Assembly: GCF_004010195.1 (NCBI RefSeq)
Contig: NC_057759.1
Location: forward strand, 838,112-902,111
Direction of reading: 5' to 3'
Length of the DNA stretch: 64,000 nucleotides
From: Chiloscyllium plagiosum
Lineage: Eukaryota
Notes under the pieces: generated by a model
Told to the model about the DNA's origin: nothing
The model's database searches: none
Seen by the model: only the letters and a program-made list of their open reading frames with translations
Made by a program: the position numbers and the translations under genes
Shown here: positions 1-64,000 of the stretch, piece after piece
How positions within the stretch are numbered: position 1 is the first letter of the stretch
Layout: every line of letters begins with the position of its first letter

Positions 1-29
1 TTTTTTTTGTTTGGTCTCTTGATTTGAAT

Positions 30-1160
30 TGGAATATAGGGGATATGGTTAGTAAGTTTGCTGTTTGGTGATATCTGTGAAGAAGGTTATCTCAGAGTCT
101 CACGGGACGTTGATCAGATGGGTCAATGGGCCAAGGGGTGCCAGGTGGAGTTTAATTTAGGTAAGTGTCAAGTGTTGCATTTTGATTAAAAAAAACTGGG
201 CAAAACTTAGAAAGTTAATTGCAGGGCCCTGGGAAGCGTTGTGGAACAAAGGGATCTTAGTGTGCAGGTGCATTGATCCTTGAAAGTGGAATTACATGCT
301 TGCCTTCCTTGGTCAGTGCATGGAGTATTGGAGTTGGCAGATCATACTGCAACTGGACAGTACATCGATGAGGCTACTTTTAGAATTCGGAATATAACGC
401 TGATTTCTCTCCTGGAGGAAGAGGTCGTTAAACTAGAAAGAGTACAGAAAAACGTTACAAACTTATTTCTGGAACTGGAAGGGTTTTTTGATTATAAGGA
501 GATGATAAATAAGCTGGGACATCTGTTTCCATAAAGTGTCAGAGGCTGAAGGGTGACCAGACAGAGGTTTATAAAATTATGAGGGGCATAGATAAGGTAA
601 ATAGAAAGTATCTTTCTCCCAGATTTCAGGAGTCTAAAACTAATGGACACAGTTTTAATGTGAGAGTGGAAAAAATTAGAAGGGATCTGAGGGGCAACCT
701 TTTGACATAGAAGGTGTTGTGTATATGAATGAGCTACCAGCAGAAGTAATAGTGGTGGTACAATCACAGTATTAGAAAAGTTAAAAATCACACAACACCA
801 GGTTGCAGTCCAACAGGTTTAATTGGAAGCACACTAACTTTCGGAGCGACGCCCCTTCATCAGGTGATAGTGCCTTCATCAGGCACTATCACCTGATGAA
901 AGAGAGTCGCTCCAAAAGTTAGTGTGAATCCAATTAAACCTGTTGGACTATAACCTGGTGTTGTGTGATTTTTAACTTTGTACACCCCAGTCCAACACCG
1001 GCATCTCCAAATCATGAGTATTAAAAAAGAACGCTTGGAAAGGTGCGTGGATAGGAAAAGTATAGAGGGATATGGGCCAAACACAGGCAAATGGGTGTAG
1101 TTCAGTTTAGGATATTTGATCGACCTGGATGAGTTGGACTGAAGTGTCTGTTTCCGTGCT
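30..1160 (+). mobile_element. Old CR1 LINE 3' fragment, shared with the paralogous position 20580-21410
   Basis: VKLERVQK remnants and CR1 3'UTR ending ctatgactct; interrupted by a palindromic element. Confidence 0.8.
779..1016. mobile_element. Short palindromic Penelope-derived element
   Basis: ~95-bp inverted arms centred near 876; flanked by agtatta(g/a)aaaag TSD-like repeat; same family as 10032-11737 and 39303-39514. Confidence 0.75.
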
Positions 1161-2525
1161 GTACGACTCTATGACTCTCTCACTTTTCAATGTGACTCCT
1201 ACTATTATCTCTGCCTCCATATTTCATTGACTATCCCCCTCTCAACATCACCACCATCGACCTAGCTGTCATTCTGTTTGTGTCAATTTTCTCCATCTCT
1301 CTCCGTCTCACTCTCTCTCAGCCTCGTTCTCACTATATGTCATTGTTGTTCCATCTGTCTCTGTCTCTCACTCTTTACCATGATTTTTCTCTCTGTCTTT
1401 GACAATCAATCCATTCTGTCCTAATCTTCCTCATCCTCAGATTATAGTCTCTATCCCTGGACTCTTTCTCTATCGGAGAATCTAATCAAAGTTGCATTAC
1501 ATAAATGTAAGTCATTTGAGTCTGACTAAGAATCATGTGCTTTGCCATTATGTTATGATAGATCGTTTTGGGTTAAAACGTAGTACAGAAATTTAATTTT
1601 TCTTTGATTGTCCAGCAGTTAGACTCATTAGTTTATGTTGTCAATTGTTACTGTACGCTAATACCACGGAAACATAGTCCCAAAATTAAAAAGATAACAC
1701 CAAAGACCTACTCCTTCATTGGGACATGCATCTGGTGGTAGGTTTAACTTCGGATCACAAGAACAAGAGCTTGAGATGGAGATAACCTCGTCTGGTATAG
1801 AATTGGTTCCACACTATTGTCATCACGCAGAAGCTATTCCAAGTCACCAATGCTAACTCAAACAGAATATTCATTGATATTCATAAATATACATTAGGTC
1901 TATTTTGCAACCAATCAGATGATCTCGCGTATAGTGGGATTGCCCTGTAAGGGTGAGACTCGGCTCACTGGAGTTTGAAGACTGAGAGGTGATTTCATTG
2001 AAACATACAGTTGCTTGAAAGTGTCAATGCTGAAAAGGATGTTTTGCCCTCAAGGAAGAGCCTGGGATGAAACGTTACCGTCATCAGGAAAAAGGAACAC
2101 CAATGGATAAGGAGGAACTTCTTCTGAAAGTTGAATGTATCTGGAAAACCTCACCACAGAGAGCTGTGTGGGGGCAGAGTCATTGTATATGCAAAGGCTG
2201 AGAGAGCTAGATGCTTGTTCAGTGAGGAATCAAGGGAACGGACAGGAAATTCAACGTGACTTATGTTCGATCAGCTGTGATCCTATTGAGTTGTGGAGCG
2301 CTGAACTTCCTTTTGCTCCCAACCGACCATTGATCAATTCCCAATCATGGGATTTCCGTGAAAATTTCAAACGTGCTCTGTAAGTTGCATCTTTGTCCCG
2401 TCGGTGCGAAGTAGTGCCCAGGTGGAGACTGAGAAGCAACAAAATTGTTTTGGCTCCTCATTTACACAGAGGAAAACATAGCACACATGACTCAATCCAG
2501 GCCACTGGGTCATAGAGTAATCGAT

Positions 2526-4870
2526 TCATAGAGTAACAGAGATGTACAGCACGGAAGCAAACCCTTCAGTCCACCTTATCCATGCCAAACAGATATCCCA
2601 ACCCAATCTCGTCCCACCTGCCAGCACCCGGCCCATATCCCTCTGAACCTTTCCTATTCATATACCCATCCAGATGCCTTTTAAATGTTGAAATTGTACT
2701 AGCCTCTACCACTTGGTCTGGCAGCTCATTCCAAGTACGTACTGCCCTCTACATAAAAAGGTTACCCTTCAGATCTATTTTATATCTTTCCCCCTCATCC
2801 TAAACCTATGCCCTCTAGTTTTGGACTACCCCACCCCAGGGAAAAGACTTTGTCTACTTATACTATCCATCCCCTCAAACTCCGACGCTCCGGGGAAAAC
2901 AACCCTAGCCTACTTAAACTCTCCCTATATCTCAAATCCTCCAACCTTGGCAACATCCTTGAAAATCTTTTCTGAACCCTTTCAAGTTTCACAACATCTT
3001 TCATGTAGGAAGGAGAACAGAATTGCATGCAATATTCCAAAAGTGGCCTAACCAATGTCCTATACAACCGAAACATGACCTCCCAACTTCGGTAATCAAC
3101 ATTCTGACCAATAAAGGAAAAACCACGGCCTTTTTCACTAACCTATCTATCTGCAACGCCACTTTCAAGAAGGTATGAACCTGCACTCCAAGGTATTTTT
3201 GTTCAGCAATACTCCATACGACATTAGCATTAAGTGCATAAGTCCTGCAAAGATTTGCTTGTCCAAAATGCAGCACCTGCCATTTATCTAAATTAAATTC
3301 CATCTGCCACTTCTCAGCCCACTGACCCATCTGAGATCCTGTTATAATCTGAGGAAATCTTTTTCGCTGTCCACTACACCTCCAATTCTGGTGTAATCTG
3401 CAAACTTACAACTATATCTCTTATGCTCACATCCAAATCATTGATGTAAATAACGAAAAATAGAGGACCCAGCACTGATCTTTGAGGTACTCCACTGGCT
3501 ACAGGCCTCCAGTCTGAAAAACAACACTCCACCACCACTCTTGTCTTCTACCTTTGAGCCAGTGCTGTATCCAAACGTCTTGTTCTCGTCGTAACTCATG
3601 AGATCCAACTTTACTCAATAATCTCCCATGGGGAAACTTGGCGAACGCCTTACTGAAGTCAATATAGATCACGTCCACCGCTCTACCCACATCAATCTTC
3701 TGTTTCACGTTTTCAAAAATCTCAATCAAGTTTGTGAAACATGATTTCTCATGCACAAAGCCATGTTGACTACCCTAGTCAGTCCTTGCCTTTCCAAATA
3801 CATATACATCCTGTCCCTCAGGATTCCCTCCAACAACCTGCCTACCACGGACATCAGGCTCACTTGTCTATAGTTCCCTGACTTTTCCTTACCATCTTTC
3901 TTCAACAGTGGCACCACGTTAGCCAACCCCCAGTCTTCCTGTACCTCACTTGTGACAATCAATGATACAAATATATCGGCAAGAGGTCCAGCAATCCCTT
4001 CGCTGGCTTCCCACAGAGTTCTAAGATGCATCTGATCAGGTTCTGGGGATTTATCCACTTTTATGTGTTTCACGACATCCAGCACTTCCTCCTGTGTTTT
4101 CTGGACATTTTCCAGATGTCACCATCTGTTTCCTTACATTCTATATCTTCCATGTCCTTTTCCACAGTGAACATGGAAGCAAATTACTTGTTTTGTATCT
4201 TCTCCATCTCCTGTGGCTCCACCTTGCTGACCACCTTTCTGATCTTTGAGGGGCCCTATTGTCTTCCTAGTAACCTTTCTGTCCTTAATGTATTTGTATA
4301 AGCCCTTTGGATTCTCCTTAACCCTTTTTGCCAAAACTATCTCGTGTCCCTTTTTTGCCGTCCTGACTTCCCTCTTAAGTATACTCCTACTGCCTTTGTA
4401 CTCTTCTAAAAATTCATTCCATCCATCTTTTCTATATCTAACATTTACTTCCTTCTTTTTCTTAACCAATCCCTCAAATTCTTTAGTCATCCAGCATTCC
4501 CTTCACCTACCAGCCTTTCCTTTCATCCTAACAGAAATATGTCTCTGGACTCTCGTTATCTCATTTCTGAAGGCTTCCAATTTTCCAGCTGTCTCTTTAC
4601 CTGCAAACGTCTGTCCCCAATCAGCTTTTCAAAATTCTTGCCTAATACCATTGAAATTAGCCTTCCTCCAATGTAGAACTTCAACTTTTAGATCTTGTCT
4701 ATCCTTTTCCTTCACTATTTTAAAACTAATAGAATTATGTCGCTGGCCCCAAAGTGCTCCCCCAGAGAAACCTCAGTCACCTGCTCTATCATATTTCCCA
4801 AGAGTAGTTCAAGTTTTGCATCTTCTCTACTAGGTGCATCCACTCATTGAATCAGAAAATTGGTTGCACA
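2526..4870 (-). mobile_element. CR1 LINE ORF2 fragment (degenerate)
   Basis: Minus-strand ORFs with GNYRQVSLMSVV, DFSKAFAKFPH, KWQMEFNLDK, LERVQKRFSRML. Confidence 0.9.
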
Positions 4871-4879
4871 CACTTAAAA

Positions 4880-5900
4880 TATTCCTTAGCACTGTCTATA
4901 TACAAATCAAAGACGCTTCCCGCTCCATCACCTATCTGTATTTTTGGGAATTAGATCACAATGCTGTGCTGTTCTCCCGGTTTACAAGGAGAAATTGAAG
5001 CAAGAGTACCCAGTACAGACAGTCGTGCAGTGTTGATCTGAGACAATAGAAGGGCTTCAATGGGTCTGCTTCGAGTCGGTGGACTGGTTGATTTTCAAGA
5101 AGCCAGTGGTCAACTTAACAGAGTGCGCCACCAACATTACAGACTTCACTAATGAGCGTGTAGAATGCTGTGTGCCCAAGGAATCAACCCAAATGTTCCC
5201 CAACTAGAAATCATGCATGAACTGGGAGAGCCATTCCCTACTGAAGTCCAGGTCTGAGGCTTTCAATTCGGGTCACGCTAATATATACAGGAAAACCAGT
5301 TACGACCTTTCTACGAACATCAGTGATGTCAACAGGCAATACCAAACTAAGTGTGACACACAGACCAACAGCACGGAGTCCGTCATTTGTGGCAAGGGTT
5401 GCACAACGTAATGGTCTGCAAAGCGAAATTGAACAGAATCATGGGCAATAGTATGTCCCTACGCGATGAGCTCAGTGCATTCTACACTCGCTTTGATCAC
5501 AAGGTCAATGAATCTATGTTACATATCCTAGCAGTCTCGGATGCACCTGGTACCTTAGATCGGTCTGCTTCAGTGAAACCAGGGAAAGCTACTGACCCGG
5601 ATGGTGTCCCCGGCCATGCACTCGAATCCTGCATGGATTCACATGTATTCACAGACATATTTAACCTCTCCTTACAACGATGTGAATTCGCCATCTGCGT
5701 CAAGATGACCAGCACCATCCTGGTGCCAGCAAAATCATGCAACGTGTTTCAATGACTTCTGCCTGGTGGCTGTGTCCTCTATGCTTATCAAGTGCTTAGA
5801 GAAGTTAGTCATGTTTTATATCAACTCCAGCCTACCAACTGCCTTGACTCTTTACAATTCTCCAAACGACGCAAAGGGTCCACAACAAAATATTATGCAC
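4880..5900 (+). mobile_element. Rex1/Babar-type LINE fragment
   Basis: PGKATDPDGVPGHAL, VFTDIFNLSL and TILVPAK motifs. Confidence 0.75.
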
Positions 5901-6575
5901 GTTGGCGTCCTATCTCTGCAATGTAGAGGAGACCACATGGAGAACAATGGACACAGTAGATGACATTTCAAACAACATCTCTGGGACACACGCACTAAAC
6001 AGCCCCACTGCCCTGTGGTCGAACACTTCAACTCCTCCACCTACTCTGCCAAGGACATACAAGTCTTGGTTATCCTCCATCACCAAACTCTGGCCACTCG
6101 ACGCCTGGAGGAAGAATGGTCCAGCTTCTGTCTTAGGACAGAAACAAATACACGGGATCAATTTGGATTTCATTAATTTCACATTTCGCTTCCCCTCACC
6201 TTATCTCAGATCAAACCTTCCAACTCGGCTGCCACTTTTGAACTGTCCGACCTGTCCACTTTCCTTCCCACTTATCAGCTCCACCCTCCTCTCCGACCTA
6301 TCAGCTTCACCTTTATCTACCTATCAAATTCCCAGCTACTTCCTGCCAGCTCGACTCCCCCACTCCACCGTATTTCCTGACCTATCACCAACACCCACCA
6401 CCTCCATCTACCTACCGCATTGCCAGCTACCATAACCCACCTCCACCCCTCTCCAATTTATCTCTCAGCCCCCTTGGGCCACCCCCTCATTCCTGTTGAA
6501 GAGCTTATGCTTAAAACACAGACTTCCCTGTTCCTCAGATGCTGCCTGACCGGCTGTTCTTTTACAGCACCACAC
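5900..6575 (+). mobile_element. Penelope-like element 3' part (GIY-YIG C-terminus and pLTR)
   Basis: RRLEEE...HGINLDF remnants, pyrimidine-rich tract, degenerate hammerhead-like core near 6492. Confidence 0.65.
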
Positions 6576-7339
6576 ATTTGGAATCAACACCATCCTGAAC
6601 AACATGACGTACAAACTGCTATGTTTCATGCTCTATGCAATGAAGGAAAGCACGTAAAATGCCTTCTTCGCCACCCTATCCACCTGCGGCGCAACGTTTA
6701 AGATACTATGTACTTGCACTCTCAGACCTCTCTATTAGACCACACTCACCAGAGATTATCATTAATTATCTAAGTCCTACCCTGGCTTGTTTTACTAAAA
6801 TATAATACCTCATATGTGAAACATAGAACAGTACAGCACAGTACAGACTCTTTGACTTTGATGATGTGTAGGCCTTCAATCCTACTCTAAGATCTGACTA
6901 ACCTACATACACTTCATCGTACTAATTTCCAACTGACCCTACTACTACTGCTGGCAGTGCATTGCACGCACCCACCACTCGTTGTGTAAAGAATCTACCT
7001 CTGACATCTCCCCTAATTCTCCCTCCAATTACCTTAAAATTATCGTACCGCATGAATGACACTTCTGTTATGGGAAAAAGTCTCTGGCTCTCTATTCTAT
7101 TCATGCCACTCATCATCTTCTGCACCTGAATCAAGTCACCTCTCATTCTTCTTCTCTCCAATGAAAAAAGCTCTAGGACGCTCAGTCTTTCTTCATAAGA
7201 CTTAGCTTCCATTTCAGGGAAGCATCCTGACAAATCTTCTCTGAACCCTGTCTAAAACTTTCACATCTTTCCTGTAACGAGAGGACCAGAACTGAGCACA
7301 ATATTAAAAGTGTGGTCTTGCCAGTACTCTATAGAGATG

Positions 7340-7880
7340 CAGGGAGAAAGTGAGAACTGCAGATGCTGCAGATCAAAGTCGAAGGGTGTTGTGCTGGAAA
7401 AGCACAACAGGTCGGGCAGCATCCGAGGAGCAAGAGAATCCAAGTTTCGGGAAAAAGCCCATCATTAAATAAGGAATGATGTGGTGGTCCAAGAGGGCTG
7501 AGAGGTAAATGGGAGAGGGATGTGGCTCGTAGCTCAGGGGTTTCGTAGCTGGGAATGTGGTAGGTAAATGGACGTTTTAGGGTGATGGTGATAGGTCAAA
7601 AAGGAGGGTGGGCAGGAAGATGGACAGGTAGGATAACTCGAGGTTGGTGCTGAATTCGAAGGTTAGATCATGGATAAGGTGGGGGAGCGAAAATGAAGGA
7701 ACTGGCGAAATCTACACTGATCCCGAGTGGTTGGAGGGTCCCAAGACAGAAGATGAGGCACTCCTCCTCCAGGTTTTGGGTGGCTTGCAGTTGGCAGTGG
7801 AGGAGGCTCCGTACCTGCATGTCCTTGGCGGTGGGAGAGGGAGTTAAAACATTCGACCACAGGGTGGCCTGGCTGTTTAT
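7340..7880 (-). mobile_element. Penelope-like element 3' part
   Basis: Same family as 5900-6575 in reverse orientation. Confidence 0.6.
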
Positions 7881-7949
7881 TGCACGTTAATCAAATATGA
7901 TGGTGAGATCACCTTTAGAATAGTGCATTCAATTCTGGTCTCCCTGCTA

Positions 7950-8285
7950 TCATAGAATCCCTCCAGTGTGGAAACAGACCATTTGGCCTAACAGGTCCAC
8001 ATGGATCCTCTGAAGAATAACCCACCCAGACACATTCTCCCTACACAATTAATTCGCCCCTGAGTAATGCACCTAACCTATATATCACAGCATGGTATGG
8101 GCAATTTAGCATGGCCAATTCACCTAAGCTGCACATTTTGGTTCGTAGAAAGAAACTAGAGCACCCGGAGGAAACCCACTCAGTCAGGGGGAGAATTTGC
8201 AAACTCCACATATACAGTCACCTAAGGCTGAAATCGAACCTGGGTCCCTGGGTACAGCGAGGCAGCAGCACTAGCCACTGAGCAA
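7950..8285 (-). mobile_element. HE1-type tRNA-derived SINE
   Basis: Reverse of A box (ctcagtggctagtgct) and B box (ggttcgattt) followed by a CR1-like tail. Confidence 0.75.
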
Positions 8286-10031
8286 TCCGTCACCCAACAT
8301 AGGAAGGATATTGTCAAAGGATGAACAAATGATATACAAGGGTGTTACCAGGACTGGAGGGTTTGAGTTATCGGGAAAGACAGGACAAGCTGCGGCGTTT
8401 TAACAGCAAAAGAGGTTTAGGGGTGACTTTATGGAGATTTATAAAATTTTGAGGAGTCTAAATAAGACGAATAGCCAAAGTCTTTCCCCAGAGTCGGGGA
8501 TTTCAGCAGTAGAGTGCATGATTTAAAGTGACAAGAGGAAGATTTAAAAAGTGACTTGAGATGCAACTTCTTCATACAAAAGGTAATTCATATGTGGAAT
8601 GAATTGCCAGAGGAAATGAAGACGTGGGTACAATTACCGTGATTAAATATATTTGGACAGGTGCATAAACAGGGAAGGTTTGGAGGGCTGAGCCCAGGCA
8701 AATGGCATTGGTTCAGTTTGGAAAAACGGGCCAGCATAGATGAGTTGGGCCGAAGGACCTTATTCCTGCTCTATAACTCTGTGATTCTATGATCTGCGGC
8801 GGGATGTACATCCGCCTGAAAAACAGTCCCATCTGTTTTGGTGTGAACGTTGTAACCCTATCTCTAGCCATTTCCGTTGTGGTTGTTCCACTTAAATCAA
8901 ACGTTAACTGTTAGTACTCACGTGCCTTCTTTGTAAATGTATCCTCCTGTTAGGAAGGAAAAGGCAGACAGTTTCCAGACCGAAGGTTTAATGCCTTGAA
9001 AGAGCCTTTTCTCATATCCGCAGAAAGAGAAATATGTATGAATGTTTGCCACTGATAGCTGGAAATCTAACTGTTACATTGTCCTGTGCAGCATATTAAC
9101 ATGCTCAGGTCCCTGTGGAGGCCAGTTCTTTTTAAATCTCTCTCTCTCTTTGAGTAGCTGCTGCATATCTGTTTGCTAGTTTTGCAGAGCTGCCATGAGC
9201 TCCTTATTTGACTCTATGCCTAAGATACACCGAAAATAGGAGTAGGTGCAGGCCATTCGTTTCTACTGGTCTGGGCTGACGATTCAATCGGATCATTCGG
9301 CTGAGTCACCTGTTACGACGCCCGCCCCCCCACTCCCCACCGCCAGGCTTCAGCCTCTCAGAACTCTCTCCAACTCCAGAACATTCAATGTTCTGGACGC
9401 AATCGCTATCTGTGGCAAAGAATTCCATAACTTCCCCACTCATTGGGTGAAGACATATCTTCTTGCTTCAGTTCTACCCCATTTCCCTTAGTTTGCGATC
9501 CCCTGGTTCTGGAACGCGACCACCCTTCCCCACTGCAACCCCCTCAACACACACACACACACCCTCCTCTGATCATCTGGAGCATCCTTCCTGTGCTGAT
9601 TCCTGTTTTGTCTTGTTAAAATCTTACAGATATCTCCTTATTCAAAAAAAAAATCGATCGAAAGTAATTCTAATCTAACCAGTATCCCTTCATACGTTAG
9701 TCCTACTATCCCAGGAATCAGTGTGGAAAACCTCCAATGCACTACCTCCATAGCCAGAACATCGTTCCTCAGCTAAGGAGATGGTAACGGCGCAAAGGAT
9801 TGCACATTAAAAACAGAGATATATTCCCCAAGATAAAGCAAAAAACTGTGGCTGTTTAAGGTCTGAAAAAAAAGCAGAAATGACATGACAAACTCTGCAA
9901 TCCTGGCAGCATTGTGAGGTTGGGGTTTGGTGGTTGCTGAAGCAAGATAGCGAGAGAGAGAGAGAAAAATGATTTACTGTTGCATGTTATATATAAAGAT
10001 TTTCCTACCTACTCTACCATTGTCTTTCATA

Positions 10032-11737
10032 GTTAAAAATCACACAACATCAGGTTATAGTCCAACAGGTTTATTTGGAAGCACACTAGCTTTCGGAGCG
10101 ACGCTCCTTCATCAGGTGATTCTGGAGGGCTCAATCCTAACACACAGAATTTATACCAAAAATTTACAGTGTGATGTAAATGAAATTATACATTGAAAAA
10201 TTGATTGTCTCTTAAGCCTTTCATCTGTTAGAATACAGTGATAGTTTCACTTCTTTCATGTGTAAATCACAAAACTTTTTTTTTAAAATGTTGCATTCTC
10301 GGGTTAGCTGTTAACAATGGTGATAGCTAGACAATATGTTGAAGGTGTTGGCCCCCTGTGTTATCTGTCTATGCAATGATGTTTCGATTGATTCTTATCT
10401 AAAAAGTGAGATAACGGAGTTATACATAAATTTATGTCGTTTTTGAGCTCAGAATTCTACATGAATGCATGCAGTTTTTGACCCAAGTACAATTTAACAT
10501 TGCAAGTACAAAATCACCCCGCAAAATATGTGTGTGCATGTGGGTCTTTGTCTGTCTGCGTGTGTGTGTATGTCTGGGTTGGGGGTTGTGAGTGTGAGAA
10601 GTGTATGTGTGTGTATTGAGTGCAGAGTGTCTTAAGTCTGTGAGGGGGTGCATGTGTGAGTGTCTGTGTGCGCGTCTGTGTGTACGCGTGTGTCTGTGTG
10701 TATGTGTGTATAGGAGTGTCTGTGTGTGTGAAAGAGAGTGTGTGTAGGAGTATCTGTGGTCCGAGATCCGAGGCTGAATGTCCTGGACCACTGAAGTGTT
10801 CCTCAACTGGGAGGGAAACCTCCTGTCTGTTGATTGTTGTGCGATTCCCATTCACCCGTTGTCGTAGCCTTTGCTCGGTTTCCCCAATGGGTGACCATCC
10901 TCCAAGGTGGACTTCGGGATAGGCAGCAGCGAAAAGTGGCCGAGCAGAGGCTGATAGCTAAGTTCGGTACCCATAGGGAGGGCCTCAACCGGGACCTTGG
11001 GTTCATGCCACATTACAGGTGACCACCATTACACTTTACACACACACAGATACTCCTACACACACTCTCTCTCACACACACATGCACCTCCTCATAGACT
11101 TAAGACACTCTGCACTCACTACACACACACATACACTTTCTCACACTCACAACCCACAACCCAGATAGACAGACATACACACACAGACAAAGGCCCACAT
11201 GCACACATATATTTTGTGGGGTGAATTTGTACTTGCAGGGTTACATTGTACTTTGCTTAAAAAAACTGCATGCATTCACGTCGAACTCTGAGCTCAAAAA
11301 CTGCATGAATTTATGTAAAACTACGTTATCTCACTTTTTAGATTAGAATCAATCTAAACATCATGGGTCAGAGAACACAGGGGTCCAACACCTTCAACAG
11401 ATTATCTAGCTATCACCATTGTTAACAGCTAACCCGAGAATGAAACATTTTTTAAAAATGGTTTTGCGGTTTACACATGAAAGAAGTGAAACTATCACTG
11501 TATTCTAACAGATGAAAGGCTTAACAATCAATTTTTCAATGTATAATTTCATTTACATCACACTGTTAATTTTTGGTATAAATTCTGTGTGTTAGGATTG
11601 AGCCCTCCACTATCACCTGATGAAGGAGCGTCGCTCCGAAAGCTAGTGTGCTTCCAAATAAACCTGTTTGACTATAACCTGGTGTTGTGTGATTTTTAAC
11701 TTTGTACACCCCAGTCCAACACTGGCATCTCCAAATC
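10032..11737. mobile_element. Penelope-like element with long inverted terminal arms and 12-bp TSD
   Basis: Arms ~10032-10753 and ~11040-11700 are reverse complements. Central GIY-YIG remnant QGGLRDRQQRKVAEQRLIAKFGTHREGLNRDLG; TSD ttgtctttcata at 10020-10031 and 11738-11749. Confidence 0.85.
11614..11648 (+). ncRNA. Minimal hammerhead ribozyme core in Penelope pLTR (mirror copy on minus strand at 10084-10118)
   Basis: CAC-CTGATGA-aGGAGC gtc GCTCC-GAAA-GCTA-GTG: conserved boxes, stem II, palindromic AGCT in place of stem III, CAC/GTG stem I. Confidence 0.7.
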
Positions 11738-14069
11738 TTGTCTTTCATAATTATATACATCTCAATTATGTCCCTCAACCTTCTCTGCTCTGATAAATAA
11801 TGCCATTCTATCCAATCTGACTTCACAAATGAAACTCTCCAGCCCTAGGACAACGTTCTGGCAAATCCTCCTCTGCACACGAGTGACTGGAGCCCAAACA
11901 TGAACTCTCTCTCTCTCTCTCTCACTCACTCTCCCCCCACTCCACCCCCTCCGGATGCTGTCATACCTGTTCATTTTGTTCTGTGTTTGTTTCAGATTTA
12001 TCGTATCTGCACTATTTCGTTTTTAGAAATCCACGCTTATCCTCTTGCAGCTGTTTGTGCAAACTGTGAAATGATGCAATTTTGTCAAGGAAGCCAACCT
12101 TTTGAGGGAACAGAAGTTTTGTCCCAAGTTGTATCACACACAAAGAGTATTTTGATATGTGGAAAAACCCCAACACATGCAAAGTTTAGCGTATTTTTAA
12201 AATCATATCACCAAATTTCAGTTTGGCTAAGTGAAAATAATGCTTAACATGTTTCAGAGGGGGTTACTTATCAAACTCTGACATGAATTTAAACTTTACA
12301 ATAAAAGTCATATATATTGGTTATCAAGTTTAAATTCGTGTTAGAGGCACCAGCGTCTGTGAGTCGCCCATCAGGTCACTTTTAATCTTTTCATCTCTCA
12401 CCTTAAACATCTCCTCTCCCCGTTTTGGACTCCCCGTCCTGGGAAAATGACCTTAGGTGTTCATGGCTTTATAAACCACTATAAGATCACCACTCAGTCT
12501 TCAATGCTCAAGAGATAACTGTCCCAGCCTATCCAGCTTCTTATTATAACTCAAATCGTCCAATCTGAGTAACAGCCCTGTGATTTTGTTTTTAATGTAA
12601 TACCATCCTTCCTATTTCACGGGAACCAGAACTGTACACATTGCTCCAAAAGTGGTTATATGTCGGCAATGACTACTGCACAGCCTTCATTTATCTTCTT
12701 GGTCTCCTTTTGAAAACACACAAGTTTGTGAGATACAATTTCACAATTTCCTACACAAAGGCATACTTCATATTCCTCATCAGTCCTTGGATCCAAATAC
12801 ATGTAAATTCCAAATCTCAGAATTCCCTGAAACAACTTGTACAGCACATGATTTCAGACACTGCCAGGCTTCTCCTTTCCTAAATATAGGCACATTAGAC
12901 TTTAGTCAGGCCTTTGAAAAAGTTTCACATGAGAGACTGGTTAGCAAAATAAATGTGAGGTGATGCTCTTTGGAAGAAGGAATACCAGAAGGGAGTTACT
13001 CAATGAATGGCAGGACATTAGGAGTCTTAGAGAAACAGCGGGATCTTGGGGTACTTGCCCACAGAGCCCTGAAGATGGCAGGACAGATTAATGGAGTGTA
13101 AAGAAGGCCTACCGGACACTTGCCTTTACCAGTCAAGGCATCAGCTCAGTTCAATGTGAATAACTTACAGCAATTTCCACCGAAGACAATCAAATCAAAG
13201 ATAATTTCTTAGGGAAGTTCCTCAATTCAGTTCAACGGTACTGCTTCTGTAATTGTGGTCTTGTCACACTGCAGCCAATGAGACTGACTGAGGAGGGGAA
13301 GGTCCAACCACCAATCCTCGAAGCATCGAGTCCTTCTGAAAGCGGCTTTTGTCAAAAGAGTTCTCTGCTGTTTTGTGCATTACAAAAAACCCCAAAATAA
13401 CCTCAGGGAGCCTTGAGACACCTGCAAGACTGGCATGATTTATTATTCTTTTAATATCACAGCACTCAATGTCACATTCACGTTGTCTGGATGTCAATAT
13501 CAGTGTCATTTCTTTTGCTTCATTTGCAGATATGAGTTTGAAAAGAAGAAATTCACATTATTCCATTGGCCGCCCAGTACCCCCATTGGGCATGGCTTAT
13601 GTCCTATTATTGTTTAGTGCAGATGGCTATTGTTGTGTTTGAAGCACATGAAACAAAGGTCCTTATTGCATGGTTGTGTTCACAGAACAAAGAGGAAAAC
13701 GATGTCCCAAAACACCAATAAGCCAATGACATGTTATACAGTTTTACCAATTAACAACAAGCATAAAGAAAAGAAGCAGATGCAGTGAACTTGAGACCTC
13801 AAACCTTCCCTACTAATAATTGATGATTTGTGTTCTGATTGTGCACGACAAAGAACGTTTCTGCCATGCAATAACAATTCGTAGTATTGTAATCAAGTCA
13901 TCAGGAATGTTAATGGAATGTTAGTCCTTGCTTCAAGGTGATTGGAGTATTAGAGTAGAGAAGACTTCCTGTAACTGTACAAGGTGGTGGGGAGACTACA
14001 TCTGGTGCACTGCGAGCAGTTTCGCTCCTCTTAATTAAGGGAAAAAGCGATTTCATTGGAGTGTGTTCA

Positions 14070-14405
14070 TCTAATCTTCACAGTATGGAAACAGGCCCTT
14101 CGGCCCAACAAGTCCACAGTAACCCTCCAACGAGTAACCCACCTGGACACATTCCTCCTACCTTATATTTACCTCAAACTAATGCACCGAATATGCACAT
14201 CACTGAATGTTTTGGGCTATTCAGCACAGAGAATTCACCTAACTTGCACATCTTTGCACTGTTGCATGAACCTGGAGCACCCAGAGGAAACCATGCAGAC
14301 ATCAAGACAGAGTACAAACTCCACTTAGACAGTTGTTCGAGACTGGAATTGAACCAGTGATCCCTGGCGCAGTGAGGCAGCAGTGCTAACCACTGAGTGG
14401 CCGTG
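14070..14405 (-). mobile_element. HE1-type SINE
   Basis: Same family as 7950-8285. Confidence 0.7.
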
Positions 14406-15034
14406 CTGCATGGTTCACTACGCTGATTCCAGGTATGAAAGGAGTGTCTTATTAGCAAAGCTTAAACAATTTGGGACTCTAGTAACTGGAGTTTAGAAGA
14501 ATGAGAGTTGATCTCATCGAAACATATAGGATGTAGACAGGGTTAATGCTGAGAAAATGGCTCCCTTCATGAGAGAGTCTAGAACAAGAGGGCACCGTCT
14601 GACAATAAAGGGGCACGAATTGAGAACAGAGATGAGGAGCAATTTCTTCTCTCAAAGATTTTAGGGTTTTTCGAACTCCTTGCTAGAGAGAGCTGTGTAC
14701 AGGGCAGAGTCCTTGTGTATATTTGAGGCTGAGGCAGATAGATTCTTAATCTATCGGGGAATCAAAAGAAAGGGCAAGGAAGTGGATCTGAACAATGTCG
14801 GATCAGCCATAGTCCTATTGGATGGCAGAGCAGGATCGAGGAGCCGAATGGCCTACTCCTGCTCCTATGTCTTATGATATTAAAACTAGTTTCTTGTGAC
14901 CTTGAACACTACATGCTCATAAGTGACAGAGCTTCTAATGCTTTCTGAGGTTAACAATTCCAAAGATTAGCAAATCTACCCACTCCACAACCAGGAGTAA
15001 AAATTCCTTTACATCCTCATCGTAAATGAGGGGC

Positions 15035-15350
15035 GATACGGTTGCACAGTGGATAGCTCTGCTGCCTCACATCGCCAGGGACAGGTTTCGATTCCCACCT
15101 CGTGCACCTCTCTGTGCGGAGTTTGAACATTCTTCCTGTGTCTGTCCTCCGGGTGCTCCGGTTACTCGTCCTACAGTCCAAATATATGCAGGTTAGGTGA
15201 ATTGGCATGCTAAATTGCCCGTGCTGTTGGGTGCATTAGTCAAGGGTATATATATGTGAATGTGTCTGGGTGGGTTACGCTTCAGAGGGTCGGTGTAGAC
15301 TTGTTGGGCCAAAGAGCCTGTTTCCACACTGTCAGGAATCTAATCTAAAT
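15035..15350 (+). mobile_element. HE1-type SINE
   Basis: tRNA-like head (cacagtggatagc...ggtttcgattcc) and tail aatctaatctaa. Confidence 0.7.
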
Positions 15351-16010
15351 TGACCCCATTCCTGCTCTCCAGCTCCATAGTTCTCCACAACCTCAAACAT
15401 ATGTTCCATGATTAATAACCTGATGCATCTTAACTACGTTGTGAATAGGCCCAATCTACAAAATTCAAACTCTGATATTCCAATCGAGCTTTTTAACAAA
15501 ATCCAGCATTCAACTTCCTTCTTACAAATCATGCAGTGCATTTTTTTTTAAAGAAAGTGTTCCTTTCCACGTGCACTGCCAGATTTGTCTGTGTCATAGC
15601 GGTATTATATCTAGACAGAGTTAATACAGAGCCCTAGGTCATGTCCTCAGGGTCTTGTGTTAAAATCCTTCCATGACAGATGGTGAAATTTGAACCCAGT
15701 AATAATCTGGAAACCAGAGCTAATGACATCCATGAAACCATTGTAGATTGCTGGGGAAAGACGCGCCTGGCTCACTCACTAATGTCCTTCAGGGAGGGAT
15801 ATCTGCCATCCTTACCTGGTCTGGGCCTATGTGTGACTCCAGGCCACTGTAATGCAGTTGACTCTTTAGAACCGTCTTGGTAATTAGGGATGGGTAATAA
15901 ATGCTGGAACAGACAGCGATACTCACATCCCATGAATGAATAAAAGATTCTCAGCCCGGTCCCCACCCGAAACAAACCCTGATAGTTACATTGTACTAAC
16001 GAATTGCATA

Positions 16011-16222
16011 CAGGTCGTCCTTCTATAATACGATGCTTGCATTCTTGTGCAATGCCACCATATAGAAAAAAATGCTGTTTAGAAACAGTGCTTAAAGTGT
16101 TGGAGATGTTATCACGTAACAGCCAATGCAGGTATTAAAAGTATTAAAAGCCGTGTCCCTAATTTGTCAATTACATCACAGCAAATTCGCATTGACGAAT
16201 TGTGCATTATGCCAAACGACCT
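16011..16222. mobile_element. Tigger/pogo-like MITE (degenerate)
   Basis: TA-CAGGTCGT at the left end, AACGACCT-TA at the right end. Confidence 0.45.
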
Positions 16223-16819
16223 TACCCCTACTTTCTCAGATTAAAATCTGTTTTTCTTTTTTGCCTTTTCACTTCATATTTCATTAATTCAGTGAATCAA
16301 CATTTAAAGCTTCCCACAACTTGATATCCTCAGCTAAGTTAGTAAAGAACAAAGCTTTTCGCTACAATGCATGAAATCCATTTATCCAGCTCATGACATT
16401 AAATGCACTCAATACTGACCCTTTTGGCAGACCACTTGTTACAGCTTTTCAATTGGATAATGGCCTAGTTCTCTGATTACACTTAAGAAAACAATCAAGA
16501 AAGCTGGCCTTTATATCGAAAGGATTGGAGTACAAGGACTCAGAAGTAATGCTGCTGTTATACAAAACCCTGGTCGAAGCCCACTTTTAGTAGATCTGGG
16601 CACCACACCTGAGGAAGAATAGATTGGCCTGGGAAGTAGTACAATGCAGGTACACAAGAATGATACCTGGATTTCAGGAGTTCGGGTAAGAGGAGCGATT
16701 AAATAAATTAGGCTCAATCTCTCTAGACTATGCAAAGTTAAGGGGTGACTTGATTGATAACTTCAAGGTAATAGAAGGAAAAAACAGGCTGGTTAAAGGG
16801 AAACTATTTTTCTCTAGGG

Positions 16820-17130
16820 GCGGCATGGTGTCTCAGTGATAAGCACTGCTACCTCACAGCAACAGGGATTTGGGCTCGATTCTGGCCTCGGACGATGAGC
16901 TGTGAGGAGGTTTCACACTCTCCCCACGTCCGCGCGGGTTTCGTCCCACAGTTTGAAGATGTGCAAGTTCGGCAAGATGGCCGTGCTAAATTGCCCTGTG
17001 TTCAGAGATGTATTGGTTAGGTGCATGGTGCAGGGATAAATGTTGGAGAATGTATTTGGTTGGGATACTCTTCGGAGTGGTTGGTGTGGACTTGTTGGGC
17101 AGAAGGGCCTATTTCCACACATTAGGGATT
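16820..17130 (+). mobile_element. HE1-type SINE
   Basis: ggcggcatggtgtctcagtgataagcactgct head. Confidence 0.7.
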
Positions 17131-18408
17131 CTATTTTCACTGTTGTTGGGATTATCGAACTAGGTAAGGCATACTCTGAGAATGAGGGCCAGATCATTCA
17201 GAAGAGATGTTAGGAAGCACTTCGCGACACAAAGAGTGGTGAAGATTTGGAACATTCTTCCATAAGCAGTAGTGGAGGATGGATCAGTTGCTCGTTTTCA
17301 GCCTGAGGGAGATACATTTTTGTTAGGCAGAGTTCCCATTTGGAGTTAGGCCACGGGTCAGCCACAATCTCACTGAATGGTTGAGCAGATTCAAGGGGCT
17401 GAGTGGACTACTCCTGCCGTCCTCTCCTTCCTGTTTCCTAAATAAAAGTTTGAGCACTGGCAGACAGGGAACAGACAGAGGGGTGGAAATGCCAAATAAG
17501 ACAAGGACCTGCGGACGCTGGCTATCTGAAGCAAGAGCAGAAAGTGTTGGGGAAAGTCAACAGGTCTGGTGGTGATTGTGTTTAGAGAAAACAGAGTGAA
17601 CATTGAGTCCAGTGACACTTTTTCAGAACCAAAGAGATGGGGATAGTGCCAAGAGAAACACAAGGGGAAAACAAAGAAATTGTTGACTGCTGTTAACAGG
17701 GAATGTTAACCCCACTCCCAAGGCCTAGATGGGTTACTTTCAACGCTGCTATCCCATTGTAAATTCCTCATCATCTCTGCCTTCCTGCTTCTCTTCCTCC
17801 CCGACATTTGATTGAAGAGCTCTTTCTCTGCCTACCTCTTTCTCCTTCTCTCTGGGTAACACCTCCATCTAACCTTCATATTCCCCTTCCCCGAAAGCCC
17901 GACTACATTTTTGTAAAGGCCACTGAGGAAGGGCCACTGAACTAGAAATGTGAACTCTCTCTCCCTCTCTCTCTCTCTTTAACTGTCTCTCTATCTTTCG
18001 TTCTCTCTCCACAGATGCGTCTTGGTCTTCTATGATTCTCCAGCACTTTGTATTAAACACCTCTGATGGTAAGTCTTTCGGCCTCTCTCCCCAAATGCTA
18101 CCAGACATGCTGAGTTTCACGTGTAAATCCAATTGCTCCAATATGAATTCAATTAGCTTTCTCTTGACTGATATTGTATGTCTGTGTCCCCTTTGATCAT
18201 TCCTTTTCAACTGTTGTCACCTTTTTTCTTAATTTTAATGTCCCCTACGACGAGGCTCAGTGATTAGCACTGCTGCCTCACAGTGTCAGTGATTGGAGTT
18301 TGATTCCTACCATGGGCAACTGTCAGTTTAGAATTTACACATTCTCCCCGTGTATCCCCAGTCAGATGAATCGCCTGTGCTAAATTTCTGATAGTGTTCA
18401 GGGAAGTA

Positions 18409-19127
18409 GAGGGGAACCTCGATTATCTGAATGAGATGGGCGGGCACTATTTTGTTCGGATAACCAATTATTTGGTTAATCGACTAAATGCCTTTCCTAT
18501 GAGGCTCGGAGTTTTTAAAGTCTGCTCCCAATTCAGGAGAATTCAGCAGGACACAGTGCGTGAGACCCCGCCACCAACCCCGCCTCCCCCCCACCCCTCC
18601 GGCCAACTCCATCCAACACCATCGCCATCCAAACTCGCTCCCCGCCTGCCCCCATTCCCGTCCAGCATTGCCTCCGCCCCATGCCCACACCCCATCCCCG
18701 TCCAAAACTGCCCTTGCCCCCTCTCCGGGGCAGCCAGGCTGGACACCATCAATTAGACTGCTGCTGCTGCCTTTGTGGGATAAGTCTCCAAAGAGCACGC
18801 ATGCACAAACACACACACAAAATTTAACTGCAACTTTTTGACATGTTTCATCTCTGCCCTGTACAGGACAATGTTGGTCAGATTATCTAGAGAAGGGGGA
18901 GGAGGTTAGGGTACACCGCTCGGTAGAACTCCAGGGATAATATGGGGAGACAGAGAGAACGGGATGTCAAACATTTGGAGACGGTGCCTGTATAATCAAT
19001 GTAAACAAAAGACACAATCACTGTTGGAAACACGTCTTTGGTGTAATGTTTCTATTGGGACCTCGAGATCTCCATCGGATAATCCGACTTTCGGATAATT
19101 GGTATTCAGTTAATCGAGATTCCTCTG
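18409..19127. mobile_element. Non-autonomous Tc1/mariner-pogo (Tigger-like) DNA transposon inserted into an HE1 SINE
   Basis: TIRs GAGGGGAACCTCGATTATCTGAA and revcomp CAGAGGAATCTCGATTAACTGAA, TA on both sides; SINE halves at 18250-18408 and 19128-19255. Confidence 0.7.
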
Positions 19128-19769
19128 TATAGGCTAATTGCATTAGTCAGGTGTAAATATACAGTAGGGCGAATGGGTATGGGTGGCTTCCTCTTCAGAG
19201 GACCGATGTGGACGTTTTGGGCTGCAGGGCCTGTTTCCACACTGTAGGGATTCAATTAGAAAAAAGAAGTCCATTCAATTTGTCTGTCGCTAATTGCATC
19301 CTCGTGAATTCCACAGATTCTCACACAAGGAGGCAAAGCCTAAAAAATAGGGACAGATTGTTCAGCCGAGATGGTGGGAAGCATTTCTTAAAAAAACTGT
19401 TTGTGGGATGTCGATACTGCTGGCTGGGGCAGCATTTATTACCCAGAGGGCAGTTCACGATCAATGTTCATCTGGAGTCATGTATAGGCTATGCAAGTAA
19501 GGACAATAGATGTCTTTCCCTGGAGGATATTAGTGAAACAGGTCTACTTTTTTTCCTGGCAGTCAGCATTAGTTGCATTTTCATCATTATACTCTTAATT
19601 CCAGGTTATCACTGAATTCATTTTCGACCCTCTGCCATGGCAGGATTTAAATCCAGTTTCCAGATCATTACCTTGGTGTCAGGATTAACAGTCTATCGAA
19701 AATACACATCACACTTTGTGTGGGCGAATTATAGAACCGCCTTCCACAATCATTTTTAATGCTGGTTGA

Positions 19770-19780
19770 TTTATTTTATT
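19770..19780 (-). terminator. Candidate polyadenylation signal (two overlapping AATAAA) of the receptor gene
   Basis: Minus strand reads AATAAAATAAA about 475 nt downstream of the stop codon. Confidence 0.55.
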
Positions 19781-20255
19781 TAAATCATAGAGTGATACTT
19801 TTTTGTTAAACAGAGGTATTAAAGAGTTAGGGAACAAAGGTAGCTCTACGGAGTTGGGTAATAGATTTGTCATACGTCGTAGTCCCCTAATTCTCGGTGT
19901 ACATAAATCTTTGCAGCACTGGACGTCATTGGCATATACTTTTATAATTGAGATGGAAACGTTTCCAAACATCCCTTGAACCAGAAATGAAAATCTTGCG
20001 GACCTCACTCTCTCTCATACTCCAGCCAGACCTATCTTTTGAGTGCAGAATGAGGCCTCCGGGGGAAATCTTGCTGTATTTCAACTTCTGGCAATGCTCT
20101 AAAGTGACTTTGAGGATTCAGGAAACCAGGGGTGGATAACTGCTGTATCAATGGATGGGAAGTGGGATGTGGGTTGAATTCATTCACAGGATGAGTTTCA
20201 GGAAGCAACATGACAGAAGTAGACGGCAACCGTGGAAGCGAGAGTACAAAGGTTG

Positions 20256-20393
20256 TTATGTTTTCACGTCCATGTAAACGCAGGGCTCCTCCCTGACGAC
20301 TGAGGCTGATTCATTTTTATTTATACGATCCATGTTCAAGACTGCATAAGTAACTCCTTCACATTTCTTGTCATTCACATCGGAATACTCGCC
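20256..20393 (-). CDS. Ig-like receptor terminal exon 9 with ITIM and ITSM-like motif (GEYSDVNDKKCEGVTYAVLNMDRINKNESASVVREEPCVYMDVKT*)
   Basis: Acceptor gctgaatgcAG, phase 0; 138 nt to TAA. VTYAVL matches ITIM consensus V/I/L/S-x-Y-x-x-L/V; CVYMDV resembles ITSM T-x-Y-x-x-V. Confidence 0.9.
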   Translation of the reverse strand, partial: GEYSDVNDKKCEGVTYAVLNMDRINKNESASVVREEPCVYMDVKT

Positions 20394-21416
20394 CTGCATT
20401 CAGCAAACATGTAAAGTGGTGTTTGTAAAGTATACACTGATATCTTGCACTTCTGTTACTCTCGAAAGTTTTTTTAAATTTGTTCATCTATTACAACCTA
20501 TTGCTTCCTGTCAATCCCTTTCACACCAACCCTACACACTGTTCTTTATTTTTGTCTTTTCAGTCTCTCAATTTGCATGAGAATTCCAGAAGGTATTGTC
20601 AGTAAGATTGCGGATTAGGGCTATTTGTGAAGAAGGTTATCTAAGTGTACAATGGTATCTCGGTTAGATGGGATAATGGGCCAAGGAATGGCAGATGGAG
20701 TTTAATTTGGATAAATACAAGTTATTGAATTTTTCTAAGGTATTCCAGGGTAGGACTTACACAGTTACTTACACCAATCAGAGAAACTTCGGGGTGCAGG
20801 TACGTGGTTCCTGTAACTTACCTCGCTGGTATATAGGGAGGTGAAGGTGTTGTTTAGTACAATTGCCTTCATTTGCCAGAGTATAGGAATTAGGACATCA
20901 TGTTGTGTCTGCACAAGATATTGATGAGGTCATTTTTAGAACAATGTGTATAATGTTGGTCGCCCTGTGATAGGAAAGATGTTATTACATTAGAAAGGGT
21001 ACAGAAAAAACGAAATCCAAGAATGTTACCTGGATTAGAGGGAGACGCTGGATAGGCTGGGACATTTTTCCCTGGAGCGTCGGAGACTGAGGGGTAACCT
21101 TACAGAGTTTTGTCAAATCATAAGGGACGCAGTAAAGTAAAATAAACAAGGTCTTCCCCCCAGAACTGGGGAGTCCAAACCCAGAGATCGTAGGTTTAAG
21201 GTCAGATGGGAATTATGTAAAAGGGAGCTAATGGGGGTTTATATATGGAATGAATTGTCAGAGGAAGTGGTAGAGGTGGGTACAATGACAAAGTTTGAAA
21301 GACATTTAGACAGTTACATGAATAGGAATGCTTTAGAGTGATATGGGTCAAATACAGGCCAATTGAAGTAGTTCGGCTTAAGAAACCTCATAGGCATGGA
21401 CAGGTTGGGCAATCAA

Positions 21417-23140
21417 GGATAGTAGTGGGAAGTTGTGTGTGGAGTCAAAGAAGATAGGGGAAGCACTAAATGAATAATTTTCGGCAGTGTTCACTCTAGA
21501 AAACGATTCTAGAAAAGGAGAATGCTGAGGTACAGGCTACTAGACTAGGTGGGATTGAGGTTCACAAGGAAGAGGTGTTAGAAATCCTGCAGAGTGTGAA
21601 AATAGATAAGCCCCCTGGGCCGGATGGAATTTATCCTAGGATCCTCTGGGAAGCCAGGGAGGAGATTGACGAGCCTTTGACATTGAAATTTAACTCGTCA
21701 TTGTCGACAGAAATAGTGCCAGAAGACAGGAGGATAGCAAATGTGATTCCCCTGTTAAAGAAGGGGAGTAGAGACAACTCTGGTAATTATAGACCAGTGA
21801 GCCTTACTTCAGTTGTTGAAAAAGTGTTAGAAAAGTTTATAAGAGATAGGATTTATAGTCGTCTAGAAAATAATAATTTGATTAGGGATAGTCAGCACGG
21901 TTTTCTGTCGGGTATGTCGTGCCTCACAAACCTTATTGAGTTCTTTGAGAAGGTGACCAAACAGGTAGATGAGTGTAAACCGGTTGATGTGTTGTATATG
22001 GAATTCAGTAAGGCATTTGATAAGGTTCCCCACAGTCGGCTATTGTACAAAATGCGGATAGTGGGAGATATGGCAGTTTGGATCAATAATTGGCTTGCTG
22101 AAAAAAGACAGAGGGTGGTGGTTGATGGGAAATGTTCATCCTGGAGTCCAGTTACTAGTGGTGTACCGCAATGGTCTGTGTTGGATCCACTGTTGCTCGT
22201 CATTTTTATAAACGACCTGGATGCGGGCGTAGAAGGGTGGGTTAGTAAATTTGCAGACAAGGTCGGTGGAGTTGTGGATAATGACGAAAGATGTTGTAGG
22301 TTACAGAGAGACACAGATGACCTGCAGTGCTGGGCTGCGAGGTGGCAAATGGAACTTAATGTGGATAAGTGTGAGGTGATTCACTTTGATCAGAGTTACC
22401 GGAATGCAAAGTACTGGGCGAATGGTAGGATTCTTGGTAGTGTAGATGAGCAGAGAGATCTCGGTGTCCAGGTACACAGGTCCTTGAAAGTTGCCACCCA
22501 GGTTGACAGGGTTGTTAAGAAGGCATATAGTATTTTAGCTTTTATTAATAGAGGAATCGAGTTCCGGAACCATGAGGTTATGCTAAAGCTGTACAAAACT
22601 CTGGTGCGGCCACACTTGGATTATTTTGTACAGTTCTGGTCACCACATTATAAGAAGGATGTGGAAGCTTTGGAAAGGGTTCAGAGGAGATTTACTAGGA
22701 TGTTGCCTGGTATGGAAGGAATGTCTTACGAGAAAAGGTTGAGGGACATAAGGCTGTATTCGTTGGAGAGAAGATGGTTAAGAGGTGACTTAATAAAGAC
22801 ATATAAGATAATCAGAGGGTTAGATAGGGGCAGGGGCAACCTTTTTCCAATATGGTGACGGCGAGCACGAGGGGGCATAGCTTTAAATTGAATGGTGATA
22901 GATATAGGACAGATGTCAGAGGTACTTTCTTTACTCCGAGAGTGGTAAGGGTATGGAATGCTTTGCCTGCAACAGTAGTAGATTCGCCAACTTTAAGTGC
23001 ATTTAAGTCATCATTGCACAAGCATATGGACTTACATGGAATAATGTAGGTTATATGGGCTTCAGACTGGTATGACTGGTTGGCGCAACATCGAGGGCCA
23101 AAGGGCCTGTACTGCGCTGTATTGTTCTATGTTCTATGTT
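21417..23140 (+). mobile_element. CR1/HER1-type LINE, 5'-truncated, with near-intact RT ORF (21575-22858)
   Basis: 427-aa ORF with CR1 RT motifs (PGPDGIYPRIL, GNYRPVSLTSV, SKAFDKVPH, GVPQ, KFAD, LERVQRRFTRML); 3' tail (TTCTATG)n at ~23120-23140. Confidence 0.95.
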
Positions 23141-23449
23141 CCATGCTGTGCAACTCTATTATTGTCGCTTTTCAATGTGCTTCCTATGTTTATCTCTACC
23201 TCCATATTTCATTGCCGTACCCCTCAATCTCACCACCACTTGCCAAATTATCCCTCGATTTTGTGTTGATTTTCTGCATTCCTCTCCATCTCTCTCTCTC
23301 TGTTAATCAATCTAGACTTGTCCTAAACATCCTCAAACTCCAAGTATATTTTTCATTCCAGGACGCTCTCTCGACTGGAGAATTTAATCTGACTTTGCGT
23401 AGCAACAAAGCAAAACTGATTTGAGTTTGATTAATAATTGTGTGCTTAC

Positions 23450-23484
23450 CGTGGGGTTGTAATAGATCAAATTGGCGTTGCCAC
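23450..23484 (-). CDS. Ig-like receptor exon 8: cytoplasmic (CGNANLIYYNPT)
   Basis: Acceptor ttcctttatcacAG, donor ACG|GTAAGC; 35 nt, phase 1 to 0, bridging exon 7 and the terminal exon. Confidence 0.8.
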
Positions 23485-23645
23485 CTGTGATAAAGGAAGC
23501 ACAGAAGTTGAGTTTTTCTCTGCCTGTTTTAGAAGTGATACTCTGAGTTCATGTTGTCAACTGTTTGTGTGTTCTAATTCCTGATGCCATTTAAATATAG
23601 GCCCAAAATATTTTTTTTTTCATTGTAGCCCCAACCTTGCATTGC

Positions 23646-23708
23646 AGAGACAGAGAGAGAGAGAGACAGAGAGAGCGAGAGAGAGAGAGAGAGAGACAGA
23701 GAGAGAAA
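23646..23708. repeat. (GA)n microsatellite
   Basis: Direct reading. Confidence 0.9.
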
Positions 23709-23999
23709 GACCTCTTGTTGCTCAACCAAACGGTCACCTCACCTCAGAGGATGGAAACGTTGAGATGGATAGTTCTCAGCTAGCGTTAAAATTGAATACA
23801 CATTATTGGTGGCACTCACCAGTCATAAGAGCGAATTTCCTTTGCATAGCCTTTAGTCTATTAAATGATGGCAAATAATATTTATTGGATCTATAAGCTC
23901 TCAACCAGGGTAATTCCTGGGATGGCGGTATTGTCTTATGAATTAAAAATATTCCGACCCTACTCACTGGAGTTTAGAAGAATTGAGGCCATCTCATTA

Positions 24000-24315
24000 G
24001 ATTAGATTACCTCCAGTGTGAAACAGGCCCCTCGGCCGAACATGTCCACACCGACCCTCTGAAGCGCAACCCACCAAGACCCATTTACGTACATTCACCC
24101 TGACTAATGCACCTAACGCTACAGGCAATTTAGCATGGCCAATTCACCTAACCTGCACATCTTTGGACTCTGGGAGGAAACCAGAGCACCCAGGGGAAAC
24201 CCACACTGACACGGGGAGAATATACAAACTCCACACAGACAGTTGCCCAAGGCTGGAATCGAACCTGGGCCCCTGGCGCTATAAGGCAACAGTGCTAACC
24301 ACTGATCAACCGTGC
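24000..24315 (-). mobile_element. HE1-type SINE
   Basis: Reverse tRNA-like head; attagattagatt tail. Confidence 0.75.
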
Positions 24316-25468
24316 TGCTGGGGAGCAGTGTATGCTGGGAGAGTGTTTCCCCCTCATTGAAGCATCTCGGAACAAAAGGCACAGTCTCAGAATCAAGGGG
24401 TGTCATTGGATGTCTGAGATGAGCAAGATTGTCTTCTCTTGGACGTTTTAGTGTCTTTGGAACTTTTTAATACAGAGAAATGTGTGGGTTGGCAGAGTCC
24501 TTGTGTATATTTAAGGCTGAGACAGATACATAATTAATTAATAAGTGAATCAAGGGTTACAGGGAAAGTGGATGTGAGGGATGTCGGATCAGCCATGATT
24601 CTATTGAATGGTGGAGCAGGCTCGAGGAGCTGAAAAGCCAACTACTGTTGCCCATTCTTATGCTCCTATGATCCGATGGAATGTTCCCAATCCCACGGTT
24701 CCTAATAAATTCTGAACATGTTCTGTAAGTTGCTTCTTTGCCCTGTCGGTGCAAACCAGAGTCCAGATGGAGACTGAAAAACAACATAACTTGGATAGTC
24801 TTTCTTCATCCTTCACACAGAGGAAAGCATACCACACACTACTCATTCCAGTGCACTGGGTATTTTCTACGAGATGATTCCTTTCTCCAATGCCCTTACA
24901 CGATATTGGAAAATCAGGCTGTAGGAATGGATTGCAGCTCTATCATTGAGATTTCTGATTTATTTTGAGGACAGAATAGAACAAGGGTGAATGTAAACAC
25001 AACTGTATCACCTCAAATGCTTGTTTCAACGTGATGTGTTTAACTTCACGTGACGTGAGTCTCCAACATGATGTACACAGTGCCCAAATGCTTGTGTTTT
25101 ATCTGCCAGTCCTTTAGCTAGCTTTTCTCTGTAAGTGACATTGGACTCGAAAAATGAATGCTGTCGCTGTCTCTCCACAGATGCTGCTAGACCCACTGAA
25201 TTTCTCATGCACTGTCTAGAGTTGTTTACTTTAGCTGTTTGACCTTAGAAGTATCCATGACATCAGAATTCGGATTATTTCAATTTTTGTTTCTGATGCT
25301 GTGGCGCTGCGTTAACAGAGAGTAAACAATCATAGAGTGATCAGGAATGAAGTTTAAAATGTCTCCACTGAAACTATTTACACATTTATCACCTTAATAA
25401 TCAGAAAGAAAGATGTTTTATTTATAGCGATCATTACAACTAATCATGAGCATCAGTGATATACTTAC

Positions 25469-25521
25469 AAATGCCATCATGGTTTTTACTGTGTCTATTT
25501 TGAACTGTTGAGGTTGAAGTC
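25469..25521 (-). CDS. Ig-like receptor exon 7: cytoplasmic (TSTSTVQNRHSKNHDGI)
   Basis: Acceptor tctttattttccAG, donor GTAAGT; 53 nt, phase 2 to 1; 170-nt intron separates it from exon 6. Confidence 0.8.
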
Positions 25522-25691
25522 CTGGAAAATAAAGACATATGCTGGCTCAAATGTGCTCCCGATGTAATGGGAATTGATGGCACAAGAATAATTAAGGAAT
25601 AAATACGAGATCTATAGATGTATTAATGCACATCTATGTATGTTGCATAAAGTCAAGTATCAGAAAAATACAAGTCGTTTAACATTCTCAC

Positions 25692-25719
25692 CTCTGAACA
25701 TTTCGATGTTTATTTCGAC
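25692..25719 (-). CDS. Ig-like receptor exon 6: basic juxtamembrane (GRNKHRNVQR)
   Basis: Strong acceptor ttgttttttatccctcAG, donor GAG|GTGAGA; 28 nt, phase 1 to 2. Confidence 0.8.
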
Positions 25720-26694
25720 CTGAGGGATAAAAAACAACAATGCATTGTGAAATACCTCAAACATGTTGGCCAATGTCAATAATATAACACAAAGGCCTGC
25801 AGGGTGTTGAATATCCGTGTCAAAAATCAGAGAATGTTAAAGAAATACAGCAACTATGACACTATCTATATACTCAGAACAAAACGGAATCGAAAGCTCA
25901 AAGGGGAGTTGGGAGTCCGGGTTCAGGATTGTCTTCAGGTGAACAGGGAGGTTCAGTTGGCAATTAGGATGGAAAATGTTATGTTAGCATTCATTGCTAG
26001 ATGGTTGGAATACAAGAGGCTGTATATGTGCTGCTGAGGCTGTATATGGCTCTGGTCAGATCTCATATGGAATGTTGAGAGCAGTTTTAAACACTGTATG
26101 TGTGGGAGGATTTACTGAGCTTGGAAGGAGTCCAGAGAAGATTCACAAGAAAGATCCCATGGATGAAGGGCTTGTCATGTGAGAAATGGTTAAAGAGTGG
26201 ACATGGAAAAGATGTTTCCAGGAGTAGTAGAGACAAGGAACCGAGAGCACATGCTTAGAGTAAGGAGATGACCTTGGAGGAATTTCTTCAAAAATGGGAT
26301 GTTGAATCTGTGGAACTGATTGCCACAAAGGGCTGTGGAGGCCACGACATTGGCTTCCTTGAGAACAGAATCAGATAGCTTCTTGAGTGGGAAAGGTGAT
26401 CCAGGGTTTCAAGTAGAAGGCAGGGGAATCGGTTTGAGAAACGTATCAGTCATGATCAAATGATAGAACAAACTCAATGGACTGAAGGCTCTAATTCTGC
26501 TCCTGTGTCGTAAGGTCTTGTAGTGTGTTCAAGGTGCTTGCCAGTCATGGCTGAGAGGATGATCCTCCCTCATGCAAGAGTGTAGGATCAAAGGGTATCG
26601 TCTCAGAATAAAGGGACACCAGTTGAAGACTGAGATGAGGAAGGATTCCCTCTGTCAGAAGGTTGAGAGTTTTCAGAACTCCATGTCACAGAGT

Positions 26695-26862
26695 TTCTCT
26701 CTCTGTCTCTCTCCCTCTGTATGCCTGTGTGTGTGTCTGTGTGTCTGTGTGCTGTGTGTATCTCTCACTCTGTATGTGTGTGTTTGTCTGTGCATGTGTC
26801 TGTCTATGTGTGTGTGTTTCTGTGCGTGTGTCTGTGTGTTTATGCATGTGTCAGAGTGTGTC
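26695..26862. repeat. Compound (CT)n/(TG)n microsatellite
   Basis: Direct reading; produces spurious CV-rich ORFs. Confidence 0.85.
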
Positions 26863-29805
26863 CACAATCCTTGTGCATATTGAAGGCTGAGATAGATTCT
26901 TCATCAGCTGGGAAATGAAGGGTTACAGGCAGGAAAATGGAAGTGAGGACTGAGGGATCACCCATGCTGGAGATGAGAGTCAAGATTAGAGTGGTGCTGG
27001 AAAAGCACAGCAGGTCAGGCAGCATCCGAGGAGTAGGAAAATCGATGTTTCGGGCAACAGCTGTTCATCATAGGATCGGCCATGGTTCTATGGGTGGAAC
27101 AGGCTCCGGGACCCTAATACTATACTCCTTTTCTTATTTCTTATAGTGTTATGGACTTGAAATGTTAACTCTGCTTCTGTCTCTCTCACTCCATAGATCC
27201 TGCCAGATCTGCTGAATTTCTCCAGTGACTTCTGTTTCACTGAACTATTTTCCAAACCCAGCATCGAATTCGGTAATTTGAAAATCTAAATGATACCTCC
27301 CAAAACGAAAGGTTTAATAAAGCTATGAATATGTCCACTTCAAACGTACAAAACGCAGAACAAAAGCGATGCAATCACGTTTTCCCTGTTACAAGTTAGA
27401 AGCCCTGCAGAGGAGATAGAGTTCATTGACGGTGAATCTACACTGACCCTTCAAAGAGCATCCGATCCGCATCCTATACCTGTAACCACACATTTCCGAT
27501 GACTAATCCACCTAGACCACACACCATCCCTGCACAGTTTAGCATGACCAATCCACCTACTCATCTGTACCGAGTTGTAATGACTAGATGATTAGCCAGT
27601 CAATGAGCCATCTTCTAAAAGAGGCTTCCAGAAGAGTGTCTCACAGTGAATGTGGTGAAATTACTGTATGGAACAGACTGTTTGATGAAAATGTTCTTAG
27701 TTACAGATGATAAAGGCCAAACGCCATATAACTGCCTCTGGTCTATATCCCCTTCAGAGCTTTACTCAACAAATATTTCTCTGTCTCCCATTTGAAACTG
27801 GCAACTGATGCAGCATCCATTGCCGTTTTGTACTACGTTGTGGGTCTACATGGAAGGAAAAGAATCGCAGCTGGACATCTCCTGTGAATACATTAATGAC
27901 CCAAGCGGCTGGACAAACCACATGGGTCGTTCTTTTTCACCCTTAATTTGTTTATATTTCTGTACACAGAATGCTTACTGTGAGGCCTTCACTGAAACAT
28001 AGCGAGGGGTTAGTGTGTTGACAGGGTTACTGGGACACTACCCCAGAACTGACAGCAACATGCCACGTGGCTCCATCTGCCATCTCTTGCGATGCATTCC
28101 AAGTTCTAGAGCTAGAATCGGAATCTAGTGATGGAATTCTCCTCAGTTGTGGTTGAAAGCTGATTCCTAATTTATTTTAATTCATTCGTGGGATGTGGGC
28201 ATCTCTCTCCAGGCCAGCAGTTATTATCTCTGCTTTTAGGGGCCTCTTCTCTCAAAGTGAATTAACTCTTCTGAGGTTTCAGAAAAATAACTTCTTGGAC
28301 TCCTACCTGAACACATCGGCTAATGATTTTCCTCAGGTCTACCTTTCTGTTTCTAATACAAACACTATTCACATCAGGGTTTTAAAGACCCCATTTCAAT
28401 GAGTTTGAACAGAACAAATCTATATATATTCCAGTGTCATTTTCACTGAATCACCTAAAACGAAATTTAAAATAAAACTGTCTTGGTCCTCTGAACAGAG
28501 AAAACTAAAACTATTCGAGTCACACAGCAATACAGCAGGGAAACAAACACTTAAGTCCAACTTGTCCATACCGACCAAAATTCCCTAACTAAGCTAGTCA
28601 TATTTACCTGCGTTTGCTGCATATCTCTCTAAATCTTTCTGATCCATGTACCTGCCCAAACGTCTCTTAAATTTTGTAATTGCACTCGCCTCTACAACGT
28701 CTCCTGGCAGCTCGTTCTATATATATATACACCACCCACTCTGTGAAAAAGTTGCTTCTCAAGTGCCTTTTAAATCTTTTCTCTCTCACCTTAAATTTAT
28801 GCACGTCTGGTTTTGGTCGCCGTTACCTTGGAAAAAGACCTTGGCTGTTCATCGTATCAATGCCTCACATGATTTTGTAAATCTTTTTAAGATGACCCTT
28901 CAGCCTCTGACACTCTGGGGTAATAACTCACAGTCTATACAGCCTTTTGTTGTAAGTCAAACCCTCCAGTCCCAGCGACATTCTTGTCTAGGCAGCACGG
29001 TGGTTCATTTGCTTCCTCCCACAATCCAAAGATGTGCAGAACAAGTGAATTGGACAAGCTAAATTGCCCATAGTTTTCGAGGATGTATAGATTAGGTGCA
29101 TTAGTCAGGGGTAAATGTCGAGTAATAGGGTAGCGAAATGAGTTTGAGTGGGATACTCTTCAGAGAGTCGATATGGACTTGTTGGGGCAAAGCGCCTATT
29201 TCTATAGTGTGGGGATTTAATGAAACTATGCCACTGAATCTTTTTTTTCACCTTTTCCAGTTAAACCATATCGTTCCTATAGCTGGGCGATCTCACCAAT
29301 ATCCTGCACAACCTCAACTTGACATCCCAACTCCTATTCTGACTGCTCTGACGGATGAAGGTAAGTGTGCCAAATGCCTTTTCCACTAACATGTCTACCT
29401 GTGACGCTACTTTCAAGGGACTATGCACCTGCACCCCTAGAGCCTTCTGGTCAACAATATTCCCCAGAGCCCTATTGAACCCTTATTTTAAAATAATATC
29501 AATACATCATTGAATTTGATCACATCTATCTATCTAAATTGTCATAGTGAAAGAAATTACTGGAACAGGAAAAGACCCATCAGTCTGTGCTGGTTTAAAA
29601 GTATTCTAATGCCATTTCATCAGCACTTGGCCTAGATTCTTGGCATCGCAATTGCACATCTAAGCACGTTTCTCCCACCCTTAGAGGAGTGAGTTCTACA
29701 TTCCTCATTATAATCTGGTTTAATCCTGGTAAATCGTCTCCACACCCTCTCCCACTGCTGTCAAATCCCTCCTAACCAGATGCATTACACATTTTAACGA
29801 GTTAC

Positions 29806-29901
29806 CTTTCTTGATAAGTATAAGGCACGGCACCACAAATAAAATAATGATCACGGCAGCACATCCCAGTCCGATGTACAGATATAATTCTGGCTTGGTG
29901 C
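29806..29901 (-). CDS. Ig-like receptor exon 5: transmembrane (GTKPELYLYIGLGCAAVIIILFVVPCLILIKK)
   Basis: Acceptor gcattgcatAG, donor AAG|GTAACT; 96 nt, phase 1-1; uncharged hydrophobic segment ending in KK stop-transfer. Confidence 0.9.
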
Positions 29902-31447
29902 CTATGCAATGCAAAGCAACGGTATGACATTAATGAACAGAAAGAAACATCAGCATGTACTACTGACAATAATATCCATCCTGAAGCATCACATGGTCGT
30001 TTTTTGACGCATTTTCTAACTTAATCAACAAATACAGCTAATGACCATTTAAAAGCCTTTCACAGCTTAATGTTCACGAAATTTGATTAGGGGCGTATAT
30101 CTGGTCGATCCTAGATTGGTCACCATGCGGGGCTGCAGAGTGAGATTTACCAGGATGTTACCTTAGAGGCTGAAGAGTTTCAGTGATAGAAATACTTTGC
30201 ACAGATATGGGTTCTCTTCTTTAGAGCAGGAGAGTTTAAGAGAAAGGGACATGATTGAGATGCATAAATTGATGAGGGCAATGGATAGGGTAGACAGGAA
30301 GAAGGGATTGATGTCTGGAAGGTGTGGAGTGCTATCTTGAAGATAAGTGGCTGAAAGCTGAGAGGAGATGTAAGAATTTTTGGGAACACCCAGAGGGTAG
30401 TAGGGATCTGGAATACTTTGCCTGTAAACGTGGAAGAAGCACAAACCCTCATCATATTGAAAGAAGGTGTGGATGTGCACTTGCGACTCTAAAGCATGGG
30501 TGGGCCAATGGGAATAGAGAATACTTAAGTGACTGTTTATCACCAACACAGATTCGATGGGTGGAAGGGCCTGTATATAGTCCTTTATGACCCTATGACA
30601 TGCAATTCCACAGATCCCAGTCACATCGAGTATTAGCCAAAAGTACACCCTAGTTATGTCCTCTGTTTTTTACTTTGATGACTTCTGCTCCTCTGGCAGA
30701 TAGTCCTGTGCAAATTTCACCTGCTCTGGTTAATTCACGAATATGCATCTTTTCACCATACTCAAAAGCAACTGAGAAAAGTTTGCTAAAGAATGGGGAC
30801 ACAAATGATCTAATAGTCTTCTTTGACAAAGCAAAGAAACCTCTGTATCAAAGCCCAGGGATCAAGTTCAGCATCATCTAGCATTGATTGTGAATCAAGA
30901 TAAATTCAGCCAAGTTAGAATTAGGCAGCCACCTGCCAGGGCATATAAACCACGCTCAGACCTTTGATCCAATTGCAATAAATTAAAACGAGGGCATAAG
31001 ACTGGCTTAAAACCTGAAGCACCATGAATCATTGAACAATATTTTCATAATTATCAAATCAGATACAAATTAAACTAATAGTTTCTGCTACCTTTATGTA
31101 TTTATGAAAACGAGGAAGACTTTCAGATACTAAAACATGTAATTACCAGGTTGTAAGTTTGCTCGCTGAGTTCGAAGTTTTGTCTTCAGACGTTTCATCA
31201 CTCTACTAGGTATCATCATCAGTGAGCTTACGGTGAAGCGCTGGTGTTATGTCCAGCTTTGTATTTATGTGTCTTGGTTCTCTTAAGGTGGGTGATATGA
31301 TTTCCTGTTCTGTTTGTCAGACGTTGGTAAGTAGGTCCAAATCTATGTGTCTATTGTTTGAGTTCCGCTTTGTCTGCCAAGCCTCTAGGAATTCGCACGC
31401 GTGTCTCTGTTTATGCTCTCCTATGCCCTTTCGGCGCTCTGCCTGTA

Positions 31448-31482
31448 TTCCTGATGAAGAGCTTTTGCCCGAAACGTCGATT
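31448..31482 (+). ncRNA. Minimal hammerhead ribozyme-like core
   Basis: CTGATGA-agagc tttt gccc-GAAA-CGTC; palindromic ACGT; stem II has one mismatch. Confidence 0.5.
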
Positions 31483-31674
31483 TTACTGCTCCTCTGATGC
31501 TGACTGAACTGCTATGCCCTTCCAGCACCTCTAATCCAGAATCTGGTTTCCAGCATCTGCAGTCATTGTTTTTACGTTTACTATGAAAGTTGTGTTGTCC
31601 CAGTCGAAGTGGTGACCTTCTTCGTGTGTATGTCAGGATGCTAGTGATAGTTCATCAAGTATTTTGATGGCTGG

Positions 31675-32363
31675 TGTTACGAGGATGTGGGTGTACTGTA
31701 CCTTTAACATAGTTAAAAGCTAGCTGACAACACCAAGTGTTCTGAATAAGATACAATGTAATATGTGCTGCAGTAGCTAGGGCAGCTGGTTCCTGGAGAC
31801 AAAAATAACTTTGAATTAAAGCATTTAGTTTAAATTATTCACCCCCAAAAAGACCAAAGTTCAATCAAGTTTGAATTTAGTGTATTGACAATATTGAAAG
31901 CCAATGACACAATCCAAAGCTTTGGAGGTATACTACTGGGGGAAAAAATGAACAGTTGGGATTGAACTTCGAAAAAAACAAACAGATGTTGGCTGCTAAT
32001 AACAACTCTCTGCGAGGTTTCTTTCTAGTGAAGGAGTTTACAGAGATTTAAAAAACATCAGCAGAGAACAAATCTATTGAAGAAGCTACAAAGGGAAGAT
32101 TGGACAGTTGCCTGGTTTTGAAATTTGAACTGTTTGAAATCATAATTGGAGGGTTTATTGGATTCGTATTATAGAAGGGAAAATAAAAGAATGGTTAGAG
32201 GAAGGAATTCTAAATTGTTATTAGCTATATATTCTCTATGATACTTTAAGAAGTAAAGTTGTAAATTTTTCTATATTTTTCTTGAATTTTAACAGAGTAC
32301 TGCACGTGATAACTATTTTCTGTGTTGCCAATTCAAATTAAGCTGGGGAGGAGGGTTCCAACA
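31675..32363. mobile_element. Probable solo LTR
   Basis: Starts TGTTAC and ends CCAACA (TG...CA), ~690 bp, splits the Penelope sequence; degenerate 4-bp TSD ctgg/ttag. Confidence 0.55.
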
Positions 32364-33021
32364 TTAGTTGGTGTTCGTATGTCCCGATGGTTAGTATTCT
32401 GCCTGATTGTCAGATGTCGTCTTTACTGCAGTCTTTGCATTGTATTTTGTCAATGACATTCGTTTTGATGGCTGTTTTTATGGAGTCCTTTAGGTTCACC
32501 AGCCGCTGCTTAAGTGTATTGGTAGGTTTGTGGAATACCATAAAGTTGGTCAGGGTAGTCTGGTAGACTTTGATCTGTAGTAATGTAGCTAGAGTTTCTC
32601 TGCGTACTGTGTCTATTTGTTTGGGTTTGTTGTTTAGGAATCCAAAGACTGTGTTTATTGGGTACCTATTATTTTTGAGTACGTGGTATAGGTATTTTTC
32701 GTCTGCTGTTTCCTGCATGTGGTGGTGTGTTGTGGCCAGTTTAAGTAATGTCCTGGTGCAGCTCCATTTGTTGGGGTTTGGATGATTGCTCTCTGCAGAT
32801 AATGAGCTGATATGTGTGCATTGTTTTCCTGTAGACGCTAGGCCGAAGTTCTCCATTAACTGTTCATAGAATTTTAGATTAATAAAATCCCGACAGTGTG
32901 GAAGCAGGCCATTTGGCCCAAAATGTCGACAACAACCCACTAAAAAGTACCCCATCAGTCCTATTCCCTTACCTCCTATTACTCGACATTTCACCTGACT
33001 AACGCACTTATCCTACACAAA

Positions 33022-34150
33022 GAGTCATAGTCATAGAGATGTACAGCATGGAAACATGCCATTCAGTCCAATATGTCCATGGAGACCAGATATCCCAAAA
33101 CAATCTAGTCCCACCTGCCAGCACCCTGCCCATATCCCTCCAAACCCTTCCTATTCATATACCCATCCAAATGCCTCTTAAATGTTGCAATTGTACCAGC
33201 CTCCACCACTTCCTCTGGCAGCTCATTCCATACAAGTGCCATCCTTTGCGTGAAAAGGTTGTCCCTTAAATCCCTTTTATATTTTTCCCCTCTCACCCTA
33301 AACCTATGCCCTCCAGTTCTGGAATCCCCTACCACAGGGAAAAGACTTTGCCTATTAATCCCATCCATGCCCCTCGTAACTTTGTAAAACTCTATAAGGT
33401 CACCCCTCATCCTCCGATCTCCAGGTAAAACAGCCCCAGCCTGTTCAGCCTCTCCTTATAGCTCAAATCCTCCAATCCTGGAAACATCCTTGTAAATCTT
33501 TTCTGAACCCTTTCAAGTTTCACAACATCTTTCCGATAGCAAGGAGACCAGAATTTCACGCAATATTCCAACAGTGGCCTAACCAATGACCTTAGCAGCC
33601 GCAACATGACGTCCCAACTCCTGTACTCAATACTTTGACAACTAAAGGAAAGCATACTAAATGCCTTCTTCACTATCCTATCTACCTGAGACTCCACTTT
33701 CAAGGAGCTATGAACCTGCACTGCAAGACCTCTTTGTTTGGCAACACTCCCTAGGCACTTACCATTAAGTGTATAAGTCCTGCTAAGATTTGCTTTCCCA
33801 AAAAAGCAGCATCTCGCATTTAACTGAATTAAACTCCATCTGCCACTTCTCAGCCCTTTGACTCATCTGATCAAGATCCAGTTGTAATCAGAGGTAACCC
33901 TCTTCGCTGTCCACCACACCTTTAATTTTGGTGTCATCTGCAAACTTACTAATCATGCCTCTAATGCTCGCATTCAAATCATTTATATAAATGACAAAAA
34001 GTAGAGGACTCAGCATCGATCCTTGTGGCAAACCACTGGTCACAGGCCTCCCGTTTGAAAAAAAACCCTCCACCACCACCCTCTGTCTTCTACCTTTGAG
34101 CCAGTTCTGTAAAACAAATGGCTAGTTTTCCCCATATTCTGTGAGATCTA
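33022..34150 (-). mobile_element. CR1 LINE 3' fragment
   Basis: SGLPQGSMLSP, KFADDTK, LERVQKRFTRMF; catagtcatag tail. Confidence 0.9.
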
Positions 34151-34839
34151 AAATCCCTGAACGCTATGGGCAATTTTCCTGGAATGACACTGTGTGGAAG
34201 CAGTGTTAACCACTGAGCAACTTTGGTCATTGTTTTCAAAAACTGCTGTTGCATTTTGGATGGTGTGAGACCCCAGATCCGCCTGTGGGCCGCACCAAGA
34301 TGGGATTCTACACAGTTTCACATCACGCCTCACGTAGGCACTGCGGGCGTGCAGGTGGGTTTTATGGGAGCGGGGTGTGTATGTGCAGTCCGGTCGCTTG
34401 CCTCTGATAGGGAATGGGCCGAAAAGAAAAATAATAATAAACGTTTCATTAGCATGTTTGTTTTGAAGGGGTGCTTCATAGGAGAGAAAGACGTAATCCA
34501 CACAGCTCTCTGTTTCAATGAATGTGCAAATAAATGTGATTTGCATTCCTCGATGTCTGGCATTCAAGCCAGATCTCCATTAATAAACACATCGATTTGG
34601 ACCCCATCTGCCAACCTCTGGAAGAAAGAACTGGAAATGATATTACCTGCATTAACAGTCCAAGATACGTAAGTAGAAAGCGAAACAGAACACCAGCATA
34701 TCACCGGACGCTCATTGATATTACCTAGCATGGTGATGTAACATGTGAAAACAAATCTGCTAACTCAGCAAGCAAACTTACAATCTGAACATCAACCTGA
34801 GCGACAAATCTTCTCAAAAATCGCAACATATGTAATTAC

Positions 34840-35172
34840 CTTTTGATGGGCGATCCATCTTTCGTTTCTCTGTGACTGAAACTGACTGACTGGACCGGGA
34901 AAAGATGGCAGCTCCATTAACCACTGTTTCATATTGACAACTGTAATTTCCTGCAGAAGTATGTTCAAATGCATTGATGGTAAAGTCCGCAGTATCTTCA
35001 AGACTAGTCACTTCAAGGCGATACTGTCTGGAACCTTCCCCCCAATTGTTGTACAAGTAGAATGTCCCTCCACTGCGCCGAATCTCACCTTTACAGGAAA
35101 TCACGACATTGCCCCTATTTGAATTATCTCTGGAATCTTGCAGCACTTTAATGATTGGTTTGGAGAGTTGAT
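34840..35172 (-). CDS. Ig-like receptor exon 4: Ig domain 2, LRC/LILR/A1BG-like C2 type, plus short stalk
   Basis: Acceptor aaatcaacAG, donor AAG|GTAATT; 333 nt, phase 1-1. DQLSKPII...VVISC...GTFYLY...ADFTI...AGNYSCQY...SRSSQSVSVT; Cys pair separated by 51 residues. Confidence 0.9.
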
Positions 35173-35329
35173 CTGTTGATTTGTAAAATAAAGACTTTTA
35201 CAAATACATTTTTGCATCCTTTTTAGAGCAAAGCACTTGAAAGGGGAAAGGTGTAGACGAAAGCCACTGCAATATCACAACATAATCAGTTATCCTTGCT
35301 CATTGCGAGACAACGATCAAAGATGCAGA

Positions 35330-37500
35330 ACGCTCCATCCAGCCAATATTTTGTTGAACGACAGCATAATTCCGTGCTCCTCTTCCGAGCTTGCAAGCAG
35401 AAATTGAAGTGACTGTATCCCGTACAGAAAGCAGTGTTGCTTTCAGGCAAGGAAAAGGCTTCTATGGGACAGTTTACATTTGCTGGACTGGTCCGTATTC
35501 AAGAACTCAGCGGCCAACCTAAGCAAGTATGACACTAATGTTATAGAGCCGAAAATGTGTTGCTGGAAAAGCGCAACAGGTGAGGCAGCATCCAAGGAGC
35601 AGGAGCATGTTATAATGTTTTAGAATAATGTTATAGGCTTCCCCAGTGCACGTGTACAAGATTATGTGTTAAGATGTTAATCTAAGTGTTCCCCAACGGG
35701 AATCAATGGATGAAGTGGAAAGTTCACTCCCGACTGCAAGTCGGAGGCTTCCAACTCAGATAGCCCTGTCCTATACAGGAAAATCAGGTACCAGCTCTGT
35801 AAGGCCTTCAGGGATGCTAAGAGGAAACACCAAGCTCAGCATGAGACCAAGACCAACCACCCAGATGTCTGTCCTTTGTGGCAAGGCCTACACAACATAA
35901 AGGGAAATTGAACATGTTCATAGTCATCACTGTGTCCCTATGTGACGAGCTCAATGCATTCTGTGCTTGCTTTGAGCAGAAGGTCAGTGAATCGATGTAA
36001 TCTATAACAACAGTGTCGGATGCATCTGTACCCACGGCCATTGCCACAGATGTTCGATCAGCCTGCTTCAGAGTGACCCCACAGAAAGCGACTAGTCAGG
36101 TTGGAGTCTGCGACCATGCACTCAGATCCTGTATGGACCAGCTGAAGGGAGTACTCACAGACGTCTTTAAACTCTTCTTACTATGGTGTGATATTCTCAG
36201 CTGCTTCAAGTAGACCACCAACATGCTGGTATCAAAGGAAAATCACGCAATGTGCCTCAATGACTAACGCCTGTTGGTTGTGACCAATATAATTATCCAT
36301 TATCTTCGAGAGGTTCGTCATGACTCACACCCACTCCAGGCTATCAATTACTTTGATCCTTTACAGTTCACCTACTGGCGCAACATTTCTACTGCCAACA
36401 TCACCTCCCTTGCCCTACACTCATCCCTGGAACATTTGGATAAGAAGGACGTCTATGCCAGGCTCCTACTTACTGACTACAGATCACTTTCAAAATCATA
36501 ATTCCAAACAAACTGGTATGGATGCTCAAACGTAAGAATGTGCAACAACATCTCCGTCATCGTAATCCTCAAGAACAGTGCCCCACAAGGCTGTGTACTC
36601 AGCACCTACTATACTTTCCGATAAAATCATGACGGCGTGGCCACATTCCACCCCAAATCCATTTACAGGTGTGCTAACAACACCACTGTTGTAGGGTGGA
36701 TTTCAAACAACAAGAAGGCAAAATAAACGAGAAAGACTATGCGCTTAGCGGTGTTGTGCAAAAATGACAATCTCTCCATCAACATCAGCAAAACGACAGA
36801 GTTGAGCATTCACTTCAGTAAGTAGAGTTGAGAGAACTGCTCTGTTTCCCTCAATGGTACTGAGGTGGAGATGGTCAACCGTCTCAATTTGCTGGGAGGG
36901 ATGGTCACCAGCAAGCTGTTCTGATCCACTCATGTTGATGCAATGGTCAAGAAACAGAAATTAATCTCAAATTCCTCAGGATGCTAAGGAAATTCGGCAT
37001 GTCCGCAAGCACTCTTAACAGTTTTTAAACGTGCACCATAGAAAGCATCCTATTTGAATGCATCACAGTGTTGTATGGCAACTGCGCAAGAACTTACAGA
37101 GAATCGTGAATAGAGACTAGTCCATCTCACAAATCTACTTTCCATCCTTTGACTCCATTTAAACTTCCCTCTGTCTCTGGGAAATGACCAACACAGCCAA
37201 AGACCCCGCCCACTCCAGTTCTACTCTCTTCAATTGGACAGAAGATACGGAAGTTTGAATGCACGCATCATCAGATTAAAGAATAGCTTCTTCCCAGCTG
37301 TTATCAGATTTCTGACTAGACCTCTCAAATATTAATATTCATCTCTCTGTCTCGTTATGCACTTTCTCCATAGCCATGACACTCTATTCTACGCTCTGTT
37401 CTGCTGCTATGATGCACTTTGCATGTTAAGTTCTGACTGTAGAGCATGCAAAACATCATTTTCACTGTATCTTGGTACATGTGGCAACAATAAATCAAAC
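35330..37500 (+). mobile_element. Rex1/Babar-type LINE (degenerate) filling intron 3
   Basis: DPLQFTY, LEHLDKKDVYARLLLTDY remnants; 3' end caataaatcaaac at ~37487-37500. Confidence 0.75.
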
Positions 37501-37541
37501 AAATAACAAAGAAAAGGGGAGAAGTCTATTTAATGACATAC

Positions 37542-37838
37542 CACTGACGTTTATCTGAATGGGGTCAGTGAATCCTGATCTTCTCCATGTTCCATTCGCC
37601 AATGCGAATAAACATTCACACTTGAAAGTTGATTCACCTCTCGTTAGGAATTTTAATTGTAAAGATGTATCACATTGTCCTTCAGGAAGATTTATTTCAC
37701 TGCACTCGAGATCGTGACTGTAGCAACAGTGTGTCCTTGTGACTGGACATTGACAGCTACACTTCACCAATGTCGTCTCTCCTTCCAAAAACACCTCATA
37801 TGATGGATTCAGAGACACGACTGGCTTCGGGATACCAT
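37542..37838 (-). CDS. Ig-like receptor exon 3: Ig domain 1, cysteine-rich (DGIPKPVVSLNP...KCSCQC...HCCY...FKCEC...DPIQINVS)
   Basis: Acceptor ccgttcctcAG, donor G|GTATGT; 297 nt, phase 1-1. PKP start, GETTLVKC B strand, FKC F strand and PIQINVS G strand are typical of C2-type Ig domains. Confidence 0.85.
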
Positions 37839-38700
37839 CTGAGGAACGGAATTGAAGCATTTTATCAGCAGAAAAGTGTTAACCACAATACTGGAAACTG
37901 TTATAATAAGGTGACTTCTTGGACACCTAAGTCCATAAAGATCCCACACTCATGGAAATTGCCTGGGATGGTTGACTTCTTAAAAGGTATATCTGTGTGA
38001 AATTAATTGAAGGTGTTTGGGAACACTTGCCTTTGTTAAGAGATCAGAATCTAAGACCAGGGAGGTAATGTCAGTTAGGTCACACAGCGAGCGACAGTTC
38101 CGGAATCAACATTCCAGGACAGACGCTATAGCATTGGGAAACGATGTGGAGGGAGATTAACCGAGATGTTCCTTCAGGGCTGGGGAGTTTCAGTGATGGA
38201 GAGAGATTGGACAGACTGAGTTGATTTCCTTGGAGCAGAAGAGAGTGGGTTGGGGGGGGGTGTATGACTGAGATGTATAAAATGAGGGCTAGAGATAGGA
38301 TAGACAGGAAGAAACTTTCCCCTTGATGAAGGGAACAATGTGCAGGGTGGGGAGTGGTCGTGAGAGGAAGGGGGTGCACAGATCCAAGATAAGGGAGCGA
38401 AGGAATGTGATGAAAACCTTATTCATCCCGAGCTGGACCAGTATCGGGAACTGACTTCCTGTAAAGGTCGAAGACGCAAAAACCCACATCACATTGAAGA
38501 AATGTTTAGATTTGCACTTAAGACTCCAAGGCTATGGGGCCAAGGGCCAGGGAAATGGAATTACAAAATAGTGAGTTAGCTGTTTTTCACTTGAGCAGAT
38601 AGAGTGTATTAAAGAGCCTTCGGTTGTGCTGTAGATTTCGAGGATGTTTTAAAAGATTCGAATGGCCATAATAATTTTATGAAGTTTCAAACAACATAAC

Positions 38701-38763
38701 CTGGGAATGCAACGATAGTTGTGTTGAACATTGCAGTTCCCACGCTGTTAGCTATGGAAGCTG
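38701..38763 (-). CDS. Ig-like receptor exon 2 (signal peptide part 2 / N-terminus, AASIANSVGTAMFNTTIVAFP)
   Basis: Acceptor tatttcacAG (NAGNAG CAGCAG), donor CAG|GTTATG; 63 nt, phase 1-1, open and in frame with exons 1 and 3. Confidence 0.65.
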
Positions 38764-39302
38764 CTGTGAAATATAGCTAGCAAATCTGTGGAACTTCATG
38801 ACCGACACAAAAAAGAGAGAAATGAGAAGAATTACTTTCAAAATGATGTCTATAAAGCTGTACACAAATTTTAGCACTACACTTGATAAGCTGGTTCTGA
38901 TTGGTGATCTGACAATCAAGTGGAAAAGCATTAACGAGGTATTTTTTATGTTAATGAATCAATGCGTTATAATTTCACATACTCACATATCTCATGCATT
39001 TCGATCAGCACGTGAAAATGAACTAATTGGAAACAATCAAAGAATTGCTGTGTATTAATATTTTCAACTTGACAAATCTCGAGACAGACATATATGCAAA
39101 TTTCTGCAATGAGACATTTGGATGGTGGAGATCTGAAAACGAAGTGTTTTTTTTGCAAGATAGTGGAAAGAGATATAAATTGGTGTAATGCCCGTTAAAG
39201 ATACTTCAGGTTGAGTTTAAACAGGCATTCCTTCAGACAGTTTGGATAACATGTTACTTTGAATGACTTGGACACATAATTTCATGAAGTGTTTATAAAT
39301 AA

Positions 39303-39514
39303 TGATTTGGAGATGCCGGTGTTGGACTGGGGTGTACAAAGTTAAAAATCACACAACATCAAGTTATAGTCCAACAGGTTTAATTGGAAGCACACTAACT
39401 TTCAGAGCGTCGCTCCTTCATCAGGTGACGTGATGAAGGAGCGACGCTCCGAAAGTTAGTGTACTTTCAATTAAACCTGTTGCACTATAACCTGGTGTTG
39501 TGTGATTTTTAACT
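39303..39514. mobile_element. Short palindromic Penelope-derived element
   Basis: Inverted arms centred ~39427; TSD-like tttataaat; same family as 779-1016. Confidence 0.75.
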
Positions 39515-42500
39515 TTATAAATCATGTTAGTGAACAGTGTATGGAGCTTCCTCATTAGCACTCCCCCAGGACAATCTGCATTAAGAAGGAATAGACAACA
39601 AAGAAAGGGTCCTGGGCGAGCTCACAAATAACAAAACCACCAATACATTAGCATGAGGAACTGTGATTGAAGTAAAAAGATGTCGAATCGTTTTGAGTCC
39701 AGCTATTAAACGGCAAGGGGGCCTCAGTAATTGCTGTGAATTATTCTTAGAACACAAACTTGTAATAAATATTTTGGCGATGTTTTAATCATAATGCATT
39801 TAATATGGATAGAGTCACAGGGGCACAGTCACACAGTACAGAAATAGACCTTGATGTCCAACTCGCCCTGACATCCCAATCTGACCTCGCCGCATTTGCC
39901 AGCATTTGACCCATATCCCTCTAAACGCTTCCTGTTCACCTACCTATCGGGTGCCTTTTAAATATTGTTATTGGACCTTCCTGCATCACCTCCTTTGGCA
40001 GCTCACTCCATACACATAGCATTCTCTGCATGAAAATATTACCCCTCAAGTCCTTTATAAATATTTTTCTCTCTTGCCTTAATTTATTCTCTCTACTTAT
40101 CGATTCCCTATCCCCAGGATAAATAACTTGGTTATTCATGCTATTCATGCCCTTTGTGATTTTATAAACTCCTATAAGAACAACTCTCAGCCTCGCACAC
40201 TGCAAGGAAAGAAAGCCTCACCCTATTAATCTTCTGCCTATAACTCAAAACGTCCTGTCCTGTTATGACATATTTTTCATTCCAAAAGTTGGAAATCTTG
40301 TCTGCCCCATTCAAGTTTAACAAAACGTTTCCTATAGAAGGGTGACTAGAATTGTACTCAGTATTCTAAGAATGGCCTCAACAAAGTGCTATGCAGCAGC
40401 AACATGACATACCAAATCCTAAACTCAATGTTGTGACCAATGAAGAAAGCATGCCAAAGGGTTTCTCCACCACCCTGTCGACCTGCAACTCCACGTTAAA
40501 GGAATTGTGCACCTGCTCGCGAGTTCTCTTGTCTAAAATAAATAAAGGGACTGCTATCCTCTCTGTTAAACACATCATTTCTTATCCTCCTTGACACATG
40601 TGGGGACAGCCATTCTCTGTAATACACCTGTTTAACCGTCAAGGAAAATGATTTAGAATCATTCCAGTGGAAATGGTGCAGAAAGTCCCAAAAGGCGCCA
40701 AAGGAATTTCAGAGATGTTGTGACAAATAAACAGGATTAGTAAAGCGATAGTTGAGACAAAAATATTGGAGACGACCTTTCTCTATAATACACACAGCGA
40801 CTGCTCTTCAGTAATAAATTAATAATGAGCAATTAAACATTTTATGTGGAGAATCAACGATCAAATCAGCATTAATAGAGAGAGTGTGTACAAGATGTTG
40901 TCCTGAGCTAGTGCGTTGAGGTACCAATCAGGCATTGGACCAGGTAAGAAGTAATATTTTAGAGTTAACTAATATCTATTCTTTAAATATGCCAATGGGA
41001 AGTAGTGGTCATGACATCGTAGAATTTTGGGAAGTAGCGAATATAACATATTACAGAATTTTATTTCAAGTTTGAATGTGACATCATTCATCTTAAAGAT
41101 GAACAAAGGAAATATGGATATCCAAGGGGTACGTCGTCAGGAGTAAATTTTGTCAATAGGCGATGGGGAGCTTTACAAATAAACACTTAGGTTCGACAAC
41201 AGATGCATATTCCTTGAAAGTATAAAGATCCAAACGGAATGGTGCACCTATGAAGGTTCACAAAAGATACCTAAATTTCCTCAATTGAAAACCTACAAAT
41301 TGTAACACTGCCAGAAGCAACGGGAGGCCTGAAGATTGTGAGTAATTGAGGACCTAGCATAAGTATACCACGAAATTATTGATTAAAGGAAATCAATACA
41401 AATTCAAGCAAGTGATGAATAAAAAATGGATAATAAAGGTTTTAATGATACAGTGAAAGGAAAATAAATTGGACAACATAAATGTGGAACCATCATAAAT
41501 AAGGGTAGTAAATTTACATTAGCTAACAGGAAAGTGCAGCTAACAGATTTGCAGAAGATCATTGAACCATAGAAAACTGGCCTGTCGACGCTCCAGCCTC
41601 TTCCAACATTCAATAGGAAAATGCCTGATCCGACATTCCTCAAATTCACTTTCCCACCCTCTCCCCGATGGCACTGGATTCCATTATGAACCAAAACTAT
41701 GTCCCTCTCAGCCTTAAACATACAAATGTACTTTGCCTCCATCCACAGCACTTTACAGCAAGGAGTCCTAAGACTCACGAATCTCTGAGAGAAGACACTC
41801 CTCCTCATCTCAGTCTTCCATTGGTGCTACTTTATTCTAACGCTATGCCGTCTTGTCCTAGACTCGGCCGTGAGGGGAAACATCTTCTCAGCATTGACCC
41901 CATCAAGCCGCTGAGGAATCCTACCTGTTTCAATGAGATCACCCCTCATTCTTTTGAACTCTAGTGAGGAGTGTGCCAACTTGTTTACCCCGCAAGGAAA
42001 ATGATCCAGCAAATCATTCAGGTGAAAATGATAAAGAAAAATGTACAAGGTGCCAAAGAAATTTCAGAGAGGTTGTGACAAATAAAAAGTGCTAGTTGAT
42101 ATCAAAATATTGAGAGTGAGGATTGATAAATATCTTTAACTGATTGAAAACAAACGACCAAAAAAGTAGCCACATTGTTGGCTACCTTTTGTAAATCTGT
42201 AGATTCTGAAACTGGTTATGCTGACTCAAAGATTTTTAACATAAAACCTTACATAGCAAGGAAAAGGGGTTAATGGAGATCTTTGTTAACTTGATGACCA
42301 GAAATAGAGAATATAATAGGAAGAATCTGGTAACAGAGTGGAGCAAACTGATAAAATTGGATAGAGCCAACATTGTTGTGTCAATAGAACATAGAACATT
42401 ACAGCACAGGACACGCCCTTCAGCCCTCAGATATTCTACCAATCTGTGAAATCAATCTGAAGACCTACACTCTAACCTACCCTATTCCATTCTCGTCCAT

Positions 42501-44340
42501 ATACCTATCAAATGAACACTTAAATGTCCCTAAATTGGAATCATGCGTAAGAAAACTGATAGAGCATTTTCAGCGTATTCCTTGCAACATCTGTAAATAA
42601 GAAAGAGAACTGAATCAGTTCTCAGAAGGCTTTTCATAAGATCCTGTAAACAAAAATAAATACACCTCATGAATTGAATAGTATGGTCTGGGAATTGCTA
42701 AGTTTAGACAAAGCAATAAGGAGGAATGAATGAGTCATTCTTCGGAGGCAAGCTTTTTCACGGGGCATCACAACCATGAGACATCACGAGTGCAGAGATC
42801 CGTGAAGTTGTCAGCACAGGCAGCTAGGGTGGTGAAGAAGGCATACAGCCGACAGCATGGGTGTAGAATATAGGAGCAAGAAAATCTTGTTGCATGTTTA
42901 CAGACTATGGGTTCGAACACAGATGGAATATTGTGTGCAGTTCTGATTGTCAAACTATCCTCAGGACGTGATAGCACTGGAAAGGGTGCAGAGGAGATTC
43001 ATTAGTATGTTGTCTGGGATGGACATTTTCAGTTTTTGAGGAGAGATTGGAAAAGCAGAGTTTGTCTTCTCTGGGGCAGAAGAGGTTGGGTTGAGGGGGA
43101 ATGTGGGTGGGGGGTGGGGTGAACTGATAGAAGTGTACAAAATAAGGAGGCATGAACAGACGAGATTTCTAGAATGCTATCCTCATGGCAGACCTGTCTC
43201 AGACCAGAGTGCATAAGCTTAAGGTGAGGAATAAGTGCCGTGAGGGGATCAGGAAGAGATTTTTTTCCTCCCAGACGGTGGTAGAAATATGGACTGTGCT
43301 GGTTGAGAGGATGCTGGAGGCAGATACTATCACGACATTTAATCAGTCTCTGGCCAAGCACTTCAAATCGCAGGGCATTTGTGATATAGACCAAGTGAAA
43401 GAAAATGGGATCATTTGTTGGTCAGAATAGACATGAAGCGCGAAAGGGTGTGTATCTATGCTGTATGACTACATGACTCTGACTGTGATAAGGATCAGGC
43501 CCACAGCTCGATCACTTTTGCAATGATTTGGATAACGAAACGAGTGATAATAATTCTAACGTTGTAGAAGAAGTTGGCCATTCAGCCCTGAGAGCCTGTT
43601 CCATATTTCATAGGATCATGCCTGATCCAACACGCCTAAAGTGATATTGCTGTAAATTCAGGAATGTGAATACTCAGAAAAGTCTTCAATTCTTTTACCA
43701 TCACCTCATATCTTTTTCCCTCCAACAAATATTCCAACACTCACTCCAATTCTGCCCCTCAATTTGAGTCAGTTTATCTTTCCATTGACCACAGATTAGC
43801 ATGCATTTTCCTTTTGCTTATCAATTAATTTCTCCGATCAAATTTACACAACCTGCATCACTTCAACGTAATCTACCCCTCTGCATAAAAAAAACAAATC
43901 AACACTAGTTTGCCAAAACTGAACTTCATCTATCAGCTAGAGGTTCATCGGGTTTATAAAGATATTTCTCACATCTTCCTGTATATAATTGAATTTGGTC
44001 TTGTCCACTATACACTCAGTCACGATTACAAATCTATTTCTGCACCCCTTTTCATATTCTATTGTTTTACAGTAGTCAAAAATGATGAATACATGTTTTC
44101 TTTTCTTTCATCTCTATAAGTTTTTACGAGCTCTGTTAGAATTTAAGAAGATAAGATCGATCAACGGATTAAACATTGCAATGTTACACTTTAAAACTGT
44201 AATAGTAGAAGGTGTTTATTAAAAAGTTAAAGTCAGCTGAACTCTTTTGACAAACTCTCACAGCTGACCAGTTTCTGATTTATACAAAGCAACGCATTAC
44301 TGAGAGTTATCATCGAGAAATTAAAGGACCTGATACTCAC

Positions 44341-44371
44341 CAATTGACAGAAGGATTGAAAAAACAAACAT
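44341..44371 (-). CDS. Ig-like inhibitory receptor, coding exon 1 (signal peptide part 1, MFVFSILLSI)
   Basis: ATG TTT GTT TTT TCA ATC CTT CTG TCA ATT G followed by consensus donor GTGAGT; 31 nt, phase 1; hydrophobic leader. Confidence 0.8.
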
Positions 44372-44660
44372 TTTCTGATGAATTTCCCACCCAATACTTT
44401 GAACAAAGAGATCGGTGGGTTGGTTTCCTTTCATGCTTGACTTTCTAACTGGTGGGAAGATAACAGTCTGTCTTGAGCAAGGATCCCATCGGAACTGAGA
44501 TGACAACATAAGTTGTCATGTGATTTACAAAAACTATTTCTATTACCCGTGCTTGTGTGAGTCAAGTTATTGCTAAACTTCAAGCAAGAGAATATTGTTG
44601 AGCAGTCGGCACAGAAGCAATGTGTGAAAATGAGAGAGCCCGAACGCCCCTCAGCCAGAT
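44372..44660 (-). promoter_or_regulatory. Putative 5'UTR/proximal promoter of the receptor gene
   Basis: Non-repetitive sequence just upstream of the ATG. Contains ISRE-like GGTTTCCTTTC (44422-44432) and NF-kB-like GGGAAATTCA (minus, 44379-44388); no obvious TATA box. Confidence 0.35.
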
Positions 44661-47142
44661 TACACACATGAGCTAACTGCAGCTCAGTTGGCTGGACAGC
44701 TGGCTTGTGATATATTCAGAAGAATAGAGGTGTGGACTATTTTCTAAATGGGCAGTAAATTCAGAAATTGGAGTGCAAAGGGACTTGGGAGTACTAGTCC
44801 AGGTTTCTGTTATGATAAACTTGCAGGTTGAGTTGGTAGTTAAGAAGATAAATACAATGTTGACATTCACCTCAACAACGCTAGAATATAAAAGCAAGGA
44901 TGTACTTCGGAGGTTTTATAATGCTCTAGCCAGACCACACTTATAGTATTGTGAGCAATTTGAGCCCCATACATCAGGAAGAACGTATTGGCCCTGGAGT
45001 AGATCCAGAGGATATTCACGAGAACGATCCCAGGAATGAAAGGCTTAACATATTAGGATGGTTTGAGGACTCTGGGACGAGGGGGATTTCGTTAGAACTT
45101 TCAAAATACTGAACAGCTTGGACAGATGGACATTGGGACAATGTTTCCATTGGCAGAAGAGAATACGACTTGAGGACACAGCCTATGCATAAAGGGAAAG
45201 CCTTTTAGAACAGAGATAAGAAGAAACTTCTTTAACCAGAGAATGGTGCAATCGTAAATTCATTCCCATAGAAGTCTGTGGAGGCAATTTCATTAAGTAT
45301 AATTAAAACAGAGATGGATCATTTCTTGAGTGCAATGGGGATCAAAAATTACAGGGAGAAAGCAGGAGAATGGGTTTGGAAAGCCTAATCAGCCATGATC
45401 GAATGACAGAGCAGACTCGATAGACGAAATGGTCTAACCTCCGCTCTCCTGTTATATGGTCTAAGATCGTAAATGAAGACTGGAAATGAAAATGGAGCGT
45501 TCAATGTCCATAGGTGTATCTGAATCATATTCAAAGGACGGTACTTAGTTTACAACATTGTAATTTGTCAAATTTTAAATGCTGTATAATATGCTATTAT
45601 AAAATTCAGGAACACACGTGGGGAAGAAAAGCTGATTGTACATTCCACATGTTACAGTGCGTTTAACCATTTCCCTACGATATCTAGGTCTTTTTCATTT
45701 CCACATGGCCAGCAATTATTGCACATCTCTATTTCCTCTTGAGTGGGTGGTGGTCAGCTTCCTAGTTGAATAGCGGTTAAGATGTCATGTCCAATGCAAA
45801 ATGTCACTGGAAAATGACATTCTCCCAGCTCCTTCTTAATGTTCAGTGTCTACTGAAGTTTTTTTATTATTTTAGTGATGATGGCCAGAAATGTGGTGTA
45901 CTGAAAATAGAACCCCAGTTGTCTAAAGGAGCTCAAAGGCATTCGAAGATTCTTTCTGGTTTACCACATGTTAATTATAAACTGAGCATATTTTGTTATA
46001 TCTCGTCCATATCGATATTATTTAAATAACATTCTAACTTCATAACATTGCAATTGAATAAAGTAGCTCCCTTTTACCTTTCAATTCAATGATCAGATCA
46101 CCGGATAGAACATTCATGATGCAGGTTTGATCAATGCATTCAGTTCACTTCAATGCATCCTTAGCCCTTCCTTCCAGCATAAGGTCAGAATTGGGTTGGT
46201 TGCCGATGATCGCACAATGTTCAGCACTATTCACCACTGCTTAGATACTGTTCAAATGCAAAGAAATCTTGACAATATCCAGGCTTGGGCTGACAAGCAG
46301 CATGGCACACAGTGACCATCTCTTTGCACAGATGTTGGGAGATCTGCTGATTTTCTCCAACACTTTCTGTTCAAAGGGTAAACCTTGTAGAATGGAGATA
46401 AGCAGGAATTTATTTGGCTGGTGAGCGTGACAGTGTGGAATGATTTTGTTGCAGAGAGCCGTGGAGGTCAAGATATTGAGTGTCTTTAAAAGAGAGAGAG
46501 AGAGTTTCTTGATTGGTGAGGGGATCAAATAGTACAGGGAGAAGACAGGAAAATGGAGTTGAGAAACATTTCAGCCATGAGAAAATGGCGGAGCAGAAGT
46601 GATGGGTTGAATGGCCCCATTCAGCTCTTGCATCTTGCGGCCTTCTGTCTGTTAGAACAGGTAAGGGCAATAGATTTACTTTGCTGAAGGGCATTAATGA
46701 ACCAGGTGGAACAAACAACAGGGCAAATAATTTGAAGGAAGTGGAAATGATGAACTCCGTTATGGGACTGTAGAACAATTAAAGTACAAATGATACTCCT
46801 TCAGCAAGATGTTTCAGTTGTCTCTCACAGGAAATCAGTTTGTCCATTCCCAACGCCAATTGTCGAATCTTCCGTATTATTATTCTCTTCGGCAACTTGG
46901 CCATTTAACTTTTGAAAGCCACAAGTGGATATTATACTTAATTAAAAGGAGAACGTTCCAGTTCCTAACCTCTTCCAGAGTGAAAAAAGCTTGCTCAATT
47001 CTACCTTCTACGTTCAGATTGTAATCATGGTTCCAGGAGCTCCCCAAACGGAAACTCTGCACCTCTCTCTATTTCTCTTTGAACAGCTGTGGCATTGAGT
47101 AATCCCCATCAACATCCTGTCAACATGGATTTCTTCAAAAAG

Positions 47143-47152
47143 GGGAAATTCC
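47143..47152 (+). promoter_or_regulatory. Perfect NF-kB site GGGAAATTCC
   Basis: Exact consensus in apparently non-repetitive DNA ~2.8 kb upstream of the receptor ATG; function untested. Confidence 0.3.
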
Positions 47153-47677
47153 ATCAGCTCGTGTCTGTCCAACTGAAGGAAGGTTATTTGTCGCTTGACG
47201 TAGCATTATACCATTTTCATATGAAGCCTCTCCAAGGTTGCAAAATAAAACAAGAGAACGAGAGATGGATAGATGTTGGAAATCTGAAACTGACACAAAC
47301 AGAACTTTTAAGAAGAGTTCAAAACAAATGCGTATATGCAACTGTTTCTAAATAGTCTACAGAAGCGAAAATTCATTTTGTTCTGTTGATCACCACTATT
47401 CCCCTCCCAGTCTCATTCCGCAAAGATGATCAGTCCAGCATCCTTTGTGTACAGTCTCATATTATTTCTACGGTTCAAATGCACTCATTCTGTCTTCATA
47501 GTATTTAAAACAGATTTATTTTTAAATGGTCTGCTTTAAATTGAAAGGTAGAAATAATCAATACAATTTGCAAATTTTTTATTATACTTCTTTGCAAATT
47601 GTGCAAAATTCAACAATAAATTAATAGCTCTACAGCTTTGAATGAAAGCCAATAAAGATTACACAATTTATGTACAA

Positions 47678-49140
47678 CATATAACATTACAGCGCAGTAC
47701 AGGCCCTTCGGCCCACGATGTTGCGCCGACCTGTCATACCAATCTGAAGCCCATCTAACCTACACTATTCCATGTATGTCCATATGCTTGTCCAGTGACG
47801 ACTTTAATGTACTTAAAGTTGGTGAATCTACTACCATTGCAGGCAAAGCATTCCATACCCTTACTACTCTCTGAGTAAAGAAACTACCCCTCATATCCGT
47901 CCTATATCTATCAACCCTCAATTTAAAGTTATGCACCCTCGTGCTCACCGTCACCGTACTTGGAAAAATGCTCTCCCTGTTCACCCTATCTAACCCTCTT
48001 ATTATCTTATTTGTCTCTATTAAGTCACCTCGCAACCTTCTTCTCTCTAACGAAAACAGCCTCCAGTCCCTCAGCTTCACCCTATCTAACCCTCTTATTA
48101 TCTTATTTGTCTCTATTAAGTCACCTCGCAACCTTCTTCTCTCTAACGAAAACAGCCTGGAGTCCCTCAGCCTTTCCTCATAAGACAGTCCCTCCATACC
48201 AGGCAAAATCCTAGTAAATCTCCTCTGCACCCTTTCCAAAGCTTCCACATCCTTCTTATAATGTGGTGACTAGAACTGTACACAATACTCCAAATGCGGC
48301 TGCACCAGATTTTTGTACAGCCGTAGCATAGCCTCACGGTTCTGGAACTCAATCCCTCTTTTATTAAAAGCTAAAACACTATATGCCTTCTTATCAACCT
48401 TGTCAACCTGAGTGGCAACTTTCAAGGATCTGTGTACCTGGACACCGAGATATCTCTGCTCATCTACACTGCCAAGAATCTTACCATTAGCCCAGTACTT
48501 TGCATTCCGGTTACTCTGACCAAAGTGAATGACATCACACTTGTCTGCATTAACCTCCATTTGCCACCTCTCACCCAGCTGTGCATCTTATCTATGTCTC
48601 TCTGTAACCTACAACATCCTTCGTCACTATTCACAACTCCACCAACCTTAGTGTTGTCTGCAAATTTACTAACCCACCCTTCTACGCCCTCATCCAGGTC
48701 ATTTATAAAAATGACGAACAGCAGTGGACCCTTACGGTACACCACTGGTAACTGGACTCCAGGATGTACGTTTCCCATCAACCACCACTTCCGTCTTCTT
48801 TCAGCAAGCCAATTACTGATCCAAACTGGTATATCTCCCACAATCCCATCATCCGCATTTTGTACAATAGCCTATTGTGTGGAGTCTAATAGAACGCCTT
48901 GCTGAAATCTATATACTCCACATCAACCGGTTTACTCTCATCTACCTGTTTGGTCACCTTCTCAAAGAACTCAATAAAGTTTGTGAGGCACGACCTTCCC
49001 TTCACAAAATCTTGCTGACTTTCCCTAATCAAATTATTATTTTCTAGATGATTATAAATCATATCTCTTTTAACCTTTTCCAAAGTTTTACCAACAACTG
49101 AAGTAAGGCTCTGGTCTATAATTACCTGGGTCAATAATAC
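47678..49140 (-). mobile_element. CR1 LINE of the same subfamily as 21417-23140, with an internal 96-bp tandem duplication (47980-48171)
   Basis: RT motifs and matching 3'UTR; repeated peptide LRD(S/W)RLFSLERRRLRGDLIETNKIIRGLDRV. Confidence 0.9.
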
Positions 49141-49389
49141 TCTATAACTCACCCTTTGGGCGTTTTTGCAAAGAAATGTTAAAAACAGCAACTGTAGCAG
49201 GTTTGAAACTGAAATGAACACAACCCAGGTCATGTCTAAGATATGAGAAAAAAAGTAATAGAGTAACAAACATATGCACGTATCCAACTCTCAAACTTGA
49301 CCATATTTATTATTAGATTTAAATACTGGAGCTATTAACTTAACAAACTGGACTCTGGTTTTATAATCACTCAATATACCTTTCATTTA

Positions 49390-49519
49390 TTGTGGTTGTG
49401 TTCGCCGAGCTGGGAGTTTGTGTGGCAGACGTTTCATCTGCCACATAAACTCCCAACTCGGCGAACACAACCACAATAACGAGCACCCGAGCTACAAATC
49501 TTCTCACAAACTTTGAATC
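49390..49519. mobile_element. Short hairpin element from a second Penelope-like family
   Basis: ttgtggttgtgttcgccgagctgggagtttgtgtggcaga followed by its near reverse complement; 11-bp TSD cctttcattta (49379-49389, 49520-49530). Confidence 0.65.
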
Positions 49520-52500
49520 CCTTTCATTTAAATCTTCGTAAATGCATGAAGCCAATCTCTTGACCTGGAGGAACAAGTACAGTGGGTGATGAAAATTCAT
49601 CACAGTAGAAGAACGTGCTGTGCTTGTTGGTAGAATTGGACACAGGGGTACAATCAGTGACAGCCCTTTAGAACTGAGATGAGGGGAATGTTTTTTTTTC
49701 AGCCAGAGTGAGGTTAATCTGTGGAACTCATTGCTGCAGAGGGCTGCGGAAGCCAAATCATTGAGTGTATTTAAGACAAAGATAGACAGGTTCTTAATTA
49801 AACAGATCAAATGTTACAAGAGAAGGCAGGAGAAACATATCAGCTACAATCGAATTACAGAGTAGACTCAATGGGCTGAATTGCCTAATATTGCTTTGAT
49901 GTTTTGTGGACTAGCATGCATACACATCATTGTCTGCGATATCATTGTTTACATCGAGTTTAGGATTTAGAGAATGATTGTGCACTTCGGATCCCATTTC
50001 TTACTTTGTAAGTAGATGGTTTCATGGTAATTATTAACGTCACTTACAGAGTACAGAGACTTACAGTACATTATGAGGTCCTTCAACCCATAAATTCTGC
50101 ACCCTTCAAAAACAAGCCAAGTATTTCAATTGCACATTCCCAGCACTTGGCCTTGGCAACGCAAGTGCACATCTAAATCCTTCTGCAAAGTGATGTGGGT
50201 TTCAGATGCTCCGATTCATACAGTCAACAAATTCCAGATTCCCCATCATCCTCTCGGTGAAAATGACTTTCTTCACATCCCCTCGAAACTTCCTGCCTGA
50301 GTTGTTGTTTTGTAAATTTACTGAGTGATTAACATCTTCACGAGAGGGTAGAACACAAATGTACTGCAAGGATTGATTTTGGGTCCACTGGTGCTTGTCG
50401 TTTATGTAAATAATTCGAATGAGAAAAGAGATGTCACAGTTAGCAAATTTGTGGCTTTCACCAAAATTGGTGGTACAGTAGATAGTGAAGGATGTTATCT
50501 AAAATTGCAAAAAGATCTTGATCAGATGAGCCAGTAGGCCGAGAAGTGACAAATGGAGTTTAATTGAGACCAAAACAAGGTGTTGTGTTTTTGGTAACAC
50601 ACACCAGCACGGGATTTACACAATTAATGATTAAACTCTTGGGAGTGTCGTCAAACAGGGACACCTAGCAGTACAGGTACATAGTTCCTTCAAAGACATA
50701 CCTTAATTGGTCAGAGTACTGAGTGCAGGAGGTATGATGTAATGTTATAGCTGTGCAAGATACTGGTAAGGCCACTTTTAACGTACTGCATACAATTCCA
50801 GTAACTATGTTATGGAATAAACAAAAAAAATGCAAAAAAAATTTGCAAAGATGTTACCAAAACTGGAAGGTTTGAGTTATAAGTAGAGACTGGAAAGAGA
50901 GGGATTTTTTCATGAGGGCTAGAGAAGGTGAATAGCTAAGGTTCTTTTCCGTGTAGGGGAGTTTAAAACTGGAAGTCAGAAGTTTAAGGTGAGTGGTAAA
51001 AATTTAAAAAGAAACGAAACTAATGGTCATTTGTTTTCTCACAGCAGCTGGTGCATATTGTGGAAATGAGATGCAAGAGGAAGTGATAAAGGGTGTAAAA
51101 TTGCAACATTCCAAATGCATTTAGATGGTGCATAAATTGGAAAATTTGAGAACAATATGGGCCAAATGCAGGCAAATGGGACTAGTCAGTTGAAAAAACC
51201 CGGTTCTGGTGAACAGCGCCACCATCTCCAGGGCAGTTAGGAATGGGCAATTGAAACTGGACAACCTAGGATCACCCTCATCCTACGAATGAACGAGAAA
51301 ACCTCCAGAGATTTCCCAGATAGAATGTGATACAATAGCAATAGAAAGGACATTTAGTTGTTTAAAGAATAGGTTGTGTTAACTGATCTTTTTAATGACA
51401 GAAATCTTTACATTAGCTTTAAACGATAAATTATGCCCAAACTGTCAGAGAACAGTTGCAACATCAGGTTTGAGTGCAAGGAATTGATGAAAGAGAAGAG
51501 AAAATTACGATCTCAAAATGCTCAAATAAATACAATTTACTGTGAATTCTGTAAACTAAAAATTAAAACAAAACACAAAAAATGCTGGAGAACATCAGCA
51601 GGTTTGGCAGCATCCGTGAAAAGAGAGACAGATTTAATGCTTTTAGTTCGATAAGACTCTTCCTCACAACTGCGGTGAAAGCTTACCACAATGATAATTA
51701 AGTATCTGATTTAATGAGAAATTCACCATATTAAGCAAAGATTGATACATAAGCTCAGGAACATCAATCTCTATGCTCTCATTGAAAAAACGATTTCGAT
51801 TTTATTTCAGAAAGAAGTAAAGAATATTTCAACCAATCCTCATCTGAGAAAATTGACAATAAGAAAATATAATGACATGATCTTTCACAGATACTTGACA
51901 ACTTATGACTTCTGATCAGCCAGAATAGTCAATTAGATATTTATCATGTGCCACTGAAACCATTAATCAGTAAGGCCAACCTGAATGCAATGAAATTATT
52001 GATCTTGGTGTGCGTTGTGATTTGGAACATTGTCATAAAGCAATAGTCATGTTGACCAAGATACATGAGAAATTCTGTGTTGTCCTGCTTCTAATCGACC
52101 TTGGAGAGGCCTTGCACAATTGGATTGAGATAACGATCTGGGGTAAACCGTTGCAACCTAAACTGAACAGGAAATCCAAAGCCATCGTGCATCCAGGCTT
52201 GCTTTTATACCGTCAAATTTCCAAATGTAGCACACTTCTGTTTCATTATTGGTTGAAGTCCGAAATGAACAAATTAACATTGGGATTTGAGTTTAAGTCA
52301 GATACAAGTTTAGTGGGGAGCACAGAATAAAAAAGGAATGTTGGCCTTCATTTCAAATGGAATGCAATCGAAAAATGAGCAACTGTACATAACCACGCTC
52401 ATTAGACCATGGTTGAATAATAAACAAAAAGTTATATTTGGACTTGTGCCTCTTATCAAAAAGAAAAGTAGAAGTCGAAGTCAGCCAGCTAACTGAGCTA

Positions 52501-54914
52501 ACCGATTCTTCCAGTGAACATACTGCAGGTAGAATGGCGGACAGGCTAACGAAATTTCAATCGATACTAACTGTTCCCTAGTCACAGATGAGAAAGATGC
52601 ACGCAAGCACAGTAACCTGTGTGAGTGTAGCATGCATGGGGGGAGTCATGGCGAAGGAGCAGTGGTGTGTCATGTGGCTCCCGGACCATTAACAATCCCG
52701 GAGGAAGAGGGGGCCGTTAGATTCGGTGGATGGATGGAAAGGCTTTATAAAGATGTGAAGGAAGCTGCAAACGTCAATGTGATCTCCTTATGTCTCTGTT
52801 TGTCGCCATTGGCGAAGTTAAAACTGTAATTCACTGTCTCCATCTGGTTTGGGAACAATGGACGCTAGGGCACAGACACGTTGGGAATGTTTGTTGGGGA
52901 GTGGGAATGCGGTGCCGTCATGTTTTTAGGGGGCGATATTGTTCATGACTGGGAGGAATTTTCCACAAGTTGCTTAGAACGGGGATAACTTCTCCATGAA
53001 AAAAAAAAAATTGTGATTTGAGCATGGTACAAGTGGGCAGATGCACAGTCGAGAAAGTATAATGTGGATAAATTTCAGGTTTTCAACTTAGTAACATAAA
53101 CAGAAATCCAGTTTATTCTTTTCCCAACTATTAACTGGAGTAGTCATCGTGTGAAACGTTGAGATGAAGTAGAAATCTTAGCATGCATCCAAGGCAGGTT
53201 TTCAAAGTGAGTATAAGCAAAGCCCTACAAGAGAAGGAGCAGTATTGGACCTAACGTTTTGTAATGAGGCCGAGCAATTGTTTGAAATATAGTAATTTGT
53301 AGACCGCAATCAGAACTCAGTTATAATCAAGATTGTGATGGATAAGGTTGGGCATGAAATCAAAGTTCTTAACTGGTGGAAGGACAAATGTGATTTGGCC
53401 AGAGTAGACTAAATGCCAAATCTGCGGGATAGATTGAAGAAGGAAATCCGGAGAGTTCCAATGAAGCCAAATGATGGGAACAACAAATCACGTGAACCCT
53501 GTATTTGCAGGGTTGGACAAAAAGAAAATTAGTCAATTAGAAAGTACTGAAGGTTCAACACATCAGAATCTCAAGAGGAGTACCCGATGTGCAAGGAATA
53601 ACTTGAAAAGGAAATTATAGGAAAAAGGGCGCATGAATTGATTATGACAGTCAAAATAAAGGAACGTGGCAAGTTACTTTACAATTACCTTCACAGAGAT
53701 GCGCACACGCACACATTCTCTTCTAACTCATTAATTATATCGTCAACGTAAGGACCCCAACGCTCATTCCTGTCGTACACCACTGAAAAGCAGCCTCCAG
53801 TCACATAAACAGCCTTCTACCACATCCCTCTGTTTGCTGCTAATAAGCCAATTCTGGATCCAACTTGCTAAGTTACCCAGAAAGCCACGTTGTTTTTCCT
53901 TCATATCATTTGTCTTCCATTTATAACCTTGTCAGAAGCTTTGCTGAAATCCATTCCAAACACTTGGTCACCTCCTTGAAAAATTGCACCAGATTCGTTC
54001 ATCTTGCCAAGTTAACTTCGATCCCATGAGCCTCTACCATCTTTATCAGTTTCCCATATGGAACTGTGCTAATGGCCTTGTGAAATACATATAAAAGACA
54101 TGAACTGCTCTCCCCTCATCAAAACACTGGGTCACCTAGGATGTAGGTACATAATTCTAAAAGGGGGTATAGGTGGTTCTTGAGTAGATTCACATCGGGG
54201 ATGAAGAGGTAATGGAGATTTTGGAAGGTTTACAAGTGGGGAGTGGACAAATCCCCAGGTTTAGATCAGTTGGGTCCCACGCTGCTGTGAAAGATGAGGG
54301 TGCAAATTACTAGGCCTTTAACGGAGTCTCCTACATTCCTTTTATTGGATAAAGGGTAGGTGCCAAAGGACTGAGGACAGCTAACGTACTTTTACCTTTC
54401 AACAATGTGAGAAGATTATAGATCAGGAATTACAGACTAGTATGTTTACCTCAGTGGTACTATCACATCAGGGAAACGGAGGAAACCGGAGCGCCCGGAG
54501 GAAACCCATGCAGACAAGGGGAGAATGTGCAAACTCCACACAGTCAGTCGCCTGTTTAGTGCCGTGTCCCTTATTGCTTGTGATATTCGGTAATGGTGAG
54601 TATGAGATTGTGAAATAGATGATAAGTACGATTTGTAGCTCATGTTGAGGTTCTGGGTGTAGGCCTGCTCGCTGAGCTGTGAGACGTTGTGTCACACTAC
54701 TACTACTGGGATGATGTCATTTCCTGTGGTGATGCCATTTCCTGTGGTGATATTATTTCCCATTCTTTTTCTCAGAGCGTGGTAGACCTCATTTATCTCC
54801 ACTGAGAAAAAGATCAGAAAATGACATCACCACATGAAATTAAATCATCAACCTAAAGGAACCCAAACATTTAAATACAAAGCAGGAATCTGCAACAGTA
54901 TTTCGTCTGGAGGC

Positions 54915-54954
54915 CCACTGAAGATGTTACCTAGTAGGATGACGAAACGTCTGG
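54915..54954 (+). ncRNA. Minimal hammerhead ribozyme core in a Penelope pLTR
   Basis: CCA-CTGAAGA-tgttacc tagt aggatgac-GAAA-CGTC-TGG; stem I CCA/TGG, palindromic ACGT. Confidence 0.6.
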
Positions 54955-56999
54955 AAATGAACCTTCCAGCTCACCGATAAACCGACATCCATTATAAGTA
55001 ATTTGGGGATGATGCAAAAGCTGGCTGGATAGTTGATTATGAGGGTGAAGGTGTTAGGTTACAGGAAGATGTAAACAGATTGTTTAAATGGGCAGATCAG
55101 TGGCCGTTGAAATTTAAGCCTGATAAATATGTGGTGATGTATGTTCGAAGAAGGAAGTGCTCAATGAATGGCAATGCACTAGGAAGCTCAAAAGAACAGA
55201 AGGATCTTGAAATGTTTATCTATGGAATCCTGAAGTTGGCAGGACAGGTTGTAGGATGAATAACATATGGAACATTTTATGCCTTTATCAGTCATTGCAT
55301 AGATTGCAAGAGCAGGGATATCATGTCAGAGACATATATAACTTTGGTTTGGTCATAACTGGAGTACTGTGTGCAATTCTGGTCACCACATTATAGGAAG
55401 TACTTGAATGCACTGGAGAGTGTGTGAAGGGTTTTCACCAGGATATTGTACAGGTAGGATCATTCCAGTAATGAAAATATGCTGGATAAGCTCAAGTGGA
55501 AATCTTTGCAACAGAGAGGTTGAGGGGGAATCTGATAAAGGTGTGTACGATTATGGACGGCTTGGAAAGGGGGAATAGAAAACAGGTGTTTCCCTTAGTT
55601 GAAGCGTCAATGGCAAGTCAGCATAATTTTAAACTGAAAGTCGAATGGTCGACAGGGAAGATGAGGCAAACCGTTTTCAACCAGAAGGACTGTTTTGTAC
55701 TTTATGGGAATGTAGTTCAGGCGGGACTATTAAAACTTACATCGAGGAGCACTTGTGTCACAAATCTCAAGGCTATGGGCCTAGCGGGGAAATTGACGCC
55801 CATATAGGAAGCAGAAGATTTTTGGTGATACAAACTAGAGGGATTGATGTGGCCTCTTCTGTTCTGTATGATTCTATGATTCTAGTTCTCCTGAGTAAAG
55901 ACGATATGAAGTATGATTTAACACGCTGGCTCCACGCAGAGATCGACCCCTTTATCCCTAATGCCTGGTTCTTTTCTTCGCCTTGATATCCCTGTAGAAT
56001 ATTTTAGGATTCTGCTTGATTGTACCTGACAGTGTTTTCTTGTGCCTTTCTTTGTTCTCCTCATTTCTTTTGTAAGTTCCCCCTTGTGCTTTCTGTTATC
56101 CACTGGGGCCTACATTGCTTTGCTCCCATTGCACCTGTTGAAAATTTCCTAGTCTGTGCATTCAGATTCACATCAGCCTCTGAGTAAAAAAAAAATAGAT
56201 TTTCCAAATCTCCTCCAAACCTCTTGCCTTTCATGTTAAAAGTATGCCCATTTTTATTTGAACCTTCAATGAAAGTGAACAGCTGCTTCATTGTGATTAA
56301 CCAGTTTAGCTGAAATCTTTGAGAAGTGACGAGCTGTGAATAAATGTAGTCTGATGATATATTGTACTTGGATTTCAGGAAGGCATTTCACAAGGTACTA
56401 TGTTCAAAAAATAGAGGCTATTGGTTTTGTGGTAGTAAACCAGCCTGAATGGCTGGCAGGAAGCAGAAAGTATTCATTGATAGGGGCTATTTTAGATTGT
56501 CAGAATGTCACGGTTGGGGACCCACAGGGTTCTGCTGAGCCCACAACTTCTTACAGTTTGTATCAATGATTTAGTTGAAGGGAATAAACTCCTGGTGCTT
56601 ACATTTTGAGATAGTACAACGTTGGGAAGGAAATATTGTTGTTAGGAAGACTTAATTTGTTGGCATTCAGTTTGTGTTATTGTGTGAATGAAATTTTCAG
56701 GTGGATTGTAATTTAGGAAATTCAGAAGTTGTTCCTTCCAGAAAAAAAATAGGAAAAGCAATCAGGAGGACAATAGCAAACGTCGAAGCTGTAGAAGGAT
56801 TTTGCTGTTCTTGTGAGTGTGATCTGATCCACAAAACAATAGTATTTAATTACAGGAAGTAATGAAGAAGGCAAATGGAAGAAGGCTGATCATTTCTCAT
56901 GAAAGGAAGTGAACAGAAAAGAAAGGAAATCATGATTAAGTTATACCAGCATTGGTGAGAGCATATTTTCAAAAGAGTGTACATGTTTGGTCTCCATAC

Positions 57000-58650
57000 A
57001 GTCATAAAGCACAGAAACAGACCTAGACACTGTCCAACATGTCCATGCTGAGCATAATCCCAATCTTAACTAAACCCAACTACCAGCCCCTAGCCCATAT
57101 CCACGCAAAGCTTCCCCATTCATGTACTTACCTTAGTGTTTTTTAAATGTTGTAACTGTGCCCACATCCATTTTTAAAAAATTCCCAATGACGTTTTAAA
57201 TTTTCTCTCCTCTCACGTTAAAAAATATGCACCCTCGTCTTGTAGTGCCCCATCCAAAGTCATGGACACTACCAACAACCCTATTTATACCCTCAGGATT
57301 TGATAAACTTCTATTTTAACACCTCTCAACTTCCTAAGCTGCAACAAAAAATATCCCAGCCTATCCATACTTTCTTTATAACTCAAAGCTTCCATAAACA
57401 GCAACAGTCTGGTAAAACTCTTCTGAACCTTTGCTAGCTGACAAATATCCTTACCATAACAGGCTGACCAGAACTTGGTGCAATACTCAAGAAGACGCCT
57501 CATCGTTGTCCTGTGCAAACTCAATGTGATTTTCCAACTTCTGCATTCGAAAGACTGAGCAATGACGGCAAGGTACTAAATGCCTCCTTTACTACCCTCT
57601 CTATATAAGGTGCAAAGTTTTCAGAATTACGTACCTGAACGCCTAGATTCATCTGCCCTACAACATCACCCAAGACACGACTGAATTGTCTAAGCCCTGA
57701 CGCTGTTTGTTGTACCAAAATACAATCAGTCACATTTACCCAAATTGAGCTCCATCTGCCATATTGACCCATTCGATCAAGATGCCTGTGTAATCTTAGA
57801 AAGCCTTCTTCAGTGGCTTCTATGCCAGCAATGTTGCTGTCGTGTGCAAACTTACTCACCACACTTTCTATATTCTCATCCAAATTGTTTATCGAAATGA
57901 CAAACAAAAGAGGACCTGGAATCAATCCCTTTGGGACACTGCTGAAAGGCCTCCAGTCCGAAAAGCAACCTTGTACCACGATCTCCTGGAGGTAAGCCAA
58001 TTATTCACCAATTGACAAGCTCACTTTAATCCCATGCGACCTAACTTTACTAATTAGTCGACCATGTGGACTCTTGTCAGAGGCTTTACAATAGTACAAG
58101 TAAACAATATCTACTGCTTTGGGTTATCTTTTGGGTAACTTCCTTCAAAAAACGTAATCAAGTTTATGGGACATTATTTCTCTACACGAAACCAAGATAG
58201 CTGCCCTTACTCACTTTGTTTCGCTAAATGTTCGTAAATCGTATCGTTTGTAACCACCTCCCACATCTTTTGGGTAACTTCCTTCAAAAAACGTAATCAA
58301 GTTTATGGGACATTATTTCTCCACACGAAACCAAGATAGCTGCCCTTACTCACTTTGTTTCGCTAAATGTTCGTAAATCGTATCGTTTGTAACCACCTCC
58401 CACATCTTACCCATAACCGACGTCAGACTCAGAGGCCTGTAGTTTCTTGGTTTCTCCCTTGAATCCTTTTAAAACAAAGGGACACCATATACACCTTCCA
58501 GTCATCAGACACATGTAACTATAGATGGTGCATAAATTTCTGCAAGGAGCCCACAATTTCCTCACCTACCTCATACAGAATTTCGGGTTATTTTAGATCA
58601 GATCCCAGAGATTTATCAACTTCACATTCTCTTAGACCTCCAGAACTTCC
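57000..58650 (-). mobile_element. CR1 LINE fragment containing a 139-bp tandem duplication
   Basis: SKFAHDSNI and RRLLEYC remnants. Confidence 0.8.
58126..58408. repeat. 139-bp direct tandem duplication
   Basis: Units start at 58126 and 58265; one substitution seen; atctt microhomology at the junctions. Confidence 0.9.
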
Positions 58651-60079
58651 AGTTCTGTAATGTGAACGTCTTTGAGGAAGGATGGAAATTCATTAGAGTT
58701 AGTCAGTCGAAGTTTACCAGACAAATATCTGGAATGAATAAGTTGTCTTACGAGAGTCTTTGGACAGGCTGGGCTAGTGGATATGAATGTGGAAAAGTGA
58801 GGATATGGATAGATTGGCAACTTGGGCACAGAAATGGTAGATGGAGCTTAATCTGGACAAATGCGAAGTGATGCATTTTGGAGAATCAACTTCAGTGGTA
58901 AATTATACTGTGAATGGCAGAAACCCCTAGGAACATCAACATAGAGGCGTGCAGGTCCACAGTTCCCCAAAGGTGTCCAAGGGGATGAAGAAGGCATAGG
59001 GCATGGTTGCCTTCAACGGCTGGGGCTTGGAGTACAAGAGTTGGCAAACCGTGTTGCAGATCTATAAAGTGTTTTTTGAACCGCATTTGCAGTATTGTGT
59101 GCAGTTTTCGCCACCAACTACCAGAAGGACATGGAAGTTTTGGAGAGAGAGTGCAGAGGAAGTTTACCAGGATGTTGCCTCGTCTTGAGGGCATCGGCTA
59201 TGATGAAAGTTTAGAACTAGGATTGTTTTCTGGAAAGACGGCAGCTGGGTCGACACCTGATAGACGTCTACAGAATAATGAATAATACAGTAGATAATAG
59301 AGACTTTTATCCCGGGGTTGAAGTAACAATTGCAAGGGGCCATATGTTCAAGACGATGGGGGATCATTTAAGGGAGATGCACGAGGGAGGTTTTTCACGC
59401 AGAGAATTTTAAGAGCCTGAAATGCACGGTCAGAAGAGTTGGTGGAAGCAGGCATGTTGGTAACATTTAAGAGGCATCTGGGTGGTTACATGGATAGGGA
59501 GGGAATAGTGGGATTCGACAGAATAAAGGCAGAACGTTTGTCTTTTAGTTTAGTAAGGGCATGGTCATCAGCACAGGCTTCAAGGCTTGTTCCTGTGCTT
59601 TCCTTCTCTTTTTTTCTTCATACTTTTTGTTCTAATATCCTGAATTGGTTTTGACAAGATGACTCGGCATGACATTTCCTCTTGTGTGTAAATCCAACAA
59701 GGATGGTTGGATCCAAAAATGATGGTTGTTTGCTTTAGGACATGGATTTTTGTATTGATGATTGATGTGACTTTGGCTCTCTGTGCCTCAGAACGTGGTG
59801 GATACTGGGTCATTGAACATTTTTAAGGTGGAAGTGGATAGGTTCTTGTTTGGCCAGGGAATGAAAGGTTAGTGGGTGTAGCTGGGAATTCAGTATGTAA
59901 ACATATCGATCATGATCTTAATAAATGGTAAAGCAGGCATGAGGGGCTGTAGTTCATATAATTGTATGTTCATATATTTTTCATTAAACCATATGGGGAG
60001 ATATTGGTGAGATAGATTACTTTGTTTTTTTTTGATGGGGAGACTGTCACTTCCCTTATTTCTGTTCTGAATGAATTCC

Positions 60080-60480
60080 ACGGGATATTAGAAGGAAGAT
60101 TCACTGTCCGGAAAGTGCAACCTAACATTATATCAGGATTACATGGATTGGCCCAATTCAATGTGAGCTGAATCTATTTGGGTTTTGAACATGGAAGGAG
60201 AAAGAACCATTGACAGTGATGAGAACTGTTATATGTGTTGTATCTGTGCACGAGCTTTCAGCCTATTATGTGACCTCTCGAAACATAAACGGATTCACAA
60301 AGAGAAATCGTGGAAATGTGGGCATTGTGGGAATGGATTCGAATCCCCGACTGAGCTGCAATCACACTGGGGAGAAACTGTTTACGTGTTCTGAATGTGG
60401 CAAAGGATTAACTCAGAAATCCCACCTGCTGAGACACCAGCGAGTGTACACTGATGAGAGACAATTCTCCTGCTCTGTCC
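60080..60480 (+). pseudogene. C2H2 zinc-finger gene fragment (frameshifted, truncated by CR1)
   Basis: [31 protein letters not shown], then a frameshift to [29 protein letters not shown] (last His lost); CR1 sequence begins ~60480. Confidence 0.85.
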
Positions 60481-61455
60481 CCCTACTAGTGGTGTGGCAC
60501 AACGATCTGTTTTGGGACCACTACTGTTTGTCATTTTTATAAATGATTTAGACTCTGGCATAGGATTAGTAAATTTGCAGATGACACGAAAGTCGGTGGA
60601 GTAGTGCACAGTTTGGAAAAATTAACAGATTGCAGGGGGACTTCGATAAACTTCAGGATTGTGCCGAGAGTTGGTAAACGGAGTTCAATGCAGCTAAATG
60701 TGAGGTGATGCACTTTGGGAAGAATAACAGGAAGGCAGAATGCTAGGTCAATGGAAAGATTCTTGGTAGTGTGGATGTGCAAAGTGACCTTGGAGTCCAT
60801 GTACATAGATCACTGAAAGTTGTTCGTGCTGTTAGGAAGGCATACAGTGTGTTAGGTTTCATTTGTAGAAGGATTGAGATCCAGAGCTGCAATATTATGC
60901 TGCAAAAATGCAAAACGCTAGTGCATCCACGTTTGGAATATTGTGTACAATTCTGGTCGCCACATTTCGGGAAAGATGTGGAAGCGTTGGAAAAGGTGCA
61001 GAGGAGATTTACGAGGATGTTGCCTGGTCTGGAGGGAACGTCTTATGATGAAAGGCTGAGAGTCGTGGGTCTGTTCTCATTGCAAATAAAAAGGCTAAGA
61101 GGGGATTTGATAGAGACATACAAGATAATTAGATAGGGTAGACAGTGAAAATCTTTTTCCTAGAATGATGACGGCACCTTGTACAAGAGGGCATAACTAC
61201 AATTTGAGGGGTAATAGATTTAAGGCAGATGTCAGAGGCAGGTTCTTTGCTAAGATAGTGGTAAGTGTGTGGAATGCCCTACCGGTCAATGTAGTTAACT
61301 CAGCCACATTATGGAGATTTATACAATCCTTGGATGTGCACATGGATGATGATGGGATAGTGTAAGGGGACGATCTGAGAATAGTTCATGGGTCGACGCA
61401 ACATCGAAGGCCGAAAGGCCTGTACTGCACTGTATTGTTCTATGTTCTATGTTCT
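60480..61455 (+). mobile_element. CR1 LINE 3' fragment
   Basis: LEYCVQFWSPH, LEKVQRRFTRML; (TTCTATG)n tail. Confidence 0.9.
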
Positions 61456-61459
61456 ATTC

Positions 61460-62940
61460 CATGTGACCTAGACTTGCTCACAAGTTGCCCATGACGAAAC
61501 GTTTGAACACCTTACTGAAGTCCACACAGATCACGTCACCGCTCTGCCCTCATCATTCCTCTTCGTTACTTCTTCAAAAATATCAATCAAATTTGTGAGA
61601 GAGATTTCCTATGTGCAAAGCCATTTTGACTTTCTTGAATCAGTCTTTGCCTTTTCAAGGACATTTAAATCCCGTCCCTCAGGATCTCGTCCAACAATTT
61701 GTCCACCACAGATGTCAGGCGCAGTGGTCTATGGTTCCCTGGCGTTTCCTTACCATCTTTCTTAAATAGCGGCACCACGATAGCCAAACTTGAGTCTTCT
61801 GTCACTTCATCTCTGACTATCAATGATACAATTTTCATAGCAAGGAGTCCAGCAAAGACTTCCCTCACTTCCCACAAACTTCTAGCTTATACCTGATCAG
61901 ATCTGGAAATTTATCCAAATTTATATTTTATAAGACTTCCAGCTTCACCTCCTCTGTGATAATCACATTTTAAAAGATGTTGTTATTTATTTCCCCATGT
62001 TGTCTATCTTCCATATTCTTCACAGTAATCACTGATGGGAAATATTGGTTTGGTATCTCCTGCAGTTCCACACATCGGCAACCTTGCTGATCTTTAAGGT
62101 ACCCTATTCTCTGTTTTGTTACTCTTTGTCCTTGGAGACTTCATAGATTGTCATTCGATTCTCTTAACTCAATTTGCTAAAGATAACTCATGTCTCCTTT
62201 TTGGTCTCCTTATTTCCCTCTTCAGCATACTCCTACTGCCTCGATACTCTTCTAAGGAGTCATTTGAGCCCAGATATGTATACCTGACAGATGCTTATTT
62301 CTTCTTTCTTGACCAGAACCTCAATTTCTCTCGTCATCCAGCATTCCCCACACCTACCATCCTTGCCTTTCACTGCAACAGGAACATATTGTCTCTGGAC
62401 TCTCCATCTCTTTTGAAATATTCTAACTTTCCATCTATCCCTTCACCTTAAAACGTCTGCTCCCAGTCAACTTTTAAAATTCCATACCTAATATTGTCAA
62501 AATTTGTCTTCATCAAATTTAGAGCTTTAACTTTTGGATAGTTCTATACTTTTCTTTCATTATTTTGAAACTAATAGAATTGTGCAACTGGGCACAAATT
62601 GCTAACCTACTGACGTCTCAGTCACTTGCTCTCTGTCATGCTTCCCAAGAGCAGGCCATGTTTTACACCTTCTCTAGCAGGTACGTCCACCTACTTGAAT
62701 CAGAAAACGTACTTGTATACATTTAATATATTACCAAGCCCCTAGCACTACGGTAGACCTAATCTATATTTAGAAGGCCTAAATCTCCCACTATAACCGT
62801 TCTATTATTCTGATAGATAACTGAGATATCCTTACAATTTTGTTTCTCAATTTCCCACTGATTATTAGGTGTCTATAGTGCAATCCAAACAAGGTGATCA
62901 TCCCTTTCTTATTACTCCATTCCACCGAAATAATGTCCTT
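61460..62940 (-). mobile_element. CR1 LINE ORF2 fragment
   Basis: VVPLFKKDGKETPGNHRPLRLTSVV; similar to 3500-4870. Confidence 0.8.
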
Positions 62941-64000
62941 GAATTAATTTGCAAAACAAAAATCAGATATTTCCAAATGTAACACCCATTTACTTAAGGT
63001 ATCACCGACTGATGAGTGGAGAATGTATTAGAAAATTTATGATGCAGAAACTATATCCACTCAAAGAAAGAAGCAGATACTGAGAGGTTTAATCTGAGTC
63101 TAGAACTACTGAATGTTTGAACTTCACATAAAATGTTGCTGAATACTAGAATTGAACCTGGGTCACTGGTGCTGTTAATCCGCAGTGGCAACCATTGATT
63201 CACTGTGCTTACTATAATGTACTTATCATACCAATAATACCACATGGATATTGACACATAATGAATCTCACTTCAAGAACATTAACAGAAAAGGCAACCT
63301 CGTGCAATCCAGAAGAAAAAAATATGTGGACCTCATCCATTCATTTTCCAGAAATTTATCCCATATTCATTCAGAGCACAAAAAGCTATCAGATCAGAAT
63401 AAAATTCGAACTCACCTACCAGGTTCCAGGTTGACATTTAAAGAAGAAATTCGTTATTTTCTCTTTGGGATTCAAAGTTAATAAAGCACAAACACATACG
63501 GTAACAATGAGTCATGCTGACAGAATTGCATCCACATTCTCTGACTGTGATGGATTGGCAGATGGATAATTGCAATCACACAGACATACACAGATCATCA
63601 ACAAATTCGCAAAGAGCTTAAAACAAAATCAATTGAGTGCCAGCAAACTCGCACCTTAAGAGGAAGATGAGTAGAAATGTGACTGTACTCATCATGCAGA
63701 AAGCTAGCCTAATTCTATGGGAACACAGGTAGTGATAACATTATGGCAGTTGATGATATTTCAATTCAATTGATAAATCCGGATAACAATTGCTGAAAAC
63801 AATGATGGCCTTGAAACTATCATCCAATATCTTTCTAATGTTCATTATCTTCATTTGGTCTGACTGAAATTAACTCCAGAGACAAACCAAAGTTGGTGAT
63901 TTTTGCCTTGGCTGTGATATCCATTCAAAGCGGAATTTAGGATGGGTAACAATTCCTGACTTCACTAGCCTTGCACAAATCACATAAGAAAACAGGGGGA

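What the first reader, a model, noticed from the sequence alone, without database searches (positions are those of the whole stretch)
20256..44371. Complete 9-exon ITIM-bearing two-Ig-domain receptor in repeat-rich DNA: candidate LRC/LILR-like inhibitory immune receptor of a cartilaginous fish
Seen: nine minus-strand GT-AG exons (31, 63, 297, 333, 96, 28, 53, 35, 138 nt) chain in compatible phases to a stop-free 357-aa protein with leader, two Ig domains, TM and a Tyr-motif tail. The ORF track shows only fragments of it. Knowledge: a leader split over two exons, phase-1 Ig exons, a C2 domain with PKP/FxLY/GxYSCxY/SxxSxxV motifs and small cytoplasmic exons ending in an ITIM exon resemble mammalian LRC genes (LILR, KIR, LAIR, A1BG/IGSF1), chicken CHIR and teleost LITR. 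They do not resemble the V-type MDIR, NITR or CD300 families. Inference: a probably uncharacterised elasmobranch inhibitory receptor family, relevant to how early LRC-like receptors arose.
Basis: partly seen in the sequence, partly recalled or inferred. Interest (0 to 1): 0.85.

Follow-up and report, generated by a model that had tools for sequence, protein, structure and literature searches.

The report
Shark inhibitory paired immune receptor gene
This is a real, intact shark gene for a cell-surface 'brake' receptor built like the human LILR/KIR/OSCAR immune receptors, one member of a shark-wide family that also has activating-type twins, which points to such paired receptors being older than bony fish.

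Summary
The nine-exon minus-strand gene is real, but exon 2 was misread. The true exon 2 is a 36-nt mini-exon at 39022-38987, not the 63-nt piece. The corrected 348-aa protein is 71% identical (247/348) to a RefSeq epaulette-shark model across all exons, and an intact paralogue has the same exon plan.

Both Ig domains fold like LRC receptors (top fold rows 50/50 and 49/50 LRC-encoded; best two-domain match OSCAR). D1 carries unusual extra cysteines. The tail has one canonical ITIM and one degenerate motif.

The gene is one of 2 intact among 9 close copies on an 8-Mb contig. Relatives occur in four shark orders. Sawshark has an inhibitory and an Arg-TM activating form with 186/199 identical ectodomains, so this is a paired-receptor family.

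LRC membership by locus is not shown. Synteny was inconclusive, the tree gives shark-only clades, and FCRL-type exons lie about 120 kb away. No junction reads were obtained.

RefSeq already auto-names some relatives LILRB3-, TARM1- or OSCAR-like, and I recall a 2021 report of one LRC-like elephant-shark gene. Ten literature searches found no description of this family; the scan had not noted it elsewhere.

The parts
44341..44371 (-). Exon 1 (31 coding nt): ATG and first half of the signal peptide; phase-1 donor GTGAGT
   Evidence: conserved in paralogues
38987..39022 (-).
37542..37838 (-). Exon 3: D1, LRC-type C2 Ig domain with 9 Cys (family signature CxCxC ... C ... CxC)
34840..35172 (-). Exon 4: D2, LRC-type C2 Ig domain (2 Cys, one N-glycan sequon) plus short stalk
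29806..29901 (-). Exon 5: uncharged transmembrane helix (inhibitory type)
   Evidence: hydropathy peak 3.1; matches P0023 and P0015
25692..25719 (-). Exon 6 (28 nt): basic juxtamembrane cytoplasmic segment
25469..25521 (-). Exon 7 (53 nt): cytoplasmic
23450..23484 (-). Exon 8 (35 nt): cytoplasmic, with a Tyr-Tyr pair
20256..20393 (-). Exon 9 (138 nt to the stop): YxxV motif, ITIM, distal Tyr motif, TAA
20337..20354 (-). Canonical ITIM (VTYAVL), Tyr319 of the corrected protein
   Evidence: family counterpart (I/V/L)TYAxL in most long-tailed relatives
20265..20282 (-). Distal Tyr motif (CVYMDV), degenerate; SxYA(D/E)V-type in several other sharks, 24 residues after the ITIM Tyr
19775..19780 (-). 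First AATAAA downstream of the stop, candidate poly(A) signal (inferred)

Best explanation
An intact gene for the inhibitory member of a shark-wide family of paired two-Ig-domain receptors of the LRC type (LILR/KIR/OSCAR/CHIR-like). SHOWN: gene structure, LRC-type fold, uncharged TM, one canonical ITIM, a birth-and-death cluster, and short-tailed sister forms with a second TM type. INFERRED from established LRC biology: the receptor sits on leukocytes; ligand binding by D1-D2 clusters it; a Src-family kinase phosphorylates the ITIM Tyr; SHP-1/SHP-2 bind through SH2 domains and damp activating signals. The short-tailed twins (Arg-TM in sawshark, white shark and horn shark) would signal through an FcR-gamma/zeta-type adaptor. 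The degenerate distal motif suggests weaker or single-SH2 engagement than in two-ITIM relatives. The extra D1 cysteines probably form two additional family-wide disulfides (positions 28-75 and 30-55 of D1), possibly a third (38-45), leaving one free Cys in this gene. The ligand is a guess: MHC class I-like about 0.3, collagen-like as for OSCAR/LAIR1 about 0.25, Ig Fc about 0.15, other or pathogen about 0.3.
For: Corrected model is 247/348 identical and colinear with XP_060712772.1; an intact paralogue has the same exon plan. Fold: for the two-domain model of the close homologue (pLDDT 71), 50 of the 50 best VIA rows are LRC-encoded, with OSCAR best (Z 13.8, rmsd 4.2, 177 aligned; Foldseek E 6.8e-11). 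For the window's own D1 (pLDDT 91.5), 49 of 50 rows are LRC-encoded (Z 12.2-13.5). Family profile against PDB: PirB 3.7e-28, LILRB2 3.6e-19, KIR3DL1 2.8e-16. Atlas neighbours: KIR3DX1, IGSF1-like, A1BG. Pairing: sawshark P0047 (two ITIMs) and P0049 (Arg-TM, short tail) share 186/199 ectodomain residues; this genome has four short-tail TM exons. Crude dN/dS against the intact paralogue is 0.53 (D1), 0.61 (D2) and 0.33 (last exon). D1 Cys30 and Cys55 are both present in 22 of 25 distinct D1 rows, both lost in 2, discordant in 1. The genome has one zeta/FcR-gamma-family TM exon.
Against: FCRL5 ties PirB in the whole-sequence PDB search (8.2e-28, a multi-domain sum), and the D1-only profile lists FCRL5, CHIR-AB1 and FcR chains. 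No LRC framework gene was found on this contig: CNOT3 is on C39 with no LRC-type Ig exon in the roughly 200 kb sampled around it, and TTYH1, PRPF31, TSEN34 and an intact RPS9 were not found at all. Shark D1 and D2 form their own clades and are not nested in tetrapod LRC. The activating TMs lack the Asn of NxxR, and the bamboo-shark short-tail forms lack the Arg itself (His, Gln or Asn). The four tetrapod NxxR TMs rank 2, 6, 22 and 55 of 100 against the shark TM set. 7 of 9 close copies on the contig are broken. Expression, signalling and ligand are untested.
Confidence: 0.68

Rival explanations
1. An inhibitory paired receptor that works as described but is not an LRC orthologue: a shark-specific expansion from the common ancestor of the LRC and FCRL families, on a chromosome that collects multigene families.
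For: Shark-only D1 (100/99) and D2 (97/74) clades. No framework synteny. FCRL-type exons about 120 kb away. The contig also carries histones, 7TM receptor genes and zinc fingers. Guselnikov 2008 argues for common FcR/KIR roots and a shared TM module (passages).
Against: Fold searches pick LRC chains over FcR chains for both domains. Exon 2 is 36 nt, not the FCRL-type 21 nt (for the 30/21 rule). Four of five framework genes were simply not found, so the synteny test is weak.
Confidence: 0.19
2. An FCRL/LITR-type receptor for immunoglobulin Fc, i.e. an inhibitory shark Fc receptor.
For: The D1 profile's best PDB rows are FCRL5, CHIR-AB1 (an IgY receptor), FceRI-alpha and FcgRIII. FCRL-type exons lie nearby. 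A 1988 paper titled 'Fc receptor for shark IgM' exists (reference list only).
Against: The FcR hits of D1 are weak (E about 0.06-1) and mostly cover only the first 30-60 positions. Structure favours LRC. The 21-nt mini-exon is absent. True FCRL-type exons on the same contig are clearly different (outgroup).
Confidence: 0.07
3. A silent or decaying copy that happens to keep an open frame, like its broken neighbours.
For: 7 of 9 close copies on the contig carry stops, frameshifts or lost cysteines. The distal ITIM is degenerate and D1 has an odd number of cysteines. No junction reads were obtained.
Against: All nine exons and 16 splice sites are intact over 24 kb of DNA that is at least 45% interspersed repeat. 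dN/dS is below 1. Close relatives are full-length RefSeq models in two other hemiscylliid sharks.
Confidence: 0.06

Closest known systems
Mammalian LRC receptors: OSCAR, LILRB/PirB, KIR2DL, LAIR1, NKp46, GPVI (with IGSF1/A1BG/TARM1 as defined by Guselnikov & Taranin 2019, PMC6557307, passages seen)
   Same: C2-type LRC fold of both domains; the two-domain arrangement is closest to OSCAR (rmsd 4-5 against 8-13 for other two-domain alignments); split leader; phase-1 Ig exons; ITIM in the last exon; paired short-tail forms with Arg near the TM start and an acidic residue at its end.
   Different: Only about 10-25% identity. D1 has 6 family-wide Cys (9 here) instead of 2. No NxxR/DYT consensus. 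No one-to-one orthologue in the tree. Not shown to lie in the LRC framework region. OSCAR itself is activating.
Chicken CHIR cluster (Laun et al. 2006, PMC1458963, passages seen)
   Same: Two-Ig paired receptors on a small chromosome with many pseudogenes (41 of 103 loci there; 7 of 9 close copies here). CHIR-AB1 is the best single-domain PDB sequence match of the D1 profile (19.7 bits).
   Different: CHIR-B has seven exons against nine here; far fewer copies; CHIR-AB1 has two Cys in the aligned domain.
RefSeq/UniRef shark models: H. ocellatum XP_060712772.1, C. punctatum XP_072422935.1, sawshark 'TARM1-like' and 'OSCAR', a 'LILRB3' model (P0047), basking shark 'IGSF1-like', S. canicula, S. 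torazame, M. asterias and C. carcharias 'uncharacterized'
   Same: Same family; the first is the nearest protein found (71%).
   Different: Automatic names only; I found no paper treating them as a family.
FCRL/FcR family, Xenopus XFL and teleost LITR (Guselnikov 2008, PMC2413239, passages seen)
   Same: C2 Ig domains, paired signalling, Arg-type TM in XFL, weak D1 sequence likeness.
   Different: Those follow a 30/21-nt leader rule; here 31/36. The fold prefers LRC. LITR sequences were not in hand.
LRC-like gene of elephant shark in Wang, Belosevic & Stafford 2021 (PMID 33410929)
   Same: Recalled, not read: it reports one LRC-like and two FCRL-like genes in a chimaera, so LRC-like genes in cartilaginous fish are not wholly new. 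Only the citation was seen.
   Different: As I recall, a single gene rather than an elasmobranch paired family; whether it belongs to this family is untested.

Membership tests
LRC-type Ig-like receptors | Ig domains match LRC proteins better than other IgSF families (criterion of PMC6557307) | tested here: met
   Fold: 50/50 and 49/50 best rows are LRC. Sequence: D2 best immune hits OSCAR and PirB. Caveat: FCRL5 ties on the summed score and leads the D1-only profile.
LRC-type Ig-like receptors | Leader split over two exons with a mini-exon of about 36 nt; phase-1 Ig exons | tested here: met
   31 + 36 nt, all ectodomain introns phase 1. That 36 nt is the LRC size is recalled; one search found no citable source.
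LRC-type Ig-like receptors | Inhibitory forms: uncharged TM and ITIM(s) | tested here: met
   One canonical and one degenerate motif; two ITIM-type motifs in several relatives
LRC-type Ig-like receptors | Activating forms with the NxxR TM (DYT at the start, acidic end) pairing with FcR-gamma | tested here: inconclusive
   Arg in 4 of 7 shark short-tail TMs used and an acidic end in 6 of 7, but no Asn; Arg absent in this genome's copies; tetrapod NxxR TMs rank 2, 6, 22, 55 of 100
LRC-type Ig-like receptors | Linkage to framework genes TTYH1/LENG8 and RPS9/TSEN34/CNOT3/PRPF31 | tested here: inconclusive
   CNOT3 on C39, not C50; one CDC42EP-family gene on C39, none on C50; TTYH1, PRPF31, TSEN34 and intact RPS9 not found anywhere, so the assembly or the search is incomplete
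LRC-type Ig-like receptors | Phylogenetic grouping with tetrapod LRC domains | tested here: inconclusive
   92 domains, 100 columns: family D2 sits in an unstarred 82/84 group with tetrapod LRC-like, teleost and other shark domains; deep forks are open
LRC-type Ig-like receptors | Leukocyte expression | not tested
   No reads could be laid; no RNA holder on record
LRC-type Ig-like receptors | SHP-1/2 recruitment; ligand (MHC-I, collagen, Fc) | not testable with these tools
   Needs bench work
FcR/FCRL/XFL | 30/21-nt leader exons (PMC2413239) | tested here: not met
   31/36 nt here and in the intact paralogue
FcR/FCRL/XFL | FCRL domain subtypes | tested here: inconclusive
   Weak, mostly N-terminal likeness of D1; FcR chains rank below LRC in Foldseek
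MDIR/NITR/CD300/TREM (V-type receptors) | N-terminal V-set domain | tested here: not met
   No V-set Pfam hit at E<=1; canonical Cys spacing 47 and 52 residues, in the C2 range by general knowledge
Teleost LITR | FcR-like D1D2 plus linkage to vangl2/arhgef11/slam (recalled) | not tested
   No LITR sequence was in hand

The most novel reading that the evidence does not exclude
Sharks carry a full LRC-type paired-receptor system that is their missing-self or NK/myeloid checkpoint family. Its small chromosome, where LRC-type and FCRL-type genes lie about 120 kb apart, is a relic of the single ancestral complex from which the LRC and the Fc-receptor complex arose.
Probability: 0.2. Interest if true: 0.85.

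Novelty: new variant of a known kind. Interest (0 to 1): 0.57.

Why it matters
Akula et al. 2014 (PMC4016189, passages) found no C2-only LRC homologues in sharks and dated these receptors to bony fish. Guselnikov & Taranin 2019 (passages) call the origin of the LRC still unclear, and a 2026 IgSF survey classes the KIR/LILR cluster as mammal-specific (PMC13262535, passages).

A paired family with LRC folds, present in both galeomorph and squalomorph sharks, would put the inhibitory/activating LRC design at the root of jawed vertebrates. It would also give concrete candidate receptors for shark NK or myeloid self-recognition, with a cysteine-rich D1 variant unlike the matched solved structures. 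The corrected exon 2 is needed for cloning or primer design.

Tried and rejected
It could still be a rare cassette exon, since it is phase 1-1 and open, but no fetched protein contains it (best score 31, in an unrelated protein, among the proteins held).

RNA evidence: one search listed 23 runs with no RNA holder on record, which is no evidence either way. No reads were laid, so the junctions rest on homology only.

An activating-type TM exon inside the window: none found (tblastn). The 5.8-billion-protein search could not be made; homologues come from one profile search (589 hits at E<=0.001, best 150 seen, names looked up for 30).

Framework genes: searches for Tweety, PRPF31, TSEN, CDC42EP and RPS9 gave nothing on C50. 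About 0.6 Mb of the 8.08-Mb contig was looked at (window, fetched stretches and search loci), so its gene content is largely unseen. Whether RefSeq already models this exact gene was not checked. No complex prediction was run, because no candidate ligand sequence was in hand.

Tree: rows were chosen from D2-profile hits (biased towards LRC-like sequences); long proteins were cut to their first 3-8 domains; broken paralogues were left out, except two FCRL-type exons used as outgroup; no bona fide FcR, LITR, MDIR, KIR or LILR sequence was included; the bootstrap had not fully settled.

Literature searches found no description of the family. Term look-ups in PMC4701786, PMC8137979, PMC11426453, PMC6795676 and PMC3964593 found nothing relevant. 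Wang 2021 and Guselnikov 2010 are not held. No supplements were read; the elephant-shark genome supplement may bear on novelty.
Full report
OBSERVATION. The window is G000:C50:838112-902111; C50 is an 8.08-Mb contig. They chain stop-free to 357 aa with all introns GT-AG. A profile search with five D2 exons against 1.84 billion representatives gave 589 hits at E<=0.001. Among the best 150 was P0023 (H. ocellatum XP_060712772.1), which matches exons 3-9 junction for junction but has a different leader. Scanning the interval between exons 1 and 3 with homologue leader peptides found a 36-nt exon at 39022-38987, scoring 48 against 13 for the next of 60 candidates. The corrected 348-aa protein is 247/348 identical to P0023 with no leader gap. 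In six paralogues the 36-nt exon is 75-86% identical. The 63-nt piece is 56-76% identical, no better than the intron around it, and lacks its acceptor in three. An intact paralogue at C50:3.72 Mb has exons of 31/36/291/330/96/28/53/35/138 nt. So the gene is real and exon 2 must be replaced. No reads were laid, so splicing is supported by homology to predicted models, not by RNA seen here.

ORGANISM. The Ig domains of a paralogue on contig C98545 are letter-identical to a RefSeq protein of Chiloscyllium plagiosum, so the genome is most likely that bamboo shark.

ANATOMY. The protein has a signal peptide on two exons, D1, D2, a short stalk, an uncharged TM and a tail of about 85 residues. D2 gives weak Ig hits in Pfam and D1 gives none. 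In PDB, D2's best immune matches are OSCAR and PirB (titin scores similarly by summing repeats). The 23-sequence family profile gives PirB 3.7e-28, FCRL5 8.2e-28, LILRB2 3.6e-19, LILRB1 4.1e-17 and KIR3DL1 2.8e-16, with classical FcRs at 1e-8 or weaker. The D1-only profile is more ambiguous: FCRL5 by summed domains, CHIR-AB1 as best single domain, then weak FcR hits. Atlas neighbours of both domains include KIR3DX1, IGSF1-like and A1BG clusters, with FCRL2 at rank 7 for D1.

STRUCTURE. The AlphaFold model of the window's D1 is confident (pLDDT 91.5). It matches KIR2DS2, NKp46, LILRB4 and LAIR1, with 49 of the 50 best VIA rows LRC-encoded and one PECAM-1 (the Z values are tied within about 1). 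The model of P0023 (pLDDT 71, pTM 0.53) matches OSCAR best: Z 13.8, rmsd 4.2 over 177 residues, against rmsd 8-13 for the other two-domain alignments; all 50 rows are LRC-encoded. The hinge angle of a prediction is uncertain, so the OSCAR likeness is only a hint at a collagen-type ligand. D1 has six family-wide cysteines (26, 28, 30, 55, 73, 75) in 25 distinct rows. Positions 30 and 55 are both present in 22 rows, both lost in 2 and discordant in 1, from which I infer extra disulfides. Hemiscylliid copies add 38 and 45, and this gene adds a ninth. The tail holds one canonical ITIM and a degenerate distal motif 24 residues later; several relatives in other sharks keep both.

FAMILY IN THIS GENOME. 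The D2 search gave 17 matches, nine of them close copies on C50. Two are intact (this gene and 3.72 Mb). Seven carry stops, frameshifts or lost cysteines; assembly error cannot be excluded for single lesions. Three of the broken C50 copies and the gene on C98545 have a different, 111-nt-type TM exon (one interrupted by an insertion), followed by a short tail where seen. A single-domain relative lies on C12. More distant LRC-type Ig exons lie on C50 at 6.9-7.7 Mb, on C47, C38, C12 and unplaced contigs. Crude dN/dS against the intact paralogue is 0.53, 0.61 and 0.33 for D1, D2 and the last exon (few sites).

FAMILY IN OTHER SHARKS. Named relatives come from Hemiscyllium, Chiloscyllium, Rhincodon, Stegostoma, Scyliorhinus, Mustelus, Cetorhinus, Carcharodon and Pristiophorus, i.e. 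four orders on both sides of the galeomorph/squalomorph split (classification from general knowledge). A two-ITIM form named 'LILRB3' (P0047, organism cut off in the listing) and an Arg-TM form ('TARM1-like', in a cluster with sawshark members) share 186 of 199 ectodomain residues, the hallmark of paired receptors. The shark short-tail TM has Arg, or His/Gln/Asn in some, near its start and usually an acidic residue at its end. Guselnikov & Taranin list both features for the LRC TM, but the Asn of NxxR is absent. A similarity ranking puts the four tetrapod NxxR TMs at 2, 6, 22 and 55 of 100: suggestive, not decisive. One zeta/FcR-gamma-family TM exon exists on C12; it looks CD247-like by recall.

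TREE AND SYNTENY. In a 92-domain tree, family D1 (13 rows, 100/99) and D2 (14 rows, 97/74) each form shark-only groups. The window's domains are nearest to P0023 and the 3.72-Mb paralogue, and deep forks are open. No one-to-one orthologue appears among the tetrapod and teleost rows, and nesting in the LRC is not shown. CNOT3 lies on C39, among a CCDC96/113-like, an EF-hand and a RING gene, with no LRC-type Ig exon in about 200 kb. TTYH1, PRPF31, TSEN34 and intact RPS9 were not found. Sampling of C50 showed histones, 7TM genes, zinc fingers and, about 120 kb from this gene, FCRL-type exons (best PDB FCRL5 1.9e-15, then FcgRI), apparently broken. Synteny is therefore inconclusive.

MECHANISM. 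Most likely an inhibitory leukocyte receptor: ligand engagement, Src-family phosphorylation of the ITIM, SHP-1/2 recruitment, and damping of signals from activating receptors that include its own short-tailed twins. The anatomy is shown; every signalling step is inferred from LILRB/KIR/LAIR biology (established knowledge). The ligand is unknown.

COMPARISON AND NOVELTY. It works like LILRB, KIR2DL, LAIR1 or CHIR-B. As to membership, it meets the domain, exon and ITIM criteria for an LRC-type receptor, fails the FCRL leader rule (30/21 nt) and the V-domain criterion, and is untested or inconclusive for synteny, tree and activating TM. Akula 2014 reported no such genes in sharks. Against novelty, databases already give LRC-style automatic names to relatives, and Wang et al. 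2021 (citation seen, text not held) reported, as I recall, one LRC-like gene in elephant shark. Ten searches of an open-access library found no account of a shark paired family; subscription journals are not covered.

PAPERS SEEN. Passages: PMC4016189, PMC6557307, PMC2413239, PMC13262535, PMC1458963, PMC6182393. Reference-list entries: PMC10247546, PMC6795676. Term look-ups without relevant text: PMC4701786, PMC8137979, PMC11426453, PMC3964593. No supplements were read.

VERDICT. A real gene with one exon corrected; a new variant of a known kind; interest 0.57.

Noticed in passing
L121:2912-7328 (G000:C50 about 1.003-1.007 Mb, minus): At least three FCRL/FcgRI-type Ig exons about 120 kb from the finding; they look broken (Cys replaced by Trp, a stop). 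No further such exons in the 30 kb fetched around them.
   Followed up: partly
L078, L082, L084, L092: Short-tail TM exons of the family in this genome have His, Gln or Asn where other sharks have Arg; the one at C50:2.85 Mb is interrupted by a repeat insertion. Activating function may be altered or lost in bamboo sharks.
   Followed up: partly
proteins P0001-P0009, P0034: Many top D2-profile hits (28 of 150 by a rough motif count) are very long receptors mixing SRCR and LRC-type Ig domains in sharks, rays and a teleost, auto-named DMBT1- or CD163-like; possibly another under-described branch of LRC-type receptors.
   Followed up: no
G000:C50 6.9-7.7 Mb; C47 6.0-8.9 Mb; C38 0.20-0.25 Mb; C12 2.8-2.9 Mb: Further clusters of more distant LRC-type Ig exons.
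   Followed up: no
window 54713-54784 and 40978-41091 (minus): Weak matches (E about 0.004) to the odd N-terminus of a C. punctatum isoform (P0151), the first over an 18-bp tandem repeat; possibly alternative 5' exons or mis-predicted sequence.
   Followed up: no
window 60167-60542 (plus): Broken C2H2 zinc-finger fragment (Pfam zf-C2H2).
   Followed up: partly
window 21500-22858 (plus), in intron 8: 452-codon open frame of a LINE reverse transcriptase (identified by recalled motifs); at least 45% of the window is interspersed repeat.
   Followed up: no
L116 (G000:C9 about 41.2 Mb): Frameshifted intronless RPS9-like copy (processed pseudogene, identity recalled), while the parent RPS9 gene was not found by the search.
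   Followed up: partly
L118, L127, L131, L083, L122: C50 also carries histone H2A/H2B genes and single-exon rhodopsin-type 7TM genes; its sampled stretches are 29-92% repeated sequence.
   Followed up: partly
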